Shown: positions 1 to 64,000 of the stretch, piece after piece
Layout of the letters: each line of letters starts with the position of its first letter
Position numbering within the stretch: position 1 is the stretch's first letter
Assembly (NCBI GenBank): GCA_965202585.1
Contig: OZ241833.1
Span: forward strand, 13,330,001 to 13,394,000
Reading direction: 5' to 3'
Origin: Thalia democratica
Taxonomy: Eukaryota
Length of the DNA stretch: 64,000 bases
Translations under genes and position numbers: made by a program
The notes under the pieces: generated by a model
The model's database searches: none
The model's input: the letters and a program-made list of their open reading frames with translations, nothing else
What the model was told of the DNA's origin: nothing

Positions 1-3000
1 TATTATTTGAAAGAAGTATTTTATAATACTATTTTTTATTTAATATATCGTTAAAACCTTTAAGAACAGTGGTTTTAACGGTATGCGCCTACTGAGTTCA
101 TAATGTGCCCATAGTTATGCACTAAAGTAAATTTCCTTTTTTTTTTAATTAAGCTGTATTACTCAAAACTAAAACTAAATTAAGTCCTAGTATATTATTA
201 ATTTTTTTTTATTCAATTATTATTGTACCCTTACTTTTCTTATTAACGAACATCAGATTAATGTAAGCATTTTTAGTTTTTATTGCATTATCGCTTGTTT
301 GATTTTTATTTGGTTTAAAATAGTATTTTAGTAAAAATTACTAAAAATACTTTTTAACCAATGCAATCCGCGAGCATCTTTTCATTAAAGAATTGGCTCG
401 TAATTAAGAAAAGGCTGCTAACCTTATACTGTGCTAAAAATCAAAAACAACAATTGCGAGTGAAGGCTTCCTAAAGCATCTGAAAATATAATTTTTAAGT
501 TTTGGTCTCCCTTAATTAAATTTTCATGTTTAAGTTTGATACAAAAAATTAGCTAGTATGTTAGTTAGTAAATTATATAAAAATCTTGAATTTAAAAAAT
601 TGCTTTTTTCTCATAGATTTCTTTACTTTAGTATGCAAAAAGTTAATAACATAGAAGGCTAATATTTCTCTAGTTTTAGTAATATTTTCAAAAATAATAC
701 TATGTTTGAAACCTAAAATAACTTTTTTAGAAAAGAAAAATAAATACACGCTAATCAAATAACTTAAATAATTTTATTTAATATAATGCTTAAAAGTAAA
801 TTCTTCAAGTAGTAGTTTAACCTTTTTTGTTCTTCAAAACTAACAATTCTAACACCTAACATTCTTTATATACAACAATAGATATCTAATAAACATTAAG
901 ATATGGGCACCAGTTTTGTACAAGGATCACCAGGGGTCATAGTGTTTTCAAACAATTAAACATTTTTTAGTGCTCCTTTTTATGTCGATTTCATTTTTAA
1001 TTGACATTTTTATTGTTTGATCTTCGTAAAGTACAGCTAATAAACTTTTTGCTATCACCAAATAAAAAAACATTAGGTTGTATTAGTTGTATATTTTTCA
1101 AAACAACTGTTTCGGTACGCGAATACTTTTTATGCTGGTAACCTTTTGTTCTCATAAAAAATGTTAAACCCTTCACAGATTGTAGTGCTGATCATATTTT
1201 ATGAGCAGCGGAACTTCGTCAGTCAAAAAAAAAATTTGCAAATAAAAACAGTTATTTTTATTATCGACGGCATCTGCTTGTTTAAATCTCTAAGATGTAA
1301 CGCCTATTTAACGATATATCTGTTTATTTAAGGCATGTTAAAGTAGAGAGTTTTAGCATGAAATTAGAATATTTTTTGTTTAGCTTTTGCCTGAGCGTAA
1401 GAGGTAAAATAAACTAAGATTAGGAAAAAAATATAAATATAGTAAACAGGTTCATTAAAAAAATGATTAGCTGATAGAAAACATTTCATTTATTGTTTTT
1501 GTTTATAAAAATTTTGAATTTAAAAAAGCTGTGTTCAAAAAGCTTTATGCATCACAAAAACTGCCGTAAACTAACAGTTAAATGTGTTTACGTGTTCTTC
1601 TATTAGCAGCTCAGTAAAATACTGCTTATATTTACAGCAATTTTTCTAGCTACTTACTGTGCACAGATGTTGGTAGCTAGATGACCACTGCTTTAGAAAA
1701 GATGTTAAAGTAAAAGTGCATTAAGACCTTGCAAGGCATGCTGAAGCATTTTTTTCTAAAAATAATAAAACAAGTTCGTTATAATTAATAAGCGTTAGAT
1801 GTTTCGAAAAAAAAGCAGAATTTTTTTTTTTCCTCAATTGTATATAAATGCACATAAAAAAAATTAACGTAAAAAGAATAAATTATATTATAAATTAAAA
1901 TACAAGCTTTACATCGTGCAAGTAAGGTTAATACGAGTAAAACAAATAAAAATGTGGATTATTGAGTTTCGCATTGTAAAGTTATACTATTTTTCTAAGA
2001 TTAAATACTCCAACAAACTTTTTTCCCCTGTTTTATTCATTCTTTGTTTAAAATTTGCTTTGATAATTCAGATACTTATATCTCGAAGGTTAGGTGTAAT
2101 TTACTAAAAATTGTCATAATTTGAGCATTCGTAAACTTACCTGTTGTAAATTCTATGGTTTTTTAATTTTACATCGTCATGTTGTTAGTCTTGGAAAAAG
2201 TTATAATTAAGAGAACCACTAGATTTACAACGTTTAACTATAACGGACTTTAGTTTAAACTCTACTTTTACTAATTACATTCTTCTTGTTTTTTTATACC
2301 ACTACAAAGTTAAAAAGTATTGTACTTTAAATTCAACAGTTGTTTTTTATCCAAAAACTTATAAACAAATTTCTTAAAGATTACGTACATAGTGGACCCG
2401 AATCGCGTAGAACTTGAAATAGGGATAGGCAGTTAATTTTAGTAAGAAACTAATATATTTAAGTCTTTAGAAAATAAAGTTTTAATATCTTCCATTGTTA
2501 TTTGTGTCGTAACAGCTTGTAAATGTTTATTAAATGGTGAATTCGAATTACCGATCATGGAAAACAAAACGCTTTACTGAAATTTTTTGCTGTAACTTCA
2601 AAAGAAAAATTCTATAGGAAAGTTTCCCAAATTTATTTTATTATCGCCTACCTGGTATAAATTTATAAAATATTCATCTCTTTGATAGTAAGTTACCTAT
2701 TTACTTTTTGTCACTGACTATTGCCCCCTTTCAAAAACCATGTTTTACTGGGTTTTTTCGAGGAATTCGTCAGCTAATGAAACAAAAAAATTTTTTTGCC
2801 AAATTTAATTTTTTTTTTTCTAAAATGTACTAGTCTTATAATTTTGTTAGTTTTTATTTGTTTTTAAATTGTACTCAAAATTCCATAATTTTTGAAGGCG
2901 TACTAAGTTTAGCACAAAAAGGGGCAAAAACATATTTGATTTAAAGAAATGACAATTATACAATAGTCTTATTTAATGAAGTTTTAAAGTAGCTTTTGAA

Positions 3001-4949
3001 AATTAAATCAAAGCTTAGTTTGAGTAAATTAGTTTTTACATATTTATTTTTGAATGTTGATTTTATATTTTTAGATATCAAAGTTTGACCAAAGCAAATG
3101 CTTATTAAGCCTCGCGAGACATTCGTGGCTTTCTGACCAGTGATTCTAAGAAAAAATTTCAAAACTTGTCCACTTTTTATTTTCGGTTGCAAGTCCACTG
3201 CACGTATGTATAAAAATAGTGCTTTTAAGTTCAAACTAAAAATATTCCATTTACTAATTATCTTTTTTATTGTTTGCCTACAAAATAAAGTAAACAGTGT
3301 TGCAATATCATACGGTTCATTTGCATATAGTTTTTGCTCAACCTAGACAAATAAACATACCAGCCAGCAAAGTATTTACACTGCAAAAATTACCTACAAA
3401 TGTTGTAACTTATTATTTTAGTATAAAAGCAAAACGACAACAAAGATATCATTATTACAATTGGCTTACATTCTTTGAAAGTCGAAGTTTAGAGTAGATT
3501 AGTGAACTAAAAAACTAAATGCTAATATTTAATATTTAAAAATCCTAAAATGCTGATGAATAAAAGATCAAAATAATTTAAAACTTTAATAGATTGAAGA
3601 TTTGTAAGATAACTTTATAACTGTAAAGTCATTTAATCCTTGGTGTAAAAATGTTGACTAAAACTGTAAAGTGCACACTCGAAAAATACTTTAAAATAAG
3701 CAAACAAATAAATACTTTTAAATGCTTAAGAATCTTTTTTAATTTTTATAAAATTTATTTTAAAAGTCTAGTAAAAATTATTCTTAATATTTCATAAAAT
3801 TTAACTTTAGTCGTTAAATATAAAAACTTCAATTAAGAAAATATTTAGACATTAAAATTGTATTTTAGCTTAGTTTATATTTTTTTTACTTATTTTTTTT
3901 AAGAATAGATTTTAAAACAATTTAAAGTAATGATATTATTTAACTTTTACGAAATCAAAAATTCTACGTTTAATAGTATATATAAATAATAATAGTGTTC
4001 AAGTATATTAAAACTATCTATGATTAAATAACATTTTTTTTACTAAACTAGGTAGTTATTTTAATTCTAATATTTTATAATATAGAGTAAAATTTGATAT
4101 TCAATAGAAAATACTTCATTTTCTTTCAGTTTTCTAGCGTATCTATTTTTAAATTTTTATTATCTAAAAAAAAGTTAATAACTAAAAATAACATACAAAT
4201 TAAACTTATTACTAATTTTTAAAACTAAACTTGAAGAATAAATTTTCAATTAAAACTATGTAGTTTTAGTTTAAAAGAGATTAAAAACAGTTTAATTAGA
4301 CAAAATAAGCAAAAACTTAGGTAGCCTTAAGTTGACATTTGCATTTTCTTGTAATAAATTTTACAAGCAGTATATAAACAGAGCTATATTTTTAATTAAA
4401 CTCTAAAAATTTAAAACATGTACCAAACTAATTTAAATTAAATTAACAAAACATTAAAAACTGAGTAAGTAACAACTGTATAATACAAACTAAATTGTTC
4501 GAAGAGAACAAATACCCATTAGTAAATATCACAAGTTTGATTGTAAACATAAGTTATGTTGTAAACATAAATCATAAAGTATATCATTTTTAACAGCTTA
4601 TTTTATATATACTAAATCTTTTTTTTGTTGATAAATAGGGAATTTTTACCTAAAAATTGTAGAGTGTGCCTTGAAATAATGCCTTGAAACTAGCCATAAC
4701 GATACTTTTTTTAGTTTAGGACGTAGGTATATGTTAAAGAAGTTTAGTTAAATTTACTTTTATTAAATCTTAAGTATTTTAGAATAACTAACTGGTGTAG
4801 ATCAATGGTACACAGTTTTATGAAAACTTAATTGGTCAGTTGATCTAATATTGTTAAAACACTCTGTAACTAAAAAACAATTTTACTGAAAAATCTATAA
4901 TGATAAATTAGGCAAACTAAGTTAAACTGAAATACTTTTTTGTTGTTAT

Positions 4950-5096
4950 TTACAAAAAATAAATAAACGATGGTTTAAAAATCTACCAGTTTATTGCAAC
5001 ATTTTGTTCAAATTAATTTCGGACAACCGTCCTTTATCAGTGAACTATAAAACTAGTAGATCTATTTTTAAACCATCGTTTATTTATTTTTTGTAA
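4950..5096. repeat. Perfect 33-bp inverted repeat (4950-4982 / 5064-5096) enclosing a hammerhead-like motif
   Basis: ttacaaaaaataaataaacgatggtttaaaaat is the exact reverse complement of atttttaaaccatcgtttatttattttttgtaa. Confidence 0.8.
5006..5045 (-). ncRNA. Degenerate minimal type I hammerhead ribozyme motif (core G8 mutated to A)
   Basis: The minus strand reads GUUCA CUGAUAAA GGAC GGUU GUCC GAA AUUAAU U UGAAC: a 5-bp stem I, a 4-bp stem II and a palindromic stem III (AUUAAU). The core reads CUGAUAA instead of CUGANGA. Confidence 0.5.
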
Positions 5097-6030
5097 CTAC
5101 TGATGAAGGAAAAAAATCACTAGTAAAAACAATTGACTTGCGTCCTGGACCGATTTGCGAACTATTTATAAATCTTGTTGTTATTTAGATATTATTTGTT
5201 AAGTGTAGATGAAGAAATTTACTAATTTGAAGATACTTAAAAGTTAGCAGTAATAAGTCTTTAAAAGTATTTTTTACTTTTTTTTTCATAATAATATAGC
5301 CAAATACGTAGAATTAAAAGCAAGATATGCAATAAAAAAATACCTTTTGAAAAAGTTAAATTAAGTGAGTCTTTTTATAGCAGGGGTCCGTAGCTTTTTA
5401 TAAGTCACAGGCAAATTTTCTTTAAAAAAGTTGGCCGCGAGTCGCACTTTTAAAAAATCTTACGGGTCCAAGTTAATTGAAATAATTGTGGTAATTAACA
5501 AAAAGTTACTATTTTAAACTAAAAATGAGATAAAAGATTTAAAAAAAAAACACTAGTTACTTGTGAATATTAAATTTTGAGCCTAATTTAAAATTTTACA
5601 ACCAAACTTTTAATTTTTACAAAAGCATTTTTTTAGCTGAAAAGTAGATTGCAGGTCATAACTTTTTGCTTTTCGGGCTACAATTTTCTAACCCTGTTTA
5701 AAGAAAATAAAATACTCTTTTTATAGTATATTATATGTATAAAACTATATTTAAGTTCTATGGAAAATACTAGCCTAATTTTCATAATCTTATATTCAAA
5801 AGCTACTGTTTGTTTTTAGAAAATGTTTGTGAGTTTGCAAAATTTCTTTTTGCATATCAAGTTTAGTTTAGTTTGTGAGTTTAGTTGAATTACTACTTAA
5901 AGTAATTCGAAAACTGATAGATTACTAAGATTTGTTAATGTTATTTTTGTTTAAATTGTTAAACTTAAACAGTTGTAATATTTACGTAGCTTTAAAAATG
6001 TTTAATTATAGTAAAATAAATATACATATA

Positions 6031-6040
6031 TTAATTTTAG
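6031..6040 (+). promoter_or_regulatory. Candidate 3' splice acceptor about 30 nt upstream of the start codon (5' UTR intron or trans-splice site)
   Basis: ttaattttag|acgtaatctgagcatcaattgacgctgttATG resembles the acceptors used elsewhere in the gene. Confidence 0.3.
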
Positions 6041-6069
6041 ACGTAATCTGAGCATCAATTGACGCTGTT

Positions 6070-6135
6070 ATGGCTACGTCAAAAATCAAAAATTTGATAT
6101 GGTTGCTTCTCATATCAACTGCAGCAATTAATGCA
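6070..6135 (+). other. Predicted signal peptide of the Cys-rich protein
   Basis: MATSKIKNLIWLLLISTAAINA has a basic n-region, a hydrophobic core and a small-residue I-N-A cleavage context. It is followed by the first domain (TRESTMKVRDARKLRSAC...). It is the only signal-like segment in the array. Confidence 0.8.
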
Positions 6136-9100
6136 ACCCGAGAGTCCACAATGAAAGTTAGGGACGCTCGAAAACTGAGATCGGCCTGTCTTGAACAGTG
6201 TCCTATTTCTTGCCCCGAAGACACAATTGATCTTATGGAAGCCAGTTGTCGCTCTTCATGTCGAAAAAGTTAGTATATTTATTATATTTCAAACTTATAG
6301 GCTTGTTTTCAAACTCGTTAGCTTATAACATACTAGTTTATGTTTAAAAAAAAGTGTTATAACTTTATTTTTTACTGGGAAATTATTAAAAAGAGATTAT
6401 AATTTAAGAGGGAGGAATAGATTTTTACGACCAAGACTGTGAAGAATGTGTTCTAAAAACCGTTGGTGGAGCATGTTACGATTGTTTTGGACAATGTTTT
6501 CTTGAAAAGAACTACCCAGACCCAGAAGTGTTAGTAAAAACTTAACAATGTGTCAAGTTTTAAAGAGATTTTGAATGTATTATATTTCATACTTTTTCTT
6601 TATTCATAAAAAACTTGAGTTTTTGGTTTACGTTCAAAGTTTACAAATTTAATTTTTAGACACACTATTTTATTCTTATTTTTAACATGTAATTATAGAA
6701 CTTTTAACATAAAATAGCTACTACATTTTTTATTTATATTTAATTAAATCCAAAAAGTTTCTAAAGCAACTAAATAAGACAAAACCTAATTAAATATACA
6801 ATATATTTTAGCTACGAGCCTTCAGTGGTACCAGTAGATGATGCTCGCAAGCTTAGATCAGAGTGTCTTGAGTTTTGTCCAGTTAGCTGTCCTGCTGATA
6901 CAATAAAAATAATGGAAGGAAATTGTAAAAGATCGTGTCGAAAAGGTTTTGTTTTGTTACAAGCCAAAATCATGACCTAAAGTTTAAAAAGATATAAATT
7001 CGTATAAGAGTTATGGAGTTAAACTTAAACTACTTTAACTATTTTGAAAAATAAACTAGATAAAAAACATACAATTATATTTCCAAATAAACGTTTTAAG
7101 TATTTAAAAGTGTTGTTTTTAGCTTTTCTCACTATTATAAAACATGAAAATTGAATTACAAACATATATCTAGGTTCTGGCACTGCTTTTTACGATGAAG
7201 AATGTGAAAAATGTGTCATTGAAGTTCTTGGCATATCTTGTTGGGACTGCTTCGGTAAATGCTTTAGGGATCGAGGATATATTGATCATAAACTGTAAGT
7301 TTAGAAAAAGCTTGGAAATATTTTAATAAAAAAATAGTAATAATGTTTAACAAATTTGTCAAAAAAAAAAACTTAAACTTTACATTACATTGGTTTACAA
7401 AAACATATGAAAATAAGTTTATATGAAAGTAATATATTTTATGAATAAATTTTAGACTTCCAAATAATGCAGTAGTACAAGTTAAAATGGCAAGGCAAAT
7501 AAGATCAGTTTGTCTAGAAAAATGTCCTAGGGCCTGTCCATGGAACACCATACCTCTTATGAAGGCAAACTGTATTCCTTCATGTAGACAAGGTTGATTA
7601 GCTTAAAATTAATATAAGTTTAAGTACAAATATGTTATAGCATGTATACTCGAATATATTAAATAACGTATAAATGAATTTATTCTTTTAAGAATTTATT
7701 TTACAAACTAAGTTTCGGTCAAAGACCTCGTCAGTGCACTTAACAGAGCACTGATGAGGTCTTTGACAGAAACTTAATTTGTAAAACTAATTCTTGAAAG
7801 AATAAATTCATTATTTCTCTTCCTGTTTGTTTTCTAAAAACCAAAACATATAATAACGTAAATATACATATATATATATATATATACTTTTTACAACAGT
7901 TAACCAACGTACTATATTAAAAAAATGACAGATAATATAAAGCAGGTATTTTCTAATCTTTTTGTAGAAAAAAATTAACTAAAAAACACAAATAAGTTTT
8001 TTGTTTATAGAAAGCGGAACAGCATTTTACAGTCCAGACTGCGAGGCTTGCGTTATCAAAACGTTAGGAGGAGATTGTTATGATTGTTTTGGACAGTGCT
8101 TTTTAGATATGTATTATCCTGATCCAAAAGTGTTAGTTATGATTTACTTATACTTTTTAATTCTAAGGTTTTTTATTGTTTCTTTATAAATTTTTTGCCG
8201 TAATCATCGAGCTTATAAATATTTTTAAGAATTAATTTTAACAAGTTTTTACTTATTAAGCTTAAAAATCTAGAAATCAACATAGTTAGTTTTATTTTTT
8301 TCACCACCGTAGTTCATGACGTCATTAACTAGACTTTCTGGTACATTTTTTTAATTTAAATTATTTTTTAGATATGGTGAGCCAAATTTTCAAAACTTAA
8401 TTAGATATTATTATTTCTACTATAATATTTTTTTCTTTAATAAAACTTTTGAAAACTTTCTACAACCAAAATCTTATTATGTGGACCTTTTGGTACATTT
8501 ATGACTTTTTTTTTTAATTCAACCTATTTTTTATGAATAGCGCTTTGAAACTTTTATAAGAATACGAAATAACAAAAATTGAGTTGTATAAAGTTTGAAC
8601 TGTCAAGGAAACAAGTACCACATAACTATTGCAGTAAAGAAATACGTACAATTCAACAATCGTCATTATATATCTTTTATCATTATGCATGTTTTGAACA
8701 AATTGAAAATTATTCGTATAATAGTACTTTTATTAATCTAAATCAATACAAAATAACAGCTATGAACCATCAGTAAAGTCAGTCCCAGAAGCTAAGAAAC
8801 TTAGACAAGAATGTAAAGAGTTTTGTCCAAAAGATTGTCCGACAAATATGTTTACTTTAATGGAACAAAACTGCAAACGATCTTGCAGACTAGGTTACTT
8901 GAATTGTGAAACTCTTAGTACTGTAGCAGCTAAAAAATATATTAAAGCTTGTCTAAAATTCTATAAAAATAATTTAAAATAGGATCGGGAACGGCATTTT
9001 ACAATGAAAAATGTGAAGAATGTGTTATAACAGTTCTTGGACAACCTTGTTACGACTGTTTCGGCCAATGCTTTAGAAATAAAGGATACTTAGACCATAA

Positions 9101-12100
9101 ATTGTAAGTAACTTAGTTCCAATAAAGGGTAATTACCTTTTTTGTCCTTTTTCTAATAAAAATTTCTAGTAACTTTTTTTAAGTTGTAGGTTTTTATATA
9201 CTCATTAGTTTTGTAAACTAAAAAACTTCAATTACAATAAGATAAATGCTTATATAAAGATGCCAAAAATAACAACAAATTAATTCACTTTTTATGATAA
9301 CTCTGTTATGAAGTTTATATTGTATGGACAATAACTAAATTACAATAAAATAAATATAGGTGAAGTTTCGAGGCAAAGTCAAAATTTTCTAATTACATAC
9401 ATTAGCTTTTAATGAACTTTTTATATTAAGATTTTCAATTTTAGAGCACACATCGAAGGTAAATCTGTAGTTCCAGTAAAACAAGCAAGGCAAATGAGAA
9501 CCGATTGCCTTATTAAATGTCCGAAGTCATGCCCAGAAAATACAGTTGAATTAATGGAAGCTAATTGCAAACCATCATGCAGAAAAGGTACATACACATT
9601 TAGTAATTATTACTTATTTGCAAAAAATAACATATTTTACATTAGAGCACGGAACTGATTTTTATGATCCTGACTGTGAAGCTTGCGTTATCAGAGTTCT
9701 TGGAGGGGATTGTTATGATTGCTTTGGTCAATGTTTTGTAGACATGTACTACCCAGACCCTCACCTGTAAGTTTAAATGATTAAAACAAAAAAACAACAA
9801 AAACAAACATACTTTTACAGCTACGAAGCTTCAGTTGTACCTGTACCTGAAGCTCGTAAACTAAGATCTGAGTGTCTAGAGTTTTGTCCTACTGATTGCC
9901 CGAGCAACACCATCGAGTTAATGGAAGGAAACTGCAAGAGAGATTGCAGAAAAGGATCAGGAACTGCTTTTTATGATGAAGAGTGTGAAGCTTGTGTTCT
10001 GAGAATTCTTGGAAGATCATGCTGGGACTGTTTTGGTCAATGTTTCAGAAACAAAGGATATATTGATCACAAACTGTAAGATGATTTATACTTCACTACA
10101 AATAAGTAATATATAAGTAATACTTTTATTTCTATTAAGATTGATGTCTTTTCATTAATTTCATTAATTTATATTTAAAAGCTCTAATGTTTAACACATT
10201 TACCTTAAACGCTTATATTTAATGAACACAAATAGTGCAAATTTGGGAGGTCCTTCCATCGTTCCAGTTGAACATGCTCGCCCAATGAGATCTGAATGTT
10301 TAAGAAGATGTCCAGATGACTGCCCTACTAATACAATTGAACTTATGGAAGCCAACTGTAAACCTTCGTGTAGAAAAGGTTAATATTTCACTTTATAAAC
10401 TTCAATTATGTTTTTAATTAATAAAAAGATAAAAAAATTTGGTCAAATACTTGAGTAAAAAAGAAATTAATAAGTTTTAAACTAAACACAGCAAATTTTA
10501 TAAAAAAAGATTAAAATTATGATTAAAAGCTTTTTAATTACTTTCATACTGAAATTTTAGAAAATGGCACTGATTTTTATGATCCTGACTGTGAAGCTTG
10601 CGTTATCCGTGTTCTTGGAGGACCTTGTTATGATTGCTTTGGTCAATGTTTCATAGACATGTATTATCCTGACCCTCATCTGTAAGTATTTAAAAACAAA
10701 CTTAATTTTTATAGTTTTAAATCGTATTTTTACAGTCATGAACAATCTGTTGTACCGGTACCTGAAGCTCGTAAACTAAGATCTGAGTGTCTAGAATTTT
10801 GTCCTACTGATTGTCCGAGCAACACCATCGAGTTGATGGAAGGAAACTGCAAGAGAGATTGCAGAAAAGGATCAGGAACTGCTTTCTATGATGAAGAATG
10901 TGAAGCTTGTGTTTTAAGAGTACTAGGAAGATCATGCTGGGACTGTTTTGGTCAATGTTTTAGAAACAAAGGATATATTGATCACAAACTGTAAGTTTAC
11001 GAAATTTTCTAAAGCTGCTAATTTTAACAGAATAGCATTTCAATATATGATTTTAAATTATTTTTTGTATACTTAACGATTTTTTGAGTAATTATAAATA
11101 AATAAATATATATGTATAAACTAGTTACTATAAGAGTTTATTTAAACTAGAAAAAACTTTTAGTGCAAACTTGGGAGGTCCTTCTGTCGTTCCAGTTGAA
11201 CATGCTCGTCCAATGAGGTCTGAATGTATTAGAAGATGTCCAGATAGCTGCCCAAAAAATACAATTGAGCTTATGGAAGCGAACTGCAAACCTTCATGCA
11301 GAAAAGGTAAATAAAATAAGAAGACATAAAAAGTGCAAAACTACATGTATAATAAGTACAAAGTTTTAATTAGGTGTATAAAATCGTCATCTTAAAATAA
11401 CAATTTTAATGCTTTAACGTTCACTAGAAAATTTTTTTAGAGTCCATGTATAATAAATGCATTTACTCAAAAATCATTTTTGTGTTTAAAGTTTTATAAA
11501 TCATACGGTTTGTTTTTAACAAAACACTTGAACATATTGGAATTAAGATATATAAGTTCGCAGGTAAAAAGATATAAACGTAAATTAATTAAACAGAACA
11601 TGGTACTGACTTTTACGATCCTGACTGTGAAGCTTGCGTTATCCGAGTGCTAGGAGGACCTTGTTATGATTGCTTTGGTCAATGTTTCATAGAAATGTAC
11701 TATCCTGACCCCCATCTGTTAGTATACTGTTATTTGCTCTTTTATTTATTAAAATACTTATTTAACTTATTTTAGTCATGAACCTTCTGTTGTACCTGTA
11801 CCTGAAGCTCGTAAACTAAGATCTGAGTGTCTAGAGTTTTGCCCTACTGACTGCCCGAGCAACACCATCGAGTTGATGGAAGGAAATTGCAAGAGAGATT
11901 GCAGAAAAGGTTCAGGAACTGCTTTCTATGATGAAGAGTGTGAAGCTTGTGTTCTTAGAGTACTTGGAAGATCATGCTGGGACTGTTTTGGTCAATGTTT
12001 CAGAAATAAAGGATATATCGATCACAAACTGTAAGTAAAATAAAGATTCTGTTTAGAAAGTTTTTGGTAAACTTTCCTGTTGAAATAGATCAAGACTAAT

Positions 12101-15100
12101 TCCTTAATTTACAACTAAATACATTTTAAACATTGAAAAATATCTATAAGATTTAACAAAATAATATTGGTCTAATTATATTCTTTTATAAACTTATAGT
12201 GAAAACTTGGGAGGTCCTTCAGTTGTTCCAGTCGAACATGCTCGTCCAATGAGATCTGAATGTTTAAGAAGATGTCCAGATGACTGCCCAACAAACACAA
12301 TTGAGCTGATGGAAGCCAACTGCAAGCCTTCATGCAGAAAAGGTACCAAAACTTGATTTATAAATAAAAAAGTTACAAAAAACTAAAACCATTTGAGATC
12401 AATTTTTGCATTGAGCTTTATGTAACTTACAGCTGTTAGAACATTTAAAATGTTTTAGTGTAAATATTTAAAAGAATTTTGATATAAATGTTTTCTAAAG
12501 TACCTTATATCTAAAACCAATATACATTATTATATAGAACATGGAACTGACTTTTATGACCCTGACTGTGAAGCTTGCGTTATTCGAGTTCTTGGAGGAC
12601 CATGCTATGATTGCTTTGGTCAATGTTTCATAGACATGTACTATCCTGACCCCCATCTGTTAGTATACTAATATTGTTCTTTTATTTATTTAAATACTTA
12701 TTTATCTTTATTTTAGTCATGAACCATCTGTTGTACCTGTACCTGAAGCTCGTAAACTAAGATCTGAGTGTCTAGAGTTTTGTCCTACTGATTGCCCAAG
12801 CAACACCATTGAGTTGATGGAAGGAAACTGTAAGAGAGATTGCAGAAAAGGATCAGGAACTGCTTTCTACGATGAAGAATGTGAAGCTTGTGTTCTAAGA
12901 GTACTCGGAAGATCATGCTGGGACTGTTTCGGTCAATGTTTTAGAAACAAAGGATATATCGATCACAAACTGTAAGCTATTATGTGTATCTTAAGCTTGT
13001 AACTAGGTAACTTTCTTTAATATAAGCGTTTTACTATTTTTAGTTAAAAAAAAAGTTAAAAAAACATTTAAATTTTTATAATAAAAGGACTTAATTGATT
13101 ATTTAGTGAAAACTTGGGAGGTCCTTCTGTTGTTCCAGTTGAACATGCTCGCCCTATGAGATCTGAATGTCTAAGAAGATGTCCAAATGACTGCCCGACT
13201 AACACAATTGAACTTATGGAAGCCAACTGCAAACCTTCGTGTAGAAAAGGTAAAAAAAATGCTTTGGTTGTAAAAAACACAAAGTAAAATTACAAGATCC
13301 TTACTAATATCAACAAACGAACATATTAAGTCATAACTAATCCTGAAAACTTTTATTTATTTTTAAAATTGATATTTACAAAAAAGTAAAAACATTTAAA
13401 TTACTATCATTATTTCTATAGAACATGGGACTGACTTTTACGATCCCGACTGTGAAGCTTGCGTTATTCGAGTTCTTGGAGGACCATGTTATGATTGCTT
13501 TGGTCAATGTTTCATAGACATGTACTATCCTGACCCCCATCTGTTAGTTTTTAATAACAAACTTTTTTTTAACAATACTGAATTCTTATTTTTCAGTCAT
13601 GAACCATCAGTTGTACCTGTTGAAGAAGCTCGTAAACTAAGATCTGAATGCTTAGAGTTTTGTCCTACTGATTGTCCGAGCAACACCATCAATTTAATGG
13701 AAGGAAACTGCAAGAGAGATTGTAGAAAAGGATCAGGAACTGCTTTCTATGATGAAGAATGTGAAGCTTGCGTTCTAAGAGTACTCGGAAGATCGTGCTG
13801 GGACTGTTTTGGCCAATGTTTCAGAAACAAAGGATATATCGATCACAAACTGTGAATATTTTGAAGATGTTTATTATAAATTTTTTAAGTTGTTTTAAAA
13901 AGTTCTTATAATAAAGAGTAATTTTTAGATAGTTTGAAATTACACTAATCAATGAATATTTCACAAAGATAGTAAATCTCAGCTTAAAACTGATCTTTCT
14001 ATATAATTATTTAAGAGCAAGTTTGGGAGGTCCTTCAGTAGTACCTGTTGAACATGCTCGTCCAATGAGATCTGAATGTCTAAGAAGATGTCCAAGTGAC
14101 TGCCCAACAAACACAATTGAACTTATGGAAGCCAATTGCAAGCCATCATGCAGAAAAGGTGTTTATTGTTTATATTTTGTGAATGATTACATATAAACAC
14201 TAGAAAAGTTTACTTGTGTTATTTATCTTACTACATTTTGTCAGCTTATAACCTTTAAATTTTTATAAAAAACCGTTTAAACGAGTGATCATTTGTTCAA
14301 TTACAGTAACTATTAAAGTAATCACTGCACTAGTAAACAAAAACATAGTATTGTGGAACACTTTCAGAAGTAGTTGTAGCGTTTGAGTTTCAAATACTTA
14401 ATTTGATAGTATAAATATTTCTTAATTGTTTCATAATTCTTTTTAAACTTTAAGTTTTATAAAGATGTGCAATACTTTTTATGTTTGAAGTAAATGAGTT
14501 ATTTTTTAAGGTGATTAGTAAAGAAGTTTCTAAAATTTTAGAACAAATTTTTACAGCATTTCTTTCATTTTTAATTAGACTATTCTTTTAGCCATAATCA
14601 AAGTAAATAATAACTATATGTAAACAATGTAAAGCATTTTTGAATGAAATATATTATTTATTCGAAGTAAAAATATGCAACTTTGTATTAATATATATAT
14701 TATTTCATAACATTTTTTTTCTATTTAGCATTTTATGACCAACTTGAAATTATTTAATCGCAAATAGTTTTATTGACATTAACTTTTTTTTATAGAAAAG
14801 GTCATAGTTATTTAAATAAGATTACAACAAACGGTTTTGCTTACTGAAAATAAAAACTTAAAGTTTAGGAGAAGACTTTAAAAATGTTTGAGTGTATTTT
14901 TATATATAGATCAATACAAGTATTAGTGATATGTTAAATTTTTGTCATAACAACACTAATAATACACGAGTTGATTAATCATTTTTTCTATCAATTGATC
15001 ATTGTATACTTAAAAAACATCATTTAGAGCATGGAACTGACTTCTACGATCCTGATTGCGAATCTTGTGTTATTCAAGTTTTGGGAAAACCGTGTTATGA

Positions 15101-18100
15101 TTGTTTCGGACAGTGTTTTGTAGATATGTACTACTACGATCCTCGATTGTAAGTATCATTCACTTTAAAACTAAGTAGAATTTATTCATACTTTATATAA
15201 GCTGTAAAAATTAGTAATTATACAATAATAAAATATTTTAGACAAGACGTTAAAAGGTATCCAAGTGGTGTGCGACTCGATAACCGAAAGGTTTTTTCGT
15301 GCACTAGGTCAAAAGACCAAACATTTTGAGCGCTTTCATTTGTCGTTCAATAAGCAATATATATGTAGAGCTAACATTAACGAGGAAGGGAAGTAAATTT
15401 AGATAATAAAGTATTGAAAGTTTTACTTCACTTAAAAGTTTTAAAAATCTGTGACAAAAATGATTTTATCTTCATATATACTTATTGAAGAAGTGACGCT
15501 ACTTTTACCACGTATATACATAAACTAATGTACCTGACAAGTGTATATTGATTTATGTAGTTTTCCTAAGAACATAGGTCTTTAAAAACTGTTATTAATA
15601 AGTTTTTTTTTATGAGTCAACTTATTATTTATTTACAGGATCCATATTTTTTTACCTATTGAAAAACTTGTCAAAAAATATTTAAATTTTTTTTTAACTA
15701 AAACAGAATTTAAACAGTTTGAAACTTAATTTAAGATAAATAATAACTAAAGCTGAAATTTTTGAAGATATTTAATCTACAATGCAAAAAAAACCTTGTG
15801 TTGATATTGATGTCTTTAACCTGCCACATTTAGAAGATATTTAAAATGCAAAATTTTCTTAAATATTTATAAAATATTAATTTTTCAGTATTTTTCAGTT
15901 AATAAAAATTAAAATTGTAGAAATATTTGTGTTCATATAATATTTTAATACCTCTAGTTAAATTTTTAAATTATATCTACAACCATCATAGCTTTTTAAT
16001 TATTCTAAGAATCTATAAGTATTTGTCAAAAAACAAGCTCTAAAATTTAGAATTGAGCAATCAGTTGTACCAGTTGAAGATGCGCGTAAACTAAGATCCG
16101 AGTGTCTAGAGTTTTGTCCTACTGACTGTCCGAGAAACACAATCGAGTTGATGGAAGGAAACTGCAAACAAGATTGTAGAAAAGCATCAGGAACTTCTTT
16201 TTACAATAAGGATTGTGAAGCTTGTGTTCTGAAAGTTCTCGGAAGATCTTGTTGGGATTGTTTTGGCCAATGTTTTAGAAACAAAGGGTATTACGACCAT
16301 AAACTGTGAGTTTTAACAAATGCTTGTTTTCAACGCTTTTTGCTTCTAAAACGGTTTTCAATCGAATCTAAAGTCTTTTTATTAATTAAATTTAGAAAAT
16401 TCTAATGCATAAATACATATTATCGTAGAATGAAAGAATTTTAATTTACATCTAAAGATATATTAATTAAAAAATAGCAAAAAGTTAGGTGTTCCTTGTG
16501 TCTTTATCTATCAAAATCTTGAAAATATTTTTCGATATACATAGTATTAATGTTTTTTGAAAATTATATAAAAGCTTAGCCATATTTCCATTGTAGTGAA
16601 AACTTGGGAGGTCCTTCAGTTGTTCCTGTCGAACATGCTCGCCCAATGAGATCTGAATGTCTTAGAAGATGTCCAGGTGACTGTCCAACAAACACAATTG
16701 AACTTATGGAAGCCAACTGCAAGCCATCATGCAGAAAAGGTAATAAATACATTCAAGTAAAATTTTCTTACAATGATTGACACATATAATGCCAACAAAT
16801 ATCATTTACTAAAATGTCTATAAAAAAGACTTCAAAAAAATTTCTAAAAGTTAAAATTGACTTGAGAGTTTAAGTAAAACGTATTTTTAGCAGTTATAAA
16901 AACTTATTGAAAAGTAAAAAAAATTATTTAATAGAACACGGTACTGACTTTTATGATCCTGACTGTGAAGCTTGCGTTATTCGAGTTCTTGGAGGACCAT
17001 GTTATGATTGCTTTGGTCAATGTTTCATAGACATGTACTATCCTGACCCCCATCTGTTAGTTTTTTATAACAAACTTTTTTTTAACAATACTGAATTCTT
17101 ATTTTTCAGTCATGAACCATCAGTTGTACCTGTTGAAGAAGCTCGTAAACTAAGATCTGAATGCTTAGAGTTTTGTCCTACTGATTGTCCGAGCAACACC
17201 ATCAATTTAATGGAAGGAAACTGCAAGAGAGATTGCAGAAAAGGATCAGGAACTGCTTTCTATGATGAAGAATGTGAAGCTTGTGTTTTAAGAGTACTCG
17301 GAAGATCATGCTGGGACTGTTTTGGTCAATGTTTTAGAAACAAAGGATATATCGATCACAAGCTGTAAGACTATTGTTTAGTTTTTATATGTAATAAGTT
17401 GTTCAAAAATATTTTAGTTTAAAAGTCAAAAATTTCTTCATTTCAAAAATTAAAAAAATTAATGAAATATTTAAACTGCTTTTTGATATTCTGACAAGGT
17501 TAGTATTCAACTAACCGAAACAGCTAACATTGAAAAATGACAAGTTTACTTTAGTTTAATTTTTTCGAAGTATATAAAAGTTAAATTAGCATTATAATTG
17601 CTGAATAAACTTTAGCGAAAGCTTGGGAGGTCCTTCTGTCGTTCCAGTTGAACATGCTCGCCCAATGAGATCTGAATGTCTAAGAAGGTGTCCAAGTGAC
17701 TGTCCTACAAACACAATTGAACTAATGGAAGCCAACTGCAAACCATCATGTAGAAAAGGTAATCAAGAGATATGCAATAGTTATCAAGAACAAAACTAAA
17801 AACTATAAGAATTATGCTAGTATAAATAAGTTAACAAATTTTACTTGAAGTTATCTTTAAGAGTATTCAGTCGATTTAGAATTTAAGTTTCTAAAAAGAT
17901 CTTTGCTTAAATAAACAACATCAACAATTCTACAGAACATGGCACTGACTTTTACGATCCTGACTGTGAAGCTTGCGTTATCCGAGTTCTTGGAGGACCA
18001 TGTTATGATTGCTTTGGTCAATGTTTCATAGACATGTACTATCCTGACCCCCATCTGTTAGTTTTGAATAAAAACTTAATTTTTAACTTTTCTCACATGT

Positions 18101-21100
18101 TTTTTTACAGTCATGAACCATCTGTTGTACCAGTTAATGAAGCTCGTATATTAAGATCTGAGTGTCTAGAGTTTTGCCCTACTGACTGTCCAAGCAACAC
18201 CATTGAGTTGATGGAAGGAAACTGCAAGAGAGATTGCAGAAAAGGATCAGGAACTGCTTTCTATGATGAAGAATGTGAAGCTTGTGTTCTAAGAGTACTC
18301 GGAAGATCGTGCTGGGACTGTTTCGGTCAATGTTTCAGAGACAAAGGATATATCGATCACAAGCTGTAAGACTATTGTTTAGTTTTTACATTGTTAAATA
18401 TTGTTCACAATTTATTTTGATTAACAAGTCGAAAAATTCTTTATTATTCTAAAAATTGAAAAAATTAAGAAATTATTTAAACTGCTTTTTGATATTTTGA
18501 CAAGGTCAGTTTTCAACTAACCGAAGCAGCTAACATTGAAAAATATATGTTTACTTTTATTTAATTTCTTCAAAGTATAAAACATTTAAATTATTATAAT
18601 TGCTGAATAAACTTTAGTGAAAGCTTGGGAGGTCCTTCTGTCGTTCCAGTTGAACACGCTCGCCCAATGAGATCTGAATGTCTAAGAAGATGTCCAAGTG
18701 ACTGTCCAACAAACACAATTGAACTAATGGAAGCCAACTGCAAACCATCATGCAGAAAAGGTAACCAAGAGATATGCAATAGTTATCAAGAACAAAACTA
18801 AAAATTATAAGAATTATACTAGTATAAATAAGTTAACAAATTTTACTTGAAGTTATCTTTAACAGTATTCAGTCGATTTAGAATTTAAGTTTCTAAAGAG
18901 ATCTTTTCTTAAATAAACAACATCAACAATTCTACAGAACATGGCACTGACTTTTACGATCCTGACTGTGAAGCTTGCGTTATCCGAGTTCTTGGAGGAC
19001 CATGTTATGATTGCTTTGGTCAATGTTTCATAGACATGTACTATCCTGACCCACATCTGTTAGTTTTGAATAAAAACTTAATTTTTAACTTTTCTCACAT
19101 GTTTTTTTACAGTCATGAACCATCTGTTGTACCAGTTAATGAAGCTCGTAAGCTCAGATCTGAGTGTCTAGAGTTTTGTCCTACTGATTGTCCGAGCAAC
19201 ACCATCGAGTTGATGGAAGGTAACTGCAAGAGAGATTGCAGAAAAGGTTCAGGAACTGCTTTCTATGATGAAGAGTGTGAAGCTTGTGTTCTAAGAGTAC
19301 TCGGAAGATCGTGCTGGGACTGTTTCGGTCAATGTTTCAGAAACAAAGGATATATCGATCACAAACTGTAAGTAAAGCTGTTAATTAAAATCGATCTTAA
19401 CGATTTCCTTTTAAGTAATTTTAATTTTTACCAATAATTATTTTGGCCATCATCAACAAAGTTGAGATATTGACGCAATCAACAATAAATAATAAACTTC
19501 ACAACAAGACCAACTACAACAGTATCCAAGACAACTTACGCCCGGTTTCGTCATTATTAGGACTTTTCAGGCAGGCATAGTCGCGACAAACCTCTGTTAA
19601 GATCTTACTGAGCGGATTCAAGTGCAAAGTACTGATACGACCGTTTGTGGGTAAAATTGAGAAAAATTGCTTCAGTTAAATCATTCACAGACGACATATT
19701 GGACATTGTTACCTTATTGTGAGATTATAGTATGGGCTCGTTTGGTCAGTTTTAGTCAAAATTAATTTGGCTATCATAAACAAAGTTGAGATGTTCGCGC
19801 CATCAACAATAAATAATGAATTTCACAACACGACCACAACAATAGTATCCGTTTCGTCCCTATTAGGACTTTTCAGCCAGGCATAATCGCGATAAACCGC
19901 TGTTAAAATTTTATTAATACTTATACTATAAACTTGTTAGTAATATTAATAAAATAAATTCTTTGTTCTCTTAAGTAAATTTCTAAACTTTACAAACATT
20001 CAAGCTTTTGTCTCAAAAACATATACTACATTTCAGCTTAGTTTATACTTTAAATTACAATTAACTTTAAGTGAAAACTTGGGAGGTCCTTCTGTTGTTC
20101 CAGTCGAACATGCTCGCCCGATGAGGTCTGAATGTCTAAGAAGGTGTCCAAGTGACTGCCCAACAAACACAATTGAACTTATGGAAGCCAACTGCAAGCC
20201 ATCATGCAGAAAAGGTAGTACAACTTCATGTGAAGTATAAATAAGTAATGAGGTTAACATTAGGTCAACGTTAAGAAATTTTCATTGTTTTATATTGGTA
20301 AGAAATAAATGACTAAATTATTAAACTTATATTTAATCTTAAATTTGTTTATAATGTTTAAATATATAAAAACTGTGACTTTCTATAGAACATGGCACTG
20401 ACTTTTACGATCCTGACTGTGAAGCTTGTGTTATCCGAGTTCTTGGAGGACCATGTTATGATTGCTTTGGTCAATGTTTCATAGACATGTACTATCCTGA
20501 CCCCCATCTGTTAGTTTTAAAAAACAAACTTGTGTTTCAACTTTTTATATTCGTATTTTTACAGTCATGAACCATCTGTTGTACCTGTACCTGAAGCTCG
20601 TAAACTAAGATCTGAATGTCTAGAGTTTTGCCCTACTGACTGTCCGAGCAACACCATCGAGTTAATGGAAGGAAACTGCAAGAGAGATTGCAGAAAAGGA
20701 TCAGGAACTGCTTTCTATGATGAAGAGTGTGAGGCTTGTGTTCTAAGAGTACTTGGAAGATCATGCTGGGACTGTTTCGGTCAATGTTTTAGAAACAAAG
20801 GATATATCGATCACAAACTGTGAGTATTGTAATTTTTACTTGCTTAAGGATAATTTTAAAAGTTCTGTATAAACAATATTATTATTATTAAGATTTGGTT
20901 AGTTTTTATTAGTCTTGCAGTTATTGAAAAAAAAATTACTTAGTATTAATGACACTATATCTCCGTTAAATTGTGCTTTAAAACTATAACTAATCTTTAG
21001 TGAAAACTTGGGAGGTCCTTCTGTCGTTCCAGTCGAACATGCTCGTCCAATGAGATCTGAATGTCTTAGAAGATGTCCAGGTGACTGCCCATCAAACACA

Positions 21101-24100
21101 ATTGAACTTATGGAAGCCAACTGCAAACCATCATGCAGAAAAGGTAATAACTGATCAAACACTTAACAATATAAAAATACACACATAAATCAATAGTTGT
21201 ATAGGTAAGGCCTAATGCACTTTCGCTCGTTTGACTTTAAGAGTTTTGATTAAACAAAAGTTAAACATTTACACAAAGGCTAAGGTATATTGTTCCTCGT
21301 TATGAAATACCCTGTTATACGGTAGCAAAACAAGGACGCTATTTAGCTAGCAAAAGAAGAAATTCAACACCTTCCCCCTAAGATGCCTTTGCAGCATCTC
21401 TAGAATCGCATGGCAAAAAAAGATCATAAATGAGAAAGTGTTGAGACGTACTAGTCTTAATACCATGTAGTTTACCTTCATTCAGCGCAAGCTTCGTTGG
21501 ATCTGTCACGTTCTAAGGATGGGTAAATAGCAAAACCTAAAGACTAAGTTGTATGGTGGATTTTTCGTTGGCAAACGCGACCGAGGTCACAAAAACTATG
21601 TTCTAAGGACGTATTCAAACAATCTATAATAAGCTTAAGTGTAAGAACTAATAAGTGGAAATTACTAGCATATTGGCGCGCTAAATGGCGATCTACTGTA
21701 AACAATAGACTAAAAGGTACGATAAACAATACATTAAAGAAATAATCATACAAAGAGTTATAAGAACAGTTTAAATTCTACTTATATGACTTTATATATT
21801 CATTTTTATTTATATATATTTCTTTTTTTTTATGGTTTTTTGATTTACTTATACTGCACAACTGTGTTTGTAAGTTAAATTTATTATTATTTAATTTTTT
21901 TCTTCTCTGCAGAATATACATAACAGATTTTGGCGGGTAGTCAGCCTAATATTATTATTTTCGTTATTATTATTGTTACTTTTTTTTTAATGAAACTATT
22001 CATTTTACTCTAATGATTACAAAGAATTTTTTTTTTGAAACTTATAAAACTAAAAAAGTGTTATAAAGATACCATGTGACTTCAAATTAGCTAGTATTAA
22101 ACATTTAAGTATGAGGTTGATTTTCGAAACTTAAAATTTCAACAAAATGTAACATTTTGTAATAGAACATGGCACTGACTTTTATGATCCTGACTGTGAA
22201 GCTTGCGTTATCCGAGTTCTTGGAGGATCATGTTATGATTGCTTTGGTCAATGTTTCATAGACATGTACTATCCTGATCCCCATCTGTAAGTTTTTAATA
22301 ACAGACCTTTTTTTTTTTAAACTGAATTGTTTTTTTTTTTGTAGTCATGAACCATCTGTTGTACCTGTACCTGAAGCTCGTAAACTAAGGTCTGAATGCT
22401 TAGAGTTTTGTCCTACTGATTGCCCGAGCAACACCATCGAGTTGATGGAAGGAAACTGCAAGCGAGATTGCAGAAAAGGATCAGGAACTGCTTTTTATGA
22501 TGAAGAATGTGAAGCTTGTGTTCTGAGAGTACTTGGAAGATCATGCTGGGACTGTTTCGGTCAATGTTTCAGAAACAAAGGATATATCGATCATAAACTG
22601 TAAGTTTTTTAAAGATTTTTTTTGTAGTATTTTATTACTTTTTTCTAAGTGATGATAGCAACTTAATAATTATTTTGTCCTTAATTTATTTTTAAGCTGA
22701 GTAAAAGTTAAAATATTTAGTTTAGTTGACCATATTTATCACCTACAACGTGTTTTTATAACACAATCAACCTTAAGTGAAAACTTGGGAGGACCTTCTG
22801 TCGTTCCAGTCGAACATGCTCGACCAATGAGATCTGAATGTCTAAGAAGATGTCCAGGTGATTGTCCAACAAACACAATTGAACTTATGGAAGCCAATTG
22901 TAAACCATCATGCAGAAAAGGTGTAAATCAAAAAAATAGTCTATAAGCATTATAAAGATAATTGTTCTCTTTTTATAATAAAACAGAGTATTTTATCAAA
23001 AATTTTTAAACTAGCAAAAATTTTTTTAAATTAGATATGAATTAGAATTGATTTTTATTTTTTAAGTATTCATATAATTATTTTCTAATACTGAGAAACA
23101 CAATAAATGATTTTTTTTCCCAATAGAACATGGCACCGACTTTTACGATCCTGACTGTGAAGCTTGCGTTATCCGAGTTCTTGGAGGATCATGTTATGAT
23201 TGCTTTGGTCAATGTTTCATAGACATGTACTATCCTGACCCCCATCTGTGAGTTTTTTATTATAAACTTGGTTTTTATAATTTTTTATTCCTATTTTTTT
23301 CAGTCATGAACCATCTGTGGTACCCGTACCTGAAGCTCGTAAACTAAGATCTGAATGCTTAGAGTTTTGTCCAACTGATTGCCCAAGCAACACTATAGAG
23401 TTGATGGAAGGTAACTGCAAGAGAGATTGCAGAAAAGGATCAGGAACTGCTTTCTATGATGAAGAGTGTGAAGCTTGTGTTCTTAGAGTACTTGGAAGAT
23501 CATGCTGGGACTGTTTCGGTCAATGTTTCAGAAACAAAGGATATATGGATCACAAACTGTGAGTATTGTGAAGATTTTTTTGTAATATTTTATTACTTTT
23601 TTCTACTTTATGATATCAACTTAATGATTGTTTTTGTCCTTAATTTATTTCTAAGCTAAGTAGAAGTTAAAATATTTAGTTTAATTGACCCTATTTATCA
23701 CCTTTAACGTGTTTTTTATAATACAAACAACATTAAGTGCAAAATTGGGAGGACCATCTGTCGTTCCAGTCGAACATGCTCGCCCAATGAGATCTCAATG
23801 TCTTAGAAGATGTCCAAGTGATTGTCCAACTAACACAATCGAACTTATGGAAGCCAATTGTAAACCATCATGCAGAAAAGGTAAAAATTAAATATTTAGT
23901 CTGTTACCGTTATAAAGATAATTGGTCTTTTTTTACAATAAAAAAGAGTACTTTAACAAAAATTATTAAACAAAAAAATTTTCATTAAATTTTGATATAT
24001 ATTAAAATTGATTTTTCTATTATGAGTATTAATATGAGTAATTTTTAAAACTGAGAAACACAATAAATAAAATTTATTTTCAAATAGAACATGGCACCGA

Positions 24101-27100
24101 CTTTTACGATCCTGACTGTGAAGCTTGCGTTATCCGAGTTCTTGGAGGATCATGTTATGATTGCTTTGGTCAATGTTTCATAGACATGTACTATCCTGAC
24201 CCACATCTGTGAGTTTTTTATTAGAAACTTGATTTTTATATTTTCTTATTCCTATTTTTTTCAGTCATGAACCATCTGTGGTACCCGTACCTGAAGCTCG
24301 TAAACTAAGATCTGAGTGTCTAGAGTTTTGTCCAACTGATTGCCCAAGCAACACCATCGAGTTGATGGAAGGAAATTGCAAGAGAGATTGCAGAAAAGGA
24401 TCAGGAACTGCTTTCTATGATGAAGAGTGTGAAGCTTGTGTTCTTAGAGTACTGGGAAGATCATGCTGGGACTGTTTCGGTCAATGTTTCAGAAACAAAG
24501 GATATATCGATCACAAACTGTGAGTATTGTGTAGATTTTTTTTGTAGTACTTTATTACTTTTTTCTACTTAATGATATCAACTTAATGATTGTTTTTGTC
24601 CTTAATTTATTTCTAAGCTAAGTAGAAGTTAAAATATTTAGTTTAATTGACCCTATTTATCACCTTTAACGTGTTTTTTATAATACAAACAACATTAAGT
24701 GCAAAATTGGGAGGACCATCTGTCGTTCCAGTCGAACATGCTCGCCCAATGAGATCTGAATGTCTTAGAAGATGTCCAAGTGATTGTCCAACTAACACAA
24801 TTGAACTTATGGAAGCCAATTGTAAACCATCATGCAGAAAAGGTAAAAATTAAATATTTAGTCTGTTACCGTTATAAAGATAATTGTTCTTTTTTTACAA
24901 TAAAAAAGAGTACTTTAACAAAAATTATTAAACAATAAAATTTTCATTAAATTTTGATATATATTAAAATTTATTTTTCTATTATGAGTATTAATATGAG
25001 TAATTTTTAATACTGAGAAACACAATAAATAAAATTTATTTTCAAATAGAACATGGCACCGACTTTTACGATCCTGACTGTGAAGCTTGCGTTATCCGAG
25101 TTCTTGGAGGATCATGTTATGATTGCTTTGGTCAATGTTTCATAGACATGTACTATCCTGACCCACATCTGTGAGTTTTTTATTAGAAACTTGATTTTTA
25201 TATTTTCTTATTCCTATTTTTTTCAGTCATGAACCATCTGTGGTACCCGTACCTGAAGCTCGTAAACTAAGATCTGAGTGTCTAGAGTTTTGTCCAACTG
25301 ATTGCCCGAGCAACACTATCGAGTTGATGGAAGGTAACTGCAAGAGAGATTGCAGAAAAGGATCAGGAACTGCTTTCTATGATGAAGAGTGTGAAGCTTG
25401 TGTTCTTAGAGTACTGGGAAGATCATGCTGGGACTGTTTCGGTCAATGTTTCAGAAACAAAGGATATATCGATCACAAACTGTGAGTATTGTGTAGATTT
25501 TTTTTGTAGTATTTTATTACTTTTTTCTACTTAATGATATCAACTAAATGATTGTTTTTGTCCTTAATTTATTTCTAAGCTAAGTAGAAGTTAAAATATT
25601 TAGTTTAATTGACCCTATTTATCACCTTTAACGTGTTTTTTATAATACAAACAACATTAAGTGCAAAATTGGGAGGACCATCTGTCGTTCCAGTCGAACA
25701 TGCTCGCCCAATGAGATCTGAATGTATTAGAAGATGTCCAAGTGATTGTCCAACTAACACAATTGAACTTATGGAAGCCAATTGTAAACCATCATGCAGA
25801 AAAGGTAAATTCAAATAATTATTCTATGAGCATTATAAAGATATGTTTTTAACTTTCACATAATTACAGAATAGTTTATCAAAAATTGTTAAACTAGCAA
25901 AAGTTAGAAAATAGCAATATGTCTTAAAATTGATTTTTATTTTATAAATAATCATAACAGTATTTTTCATAATTGACAAAACACATTAAAATAATTTTAT
26001 TTTCTGATAGAACATGGCACTGACTTTTACGATCCTGACTGTGAAGCTTGTGTTATCCGAGTTCTTGGAGGATCATGTTATGATTGCTTTGGTAAATGTT
26101 TCATAGACATGTACTATCCTGATCCCCATCTGTGAGTTTTTATTAACGAACCTATATGTCAATTTTTCTTATTCCTATTTTTTTCAGTCATGAACCATCT
26201 GTTGTACCTGTACCTGAAGCTCGTAAACTAAGATCTGAGTGTCTAGAGTTCTGCCCTACTGACTGCCCGAGCAACACTATCGAGTTGATGGAAGGAAACT
26301 GCAAGAGAGATTGCAGAAAAGGAACAGGAACTGCTTTTTATGATGAAGAATGTGAAGCTTGCGTACTAAGAATACTCGGAAGATCATGCTGGGACTGTTT
26401 CGGTCAATGTTTCAGAAACAAAGGATATATCGATCATAAACTGTGAGTATTATAAAATTTTCAACTATTTTATTGTATGAGAGTTTATTTTTAAGCAATT
26501 TTAACTAATAAAATTTTTTGATTCTTCATTTATTTCTAAATTTTTAAAAACTCAATTGTTAAGTTTTAACAATAATAGATCTACATTAAAACTAATTTTT
26601 AAATTATAATTAACGTTAAGTGAAAACTTGGGAGGACCTTCTGTTGTTCCAGTCGAACATGCTCGACCAATGAGATCTGAATGTCTTAGAAGGTGTCCAA
26701 GTGACTGCCCAACAAACACAATTGAACTAATGGAAGCCAACTGCAAGCCGTCATGTAGAAAAGGTAAAAATAATTTCTTAGCATATAATATTTACGAAAA
26801 TGTTCATTTTATTTTAACGATAAAAAAGATTTTTGTATTAAACTTTAAAAAAATGTTTTAAATAAATGAGGTGATTTCAAATTAGTAACTATCTTGTAAG
26901 TTTTGATAAAAGTATATTAAAATATTTAAAAAAAAACTAAACTTATTATGTTTTCAATAGAACATGGCACTGACTTTTACGATCCTGACTGTGAAGCTTG
27001 CGTTATCAGAGTTCTTGGAGGACCTTGTTATGATTGCTTTGGTCAATGTTTCATAGACATGTACTATCCTGACCCCCATCTGTAAGTTTTATATAACAAA

Positions 27101-30100
27101 CTTTATTTTCAACCTTTTTTTTATTTTTATTTCTACAGTCATGAACCATCTGTTGTACCTGTTCCTGAAGCCCGTAAACTAAGATCTGAGTGTCTAGATT
27201 TCTGCCCTACTGACTGCCCGAGCAACACTATCGAGTTGATGGAAGGAAACTGCAAGAGAGATTGCAGAAAAGGAACAGGAACTGCTTTTTATGATGAAGA
27301 ATGTGAAGCTTGCGTACTAAGAATACTCGGAAGATCATGCTGGGACTGTTTCGGTCAATGTTTCAGAAACAAAGGATATATAGATCATAAACTGTAAGTT
27401 TTTTAAAGATTTTTTTTATTTTTCTATGAGCACTATTATTAAAATATTGAATTTTTATTTTTCATTTATTTCGTAGTTAATTAAAAATTTATATATTTAC
27501 TTTCTAAGATATTATACTTACATCGAAACATGATTTTTAAGCTATAATATATTATTTTTAGTGCAAACTTGGGAGGTCCTTCTGTTGTTCCAGTTGAACA
27601 TGCTCGACCAATGAGATCTGAATGTCTTAGAAGATGTCCAAGTGACTGTCCAACTAACACAATTGAACTTATGGAAGCCAACTGCAAACCATCATGCAGA
27701 AAAGGTGTCATTAAATTTAGTAACATGTGAAAGTTTTGAAAATTTTCAGTTTACTGTATTAAAAAAAATTTACTGTAAAACTGAAAAAAGTTTTTAATCT
27801 AACTTAGACTTAGAAATATTCTATTCTTTATGAACATTTTTAAGATTGTTTTCCATTTGAATAAAACTCACTAAATGTGTTTTATATTCAAATAGAACAT
27901 GGTACTGACTTTTATGATCCTGACTGTGAAGCTTGCGTTATCCGTGTTCTTGGAGGACCATGTTATGATTGCTTTGGTCAATGTTTCATAGACATGTACT
28001 ATCCTGACCCTCATCTGTGAGTTTTTGATGACGAACCTATATTTTATTTTTTCTTATTCCTATTATTTCAGTCATGAACCATCTGTTGTACCGGTACCTG
28101 AAGCTCGTAAACTAAGATCTGAGTGTTTAGAGTTTTGCCCTACTGACTGTCCGAGCAACACCATCGAGTTAATGGAAGGAAACTGCAAGAGAGATTGCAG
28201 AAAAGGAACAGGAACTGCTTTCTATGATGAAGAGTGTGAGGCTTGTGTTCTAAGAGTACTTGGAAGATCATGCTGGGACTGTTTCGGACAATGTTTCAGA
28301 AATAAAGGATATATCGATCACAAACTGTGAGTACTGTAAAGCTTTTTTGCTTAGAATGATAATAAAATATATCTTTGGAAAATATTAGTAATTTAAAGAT
28401 TCTATTTCTGATTTCTATAGTTTTGCTGTTATTAGAAAAAATACTTAGGTTCAATGACACTATATCTCCGTTGAAACGTGTTTTTAAACTCTAATTAATA
28501 TTTAGTGAAAACTTGGGAGGTCCTTCAGTTGTTCCAGTCGAACATGCTCGACCAATGAGATCTGAATGTCTTAGAAGGTGTCCAAGTGACTGCCCAACAA
28601 ACACAATTGAACTTATGGAAGCCAACTGCAAGTTGTCATGCAGAAAAGGTATTATTTAATCAATAAACTTATGAAAGTTATAGAAATAACTAATTACTTT
28701 AATTAGAAGATAAAAAAAGAAATCGTTTTTTTATTTAACTGTGAAGACTATTTAAAAAAATTATTTTAAATAAGACGTGACATAAAGTTTTGTTACTTAA
28801 TGATTTTTTATAAAAGTATTTTCGAATGTTTAGAAGAATCACTAAATATATTTTGTATTCAAATAGAACATGGCACTGACTTTTACGATCCTGACTGTGA
28901 AGCTTGCGTTATTCGTGTTCTTGGAGGACCATGTTATGATTGCTTCGGTCAATGTTTCATAGACATGTACTATCCTGACCCCCATCTGTTAGTTTCTAAT
29001 AACAAAATTAATTTTCAATATTTCTCATTTATATTTTACAGTCATGAACCATCTGTTGTACCTGTACCTGAAGCTCGTAAACTCAGATCTGAATGCTTAG
29101 AATTTTGTCCTTCTGATTGCCCAAGAAACACTATAGAGTTGATGGAAGGTAACTGCAAGAGAGATTGCAGAAAAGGATCAGGAACTGCTTTCTATGATGA
29201 AGAATGTGAAGCTTGTGTTCTGAGAATACTTGGAAGATCTTGCTGGGACTGTTTCGGTCAATGTTTCAGAAACAAAGGATATATCGATCACAAACTGTAA
29301 GATGATTTATACCTTACTACCTATTAGTATTATAAAAGTGTTCTAAAACTTTTTTTATATACTTCTGTCAAATTAATTAAACGTTTTAAAGACTTAATTA
29401 TAATCTCTATGAATATATAATTTTTTAATTAGTGAGAATTTGGGAGGTCCTTCTGTCGTTCCAGTCGAACATGCTCGCCCCATGAGATCTGAATGTCTTA
29501 GAAGATGTCCAAGTGACTGCCCAACAAACACAATTGAACTTATGGAAGCCAACTGCAAGCCATCATGTAGGAAAGGTAAATACTAAACTAAGTAACATGC
29601 GAAAGTTATAAAAAATTTTAATTTACGTTGACGATAAAAACGATCTTTTTTGGCTGCTACAATTGAAAAAAATTTTCAATATAACTTGAACTTAGGAATT
29701 TATATACTTTATTAACATTTTTAAGGTTGTTTTCCACTATGAATTAAGTTCTCTAAATGTTTTTTTTATTCAAATAGAGCATGGCACCGACTTTTACGAT
29801 CCTGACTGTGAAGCTTGCGTTATCCGAGTTCTTGGAGGACCATGTTATGATTGCTTTGGTCAATGTTTCATAGACATGTACTATCCTGACCCCCATCTGT
29901 TAGTTTTAAATAATAAACTTATTTTGAAACTTTTCTTAAACGCTCTTTTATAGTCATGAACCATCTGTTGTACCTGTACCTGAAGCTCGTAAGCTCAGAT
30001 CTGAGTGTCTAGAGTTTTGCCCTACTGACTGCCCGAGCAACACCATCGAGTTAATGGAAGGAAACTGCAAGAGAGATTGCAGAAAAGGATCAGGAACTGC

Positions 30101-33100
30101 TTTCTATGATGAAGAATGTGAAGCTTGTGTTCTTAGAGTACTTGGAAGATCATGTTGGGACTGCTTTGGTCAATGTTTCAGAAACAAAGGATATATTGAT
30201 CACAAACTGTGAGTATTGTAAAGTTTTATTAGCTTAAAGATTATTTTAAAAGTTCTGTATAAACAATACTATTGTTATTAAGATTTGGTTAGTCTTTATT
30301 AGTCTTGCAGTTATTGAAAAATTAATTACTTAAATTAACGACACTATATCTCCGTTAAAATGTGTTTTAAAACTATAAATAATCTTTAGTGAAAACTTGG
30401 GAGGTCCTTCTGTTGTTCCAGTCGAACATGCTCGCCCAATGAGATCTGAATGTCTTAGGAGATGTCCAAGTGACTGCCCAACAAACACAGTTGAACTAAT
30501 GGAAGCTAACTGTAAACCATCATGCAGAAAAGGTAATATTAAATTAAATAACATATAAAAGTTTCATAAATAATCATATTACATTAATTTAACTATAAAA
30601 AAGTGTTTTTTTTTCGAAACTTTAAAAACTAAACAAGTTGTAAATGTAAGATGTGACTTATTTTTTCTATTATAATTATATTATTCACAGTATTTCCAAC
30701 ATTTAGATAATTTTATAAATTTAATTTTATTTCAAATAGAGCATGGCACTGACTTTTATGATCCTGACTGTGAAGCTTGCGTTATCAGAGTTCTTGGAGG
30801 ACCATGTTATGATTGTTTCGGTCAATGTTTCATAGACATGTACTATCCTGACCCCCATCTGTAAGTTTTTAATAATAGACCTTTTTTTTTTTAATACTGA
30901 ATTGTTTTTTTTTTGTAGTCATGAACCATCTGTTGTACCTGTACCTGAAGCTCGTAAACTAAGATCTGAATGCTTAGAATTTTGTCCTACTGATTGCCCG
31001 AGCAACACCATTGAGTTGATGGAAGGAAACTGCAAGAGAGATTGTAGAAAAGGATCAGGAACTGCTTTCTATGATGAAGAATGTGAAGCTTGTGTTCTAA
31101 GAGTACTCGGAAGATCATGTTGGGACTGTTTCGGTCAATGTTTCAGAAACAAAGGATATATCGATCACAAACTGTGAGTATTTTGAAGTTTTTTTTCATA
31201 TGTTTTAGAATTTATTATATACAATATTAGTAATATTAAGAATTTTTATTCCTTATTAATTTTTAAATTGTTCAAAATTAAGTTATTAGGTCTTGATATG
31301 ATAGATCTCCGTTAAAAAATGCTTTTAATCTATAAATAACCTTTAGTGAAAACTTGGGAGGACCTTCTGTTGTTCCAGTCGAACATGCACGACCAATGAG
31401 ATCTGAATGTCTTAGAAGATGTCCACGTGACTGTCCAACAAATACAATTGAGCTTATGGAAGCTAACTGCAAGCCATCATGCAGAAAAGGTTTTTGTTGT
31501 CTACACTTTTACACAATTACACACTAAAAAAATGTAACTTTATCATTTGCTTATTTTAATTTAACTGGAAAATTTGTAAACTTAAGATTGCAATAATTAC
31601 TCATTAAAACGAACTTTAAATAAAATGTTGAAAAATAAAAACTGTAAAAACTTTTAAGGTTAAAAATTTAGAGAGAACTTTAGTTTATTTTAATATTTAT
31701 AAGAGTTTCATAATAATTTTTAATCTTATCTTGTTTAATAAATTCTATTTGTTTTTAAAAGTTATTCAAAATAAATTCTCTTCTAGATAGCACAAACTTA
31801 GAGTAAATCTTAAAAAAACAAAGCTTATACTGCGATAAACAATCTTGTTGTTCTTATTTTAAATAAATATTATCAGATTTTGAAAAATATTTTCGGCAAC
31901 GAAGTATACACTTATTTTATTAATCAAGTAACTAGTTTTTATTTTGTACTTTCTACTAGTGAACCTGAAACCAACCTAAAGACACTAGTTCAAAAATAAT
32001 TTTGTTTATATTAAACACATTTCTTTTAATAATCTAGAAAAACGTGTTTTTAGCTAATAAAAATTATTTACAACTATAAGTTTTCATCAATTGAATTTAA
32101 ACAGTTAAAAGCTTGTAAAATAGTACAAACATTTAGCATTAGTCATTTCATTTCATGTATTTTAAGCTAAATTCTAATATTATCCTAATTTTTTTCTATA
32201 AAAATGACTAATAGTTCATTATAACATTTTAGTTTATTTAAGCTTAATTATTTATGCTACACGTCAACTAACAAAACATAATATACTCACAAGACTTTAA
32301 TTTAGAGCATGGAACTGACTTTTACGATCCTGATTGTGAATCTTGTGTTATTCAAGTTTTGGGAAAACCGTGTTACGATTGCTTCGGACAATGTTTTGTA
32401 GATATGTACTACTACGATCCTCGATTGTAAGTATAATTTGTTTTGAACTTATATAATACTTATACAGTTGCTAAGCTTAAGTTATCTTTCTTTTGAATAT
32501 ATTAGTTATTAGTGCATTTTGTAGAGGTAAGAAAGCGAGGATAGGGGACAGCTAGATTTTATATTGTATATATATGTTATAAAATTTATCTTTTTTTTAA
32601 GATATAAATACTTAAATAATTTTGTAAACCTATAAACTTTACTCGCCATTTGGTTTATAACTACCTATAATATTTTAATTTACGAGATAACACTTAGTTA
32701 TTGGAATATTATTGAATTTCGGAGATAATTTTCTTTACAATAATATCAAAATAAAAATATAATAAGCCCCTATAAAAGCAGTTCTAAGTTTTTAAAATCC
32801 GTAATTACTTTAAACTAGAATATAATTTGATTTTTTTTCTAAACACAATATAAAGTATAGTTTCAATTTTTTTTTTGTGTGACTTGTATTAAAATTTAAA
32901 TATTATCTACCCTAAAAATAACTTTATTTGATAAGTTGTAGAATATACGACTTTTTTAATGTGTCAATATAATTTTAGTTTCAAAATTATTTCGAAGTAG
33001 ATAAGTTGTAGTTTAGATTTTATATAAAATCAAGTCAAGAATAACTTTGATGCATAAAGCATTAAGTTTGAAACATTTGTAAACTATTGTTCGTTTAAGC

Positions 33101-36100
33101 GAAATGTATTTCGCTCTAGTTTATATTTTAATAATCTATCACTTTCAACCAAATTTTTACAGACAACATGTAACCAAACATATTATGTAGTTATTTTGAT
33201 TTTAATGTAAAATTTCTACTAATTGTAAAAAAAACTTAAACTTCATAATACCTGCATAAGCTCTTTATTAATATTATAAAAATGTGTTAAGTAATTTTTG
33301 TAAAAACAAGGTTATAATTTTAGAAATGATGAATCAGTTGTACCAGTTGAAGATGCGCGTAAATTAAGATCTGAGTGTCTAGAGTTTTGTCCTACTGATT
33401 GTCCAAGCAACACCATCGAGTTGATGGAAGGAAACTGCAAGAAAGATTGTAGAAAAGCATCAGGAACTGCTTTCTATGATGAAGAATGTGAAGCTTGTGT
33501 TCTAAGAATACTCGGAAGATCATGCTGGGACTGTTTTGGTCAATGTTTTAGAAACAAAGGATACATAGATCCAAAACTGTAAGCTATTGATTTGTTCATG
33601 ACAGTGTTTTCATTTAAACATGTTTATAATAAATTTCCATAAACTATAAACTTATTTATAAGTTTTTACTAAACTTTGTTTCAAAAAGTATTATACAAAT
33701 GAGTTTTCGTTATAAATGCTGATAAACCTTCAGCGCAAACTTGGGAGGTCCTTCTGTTGTTCCAGTCAAACATGCTCGTCCAATGAGATCTGAATGTCTA
33801 AGAAGATGTCCAAGTGACTGTCCAACTAACACAATTGAGCTTATGGAAGCCAACTGCAAACCTTCCTGCAGAAAAGGTAACAAGCAGATACGTATTAACA
33901 TATTTAAAACAAATAACATTTTTATTATATGTTTTGGTTTTAAGAAAACAAATAAAGAGATCTCAACTACTGGAGGAGAAATAATGCATTCATTCTTTTA
34001 AGAATTTATTTTACAAACTAAGTTTAGGTCAAAGACCTCGTCAGTGCTTTAATAAATCTAAAAAGATATGCGACAGTCATGGAAAATAGCATTTAAACTA
34101 TTAAATTAAAGTAAAAACAAATTTTTAATCAAAAATTTTACATATAAAACTAAACAAATTCAATTTTAATATCAAGATTGAGTTTAAGGTAAATTTTATA
34201 TTTTACTTAAGTTTTAAAATCAATATAACAACAATAATAATTTTGTTTTATAAATATGTTTGTTTTTTGCGTTAATTACTATTTTACATTGATTTATTTT
34301 GTTGATTGGTTTTTACAGCAATCTAATTACTTAGGCAGATTTCTAAAGTTATTGTTTTTAGTTTAAAAGCTATTGTTCTATTTCAAATTTCTGCAGTAAG
34401 TTTTTGAAGAGTTACAGTGAAAATATATTAAAATTTTTGTGGTAAAATATTGATTGTTCTTTATATAGGTAAAAAATAAAAACAATAATATTAATAAAAG
34501 CTATATGTAGGTTTCTTTTTTCTTTTAGTTAATTTTCAAAGTAAACATTGTTTAAGCAAAAATGTTGTTAATAAAGTGAGCTTAAAATTGGAGATGAATT
34601 TTTAACGTAGCTTATTTTAATTTTGACGTAACTATTGAAAACTTAAACAATCTTGTGCTTGTAATAGCTATGAAAATTTGAAATCCCGCCCGAATGCTTT
34701 AAAAGTAAACTTATAGTTAAAACAAACTTTATATATCTTTTTAGCTTTATTTAAGCACTGACGAGGTCTTTGACCGAAACTTAGTAATTAAAATAAATCC
34801 TTTAATAAATAAATCCATAACATATTTATGTTCAACAAAAAAGTAATAGGTCAAATAAAAACTCTATCAAAATATAGAATAAATATAAAAGCTATTTTTT
34901 TATAAGTTTGAAAATGTTTTGAGTTTTGCTTTAAATTAATTAATTTACTTATAATATTTAATTTAACTAGCTTAATTTTTTAATAGAACACGGTACTGAC
35001 TTTTACGATCCTGACTGTGAAGCTTGCGTTATCCGAGTTCTTGGAGGACCATGTTATGATTGCTTTGGTCAATGTTTCATAGACATGTACTATCCTGACC
35101 CCCATCTGTAAGTTTTGAATAGAAAACTTAATTTTCAATATTTCTTACTTGTACTATTACAGTCATGAACCATCTGTTGTACCGGTACCTGAAGCTCGTA
35201 AGCTCAGATCTGAGTGTCTAGAGTTTTGTCCAACTGACTGTCCAAGAAACACAATCGAGTTGATGGAAGGAAACTGCAAGAGAGATTGCAGAAAAGGAAC
35301 AGGGACTGCTTTTTATGATGAAGAATGTGAAGCTTGTGTTCTGAGAGTACTCGGAAGATCATGTTGGGACTGCTTTGGTCAATGTTTCAGAAACAAAGGA
35401 TATATCGATCACAAACTGTAAGCTAATGAACTATCAATCATACGACAATGTTTTATAAAAATAAATCAATTTAAAACAATTGTAACTTTTTTTTGAGATG
35501 AAGGGTATGAATTATTTACTTAGGTATACTTGAAGCCATATACTTTTCATTTAATATACATCATATGCTCTTATTAATTTTTTTCTATACGAAAGTGAAA
35601 ACTTGGGAGGTCCATCTGTCGTTCCAGTTGAACATGCTCGCCCAATGAGAACTGAATGCCTTAGAAGATGTCCAGGTGACTGTCCAACTAACACAATTGA
35701 ACTTATGGAAGCCAATTGTAAACCTTCATGCAGAAAAGGTAACTAAATTGTTCAAAATCTAGTTTAGTAGAGTTATGCATATTAAAATTTTTTTTTAAGT
35801 TCTGATCGATAGTGCTCGACAAATTAAACTGGAGCTAAATATTTATTTGATTATATAAAAAACAATAGGTTTATACGACCGTTTCGTATATGAGATATAA
35901 CCTCATATAGTCAACAGTAATACAATCTTTACAAATGTTTCAAAATGTATAAGTTCTTAAACTAAGAAGGTCAGCGTATTTTTTCAAATTTGACTTACTC
36001 TACAAAAAAACCTTCATTATTACTACGTCATATTAATTATAAAAATTCTAAATATCTGTTATATACTGTTAATAAACTTTAGCTTTACTGATGACTATAT

Positions 36101-39100
36101 GAGGTTATATATCTAATATACGAAATGGTCGTATAACCTATTGTTTCTTATAAAATTAAATAAATAAGCTGTATTTATGTATATATATATATAGAAAATA
36201 AGATGATTATTTATACTCAATCACTTTCTACAGAGCCAACTTGAAGGGCTTTTTAATAGTTTATTAAGAAAATACGATTTTAAAAATTCCAGAAAATATA
36301 TTTTATAAAGACAAAAAAGACTGTCTCTAATCTTCAGCTGGTTCAATTTAAAATAAAAAGCACTTTGGTAAACAGAGATGCAAAAGTTATACAAAAAAAC
36401 TATATGACGTTAGATTTTAATATTGTACATTACAAATATTCGGTGCAAAATTCATCTCCCAAATTAAAATAAAATCAATGTTTTTGCTCCTTAGGCCGCA
36501 TACATACTTTGAAAGCTCAGTCTCATTTTCGTATTCACCACCTTTAAAAGATTTTTATGGTTTGCATACCCGAATCTGAACTGAGTCGAGCATAAGCCGA
36601 TGTAGAACATATTTTCGAGTTCAGAGTTAACTGTTGCCTTGTGAAGAATGTTTTTCGAACGGCAGTTGCCCCTTTTCAAATTATAAATGCAGCCACTAGC
36701 GCAATTACACTGATTTTTGATTAAATTACTTCTGTTTAAAATCCTCTGATAGTGAAACTTAATTAATCTCTCTAAATTCGCCATACATGAATAACTAATT
36801 CACATATTATGTTTATTAAACATATTTTATAATGGGTTATTTTTGTTAAAATATTTTTTACTAGACTTATAAATTCTCTGCCGATATTTGCTTTATCTGT
36901 TGTTTATGTACATATGTGAACTATCTCTGAAAAAAACAATTAAGAATAAAATCAAGCCTCTAATTATTAAACGATGATTTAGTTCGAATTGATTGTACAC
37001 TTTTTGCTTTCTTTAGAACATGGTACTGACTTTTATGACCCTGACTGTGAAGCTTGTGTTATCCGAGTTCTTGGAGGATCTTGTTATGATTGCTTTGGTC
37101 AATGTTTCATAGACATGTACTATCCTGACCCACATCTGTGAGTTTTTTATTATAAACTTTGTTTTTATATTTTCTTATTCCTATTTTTTTAGTCATGAAC
37201 CATCAGTGGTACCCGTACCTGAAGCTCGTAAACTAAGATCTGAATGCTTAGAGTTTTGTCCAACTGATTGCCCAAGCAACACTATAGAGTTGATGGAAGG
37301 TAACTGCAAGAGAGATTGCAGAAAAGGATCAGGAACTGCTTTCTATGATGAAGAATGTGAAGCTTGTGTTCTGAGAATACTTGGAAGATCTTGCTGGGAC
37401 TGTTTCGGTCAATGTTTCAGAAACAAAGGATATATCGATCACAAACTGTAAGATGATTTATACCTTACTACCTATTAGTATTATAAAAGTGTTCTAAAAC
37501 TTTTTTTATATACTTCTGTCAAATTAATTAAACGTTTTAAAGACTTAATTATAATCTCTATGAATATATAATTTTTTAATTAGTGAGAATTTGGGAGGTC
37601 CTTCTGTTGTTCCAGTCGAACATGCTCGTCCAATGAGATCTGAATGTCTTAGAAGATGTCCAGATGACTGTCCAACTAACACAATTGAACTTATGGAAGC
37701 CAACTGCAAACCATCATGTAGGAAAGGTAATAAAAATTAGGTGTAAATAAATTTTAGTATTTCAAACTGCTCTATGTCAAAATTAAGCTTTAGTCTTTTT
37801 GTGATAGAAGCTTGGAAGAACTTAACGACTAATAAAATAATTTTAAACTGAAATTAAAAGTTTTTAGAATGTTTAAACTACGATTTATTACAGAACATGG
37901 TACTGATTTTTACGATCCTGACTGTGAAGCTTGTGTTATCCGAGTTCTTGGAGGACCATGTTATGATTGCTTTGGTCAATGTTTCATAGACATGTACTAT
38001 CCTGACCCCCATCTGTTAGTTTTTGATAAAATATTATTTTTCAATATTTCTTACTTGCTTGTATTTTTACAGTCATGAACCATCTGTTGTACCTGTTCCT
38101 GAAGCTCGTAAACTAAGATCTGAATGTCTAGAATTTTGTCCTACTGATTGCCCAAGCAACACCATCGAGTTGATGGAAGGAAACTGCAAGAGAGATTGCA
38201 GAAAAGGATCAGGAACTGCTTTCTATGATGAAGAATGTGAAGCTTGTGTTTTAAGAGTACTAGGAAGATCATGTTGGGACTGTTTCGGTCAATGTTTCAG
38301 AAACAAAGGATATATCGATCACAAACTGTTAGATTTTTTAGAATTTACAACAATTAAAAAATTTTAAAGTGTTTTTAAGTTTTTTCAAGTAGTTTTTTTT
38401 TTAACTGTCATTTACTTCAAACAAAACTCTAAAACGTTTTTTTACGTTAATATAATATTAAAGAAAATGAGGTATTTACTTTCATTAAACAATAGTGCTA
38501 ACTTGGGAGGTCCTTCAGTTGTTCCAGTTGAACACGCTCGTCCAATGAGATCTGAATGTCTAAGAAGATGTCCAAGTGACTGCCCATCAAACACAATTGA
38601 ACTTATGGAAGCCAACTGCAAACCCTCATGTAGAAAAGGTAAGAAACTTTAGTTATAAAAGTATATATCAGTATTAATTTATAAACTAAACAATAAAAGT
38701 TTTTATCTTTGTTCATTAAAAAATTTCGTAATTACTTAAGGACTAACACATCTATTTTTATATTGGAAATAAAAAATTTTTCAATTACTTTTTTTTGATG
38801 TAATATAATCGGTTTTTTATAGAACATGGTACTGATTTTTATGACCCTGACTGTGAAGCTTGTGTTATCCGAGTTCTTGGAGGACCATGTTATGATTGCT
38901 TTGGTCAATGTTTCATAGACATGTACTATCCTGACCCCCATCTGTTAGTATTTTAATGTTAACTTTGTACATGAACAACTGCTTATTTAATTTTATTTTA
39001 GTTATGAACCATCTGTTGTACCTGTACCTGAAGCTCGTAAGCTCAGATCTGAGTGTCTAGAGTTTTGTCCTACTGACTGCCCAAGCAACACCATCGAGTT

Positions 39101-42100
39101 AATGGAAGGAAACTGCAAGAGAGATTGCAGAAAAGGATCAGGAACTGCTTTTTATGATGAAGAATGTGAAGCTTGTGTACTAAGAATACTCGGAAGATCT
39201 TGCTGGGACTGTTTTGGTCAATGCTTTAGAAACAAAGGATATATGGATCACAAACTGTGAGTAACAAATAGATTCTTTATTAACAATTTTAATAACGATT
39301 TTTACACATTACTTATTTAAAAAAAAAAATTTCACCCTTTATCGCTATTTCAAGTTGGATCTTTTTTAGTTTTATTTATTTTTATTCATTTAAATAAAAT
39401 TAAGAAAACTATAAATATTTATTCACTTTTTCTGATCATACTTAGAAATTATTCTTTTAGATTGTCCGGTTTCTCATAAACTTTTTTTTGGAACCTTTAG
39501 TTTCATAAATACTATGTTCAAAGAATAAAATAGAAATTTTTTTAGTGAAAACTTAGGAGGTCCTTCTGTAGTTCCAGTTGAACACGCTCGTCCGATGAGA
39601 TCTGAATGTTTAAGAAGATGTCCAGATGACTGTCCAACAAACACAATTGAATTAATGGAAGCCAACTGCAAGCCTGCATGTAGAAAAGGTAATAATTTTT
39701 GTTTACTATATAAAGTACGATATATTCACTTGATTAAACATGTTTTTTGTTTTGTGAATATCTTCTATATCTTCCCGTTTTAATTAAAACAATATTTTTT
39801 GATAATCGTTTTACAACTCTAATATAGAACATGGTACTGACTTTTACGATCCTGACTGTGAAGCTTGTGTTATTCGAGTTCTTGGTGGATCATGTTATGA
39901 TTGCTTTGGTCAATGTTTCATAGATATGTACTATCCTGACCCTCACCTGTTAGTAATTTATTACTTACTTTCGCGTATTAAAATTTTTTGTTTTTGAACT
40001 TTGTAGTTTATAACCATTGGTTGTACCTGTAAATGAAGCTCGTACATTAAGTTCTGAGTAGATATCTATCATTTTTTACACTGATATGAAATTTAATAGT
40101 TTGTATCAGGGACGTAGCTAGCTCAAAAAAGCTACGAATCTGCAAAAAGTTTAAACATCTGTAATGACGCGTGATAACGTCCTAGCAAGAACAGAGCAAT
40201 TTAAACAACCCCGAATGTTATCTAATTTAATATAGTAGTATACAGTAATTTCAATACTTTAAAAACTGTATACAAGGCAATTTATGTGTTGCCACTTGTG
40301 TGAAACTATAAAACTTTCATTGAAAATAAGTATAAAAATTGACAACTTAACTCAGAAAATTTATACTGTTAGTGCCAAACTAAGTATAAAAGATACTAAA
40401 ATCTAAGAAAGCAGGGCGTTTATCAACTGAAGAATAGAAACAAAAACTTTTTTTTTTCGCACAAAAGTATACCAAGCTACGTGCCTGGTTTGTAGCATCT
40501 TTTAAGATAAAACACAAGTTTAAATTGAATTTTTTAAACCTGTAATGAACCAAGAAAAAAAAAACTTGCTTTGATAATGATGCTTAAAAATTACCTTAAA
40601 ACTTAATTAGTTGCTTTTTTTTATTATATTAACAAAAATATAATATTATTATTTGATAGCTTTATTTATGAATATAGATACACAAACAATATTGTATTAT
40701 TGAATTAAAATTTAATTTCAATACTTTTATTTGAAATTAAAATTAAAGTTGTACACTTTAGACTTTTTAAGTAAACTAAAAATCTGTTAAGTATTTGTCA
40801 TAAATAAGTTTTGAAAATTAGAAATGAGCAATATTTTTAATTTTAAAGTCATGAGCCATCTGTTGTCCCTGTTGAAGATGCGCGTAAATTAAGATCTGAA
40901 TGTCTAGAGTTTTGTCCTACTGACTGTCCAAGAAACACAATCGAGTTAATGGAAGGAAACTGCAAGAGAGATTGCAGAAAAGGATCAGGAACTGCATTTT
41001 ACGATGAAGAATGTGAAGCTTGTGTTATTAAAACTCTTGGACAACAGTGTTATGATTGTTTTGGACTCTGCTTCCGTGACAGAGGATATATGGACTACAA
41101 ACTGTTAGTTAAGATAAAAAATCAGACAAGTAAATAAGATCAAAATTCATAACTATTAAAGAAATTTCAGGGACAGTCTTTATTTTTTGTTCCTTTAAGA
41201 TTAATAAGGATATGATATTTTGTAAAACAATACACTTATAATTATAAGAAGGTATATTACTTTGAAAAAGTAATTCAAGTTTGTTTGAAACAGTGCACAC
41301 TTGGAAGGAACATCTGTGGTACCTGTCAAACAAGCACGTCCAATGAGAACAGAGTGTCTCAAGAGATGTCCTAAAAAATGTCCGAAAAATACAATCGCTT
41401 TAATGGAAGCGAATTGCAAACCTTCATGCAGAAAAGGTTTTGATTATTAAAATCAATTTTTATATCTTAGTTTTTTTTTTGTTTTGTAATTGTTGATACA
41501 TACTTTAAACTTTCCTATGAATTATAGAGGGCGGTACTGATTTTTACGACCAAGACTGTGAAGAGTGTGTGATTAAAGTTTTAGGAGGAGATTGTTATGA
41601 CTGTTTTGGACAATGTTTCTACGATATGTACTACCCGGATCCTAAAGTGTAAGTCAACTAGCTTTTCTTCGTAGAATATTAAAGTGCTTTACTGTTTATG
41701 AAAACTTAAAACATTTATTTTTAGGTATGAACCTTCAGTAAAACCTGTTAGAAAAGCAAGACGACTAAGATCTCAATGCTTAAGACGTTGTCCTGATGAA
41801 TGTCCGACAAATACTATAAAACTTATGGAAAAAAATTGCAAAAGATCTTGCAGAAAAGGTTTACTAATTTTACAAGCTACCAACTTAAATATTTTAATTA
41901 AACTGAGTTTTTATTAATTTTTGAATAATGAATCGAATTTATTAAATACTAAAAACAACTTTTTTAATTTGAAGTGTGAAACATTTTGTTATCATTTTTA
42001 GAAATTTCAATTTATCCTGTTAATGATTTACGTTTATTTATAGGTTCTGGTGTTGCTTTTTATGACGAAGAATGCGAAGAGTGTGTTATCAAGACATTAG

Positions 42101-42337
42101 GATACCCTTGCTACGACTGCTTTGGACGGTGTTTCAGAAAAAAAAGATATTTTGACCACAAGCTGTTAGTTTTTCTTATTTTATTTAGTAAATTAGATAA
42201 GTTGAAGGTTTCAGCACAGAACAATAAAATTACTTGATGTGTACTTTTATAAAATAAAATTTTTAAACAACTTTTGAACAACCGTACTAATTTTAACTTA
42301 AATTTTCAGGCGTCTTACAGATGAAGAGAAAAACTAG
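6070..42337 (+). CDS. Giant multi-exon gene for a predicted secreted Cys-rich tandem-domain protein (about 5,042 aa, 58 ten-Cys domains); family not recognised
   Basis: The exons join in one frame with GT..AG boundaries. N-terminal exons: 6070-6268, 6409-6529, 6812-6945, 7174-7294, 7456-7592, 8011-8131, 8760-8893, 8983-9103. Units of exon A(143 nt)/B(121)/C(255): U1 9445-9587/9646-9766/9821-10075; U2 10236-10378/10561-10681/10736-10990; U3 11164-11306/11597-11717/11776-12030; U4 12200-12342/12538-12658/12717-12971; U5 13107-13249/13422-13542/13597-13851; U6 14016-14158/15028-15148/16051-16305; U7 16597-16739/16935-17055/17110-17364; U8 17616-17758/17936-18056/18111-18365; U9 18618-18760/18938-19058/19113-19367; U10 20072-20214/20389-20509/20565-20819; U11 21001-21143/22166-22286/22345-22599; U12 22778-22920/23127-23247/23304-23558; U13 23738-23880/24088-24208/24265-24519; U14 24700-24842/25050-25170/25227-25481; U15 25662-25804/26011-26131/26188-26442; U16 26621-26763/26961-27081/27139-27393; U17 27562-27704/27896-28016/28072-28326; U18 28506-28648/28867-28987/29042-29296; U19 29433-29575/29778-29898/29954-30208; U20 30390-30532/30740-30860/30919-31173; U21 31347-31489/32306-32426/33324-33578; U22 33734-33876/34987-35107/35163-35417; U23 35596-35738/37017-37137/37193-37447; U24 37584-37726/37894-38014/38073-38327; U25 38496-38638/38823-38943/39002-39256; U26 39546-39688/39828-39948/40849-41103; U27 41294-41436/41528-41648/41725-41858+42044-42164. 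Last exon 42310-42337 (RLTDEEKN-TAG). Sum 15,129 nt = 5,043 codons. Every A, B and fused C exon has its exact modular length with no indels. No TM segment or GPI tail is seen. Not every A/B exon was translated codon by codon. Confidence 0.88.
7673..7812. repeat. Intronic hairpin of about 65-bp arms (7673-7737 / 7748-7812, 10-nt spacer), each arm carrying a hammerhead motif
   Basis: aatgaatttattcttttaagaatttattttacaaactaagtttcggtcaaagacctcgtcagtgc pairs with gcactgatgaggtctttgacagaaacttaatttgtaaaactaattcttgaaagaataaattcatt, with a few mismatches. Confidence 0.9.
7702..7738 (-). ncRNA. Minimal type I hammerhead ribozyme with intact core (family 1)
   Basis: The minus strand reads UGCA CUGACGA GGUC UUU GACC GAA ACUUAGU U UGUA. 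All core nucleotides are present, stem II is GGUC/GACC, stem III is the self-complementary ACUUAGU, the cleavage triplet is GUU, and stem I has 4 bp. Confidence 0.7.
7868..7886. repeat. (AT)n microsatellite
   Basis: Uninterrupted alternating AT run within an intron. Confidence 0.8.
15241..15360 (+). repeat. Copy of a dispersed repeat of about 130 bp (also 47524-47648 and 63364-63550)
   Basis: Shared core gacaagacgttaaaaggtatccaagtggtgtgcgactcgataaccgaaagg...ggtc...gaccaa...ttttgagcg. Confidence 0.7.
17365..19367 (+). repeat. Recent direct duplication of units U8/U9 including introns (period about 1,002 bp)
   Basis: The A exons at 17616 and 18618 are 1,002 bp apart, and all three introns are near-identical between the copies. 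Confidence 0.85.
19441..19908. repeat. Diverged intronic direct repeat (19441-19603 and 19766-19908) with degenerate hammerhead-like cores on the minus strand
   Basis: The two copies align by eye. The minus strand of 19545-19570 and 19851-19876 reads CUGAAAA GUC..GAC GAAAC and CUGAAAA GUCC..GGAC GAAAC. Confidence 0.6.
21189..21720 (+). mobile_element. Decayed RTE-type non-LTR retrotransposon fragment (region C-terminal to RT) in the U11 A-B intron
   Basis: Translation: INSCIGKA*CTFARLTLRVLIKQKLNIYTKAKVYCSSL*NTLLYGSKTRTLFS*QKKKFNTFPLRCLCSISRIAWQKKIINEKVLRRTSL...IQRKLRWICHVLRM...KRDRGH..KDV...KWRSTV. This follows the RTE motifs RIGKA, TLLYGSETW, LRCLRRIL, W...ITNEEVL and RLRWLGHV.RM, and contains several stops and a frameshift. 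Confidence 0.85.
22600..25804 (+). repeat. Recent sub-array U12-U15 (period 960-962 bp) with near-identical introns
   Basis: A exons lie at 22778, 23738, 24700 and 25662 (spacings 960, 962, 962). The introns differ by scattered substitutions; U12 is the most diverged. Confidence 0.85.
33992..34812. mobile_element. Element bounded by family-1 hammerhead-bearing inverted repeats (33992-34057 / 34746-34812) with about 690 bp of AT-rich interior
   Basis: The left arm matches 7682-7737 except for one change (GAAA to UAAA on the minus strand). The right arm is gcactgacgaggtctttgaccgaaacttagt. Confidence 0.75.
34755..34790 (+). ncRNA. Hammerhead motif with intact catalytic core on the host-gene sense strand (family 1); stem I poorly paired
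   Basis: GCA CUGACGA GGUC UUU GACC GAA ACUUAGU A AUUA. The core and stems II and III are intact and the triplet is GUA, but the proximal stem I pairs are mismatched. Confidence 0.6.
35841..36790 (-). mobile_element. Penelope-like retroelement relic: GIY-YIG endonuclease fragment (about 36790-36440) plus inverted hammerhead-bearing repeats (35841-35920 / 36085-36166)
   Basis: The minus-strand translation NQCNCASGCIYNLKRGNCRSKNILHKATVNSELENMFYIGLCSTQFRFGYANHK, then after a frameshift FKGGEYENETELSKYVCGLRSKNIDFILIW, fits the PLE CNC..C linker and the YIG, RY.NH and ETELSK.IW.LK pattern. The adjacent inverted repeats carry hammerhead cores. Confidence 0.8.
36085..36136 (+). ncRNA. Minimal type I hammerhead motif (family 2) on the host-gene sense strand
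   Basis: UUA CUGAUGA C UAUAUGAG GUUAUAUAU CUAAUAUA C GAA AUGGUCGU A UAA. The core is intact, with C.C in place of G10.1-C11.1, a self-complementary stem III and a 3-bp stem I. The partner arm (35871-35920, minus) reads CUGUUGA. Confidence 0.55.
40007..40061 (+). pseudogene. Dead truncated C-type pseudo-exon
   Basis: After the normal acceptor spacing, tag|ttat-aaccattggttgtacctgtaaatgaagctcgtacattaagttctgagtag matches the start of a C exon, with a 1-nt deletion and TAG at the first Cys codon. Homology ends there. Confidence 0.8.
40107..40487. mobile_element. hAT-type MITE (381 bp) in the U26 B-C intron
   Basis: TIRs CAGGGACGTAGCTAG and (reverse complement) CAGGCACGTAGCTTG match 13/15. The flanks gtttgtat/gtttgtag form an 8-bp TSD with one mismatch. 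Confidence 0.75.
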
Positions 42338-44722
42338 AAAAAATTCTATTTTTTTATATCTTTTGTTTCGTTATTTTCATTTTTAAGTAGTTGTTAAACA
42401 GCATTTTAATATAGTTATAACATTTTACTTCGTTTTTTTATGTTATTTGTGTAAAATTTAATATGATAAAATTAGTTTTAAGAACTTGTAAATGTTTACT
42501 AAAGTTTTATTTAGCTTTTCTAGATTTATATTACTTTTTTTAATTTGTAATGTTTCTCTACAAATAAGTTGATGTATCTTACATTTTTATATTCTAGTCT
42601 ATTGTTGCCCTTTACTTACATGTGCTTATTATTTGCATAGTTCTAAATAAAAAATAGTAAAAAACCTATGTGTTCATTATAAAATTAATGTGTAAATATG
42701 ATATGTATAATCTAAATTTGTAGTAAAGTTTTAGCAAATCATAAAAAAACTGTTAAAAGTCCTTTTTATAAAGAATTTTATAGTCTAGTTTCTTTTTTTT
42801 TTAAGCACAAGTTTAACTTCAACTATTTATATTTTATAATTATCATATATTTATTATAATAGTTCATAATCTTTTTTTAGTTTTTATTAAAATATTTAAG
42901 TTTTGTTCGAAACATTTTTCTACTATCCAACTAAAACTTTAAAAAACTGTTTTACAGAATAAAGTAATTTTAGAAATATTTTTTTATACATTTAAGCTAT
43001 ATAATGTTATAGATATCTTGCCTACTTTAGTCTTTGATACAAAAATATATAATCGATAAATTTTTATAAATTAAACATGTATGCACGTAAAAAAATTACT
43101 TTACAAAATTATCATGAAATTCATTTAGTTAGGAAATTTTGAAAAAAATACTTACTATACGTTATGATACTTTTTATATTTACTTAATTAAACTCAGTGT
43201 TATTCTAAAAAAAAATTAATAAGAAACGATTAATTAAAACGATTATTTGTTGCTTTATCGTATGCAACTTTTATTTATTTTTTTTTGACATCGTTTTTTA
43301 ACTCCTGTTTCAATATTTCTAAAACTCAATTTCTAAAGAACCTCAAATATCAAAAAAGGCATAATAGTTTTAGTTGACTTAATCTAACTACTAATGACAG
43401 TTTATGAAAAGCAATTGTTAGTTAAATTTTTATTTTCTGCGTATCATTAAACGTTTTTGTAAATGCCTTTGACTTTTTATACGAAATAGATTATGTTATA
43501 TCAAACTCAAGATTTGCAGCTGAATAAAAGTTTGTTACCTTTTCCAATTATCATAACAAAATACTTAATTATACTCTGATTTGAAAAAAATCCTTTTATT
43601 TTCTCATTCGGATTAAACACATATAAATTATTTAAACGTGCATAATAACTTAATTGTAGTTTTTACCAATATGTATTTTTATTGTTTTTAAAAATGTATG
43701 TTTAAAATGTCTTTTAGCTGAAAATTACATCGCAGGCCGCAGTTTGCCAACATCTAGCGTAGGTTTCCTGTTTAAAAAAAAAAAGGGTATCATTAATTAA
43801 TAATTATTAGTGACATAAAAATTTTTAACAAATATTTTAAAGCTGATCATTCCAAAGTTCTTTTTACTACTTAGTGCTTATTATCTAGTATTTACATTTT
43901 TGAAATCAGTTTATATATTCAACATTAAACACGTTAGAAAATCAATTAGTAAAAAGAACTAAAAAGTCTAATAAAATAGGTACACATTTTAGTAGAAGCT
44001 TTTTTAATAATTGTCTAATCCTACTTTTTTAGGGGTATCTTAGGCTCTAGAAAACTAGATTAATGGCACCTCTAAGAGTACTACATCGCAATTTTAATTT
44101 TACATTTGTTAGTTATTGATGGAGCAATTTTAATTTTAAAGCTATTACTTAAATATAAAATTTAGCTTTTAATCTACAGCTTTAAGTCACTAACAATTCT
44201 AAGTTATTATTCCTTGTTTAAAATTATCAATTTTGGTTACATTTCTTTTATTAACCATAGTGTAAAAGTATAACTTAAGTTTTTGAAATTTTCCATGCTT
44301 TCATTTGCATTACTACACAATCAATTTTTATTTTTTTATTTCCTGATCTATTTTTGATATTTTCATCGTAGATTTATACTCATAATATCTTTTGTCTAGT
44401 CCTTTTATGTATTGAGTTTTTTTGGTTACAAAACTTACTACCTTGAATTTTGTAAAATACTCTCAACTTGGTGCATTTCTAAGTTTCAAATGTAACGTGT
44501 TTTCTTAAGAAACACGGAATACTTTCCTTAATAGCTTTTAATAAAACACTTTTTTAATGACGTAAGTGTCTTCTAAAATCTCAAAGCAATTGTTTATTAT
44601 AAAGTCAGCAATTATTCACAAAATTAAATTAAGTTATTAATAATATGTTTTATTTTTTACATACTTTTTAGTTTTGTATCAAAAATAATGTTAAGTAATA
44701 ATTATAAATATTATAATTATTA

Positions 44723-44860
44723 AAAATAAACTGCCCAGTACCCAGAAAAACAGATAATTGCTCTATTTGCAGTTTAGAAAGAATGGCTATTGCCGAAGCG
44801 GACAGAGATAAAGCACTCAATGTAAGAAAAGAACTAACTTTTAGATCTAGCTATTTTTAA
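44723..44860 (+). mobile_element. Probable 3'-terminal fragment of a Penelope-like GIY-YIG ORF
   Basis: KINCPVPRKTDNCSICSLERMAIAEADRDKALNVRKELTFRSSYF* resembles the PLE endonuclease tail pattern C..C..E...I.......LN.R.EL. The fragment is short and isolated. Confidence 0.5.
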
Positions 44861-47523
44861 TTTTTATCTTTATTATACTTAGTTTCGTAATTTTTGTTTA
44901 TTATACCATCCTAAGTTTAATCTATTCATTTATTTATTACTGTCGATTTATTTTTAAGTGTTATTTTATTTTATTTAATGTTTTTACTTATTTTTCATTT
45001 TATAATTATTTAAATAACTTCTCTTGTATTTACTCAAACACGTTCTTATAATTACTAATTGATTACTAATTAACTACTATCTTATTACCTAATCTCATTA
45101 TATATATATGTGTGCTTCGTATCATTTTATTGTCACTAAGCTCTTATATATTGAGCACTGTATTACATATATTTTATAACTTAAGTACAAATTATGTACT
45201 ATAAATTCATTACTAATTATCTAAAACTTTAGCGTAAAACACAATCAAACCTATAAACGTATATAAATTCTTCGTTTAAACATCGTTTTTAGTAAATAAT
45301 CTAAGCTTTCTTTTGTTTTCCTTTGTTTTTTCTTTTTCAGTGATCGTACAGGCTCCAGGAAACCAGTCAAAAAACGCCCCTTCTTCCCACCAACTATATG
45401 TATTTGTTTTTTTTTTTAATTTACGCGCTAAAAATTGCAAATTTTATTCGCAGATTAAATGTCTGAAATTCTATCTTTTTTTTTTATTAATTTCAATCTC
45501 TTTACAGCAAATTTATAAAACATTCCATACTTCAGTTCTCGATTATGAGTACATATTTTTAAGCGACAATAAATTAGTCAGTTTTAATTATAACTTCAGA
45601 TATGTGTTTTTGTCTTTATATTTTGTTTACATAGTTTTGTCTTTGCTGCCTTTTTTTGATACGAAACAAAAAAGCTTTTATATAAGTCGATGTCTAACAT
45701 TGCTAAATATATTTAAAATAAAGTTTCATAACAACTTTATCTATCATTACAAAATATTTTAAACATAGGTTAGTTCTTGATCAGTATTACTATTTTATAA
45801 ATATTGTTTTTCAAAGTCGCTTTATACTTTAAAACCAATTCAGGCCAAACTTTTTCAACTAGAACTTTGAAGTATAAGAAAACATTGAAAAAACTTTAGC
45901 TGATTGTTGCTCATATTTCTCGCCAAGAGCTTCAAACTCTTCTTTTTTTTTGAGGTACAATTTCACTAAATACTAAACATAGTTCAGGTAATTGTTATAG
46001 AGAAAAAAACATTTAATAAAACTAAAATTTGGACTGCTCATACTTTGATAAGTACAGCATGGGCACATGTTGTTTTTTTCTTACTACTTTAAAACATGTT
46101 TATCAATGTTTTATTTTTAAACACTTTTATTGAACAAGTTTAAAACATACTTACTTAATTAGAATAATAATATATCTCAGCTAAAACTGTCTAGACCTCT
46201 TTTTTTTTCCAAAAAAAAGTAAATGAATGTCACCTTTGTTATCAAAAAAACTTTAGCAAACTAAATAAAAAAGCTAATATATTTCACTTTATAACTAATA
46301 TTTTTAAGCGTTTAACTAAACTATAAATACTTTTTATCCCTATATTACTACATTCTATTTGTCTATTTTACTGTTAAACATTTTACTCTTTCTCATTTTT
46401 TTCTTAAATCTTTCTTAACATTGTTTTTATTGATTTCGTATAACTTGTTTATAATTTCTTTAATTTTTTGTTTGAAGCAATGTTATTAAGCTTTCGCTAT
46501 ATTTTTTAAAACGCTTTCGATTGCATTTTGTCCACATACTCTATAGTCTATAACATTTTATATGTATTAGCTGAACTTTTGAAAAGTTTTTATGGTTTGG
46601 TTTTATGTATGTAGCAAAGAAGTCCTAATTGTTGCTTTGCGTCAACCAAATAGTAAAAAACCTGACCAAATTAAATCTAAGAGGTTCTGTTTAAATTCAA
46701 ATAAACTAAGTATAGTTTTATTTTGATTGTTTTAACCACAGATTTACTTTTTTTAAGTTTTTATTATTAAATAACTTTTATTTAAAAGTTTAAATATAAA
46801 TTATTCATTTTGAAAGTTCGGAAAGTTTATTTATTAATTTTGTTTAGCACTCAGCAGAATAAAATTGCTAAAAAAATGACAATAGCATTAGTATAAACTT
46901 AAGTTAAGTATAAAAATTTATTCATAATAAAGCCAATACTTAAGTCATAAAGAGTCAATTGTAAAAACGTTGTTGTGAAAAATTAGTTTATAATTTTTTT
47001 TTTACTGATTTAAAGTTATGGTTAAAATAAATTGATAGAAATAAAATATAAAGATTATATAAAGTTTACTTAAAACTGAACTAAAACAAAAAAAATACAA
47101 AAACTGACAACAAAAAGAACTATAAAGTCCGGTATTTATACAGGATTAATTTATATACATCTTGTTGTTTAAAAATTTTCGGTTCGCTAGTTTTAATGAT
47201 CAACGATTATAGAACTGAGAGGTGGTAAGTGTTTCTCTCTCTTGATAAAAGTTTTAACTCTATTATCCATTGTAGTTCTAAGCACAACTAGGACTGATGA
47301 CGTATTGTTCACAAAAGGATGATTGTTCACCTTTTGGCTTTACATCGCTAAAAAAATGAGCTTTTTTAGTTTTTTTGTTATATGCTGCTTTCGTCAGTCG
47401 TCTGACTCAGAAATGTTGAGATTTTCGAATTTTCAAAATGGGCAATTTATACATAAACTTTCTAATAAAAATCAGTTCTAAAACAAAGCTTTTTAATAAA
47501 CTTTATGTTTAAAATTTACTGTT

Positions 47524-47648
47524 TAATCCTGGACAAGACGCTAAACTGTATCCAAGTGGTGTACGACTCGGTAATCCAAAGGTTTTTTTTATTCAACAGG
47601 TCCTACGACCAATTATTTTGAGCCCTTTTTTGCTGTACATTAAACTAT
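47524..47648 (+). repeat. Copy of the dispersed repeat of about 130 bp, starting at TTAA
   Basis: ttaatcctggacaagacgctaaactgtatccaagtggtgtacgactcggtaatccaaagg aligns with 15241 and with 63364-63478 (minus). Confidence 0.7.
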
Positions 47649-49649
47649 AGTTTGAATAATAACACTATATAAAAAGTCGTTAAAAACATTTTTACAATGT
47701 AGTGAGATAAAAGTAAAAAAAAAATTGAAAAAGGCTTAACTTTGTTATAAAAGTTGACTAAAACCATATTTTATGCAAAAACTATTAAGCTTTATTTAAC
47801 TTTGCACTTTTATAGTTAATTTTATATTGCATCAATTTAGCTTTTGTTATTTTTGTAATATATTCCAACTAATCGCAGCAGATAAATTTATTGTTATTCT
47901 TTTCAAAAAAGTTTTATATTTTTCTGTTGTTGCTAGCTTTTGTATGTAATATTCTTTAATTTTATTTTTTTATTCACTGGTCATCATTTAGAGTAACATT
48001 AATTAGTGTTATAATATAAATAATTGTTCATATGTATTTAATATATATATAAAGAGGTATAAGATTTATATTGTATATAACAATGAGTCAGGAAAGTTAA
48101 AGAGCATTTTTGAAAGCTTTTAACTCAGAAAAGAGGCCAAACCACCTTAATTGTTCTTAAAGGTAGTACCACAAACCAGGGCTAGGGCTACATATAACTA
48201 AAACCAAACCATCTTAAATATAATTTTGTGTCCAAATATACCTAGGCAAAAATAGGAAGGTACACGTACTAATTTAAGTCTGATACTTTATACATAAATT
48301 TTAAAACGTTTTCTTGACTGATGTTTTTATAAACTTATGTTAAACTCGTAAATTTAATTTTTTTGTTAAAAGTTTTAAGTAAATTTGAACATATTTTTTA
48401 ATAATTTTTTTTATGTATATCACTTTACTGCATTATACTTAGTCAAAAAGTTATTACTAAAGTTTAGTATAACTTTTAGTATTAGGCTGTTAGCTGCATT
48501 TTATACCAATAATTTTGATAAGATAAACTTATTTAAACGAAAAATAAAAACAAAATGAATAAACAAGTAACTGTAACAAAACAATTTTTTTTATTTATAC
48601 AACTTATCCCTTAAACACTACAAAGCTATAAAACAAAGTTTACAAAAAGTCTCTATTGAATAGATAGCTTCTTGCTTTTTCTTACGTCATCATTTAATTT
48701 TATCTCTACACGCTTATTATTAGTTTATGATTTGAAACATATAAAAGCTGTGTTAAATTTTTAGTTCGTTGCGTTTAAAAGCCTAAATTTAACAATACTT
48801 TTATTAGCTATAAAAGTGAACACTTAAGGTTTAAATTTTTTTTCGCTTAAAAATTATTTATTGAACAGTGTTTTAATATAGAATATATATGTTATCTTTT
48901 ACATTAAAAGCAAAAAAACGCTAACGTTTGTTTTTTTGCATGTGTAATTTTCTCAATTGGTCATAAATCTAAATGTTACGACTTTTATAAAAGTTTATTG
49001 ACAAAAAACATAGAATCCATATATAAATATATTCATTTATTTATCTATAATTATAATAAAAAAGTATCTAGTCTTCAAAATGTTTACAACCTTTTCAAGA
49101 CTTTACGTTTACACACATCTTTAGAACAAAAAATAAAGCTTTATTGGCGAATTTTTATATATTTCTATATGAATTACATTGTATTATTTGAAACAAGCAA
49201 TTTTTTTAAAGTATTTTTTATTTGAAAAAATAAGTTTTAGTCAAACTATTATAAGTTTTGTAAACGACTTTAAATTGTTCTCTATATAATTTTTATGAAC
49301 TGAGAAATTTAGATTTAAATGCTTAAAAAAAGTTGTAAAAACTTCAAGTTACTTAATTCTAAATGTATTATTAAGCTTAAAATGTTTACAGCTTAAGTAT
49401 ATAAGCTAAAAGTTTCATAACAAAAATCTAAGCTTTATTTTCTTTAAATCGTGCTAATAAAAATAGTACAAAGTCTAAATTTAAACAAGAAGCATTTTCA
49501 TTGAAAAAACATAAAGTTATTTTACCTATAACATGCAATGAGCTTTATTATTTATTATCTTGTTTTTGAAGTTGGTTATAAATAATTTAAACTAAGAATA
49601 ATAACTTACAGCATAGTAGTAATTGTCACTTAAAAAAAAGTTATTAAAG

Positions 49650-52600
49650 TTATTTATAGATAGAACTAGGGTCTTCATCAACAAGTCCATTTCTAATATT
49701 TGTCATTGTAATGTTGCAATTACGATTACCTGATCTTTTTAATGCATTTTTCGTCGTACTCATCACCTATTTTTTTAAATTAGAAAGCAAAATTAGTTAT
49801 AGAAGTTTATTATACCTAATGCACTCTAAAGTATAGTAGTAAACCGTAAGCAAGTAGCTACAGATTAAACTATTAAACTAAAAGTATTTAAAAAAAATTC
49901 TTCTAATTATTTTATCCTTGCATACATAGATTAAGTTAAACCAATACTGACAAACTAATTTAAACTTAAATATGTTTGAATTAATGATTTAGTCTAGTTT
50001 TTATTCATCAAAGTGTAAAGATGATGGAAAAATTGTAAAGAAAAGTACGCTCGCTATCTTTCATAATTTCCTATATACAGTAACCTTTAGAAAAATGTGT
50101 CAGAAACAATTTCAATACTCGTTTGAGCTTTATCTTGTTTTTAAATTGTTTAATTATCAACTAGTTTTTTTTTTCAATATAAACTTTTAATATAGTTATA
50201 CTATATAAGTATACATAATTAATAAAAAACTCCTCAAAAATATACTATTTAAGTTAAGCAAACAACAGTAACATTTCCTTTCACTAGATAAAATTGACAG
50301 TTGTATAATCCAGTTGTCTTTTTTAATTTCTCCTATTCACATAACCATAAAGAAGAGAACATCCAAATATTATTAGTTACGACAAATGAGGAAAATATAA
50401 CAAGTTTTGTCATAAAAACGTTTTGTTTTATATAACTTAATATCGTTGGAATTTTGTTTTTACATAAAGTATTTTGATTTTTTAAACTTTTAATTAACCC
50501 AAAAACTACATCAGATGATTAATGCTTTTTTTTTTTTAAACTTTAGGATCACATGAATTAGTTTATTTGATGGATCATAAAACTGCAGTTAAAGTTAAAA
50601 AAAAAAGAATAAACTATTTTTAGCTTTTATTTTAGACCGAAAGCATCAAAGCTTACTTTAACCTTATAAATTCACACTTTAACCCATCTAAAGCTAACAA
50701 AACGTTTTACCCCGTAATTTATTAAAGTTTTGTTAAATGTCGAAGTGGAGAAAGTATTGTTGTAAAATGCAAAATATACAATTATAAATACTTCAAAACG
50801 ATTTTTAAACTTATAAACGATTTTCAATAAAACTAATGATCTGTTCGAATGTCTGTCTTTTTGTTTACAAATTAAAATCATGTGTTTAGTTAAATATAAA
50901 TGAAAAAAAAGCGTTTTCAATATTAAAAAATTAACATGTAAAAAAATAAAGATTTATTCAAGTTTGGCTTGTTTTGAATAGCTTATTGTTTGCTGTTTTT
51001 AGTTTAATTCTTAGCTTAGATTCTTACTAAGCAGAACGGCATCAACTAATAAATGACTTTTAATCTTTAACATGTTTTTAGTTATTTGTTCTATCTAAAA
51101 AAAAGAGTAAAATTTTATTTTAAGAAATATAAATATAAATATATAAATACAACGCGTAAACGAAAGCTCATACCTTTCTATAAAAATTTAAATTAATAAC
51201 ATAAAATCTTAAACTTTTCTTTCTACAACCTATAAGCTAACTTGTAAAAACATTTAAACTTGTTTACTGTTTTAATTACTAAATTGTTTACAGAGCTAAT
51301 GATATATCTTAATTTAAAAAATACTAATACTATACTTATATATGCTTAAATAGTTTTTATTTTGTTAGTAAATCTATTTTATTTTATAACTATTTTTTTT
51401 TTAATTTAAGTAAAGTTTTAAAAAGATTTGACTATAGTTCAATTTTTTCTAAACCTACTTTAATAAATTTTAAATTCAATAAAATCTTTAGTTATATTTT
51501 ACAAGTTTATCTTTTTTTACTTTGTTAAGAACATCCCTTCCTCTAATTAGTTGCATTGCTTTTTCTAACTTTGGGTTAGCTTCTAAATAATATTGTAATC
51601 TTTCTCTGTTCCAGCACATGTAATAACAAGGATCATCTGCTTCTATTGTAACCTGTTAGGGCTTGTTGTGTCGTAAAAGTAAAACTAATATTTTACTCAT
51701 GTATTCAGTAAATTATGTGTAAAATTGTACCCAAAAAATTTAAATATGAACATAAAATTGAAAATACTAAATAAGCCAAGTAAGTAACCAAATAAACTAT
51801 ACTATTTACAAAACTTAAACTAGACTAGCTATCTTAAACTAATTATTTTATTCTAAATAATCAAAAACATTCAAAAAAAATTATTCATACCTCTTAAGAA
51901 CTTTTCGATACTTTTAAAGAGTATCAAAAAGGTGCAAGCTATAAAAATATATATACATATTTTTTAATAAATTGTGGAAATAGAGAAACTCTCCACGACA
52001 AATTGTAGGTTTAGTAGTTTTGTTAGAGGGTGCGGAAAAGTTAATTATTAAAAAAAACCTTTAATTGATATTTTTAAAACTTATTTACTAAAAAAAGAAA
52101 AAAATACAATTATAATAACTCGTTTACAAACAAAAGTTTATTTAAAAAATGATAATTTCAGCAGCTTTTTAATATTACAATATTATTTTTTAATTAACTA
52201 TGTGGAGCATATGCACAAATGCTCCGACCCATGCAACTCCCCTTGGTTCAACTATATATTATAAATGACACACAACGTTTTTGTTAAACAATTGTTTTAA
52301 TCGTTTCCTAAAATTAGCCAGATCTTTAGCCACTTTGATGCACAAAACTAAATATAAAACATAACCTTAAAAAACGGAAAACAAACCTGAAATATTTCAC
52401 CCCGCTTAATTTTTGTTGTATGCCACTCAGGGGAATCAATAATTTGTTTTTCGTTAATTTGATGTAAGTAAATTCCTTTAAATGTCACATTCAAGCTTTA
52501 AAAAACATTTAATGTTACGATAAGTCTTCTTTTAAGTTTTACTTATGCATTGACTTTAATTATGAAATAGTATAGATGCTATATTGAACAAATTATTATA

Positions 52601-55600
52601 TCTAAAAATTTTTTAAACACGGTAAAAAGTTTTCAAAACCTCTAACTTGAGGTTTATGAGCGAAAAATTAAGTTATAACAATGTATAAGACTATTTTTTT
52701 AAATCTACTTTAAATCTTTTCTATGGCGCTGACAATTTTATATATTATAAACAGCATCAAAAAGTTTGCTCATAAATTTTTGTAGCTATTTTTTAATAAA
52801 AGGCAACGAAAAAAAGCGTTTGTAATCATCAGATGAAAATCTTGTTTATATAAATTTTATAAAAAAATAAATAAGTGTACATAGTTTTCTCTGCTGTTTG
52901 TTTATATATTTATAAAAAGTTTTTACAAAATATTTTTTAAATATATTTGTTATAAAAATATAAGTTTGGCTTATCTTTAATAGGTTTTTTTTACTATCAA
53001 AAGCAGTAAACAATGTTTATTACAGGGGCGTGTTTTGACTAGTTTCCTAGAGCTAGTACGGCCCCTGAAAAAAGTTTAAATTAAACTTACAAAATATTTA
53101 AAAAATTACATGCGTCTATATTTGTTATGCTTTTTTAGTAAATTTTTAGACAATGAATGTAGAATTCACAAACATTAGATATCATTAGATTTTCTTTATT
53201 TGCTAGTACTAAACTTGTAATCAGCTAATGCAAATTGTAAATCAAAACTTAATTGATATGTCAAAACAAAATAAAACCTTTTTAGAACCTGCTTTTGAAA
53301 ATAAACTTTTACTAAGTTGCACAATATTTTAAACTTTAAGTGCTAGCATAAGTATATAAATGATGACTTTGCACTGTTTTTGAAGTAGAAACTGCAAGTT
53401 TACTTTTAAACTTTTTAATGATAATTACGAAAGTTTAACTACTAAAGTTTTAGTTATGTGTAAAAAAAAGTTGTGTAGTAAAATTTTACTTATTGTAATA
53501 TAAAGCAATTGAAATTTTGGGTATGTTAAAGCAGGTTACTGGATACTTTTACTATAAACTTTAATAATATTATTTTATATATTTTCAAAACTGCTAACGT
53601 TTCGATATATGTAGTTTACTAGAAACTGACAATATCATTTTAACTACTCGAACACTACATTTGCATAATGGCATTTAAAAGTTTTTCTAAACTAATATTT
53701 TAATAAAGAGTATTCTGTAATAAAAATTTTGACGTTTCTTTACATTTTAAAGACACTTTGTTTATAATTCTTAAATTTAATGCTTAAACCATTTATTTTC
53801 CTGTAATGTGTTTCCAACTTTTATGATTAAAATTAAAGTATTTAAACTAGATATTTTAATTAACAAAAGATGTTTAATAATAAAAAAAACTACAACTAAA
53901 AAAAAAACAAATTAAAGGACGCTATAATAATATTTTTAAATGTCAGTAGTTAGAGTTTTATTCATAAACAGTTATAAAGTTTTAATTATGATTTTTTTTA
54001 AGAGTGAGTTATTTTTTATATTGTCTATATCAGTTGAGGAAAATAATAGCATTTTCTTTTTAAACCTTCTATTTGAATAATAATTACTGACAAAGTTTAG
54101 AGAAAATGAACTCCAGATCTTTAGAAATTGATTTTACTACAGCATACTCTTATTTACACTATAATTTACATATAACATAACATACGTATGACATAATAAC
54201 AGCCACTAACATCATTTATAAAGTGATTTTTTCATGTTACTGTACACAACACTATACAATTTAAGAGAAATGTTTTACCCCACTTAAAAAAGCCTATACC
54301 TGCCCTTGTTTGTTATTTACGGTTTTGTTTAGAGTGTATGATTTGTAAAAATGCAAAGTAAAATTTAACTATTTTTATTATGAACCTTCCACTAATAAGA
54401 ATTGAGACCCTGGGATCAGTGGTTGTGTGACCTTCTACAGCATATTTATCTCCAGGTGAAATGTTGACAAACTTGCAGTTCTGGTTTACAAGTGCTTTGA
54501 ATTCTGGTCTCGAAATGTTGAATGGTACAAAAAGCTATAATTATTTTTGTCATTAAAATAGTTATGTTAAAAACTGTAAAGCTTGTAACTACTTACTGGT
54601 ACTTTTTAAATAAAGGTTTTAATGTTATACAAAATCGTTTAAAACATTCATTATAAACAGGTTTATATTTAAATAAGAGTCCTTACACAAGTTTAGATCT
54701 AAGAAAACTTACAAAGCTTAAATTAGTAACGAACATTTAGTATCGTAGTATTTAATCCATTTTTGATTTAGATTTGATTACATTTTATTTGATTCTTATG
54801 CTTTTTATCAAGTTTAAGTTTTACATAAAAGTACGTATAAACTTGCTTAAATGAACTAGCTAAAGTATTAAAGAATACTTGTTTCATTAAAAAAATCTAT
54901 TTTTTATTTAACAAATAAAAAAAATTAAACTTTGTAAAAGCTGAAGTTTTTTTTTTTGTAACTTATGAGTACATACTTCTTTTATTTAACTGAAATATGT
55001 TTCTCTTTGTTAAGCCACTTTTTGGAGCTATCAACAACTCCGGGAAACTAGGTTTATTCTTAAATACAGAGAACTACATGTCAATAAAATTAAAAAAAAA
55101 CTAAGCAAATTGTTATTAACTTTAAATTAAGTTTATATATAAACCCAGCTCGTGTTCAATGAATTTAATATTTGATCGTTCACTAGAGGGTCAACAAAAA
55201 AAGCATACAAAAAGTATATTTTTTTCGTAAATACTAGAAAATTTTTGATAAAAATACTAAGTGAATTCATTATACATTGCTTTGAATTGTTGTCTGTTTT
55301 TTATTTTCAAAGAGCAACAAAAACTTTTATATTTAAGTAATTTTTAAATGTTTTTTCTTTGATCGTTAATTTTTGATTTTTAAAGAAATCAAACTTTGAT
55401 CTAAGCAAAATCTCTTTATATCGCTTCGCGTCAATTAGCACAACTTTTGTTGTAGACGAAGATCTTTTTAGTTTGGTTTGAAGCCCTAAATGTGCTACAA
55501 TCTTGGCTTTCTAGCCACATATTTCAAATAAAATTTATTTATTTTAAGCTGCGGCCCCACTGTTTACGTTTACTCAATTAGGTTCAACATTAAAAAGTAT

Positions 55601-57891
55601 AATTTATTAATTAAATTTCTATCATATTGAAAAAACTTAAAATAAACATAAACTGTTTTGAGAAATATTTCAGCAAAAGCTTTTTAACCTCGCGATATAT
55701 TTCTTCAAGGTCGGGCGAAAGCTTTACAGTTCTGTAGGAGTAGCACGTGTGCATAAACATTGAGAAATTCTGTACGATGTAAATAATGGACCAAACCATG
55801 ATGTCTTGTGTGCACCAAAACCAGTAACCCCAACACAACATGAACACAGATGCTACTATATAAAGACCTTTCACTGAGACAACGTAAAATCTGTAACAAA
55901 CTATACTGTTATGCTCAAATTTTTTTTTTTTTTTAGCGAAATGTTTAAAAGTCAATCGTTAGGTTCAGAGCTTCAGCGAAGTAGTAAAATAAAATGTAAG
56001 AAAAGAATAGAAATTATTGTACATAAAGTATTTTTTGAATATTTATAATGAATATTAAAGTACATGTTTTTTTTTTTCTATATACTTTTCTCAAATTCTA
56101 GATTTTTTTCCAAAATCTATTTTAAGATTTAGCTAAAATCTCGAGCGTAATTATTATTTTTTGATCTGTTTACATCAAATATTTGTTTAAGCAAGTATTT
56201 TTGATAACTTATTCTTTTGTAAGATATTTTAAAATATCCATTGTTCAAAAAGCTATACTTACACTGCCATATTATTACATTGCCTATCTAATGAAGTTTC
56301 AATGTATATAGTTTCAATGTATATAAGTAAAAATCAACTAGTATTAATTATTAAAGAATATTTATGTTCATAATATATTAAAGTAGAAGGAATAGGTAAG
56401 GATTTCATCGTATGTTGTAAAATAATTATTCTAATATTTATAAAATGTTTTCAAATGATTTTTTACTGTTTATTCTACACTTAAATAATCAAGAATTGTG
56501 AATTTGATTTTTAAATTTTATAATGACAAATTTTTTTAGGATATTAATCTTATTGTATTTTTTAAATACATTTTTGTAAATTATAATCAGCTTACGCATT
56601 ACAAAATCAGTACAAAATTTGAAAAAAAAATCTTTTTTTTATCGTTAGTTCTATTTTTTCTATCGAAAAAATTATAAAGCTATTTATAGAGAACAAAAAA
56701 AAGATAACTAAAAACTTTTTTTAGTTATTTGATTCTTTTTTTTAAGTATTAAGCAATCGGGATTTTTTACAAAATTAAGTAATTTTTTATATAAACTAAT
56801 GCTGGCTTAGATCAATCCATTACCATATTTTCAACTTTAGTTTTTAGCTCTCCAGATTTTCAAGTGCTATATCTCAAAATATCAAAATAAAACTTACCAT
56901 CATTTTTGTACTGTCATTAGATAAAATGTGAGTTCTGCTTTTTTTAATTATTTATTTTTGTTTAAAAGTTATTTTTCTTGATAATAAAGGAGTACTTACT
57001 TATTTTACAGACAATGTAGAGAGCGGATCAATAAAATTGATTTTTTCCTACGTAGTAAAGTTTGAACTTTTACGTGGCATTTTAATTCTTTAAACAAAAA
57101 TATCAATATATAAAACATAGATACTACAAAGATTAAATTAACCAATTGCTGCGATAAATAAAATAACTAATTTTGAATTTTTTAAGACCACCACCTTTTA
57201 TATTTCCTTTTTTTTTAATAACAAATTATACATCTTAAATTTCAATATAACAATGTTGTTGTATACACATCTCGTTTAAGTAGTCTTAATACTGTTAAGA
57301 CATTTATTAGAACAAGATATAGCTGTTATTTTTTTAAGACTGTAAAATATTATATTATTGACATTTATTGTAAAATAAATTTATTAAGTTCGCAATTCAG
57401 TTGACTAAATTTTACTAGTCTAAAAACTTCAAGAAACTAACTGTGTTTTATTAAAGTATATATGCTCTAATTTAAACTTGATGTAAGCTCACCCTACACA
57501 TTAGAATTCATATGAATAATTTCAAACTGCTTTGACCTTCAATTAAAAAGCTTTCCTCAAAGTATTATTCATAAACTTACTTTTACAAAACTACTTATAG
57601 TTTATGCCAAGCCCGGTTTTCAATATCATACTATACAAAGTATCATTTACTTCGACAAAAATTTGTTTGCACACCAAAAATAACCTTATTCGATTACTTA
57701 GTTTTAACGTAATACTATAAGAATTTTTCAATTATAAATTAAAAATACAATACTTTTTTTTATACTTACTTATTCGTGTAAGGTATTAATGAAGCAGCAA
57801 AAAAAGCTACCATTGATAAATGAAAGGTAGCATTTTGGGGCAGAAGCCATTTTGGACATGAAGTTGAAGGCAAAAAGTCATCTGAAATCAT
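49650..57891 (-). CDS. POPDC: Popeye domain-containing membrane protein (BVES/POPDC-like cAMP effector), 6 exons, about 276 aa
   Basis: Minus-strand exons: 57891-57770 (MISDDFLPSTSCPKWLLPQNATFHLSMVAFFAASLIPYTNK), 55890-55689 (FYVVSVKGLYIVASVFMLCWGYWFWCTQDIMVWSIIYIVQNFSMFMHTCYSYRTVKLSPDLEEIYRE), 54534-54386 (LFVPFNISRPEFKALVNQNCKFVNISPGDKYAVEGHTTTDPRVSILISG), 52495-52387 (SLNVTFKGIYLHQINEKQIIDSPEWHTTKIKRGEIFQ), 51652-51521 (VTIEADDPCYYMCWNRERLQYYLEANPKLEKAMQLIRGRDVLNK), 49766-49650 (VMSTTKNALKRSGNRNCNITMTNIRNGLVDEDPSSIYK*). Phases join in frame (831 nt). Three hydrophobic segments, the DIMVW motif and the DSPE and FQVT cAMP-cassette motifs match what I know of BVES/POPDC. The last exon is less certain because its upstream donor (AAA|GTAAAA) is weak. 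Confidence 0.9.
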
Positions 57892-60069
57892 TCTTTTGAC
57901 CTTTGCTCACCAGTAATATTTTTTATTAGTTTTAAGCTAATATTTAAAGTTGCTTAATTAAATATAGTTTAAGTAAGAATAACTTATTACTGTATGTTTA
58001 TTTATAAGTGTTTATTAGATTATAAAAGGAAAACGTTATCAAAATGGAAAAACTTATAATTTGTAAGTACAGTAAGTTTAAAAGAGCAGCTAATTTCATT
58101 TACTAAACACAAAAAAGTTTACTAATCTAGTAAAAAGTGTTCAAAAAGTTTTTTAAGTGTTAGTTATAAAAATATTTACTTACTGGTTTTATATACTAAA
58201 AGTCAAAACTATAAAACAACTCGATAACGTATAAATAACTTTTGAATATAAACATGTTAAGGTTAAGAATTCTAGAGCAACATTAAAATTTCAAAAACAG
58301 CTAATGTCATCTCTACTATAGACTGCTAGTAGTACTACTTTTAGTTATTAATAAGTAAGTAGCTTAGCAAAAGAGACAAAACAGCTAGATAGAAAAAAGG
58401 GTAAGTTTAAAACAGCTGCCTATACTGACTTTTCGTAAAGATATAAAGGAATTTCACTTTTACTTTATAACTTTATAGCTTTATAACTTTATGTTTAAGA
58501 AAAATGGTAAAGTTTCTTCGTTTAAATAAATCATTCTTTGAGAAACACTAATTTTATTATTATTTACGGCTAAATCTCTTTTTTAACCTCTTACTACTTG
58601 ATAAATTCTTTTTTTTTGGTCTAAAACTTTATGATAAGTGTAAAATTTTAATTAAACAAAAATAAATGTTGTTATCTTTCATTTTAGTATAAGGTCTGGG
58701 AAAAAAAAGTACTATTAGAACAAAACCGTAAAGCGTTTTTACAATTGTTTTAACATTTTTGTTTTAGATTTCTACACTGATTTTGGTACAACAGAAAACA
58801 TTCCTTTAAACTAACTTTCACATACTTTTAAGCTAAAACAATTTTTTGATTCGTGTTTTTATACTTTTTATCTTTTTAACTTTTATTCTTTTATAATGCT
58901 TAAAATTATTACAAAAAAAGCAGTTAATTAAAAATGCGATAAAAACATTATGAATAAAAATTAAGTAATAGATATTCTAACTAGTTTTCAAAACAAAACC
59001 AACTTTTACTAAAGGTCTAATCAAAAACTTTTGAATAATGGTACTTTTCAGGTAAATAAAAGTAAAAATTAATAATGTATTATATATTAGTAAACTAAAT
59101 TTATTGTTTAATAAGTATAAAAACTTAATGGAGTACTAATTTTGAATTTGCACTTTTTATATTTTTCTGAGCTTGTTTTTTTTTGTAACTATTTGTTTTT
59201 TCTACAAACTTAAAAGCACTTTTTCAACTATTTCTATTTTACAAACCAGAAATGTACCAAAAAACTATTTTTTTGTTTTTATATATTTTTTTTTACTTTA
59301 GTGATATCTTCTAATAATACTGTTGTCTACGTTTATTTAAACATTTTAGAGCAAAAAAAAAACGTACTTTTATACTAAAGTAGTATTTAAAAAAGTATTT
59401 TGAAAGTAATGATGAACTTCCAATTCTAAAGATTTAGATCTTTTACTTCTATAAATTACAGTATGTTTTATTAGTCACTAAATTTGTTTTTTTAACATTT
59501 AAGCTTAATTCAAATGATAAGCTCTAGTTTAGTTTTTAAACTCTATTCGTCTATAAATGATACAAATGAAAATTACTTTTGCACGATCATTGCTTAATAA
59601 GTTTTTATATAATCTTAAGTTACAGACTTTATACTTGTTCTATCTGAAATCATCTACAAAAAAAAATAAATAACAAAATATAGTTGTTTAAGTCATTAAA
59701 CAGATAGTTTTTTTACAACCATTTGAACTAAAATATATTGTTGTAAAACATGCTTAATTTCCAAGTTACTTAAAAACCATAATAATAGTACTAATTTTGA
59801 ATATTTGTTCAAAAAATAAATTTGATGAGTCTAAAAAATAGTTAGAAAGCCTAAGTAAGCTTTTAAAACGCTGAGAGTTGGTATCAGTGGCGACGCGTGG
59901 GACTTTGTATTTAACTTTAAATCAATGTTGCTTTATCTTATAAAGATACTTTAATACTACAAGTTCTAAAATTGTTAAGCTTATTATAATAGCATTTTAA
60001 GTTTTATTAACTATATAATACTTTACTTAAAATCAAAGAAAACTTAGTAAGCCAAATATATCTAAATAT

Positions 60070-60214
60070 TAGTGATCTACCGAATTCAAGACTCGGACTC
60101 GTATTCGGCCACATTTTCACTCTTTCGTTTTTTACTCGCATTCGGCCGAATCCTAATTTCAAAATAAGGATCGGATTCGGCCAAATCCGAAATTTCAGAT
60201 TCAGTAGACGACTT
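60070..60214. mobile_element. Short MITE-like element with imperfect TIRs and internal ATTCGG/CCGAAT repeats
   Basis: Left tagtgatctaccgaat versus right attcagtagacgactt (reverse complement aagtcgtctactgaat). No TSD was found. Confidence 0.4.
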
Positions 60215-61381
60215 CAACTTTTTAAATTTTACTCAATTGTTTGTCAAAAGTTAAATGATTTGTAAAACTAATTAATAATTTCAAGCTTGAGTTGATAAAA
60301 CAAAGCTTTTTCACACTTATAATTGCCTTCTCAACTTTAATTTAGAGTTTTGCACACAGTATAAAAACTATGATAAATTATTTTTGTTAGACTCTCAAAC
60401 AAAATTAAGTACATATTTAAGGCGTTTAATCTCAGCTTTTTAGATAACCGCTCTTACTCATTCATAATATAATTAGTTTTTTATGTTTTCTCGTGAACCT
60501 ACTTCGGTTCACATAACATTTTGACTTTTCTCTTACGAAAACATAAATAGTACATATACTTATAGGTGATTTAATTTATTTCATTTTAATAAGGTTTTCC
60601 TCAGGTAAACTCAGTTCTGTGAAATCTTAACTGCATAGCTCAGGCCTTACCAGGATTTTTTTTCTAAACATCTCTATTAAGGTTATCTTGAAAACTTATG
60701 ACATATATTTTACGGTTAAATTTATGGATTTTGTAGTAGGGAAGTCTAGTTTACAAAATCCATGTAATTTAAAGTTTTCTTTTGTTTAGTTAATATGGTT
60801 TTCAGTCTCTATTTAGATGTTATTTAATATTTAGTTGTGTCATAAATTACTTTTGACAAGGATTGTAGGACTTATGTATTTTATTTTATTTTTTTCCAAA
60901 CTGTTGAAAATTTATCATGTTATTGTGTCTTGTTTTGAGAGTCTGTTAGTTGAAATAAAAAAAGAAAATGAAAAAATATATATTAAGGTTGCGTTTTTAT
61001 TAGATTTTTTATATAAAGGTCAATTATTTATACAAAAAATCTGACTTAAATATCTAACATTAAAGCAGATGCTTGCATACTTTTAGCTATATACTTTTAT
61101 GTTAATTCTTTTTTTAATGTATTTAATTGATAATTTACATTTATGAAATATATATTATAACTTCAAATATTTTGATAGCTTTTTTCAAAACAATGTTCTA
61201 AAGAAGAAAAAATATGTTAATACTAAAATCCTAATTAATTTTTTATAAATTTCTATTTTACTTGATGTTCTATTTTTTGTAGTGAAAAATTGTTATGAAA
61301 AAACAAATTCTTAAAATAATTGAATTTACATCATTCTTTTAAGCAATAAGTGGAGACCTTTATTTGGTATTTATCTTTAAG

Positions 61382-63140
61382 TCATATATTTTTTTGACCG
61401 CGCATTGGTTGAATGAAAATTTTGAGTGTAAACATCGTGTTTGACATTGTCGGGAAATGGAGGGTGAGCACACTGCCTAAAACATTTGTAATTACATTCA
61501 GGATATGCTTCGTAGTTGGAATATTACCTTGGATCATGTTCAATTTTTTTTTTGCGAGACAATGCTAGAAACATTTAAAAGCACAAACAAAACAAAAAGC
61601 CCTGCTTCTTGTTCAAAATGTGGATACAAGGTGAAGCTTAACATGTCTTATGCTAGAGAGACTGAAAAAGCTAAAATCAGGTGTCCAGTACTATGATGCT
61701 AACTATAAAAACAATCAAGATTCGATTATTACAGCTAAAGAATGGCAACTGGTTAATCACATTATTCTACTGCTCGAACTTTTTTTTGTAACAAAGGAGT
61801 GTAGTAAAAACAATGTATTGCTCTCAAGCATGATCCCGCATGCAAGATCACTGACGAAGTTTCTTACCACTAATGAAAATTTAGAAGAACTATCAAGTGT
61901 TTGTAAAACTTTAGCCAAAAATATAGGTGAGGCTTGTGAAAGAACGTTCTATACTAGGGGTGGACAATTTTTTTAATCGAACTGGATCCGGGATTTTTTT
62001 GTTTTTGGCAGGACGGAGCATTTAACATTAGTGATTTACCTGATCTAGTATGCGAATAACTTCTTTTTCTATCCGAATCTGATTGGATAAAAATTTTAAA
62101 TCAAGATCCGGATCCGGTCGGATTCTAATTTAAAAAAGTTTCTGATTTGGCCAAAATTTAATTTTATAGATACGGTTGATCACTTTTTTGAATCCTTTTA
62201 ATTCACAAAAACTTCTCAAACGTAACAATTTAAGATGTAGATTGAGACATGTCAGATGTTTATGTAATGTCTACAGGTAGAATTGACATGATAATTGGCA
62301 AAGGTTGGTATATAAAACATCAGAGTTATGAAAACAATTTTTTTGGGTAATTTGACAAAAGTATATTCCAAATAAATTAGAACAACACAAAATATTCGGA
62401 CAAAATGTTTTTTTATCAGTAGACATTAATTTAAAAAGCCATTTTTTAAAATTGTTTTGTGTCAAAATCTTACAGTTTTGTTTTGTAAAAATATGATAAA
62501 AAAATTTATAAAAAAGTTGTAATATTGAATTTTGCGGGGTGGTCATTCTATAGCGGACCATACATTGCCCATCCCTATTCTATACCAATAACAACAAATT
62601 AAACATAAATGACAACAAATTACTACTAGTCACAACACCTGTTGATCCACAATATCGACTTTTCCTTCTTACTTGAAAAATAATGTTAAAAAGCAGTTAA
62701 AATTTAATGTTAAAAAGAATATCTCTTTTTAGGCTAATCAAAAAGGTGATTTTCCTATATTGTCACCAGAGAAACCAAAGCCATAACCCTAAAGTAAATT
62801 CTGATCCAAAGAAGTTTTTAACTTATTAGTCTTTGTTTAAAATAGAATCAAATAAGCTACACAGGAAGACGAGCAACAGGACAGGACTCTATTGATGAAG
62901 AAATTGAAGCAAAAATAAAGGGCAGAAACCGAAAGGGATAAAGTCTTAAACTGGTGGAACTTGAACAAGACAAAATACCCACATCTTGCCAGCTTTGCAA
63001 GGAAATATCTTGCTACACTATCATTTTCTGAGTATTCTGAAAGATTATTTTCTGAAGATGGTAATTTTTACGAGGAAAAGCGTAATTGGCTGCTTCCAAA
63101 GGCCGGCAAAAAACGTCATTTCTCCACCACAACTTGAAAA
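61382..63140 (+). pseudogene. Decayed hAT-superfamily transposase, interrupted by a nested MITE
   Basis: Motifs appear in order: SYIFLTAHWLNENF...EGEHTA*NI...DMLRSWNI...(frameshift) FLRDNA; EWQLVNHIILLLELF..VTKECS...LSSMIP; LLLVTTPVDPQY; VLNWWNLNKTKYPHLASFARKYLA...SERLFS...FLHHNL (hAT C-terminal dimerisation domain). It contains stops and frameshifts. Confidence 0.88.
61955..62577. mobile_element. hAT-type non-autonomous element (623 bp) nested in the transposase relic
   Basis: TIRs TAGGGGTGGACAAT and (reverse complement) TAGGGATGGGCAAT, with a perfect 8-bp TSD ttctatac at 61947-61954 and 62578-62585. Removing the element restores the frame (RTFYTNNNK...). Confidence 0.9.
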
Positions 63141-63363
63141 AACAAGAATAGTCTTCTGTAGTATAAAGAAGACATTTTTTGTAATTGTAGTTCATTTTAT
63201 ATTTTTAAACAGTTTCTAAGGTTTTTTTTTTGTTTTTTGTTATAGTGAAAGTGTAAACCTGAGTGGAATTTAAATTTAAAAAGTTTTTGCAATACTTTGC
63301 ACAGGTAGTCCTAAACTGGAAATAATTTTACTAACAATTAGTTTATTGAACGAAATAAAAAAC

Positions 63364-63550
63364 GTTCAAAAAATTTGGTTCTTGGACCTGGTTTACGAAA
63401 AAAAAACCTTTCGGTTATCGAGTCGCATACTACTCGGATACCTTTTAACGTCTTGTCCAGGACGTTAAATCCAGGACTCGATAACCGAAAGGTTCTTAGT
63501 GCACCAGGTCCTATGACAAATTTTCTGAGCGTCTTTTATTGTCGTCCAAT
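63364..63550. repeat. Two head-to-head copies of the dispersed repeat, forming a perfect 18-bp inverted repeat
   Basis: cctttcggttatcgagtc (63407-63424) and gactcgataaccgaaagg (63475-63492). The minus copy begins TTAA|CGTCCTGGACAAGACG. Confidence 0.75.
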
Positions 63551-64000
63551 AAACTATTTTAAATAATTTTGATTAAAAATTAATGGTAATAATTTTATTT
63601 AACTACAAGTTTTAATGAAATTTAAAACGTCTATATACAATTAAAGTTATGCCAGTTTGCGTGAGGCTATTTGAAAGTTATATGTTTAAATAAAACTTTT
63701 TTATCATAAGATTAGAACATAAGTGTCTAAAAAATCTTTAAAAACTAACTATGTAAAAACTTTTTTTTATTTTTGAGAGCAAATAAAACTTTTTTTGCAA
63801 TAAAAACATTTGATATTTTCGGCTGTTATCTTAGCCTAAAAAGCTTCAAAGATTGTAAAAAACAGCGTATATAACTATTTAAATATAGAAAAGAAAAAAA
63901 TAAATATTAGGTAGATTTATAATACTAACAGACCTTGTTCGAAATTTGTGAAAACTATAATTTTAATGATAATTATTTTAATATGAAGCACGTAATCGTC

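Follow-up and report, generated by a model that had tools for sequence, protein, structure and literature searches.

Gene model and transcription

The 64-kb stretch of DNA analysed here (the window) carries one gene for a predicted secreted protein of 5,042 aa that contains 58 copies of a 10-Cys domain. Its 91 exons lie on the + strand between 6070 and 42337 (36 kb) and join to a coding sequence of 15,129 nt. The exons were joined through phase-consistent GT/AG sites at a fixed distance from each Cys half-motif; all 90 introns are GT..AG and phase-consistent, and the spliced frame is free of internal stops. This agrees with an earlier sequence-only reading of the locus as a single gene that opens with its one signal peptide and closes with its one terminal exon, and internal stops in the A and B exons, which that reading had named as evidence against a single gene, occur nowhere in the spliced frame. 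The same reading had expected 58 intact domains and about 580 Cys, and the spliced protein holds the full 10-Cys pattern exactly 58 times, always with the expected spacing, and exactly 580 Cys. A six-frame regular-expression scan of the 64-kb window finds the N-terminal half-motif (C-x3-C-x3-C-x11-C-x3-C) 58 times and the C-terminal half-motif (C-x2-C-x8-C-x2-C-x3-C) 58 times, all of them within 6187-42132 on the + strand and in strict alternation, with none on the - strand or outside this interval. Tandem Repeats Finder reports nothing in the window, since the repeat unit, at about 1 kb, is longer than any period the program handles and the introns are diverged. Scans for Rfam families and tRNA genes give no matches in the 64-kb window. 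The parts of the gene are as follows.

6070..42337, + strand: whole coding span, 91 exons (phase-consistent GT..AG, 580 Cys)
6070..6268, + strand: exon 1, with the start codon, the predicted signal peptide and the N-terminal half of domain 1 (sequence)
6409..9766, + strand: N-terminal block, diverged domains 1-5 (exon model)
9821..41103, + strand: core array, domains 6 to 56 (exon model, copy comparison)
17616..18056, + strand: representative type I domain, with A exon 17616-17758, intron and B exon 17936-18056 (exon model)
18111..18365, + strand: representative type II domain exon (query for searches and structure model)
41294..42164, + strand: diverged C-terminal domains 57 and 58 (exon model and RNA contigs)
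42310..42337, + strand: terminal mini-exon, with the last base of a Leu codon, RLTDEEKN and the stop (sequence and RNA)
42338..42664, + strand: 3' UTR (RNA contig and sequence)

Translation starts in this model at the ATG at 6070, which is followed by a hydrophobic signal-like segment, MATSKIKNLIWLLLISTAAINA, called a signal peptide by eye from its basic n-region and 12-residue hydrophobic core. An in-frame stop lies upstream of the ATG at 6049-6051, and a candidate (trans-)splice acceptor (ttttag) ends at 6040. Each of domains 1-5 is split by a phase-1 intron into an A exon and a B exon with five Cys apiece, and the alternation of II-like and I-like domains is already present in this block. 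The core array has 26 type II domains, each encoded by a single C exon (255 nt, 88 aa), and each of the first 25 C exons is followed by a type I domain of 85 aa (A exon of 143 nt, B exon of 121 nt), while the A and B exons after the 26th C exon form part of the C-terminal block. Type II and type I together make a 173-aa two-domain super-repeat, present as 26 near-identical units between the diverged ends. The exons of domains 57 and 58 are A 41294-41436, B 41528-41648, A 41725-41858 and B 42044-42164.

The gene is spliced, transcribed and polyadenylated at its 3' end. Over the 3' 5 kb of the gene, which the RNA comparison covered, the last nine predicted junctions are matched by contigs of four marine plankton metatranscriptome runs from two studies, and intron depth is zero in these runs. 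The four junctions of the exons of domains 57-58 are each matched by contigs from three to four runs, and the 42164>42310 junction is matched in three runs, in agreement with the terminal exon ending in RLTDEEKN that had been proposed beforehand. One contig (X11 record 4) reaches 42664 and continues into A14, a poly(A) tail, which places polyadenylation after 42664; an aataaa stands close by, near 42646. Some RNA contigs link A and B exons from different units; the repeats may have misled the assembly there, or exons may truly be skipped in frame, so that the mature mRNA may differ in length from the model.

Predicted fold and related sequences

Codons 18112-18363 of the type II domain served as the query in every search and as the input of the structure model. 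The AlphaFold2 single-domain model (pLDDT 89, pTM 0.75) has four helices and a small beta bridge that binds the 'SVVPV' linker to its own domain. In its N-terminal half, the CX3C(X3C)...CX3C arrangement lies on two predicted antiparallel helices, so that the model is consistent with the helical part of an earlier suggestion of CX3C-paired helical hairpins. The ten Cys of the domain span about 60 aa and presumably form five internal disulfides; all Cys lie inside domains and none elsewhere. In a three-domain model (pTM 0.45), every domain takes the same fold and the linkers have a pLDDT below 55, and the low linker pLDDT and pTM indicate that there is no fixed packing between domains. The models show the domains as independent beads on short linkers.

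The combined AlphaFold and Foldseek check proposed with the sequence-only reading gives a confident helical model without a structural neighbour, and the description of the domain as unrecognised holds in Pfam, PDB sequences and fold libraries. No Pfam-A family matches the window domains or the relatives P0004 and P0025, the only entries being DUF7202 (E 0.15) and DUF6970 (E 0.076), both of which fall well short of their cut-offs; PDB sequence and profile searches give no significant match, and an ESM Atlas feature search gives none. Fold searches of the PDB (Foldseek), AFDB clusters, AFDB Swiss-Prot, ESM Atlas and VIA-align wide return only weak, generic helical matches (E >1, TM <=0.41, rmsd often >10 A). 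These non-significant matches include small Tims, C5a and a CFEM protein. Twin-CX3C hairpins (small Tims, alpha-hairpinins) resemble the N-terminal half in motif, but they and other disulfide-stapled helical bundles differ from the domain in Cys number, spacing and compartment. What is new is a domain that is modelled with confidence, presumably carries five disulfides and has no neighbour in sequence or structure libraries.

Known families with comparable Cys arrangements were also compared. Small Tims carry two CX3C on an antiparallel helical hairpin in a mitochondrial intermembrane-space protein of about 10 kDa; the motif alone is in common, the protein here has a signal peptide, and Foldseek matches to Tim9/10/13 have E >3 and rmsd >12 A. 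The C-x2-C-x8-C-x2-C-x3-C spacing of the C-terminal half presumably resembles that of PSI domains, but PSI has no Pfam match, the model is helical and not a PSI knot, and plexin, semaphorin, integrin and Met chains are missing from the fold matches. The CysD domain of mucins and the oikosin 1 Cys domain (about 100-110 aa, 10 Cys, WxxW, within mucin-like sequence) are likewise without a Pfam match, and the domain here lacks WxxW and has about 60 aa between its end Cys. Vanabin gives no Pfam match at E up to 10 and no PDB sequence match, and it does not figure among the top fold matches in PDB Foldseek, VIA-align wide or AFDB Swiss-Prot. Saposin and anaphylatoxin were considered and found no support.

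Among 1.84 billion representative proteins, about 18 relatives were found, all nameless and all from marine meta-omic data, which bears out the proposal that the protein is lineage-restricted. No relative was found in any named tunicate protein set, and searches of the literature on the endostyle, salp nets and tunicate Cys-rich repeat proteins turned up no account of the domain; the repeats of the 'CysRRep' preprint are unrelated. Two further candidates, P0015 (a chitin-binding-like repeat) and P0022 (a TPR-like protein), are unrelated low-complexity or repeat matches. Signal peptides are present in relatives as well, namely P0004 (with 10 domains), P0007 (of a family of secreted single-domain proteins of 105-118 aa), P0014 and P0019. 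In addition, shorter relatives, among them a 10-domain form, end in RDEL or KTEL.

Conservation of the array copies

The protein copies of the core array are more than 95% alike at a dS of about 0.5, and their dN/dS of 0.06-0.18 indicates strong purifying selection on every copy. The introns of the array are mostly unalignable, and most have no 12-mers in common. Judged from these sequence comparisons, the array copies are old. With purifying selection acting on each copy while the introns have become too different to align, both the number of beads and their sequence matter. The array is a clean example of an old tandem repeat that is near-identical in protein through selection and not through recent homogenisation.

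Possible roles of the chain

We consider the chances about even that the product is an intact extracellular chain of disulfide-locked beads acting as a structural or matrix protein. The gene would then encode one very large secreted protein in which a signal peptide is followed by 58 small, independently folded four-helix beads, joined by short Pro-rich linkers and alternating between two domain types. Such a chain might be placed in the gelatinous tunic, or in a secreted filter or coat, of a planktonic tunicate, where its periodic conserved bead surfaces may self-associate or align along a repeating partner. We infer secretion as an intact chain, the disulfide pairing, the material role and the tissue. 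The mature protein has a computed mass of about 568 kDa, a pI of about 5.3 and 11.5% Cys. The 5,042 aa contain no transmembrane or second hydrophobic segment besides the signal peptide, the whole protein has only two N-glycosylation sequons, and Ser/Thr-rich mucin-like stretches are absent from it. Against a matrix role, no module known to multimerise or cross-link proteins is recognised in the chain (such as spare Cys, VWD or CTCK), and the RDEL and KTEL ends of shorter relatives hint at ER residence, and not matrix building, for part of the family.

Two kinds of secreted protein offer comparisons for such a chain. CREMP is a fibre protein in which ordered disulfide modules follow one another on flexible linkers and Cys makes up about 10% (10.1101/2025.09.16.676614), and the protein here is likewise a very long secreted tandem-module protein, with ordered beads and low-confidence linkers. 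The CREMP-like tandem-module architecture is seen in the sequence and models as a likeness of design and not homology; the CREMP module has 4 Cys in a loop and beta-hairpin, whereas the module here fits 10 Cys and four helices into about 85 aa, and there is no sequence or fold relation between the two. Oikosins and CysD-type mucins are secreted proteins of tunicate houses and mucus, some with tandem 10-Cys domains and many lineage-restricted (PMC3390340, PMC3195396), whereas the protein here has no Pfam match to the mucin or CysD families, lacks Ser/Thr stretches of the mucin kind and carries hardly any glycosylation sequons.

More tentatively, the domain could represent a new fold family of a few planktonic, probably thaliacean-type tunicate, lineages, with the 58-bead, 568-kDa chain as a major secreted-biomaterial protein whose strictly alternating bead types form a periodic binding surface. 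The material would be a gelatinous tunic, feeding filter or coat, and the surface would serve self-assembly or alignment with a repetitive partner, for instance cellulose fibrils. The host protein is a transcribed, half-megadalton product of abundant, poorly studied ocean grazers. If it is a material protein, it would provide a molecular handle on the transparent tunics and filters of pelagic tunicates and a stable module new to protein design.

A different fate for the chain is suggested by an RxxR that stands before Cys1 in 56 of the 57 inter-motif segments. A furin-type convertase cutting after RKLR (type II) or RPMR (type I), two residues before Cys1, would release two disulfide-rich peptides of 85-88 aa, about 29 copies each and at a ratio of 1:1, for a role in defence, as a toxin or inhibitor, or in signalling; we regard both the cleavage and this release as unlikely. 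The extreme sameness of the copies and their strict 1:1 alternation would suit dose amplification of two products, and the single-domain secreted proteins of the P0007 family indicate that one domain can work alone. However, in the single-domain model the RxxR falls mid-helix, at residues 12-15 within helix 1 (H8-21, pLDDT block 92), where it adjoins the invariant Ala11 and sits behind the beta bridge of the same domain, so that a cut would nick the folded domain and not part the beads. The RxxR is also not kept in the 10-domain relative P0004, and the type I motif has Met at P2, where the preferred basic residue is missing. The true linkers, HKLENLGGPS and PDPHLHEPS, have no basic pair, and the inter-domain linkers proper contain no dibasic or other processing sites. 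Because the only candidate cleavage motif lies in a confident helix and the linkers have no processing site, the data suggest that a scaffold fits better than a peptide polyprotein. Nematode polyprotein antigens and multi-copy peptide precursors have their cleavage sites between units. The protein here resembles the nematode polyproteins in its tandem near-identical helix-rich units within one secretory precursor, here also with a regular RxxR, but its RxxR falls within helix 1 of the modelled domain and there is no homology. If processed in this way, it would rank as a precursor of unusual size, giving two peptides at a fixed ratio.

The chain might instead act in solution as a multivalent binder: it could agglutinate, serve in defence in the manner of an opsonin or inhibit proteases through its tandem domains. 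Its 58 stable beads, all with the same binding surface, would then hold a microbe, particle or enzyme with very high avidity. A secreted protein whose many identical modules are stable, disulfide-rich and flexibly linked would suit this role, as would the conservation of surfaces within the array and of core residues only across the family, and a profile search gives the TIL-type inhibitor BSTI as a weak match that is not significant (E 0.22). This role is nevertheless quite improbable, given that Pfam, PDB profile and fold searches show no significant similarity to lectin, inhibitor or recognition domains and that the helical model has no exposed reactive-loop-like segment.

A thiol or metal handler resident in the secretory pathway (a redox buffer or metal store, vanabin-like in spirit) would draw on the C-x2-C-x8-C-x2-C arrangement in the C-terminal half, on the likeness of the RDEL and KTEL ends of shorter relatives to ER-retrieval signals and on the precedent of the Cys-rich metal-binding proteins for which tunicates are known, but it is very unlikely, since the giant's own end, DEEKN, is not a KDEL-like signal, vanabin is matched neither in Pfam nor among the fold matches, and the even, invariant 10 Cys per domain together with the signal peptide point to disulfides.

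Gene model and exon map

A six-frame regular-expression search of the whole window returns the two half-motifs of the ten-Cys domain, C-x3-C-x3-C-x11-C-x3-C and C-x2-C-x8-C-x2-C-x3-C, 58 times each, in strict alternation and on the + strand only (6187-42132), and neither occurs anywhere else in the 64 kb on either strand. Phase-matched AG or GT dinucleotides lie at a constant distance from all motifs. In A exons (domain N-terminal half; phase in 2/out 1) the acceptor is at -61 (-55/-52 in the end domains) and the donor at +7, in B exons (C-terminal half; in 1/out 2) they are at -29 and +32, and in C exons (whole type II domain; in 2/out 2) at -52 and +32. The joined gene has 91 exons and 90 GT..AG introns of 54-1,278 nt. 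The last B exon has its donor at 42164/42165, and a mini-exon (T) supplies the closing residues RLTDEEKN and the stop codon.

Exons of the giant gene (window positions)
Diverged N-terminal exons, +: A6070-6268, B6409-6529, A6812-6945, B7174-7294
Diverged N-terminal exons, +: A7456-7592, B8011-8131, A8760-8893, B8983-9103, A9445-9587, B9646-9766
Core exons, +: C9821-10075, A10236-10378, B10561-10681
Core exons, +: C10736-10990, A11164-11306, B11597-11717
Core exons, +: C11776-12030, A12200-12342, B12538-12658
Core exons, +: C12717-12971, A13107-13249, B13422-13542
Core exons, +: C13597-13851, A14016-14158, B15028-15148
Core exons, +: C16051-16305, A16597-16739, B16935-17055
Core exons, +: C17110-17364, A17616-17758, B17936-18056
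Core exons, +: C18111-18365, A18618-18760, B18938-19058
Core exons, +: C19113-19367, A20072-20214, B20389-20509
Core exons, +: C20565-20819, A21001-21143, B22166-22286
Core exons, +: C22345-22599, A22778-22920, B23127-23247
Core exons, +: C23304-23558, A23738-23880, B24088-24208
Core exons, +: C24265-24519, A24700-24842, B25050-25170
Core exons, +: C25227-25481, A25662-25804, B26011-26131
Core exons, +: C26188-26442, A26621-26763, B26961-27081
Core exons, +: C27139-27393, A27562-27704, B27896-28016
Core exons, +: C28072-28326, A28506-28648, B28867-28987
Core exons, +: C29042-29296, A29433-29575, B29778-29898
Core exons, +: C29954-30208, A30390-30532, B30740-30860
Core exons, +: C30919-31173, A31347-31489, B32306-32426
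Core exons, +: C33324-33578, A33734-33876, B34987-35107
Core exons, +: C35163-35417, A35596-35738, B37017-37137
Core exons, +: C37193-37447, A37584-37726, B37894-38014
Core exons, +: C38073-38327, A38496-38638, B38823-38943
Core exons, +: C39002-39256, A39546-39688, B39828-39948
Last C exon, +: C40849-41103
Diverged C-terminal exons, +: A41294-41436, B41528-41648, A41725-41858, B42044-42164
Terminal mini-exon, +: T42310-42337

The sequence-only reading had proposed one frame from a signal peptide to the RLTDEEKN exon, with 58 copies of the domain and, should all be intact, about 580 Cys. The 15,129-nt CDS bears this out: it encodes 5,042 aa in which the full pattern occurs 58 times with exact spacing and Cys exactly 580 times, and the internal stops in A or B exons that would speak against a single gene were looked for and number zero. 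The N-terminus is signal-like (MATSKIKN, then LIWLLLISTAAI); hydrophobic segments are otherwise absent from the protein, which carries just two N-x-S/T sequons. Cys makes up 11.5% of its residues, Asp+Glu 16% and Arg+Lys 12%, and the mature chain would be ~568 kDa with a pI of ~5.3.

Two domain types alternate along the protein. Type I has 85 aa, is split A|B in every copy and ends in ...DMYYPDPHL, and type II has 88 aa, occupies a single exon in the core and ends in ...GYIDHKLENL. After five diverged split domains come 26 of type II in alternation with type I, and two diverged split domains close the series. The type II-like domains 2, 4 and 58 still keep the split, and P0006, a relative known from a genomic fragment, has an intron at the equivalent site, after CRK, indicating that the A|B intron is ancestral. 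We infer that type II lost it before the 173-aa pair of both types was amplified.

The window is AT-rich, with a GC content of 22-25% outside the gene and 27-34% inside. Within 6034-6069, the sequence ttttag (last base 6040) makes a possible polypyrimidine-AG acceptor 29 nt ahead of the ATG and just upstream of an in-frame stop; it would fit trans-splicing of a spliced leader, or a non-coding exon further upstream. Introns are usually 54-290 nt long; eleven of 418-1,278 nt, among them 7593-8010, 33877-34986 and 35739-37016, are probably lengthened by insertions. No Rfam family was found in the window (cmscan, gathering thresholds). By eye, ORF fragments at 61400-63200 (+) resemble a decayed hAT-type transposase:
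61650-61976, +, DUF4413-like stretch
62961-63137, +, hAT C-terminal dimerisation-like stretch

RNA evidence and age of the array

Index searches detect the locus in DNA runs from two organisms, and several metatranscriptomes of marine plankton also contain it. RNA contigs of four runs (two studies) were mapped to 37000-42750. RNA covers the exons but falls to zero depth within the long introns (39304-39495 and 40264-40839), and contigs of 727-1,030 nt match eight predicted joints exactly (39256>39546, 39688>39828, 39948>40849, 41103>41294, 41436>41528, 41648>41725, 41858>42044 and 42164>42310), where "cut +2" marks the identical junction noted two positions earlier. For the B>C joint predicted at 38943>39002, the RNA shows 38943>39004 with two intervening letters, TC. 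One contig stops at 42664 and continues as a run of A, indicating that the message is polyadenylated ~327 nt past the stop. In some contigs an A exon is followed directly by the B exon of a unit one or two places further downstream (37724>38821, 37724>39826 and 38636>39826), in frame and with GT..AG ends; these joins may be genuine unit skipping or de Bruijn-graph artefacts of near-identical exons, between which short-read contigs cannot discriminate. P0044, a 595-aa transcript fragment from Tara Oceans, passes unbroken from domains of the diverged end type into core units and contains a type I domain with 100% identity to one of the giant gene. It shows that a transcript, either of this gene or of a sister gene, has its exons joined in the way proposed here.

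At the DNA level, core exons share 83-91% identity, and the differences are mostly synonymous.

Nei-Gojobori divergence by exon type
C exons: dN 0.031, dS 0.49, dN/dS 0.06
A exons: dN 0.056, dS 0.58, dN/dS 0.10
B exons: dN 0.116, dS 0.64, dN/dS 0.18

Introns of most units have practically zero 12-mers in common with other units, and only units 7/8, 12/13/14, 18/23 and 10/19 look like recent copies by this measure. The synonymous divergence, the low dN/dS and the unalike introns argue that the array is old and its beads individually maintained by selection, and the unique intron sequence anchors the array, making an assembly artefact unlikely. The units at 14159-16050 and 31490-33323 (domains 15/16 and 45/46, 30 domains apart) have identical variant residues (CESCVIQVLGKPC..., ...MYYYDPRL, then ..SVVPVED). 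Each has two flanking introns of ~0.8-0.9 kb, yet the introns of one have almost no 12-mers in common with those of the other, which points either to parallel change or to a higher-order duplication of old date.

Fold and relatives of the domain

The domain had been called unrecognised, and the AlphaFold and Foldseek check agrees, giving a confident model without a structural neighbour in the libraries searched. AlphaFold2, run on a 48-row alignment that combines domains of the window with those of relatives, yields pLDDT 89.1 and pTM 0.75.

Predicted structure (residues of the type II domain at 18111-18365)
Secondary structure: strand 5-7; helix 8-21; kinked helix 30-42; strand 47-49; helices 53-63 and 65-77
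Cys18, Cys22: end of helix 1
Cys26: loop
Cys38, Cys42: helix 2
Cys55, Cys58: helix 3
Cys67, Cys70, Cys74: helix 4

Because each half carries five Cys, at least one disulfide must join the halves, and two stapled helical hairpins plus one bridge is the natural guess. No neighbour was found by Foldseek in the PDB (best E 1.1) or in AFDB clusters or AFDB Swiss-Prot (best E 1.8 in each). The ESM Atlas gave none either (TM ≤0.59, the matches being helical proteins of bacteria or viruses without a name), nor did VIA-align among 48,161 chains (best Z 4.7, which for helical models is under the noise level of VIA-align itself). A three-domain model of P0044:310-570, nearly identical to the core, repeats the fold three times with linker pLDDT <55 and pTM 0.45, weakly suggesting beads on a string and not a rigid rod.

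An exhaustive phmmer search of 1.84 billion representative proteins with a single domain gave 20 matches, ~18 of them real, all from marine metagenome, metatranscriptome or Logan assemblies and none a named protein; word-indexed searches with a domain, P0004 and a 48-row profile brought up nothing with a name.

Relatives of the giant protein
P0004: 877 aa, full transcript L001; signal peptide and 10 mutually diverged domains
P0025: 924-aa fragment; 10.5 domains
P0007 group: 105-118 aa; signal peptide and one domain; poly(A)-tailed contig L002

The ten-Cys spacing is identical across all complete domains of these relatives. The only invariant non-Cys positions are Ala11, Pro23, Pro27, Met34, Asn37, Tyr51, Gly64, Phe71 and Gly72, which occupy core or turn positions in the predicted fold. 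P0025 ends in RDEL and P0004 in KTEL, each preceded by RV and resembling ER-retrieval signals; the giant tail RLTDEEKN resembles the start of the P0025 tail (RLTGE...) but ends short of the RDEL-type motif. In L002:1-3188, an unrelated 431-aa ORF without a Pfam match lies 1.4 kb upstream of the P0007 ORF on the same strand; the contig could be a chimera of the assembly, or else a transcript that is polycistronic or still unspliced.

Possible function

We give about an even chance to the giant protein being an intact secreted structural, matrix or coat protein. It would be a secreted, non-glycosylated chain of very stable beads, whose surfaces would self-associate or bind a periodic partner, as suggested by the strong conservation of bead surfaces within the array compared with core-only conservation across the family. 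The main rival, a polyprotein cut at RxxR, draws on RKLR (type II) or RPMR (type I) ending two residues before Cys1 in 56 of the 57 repeats; we consider it unlikely, since RxxR is predicted with high model confidence to lie in the middle of helix 1, adjoins the invariant Ala11 and is absent from P0004, while basic pairs are missing from the true linkers. A role in multivalent binding or defence seems somewhat less probable still, and an ER-resident redox or metal protein, to which the CxxC pairs of the domain and the shorter relatives with their RDEL/KTEL tails would point, is improbable.

The nearest described designs to the structural chain are tandem disulfide-module structural proteins such as avian CREMP (10.1101/2025.09.16.676614), and the nearest within tunicates are the lineage-restricted oikosins of the house and the mucin CysD repeats (PMC3390340, PMC3195396); none is homologous. 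The domain was also tested for membership of the vanabin, PSI, CysD and small-Tim families and fits none of them. The giant gene thus presents a new domain family within a known kind of architecture.
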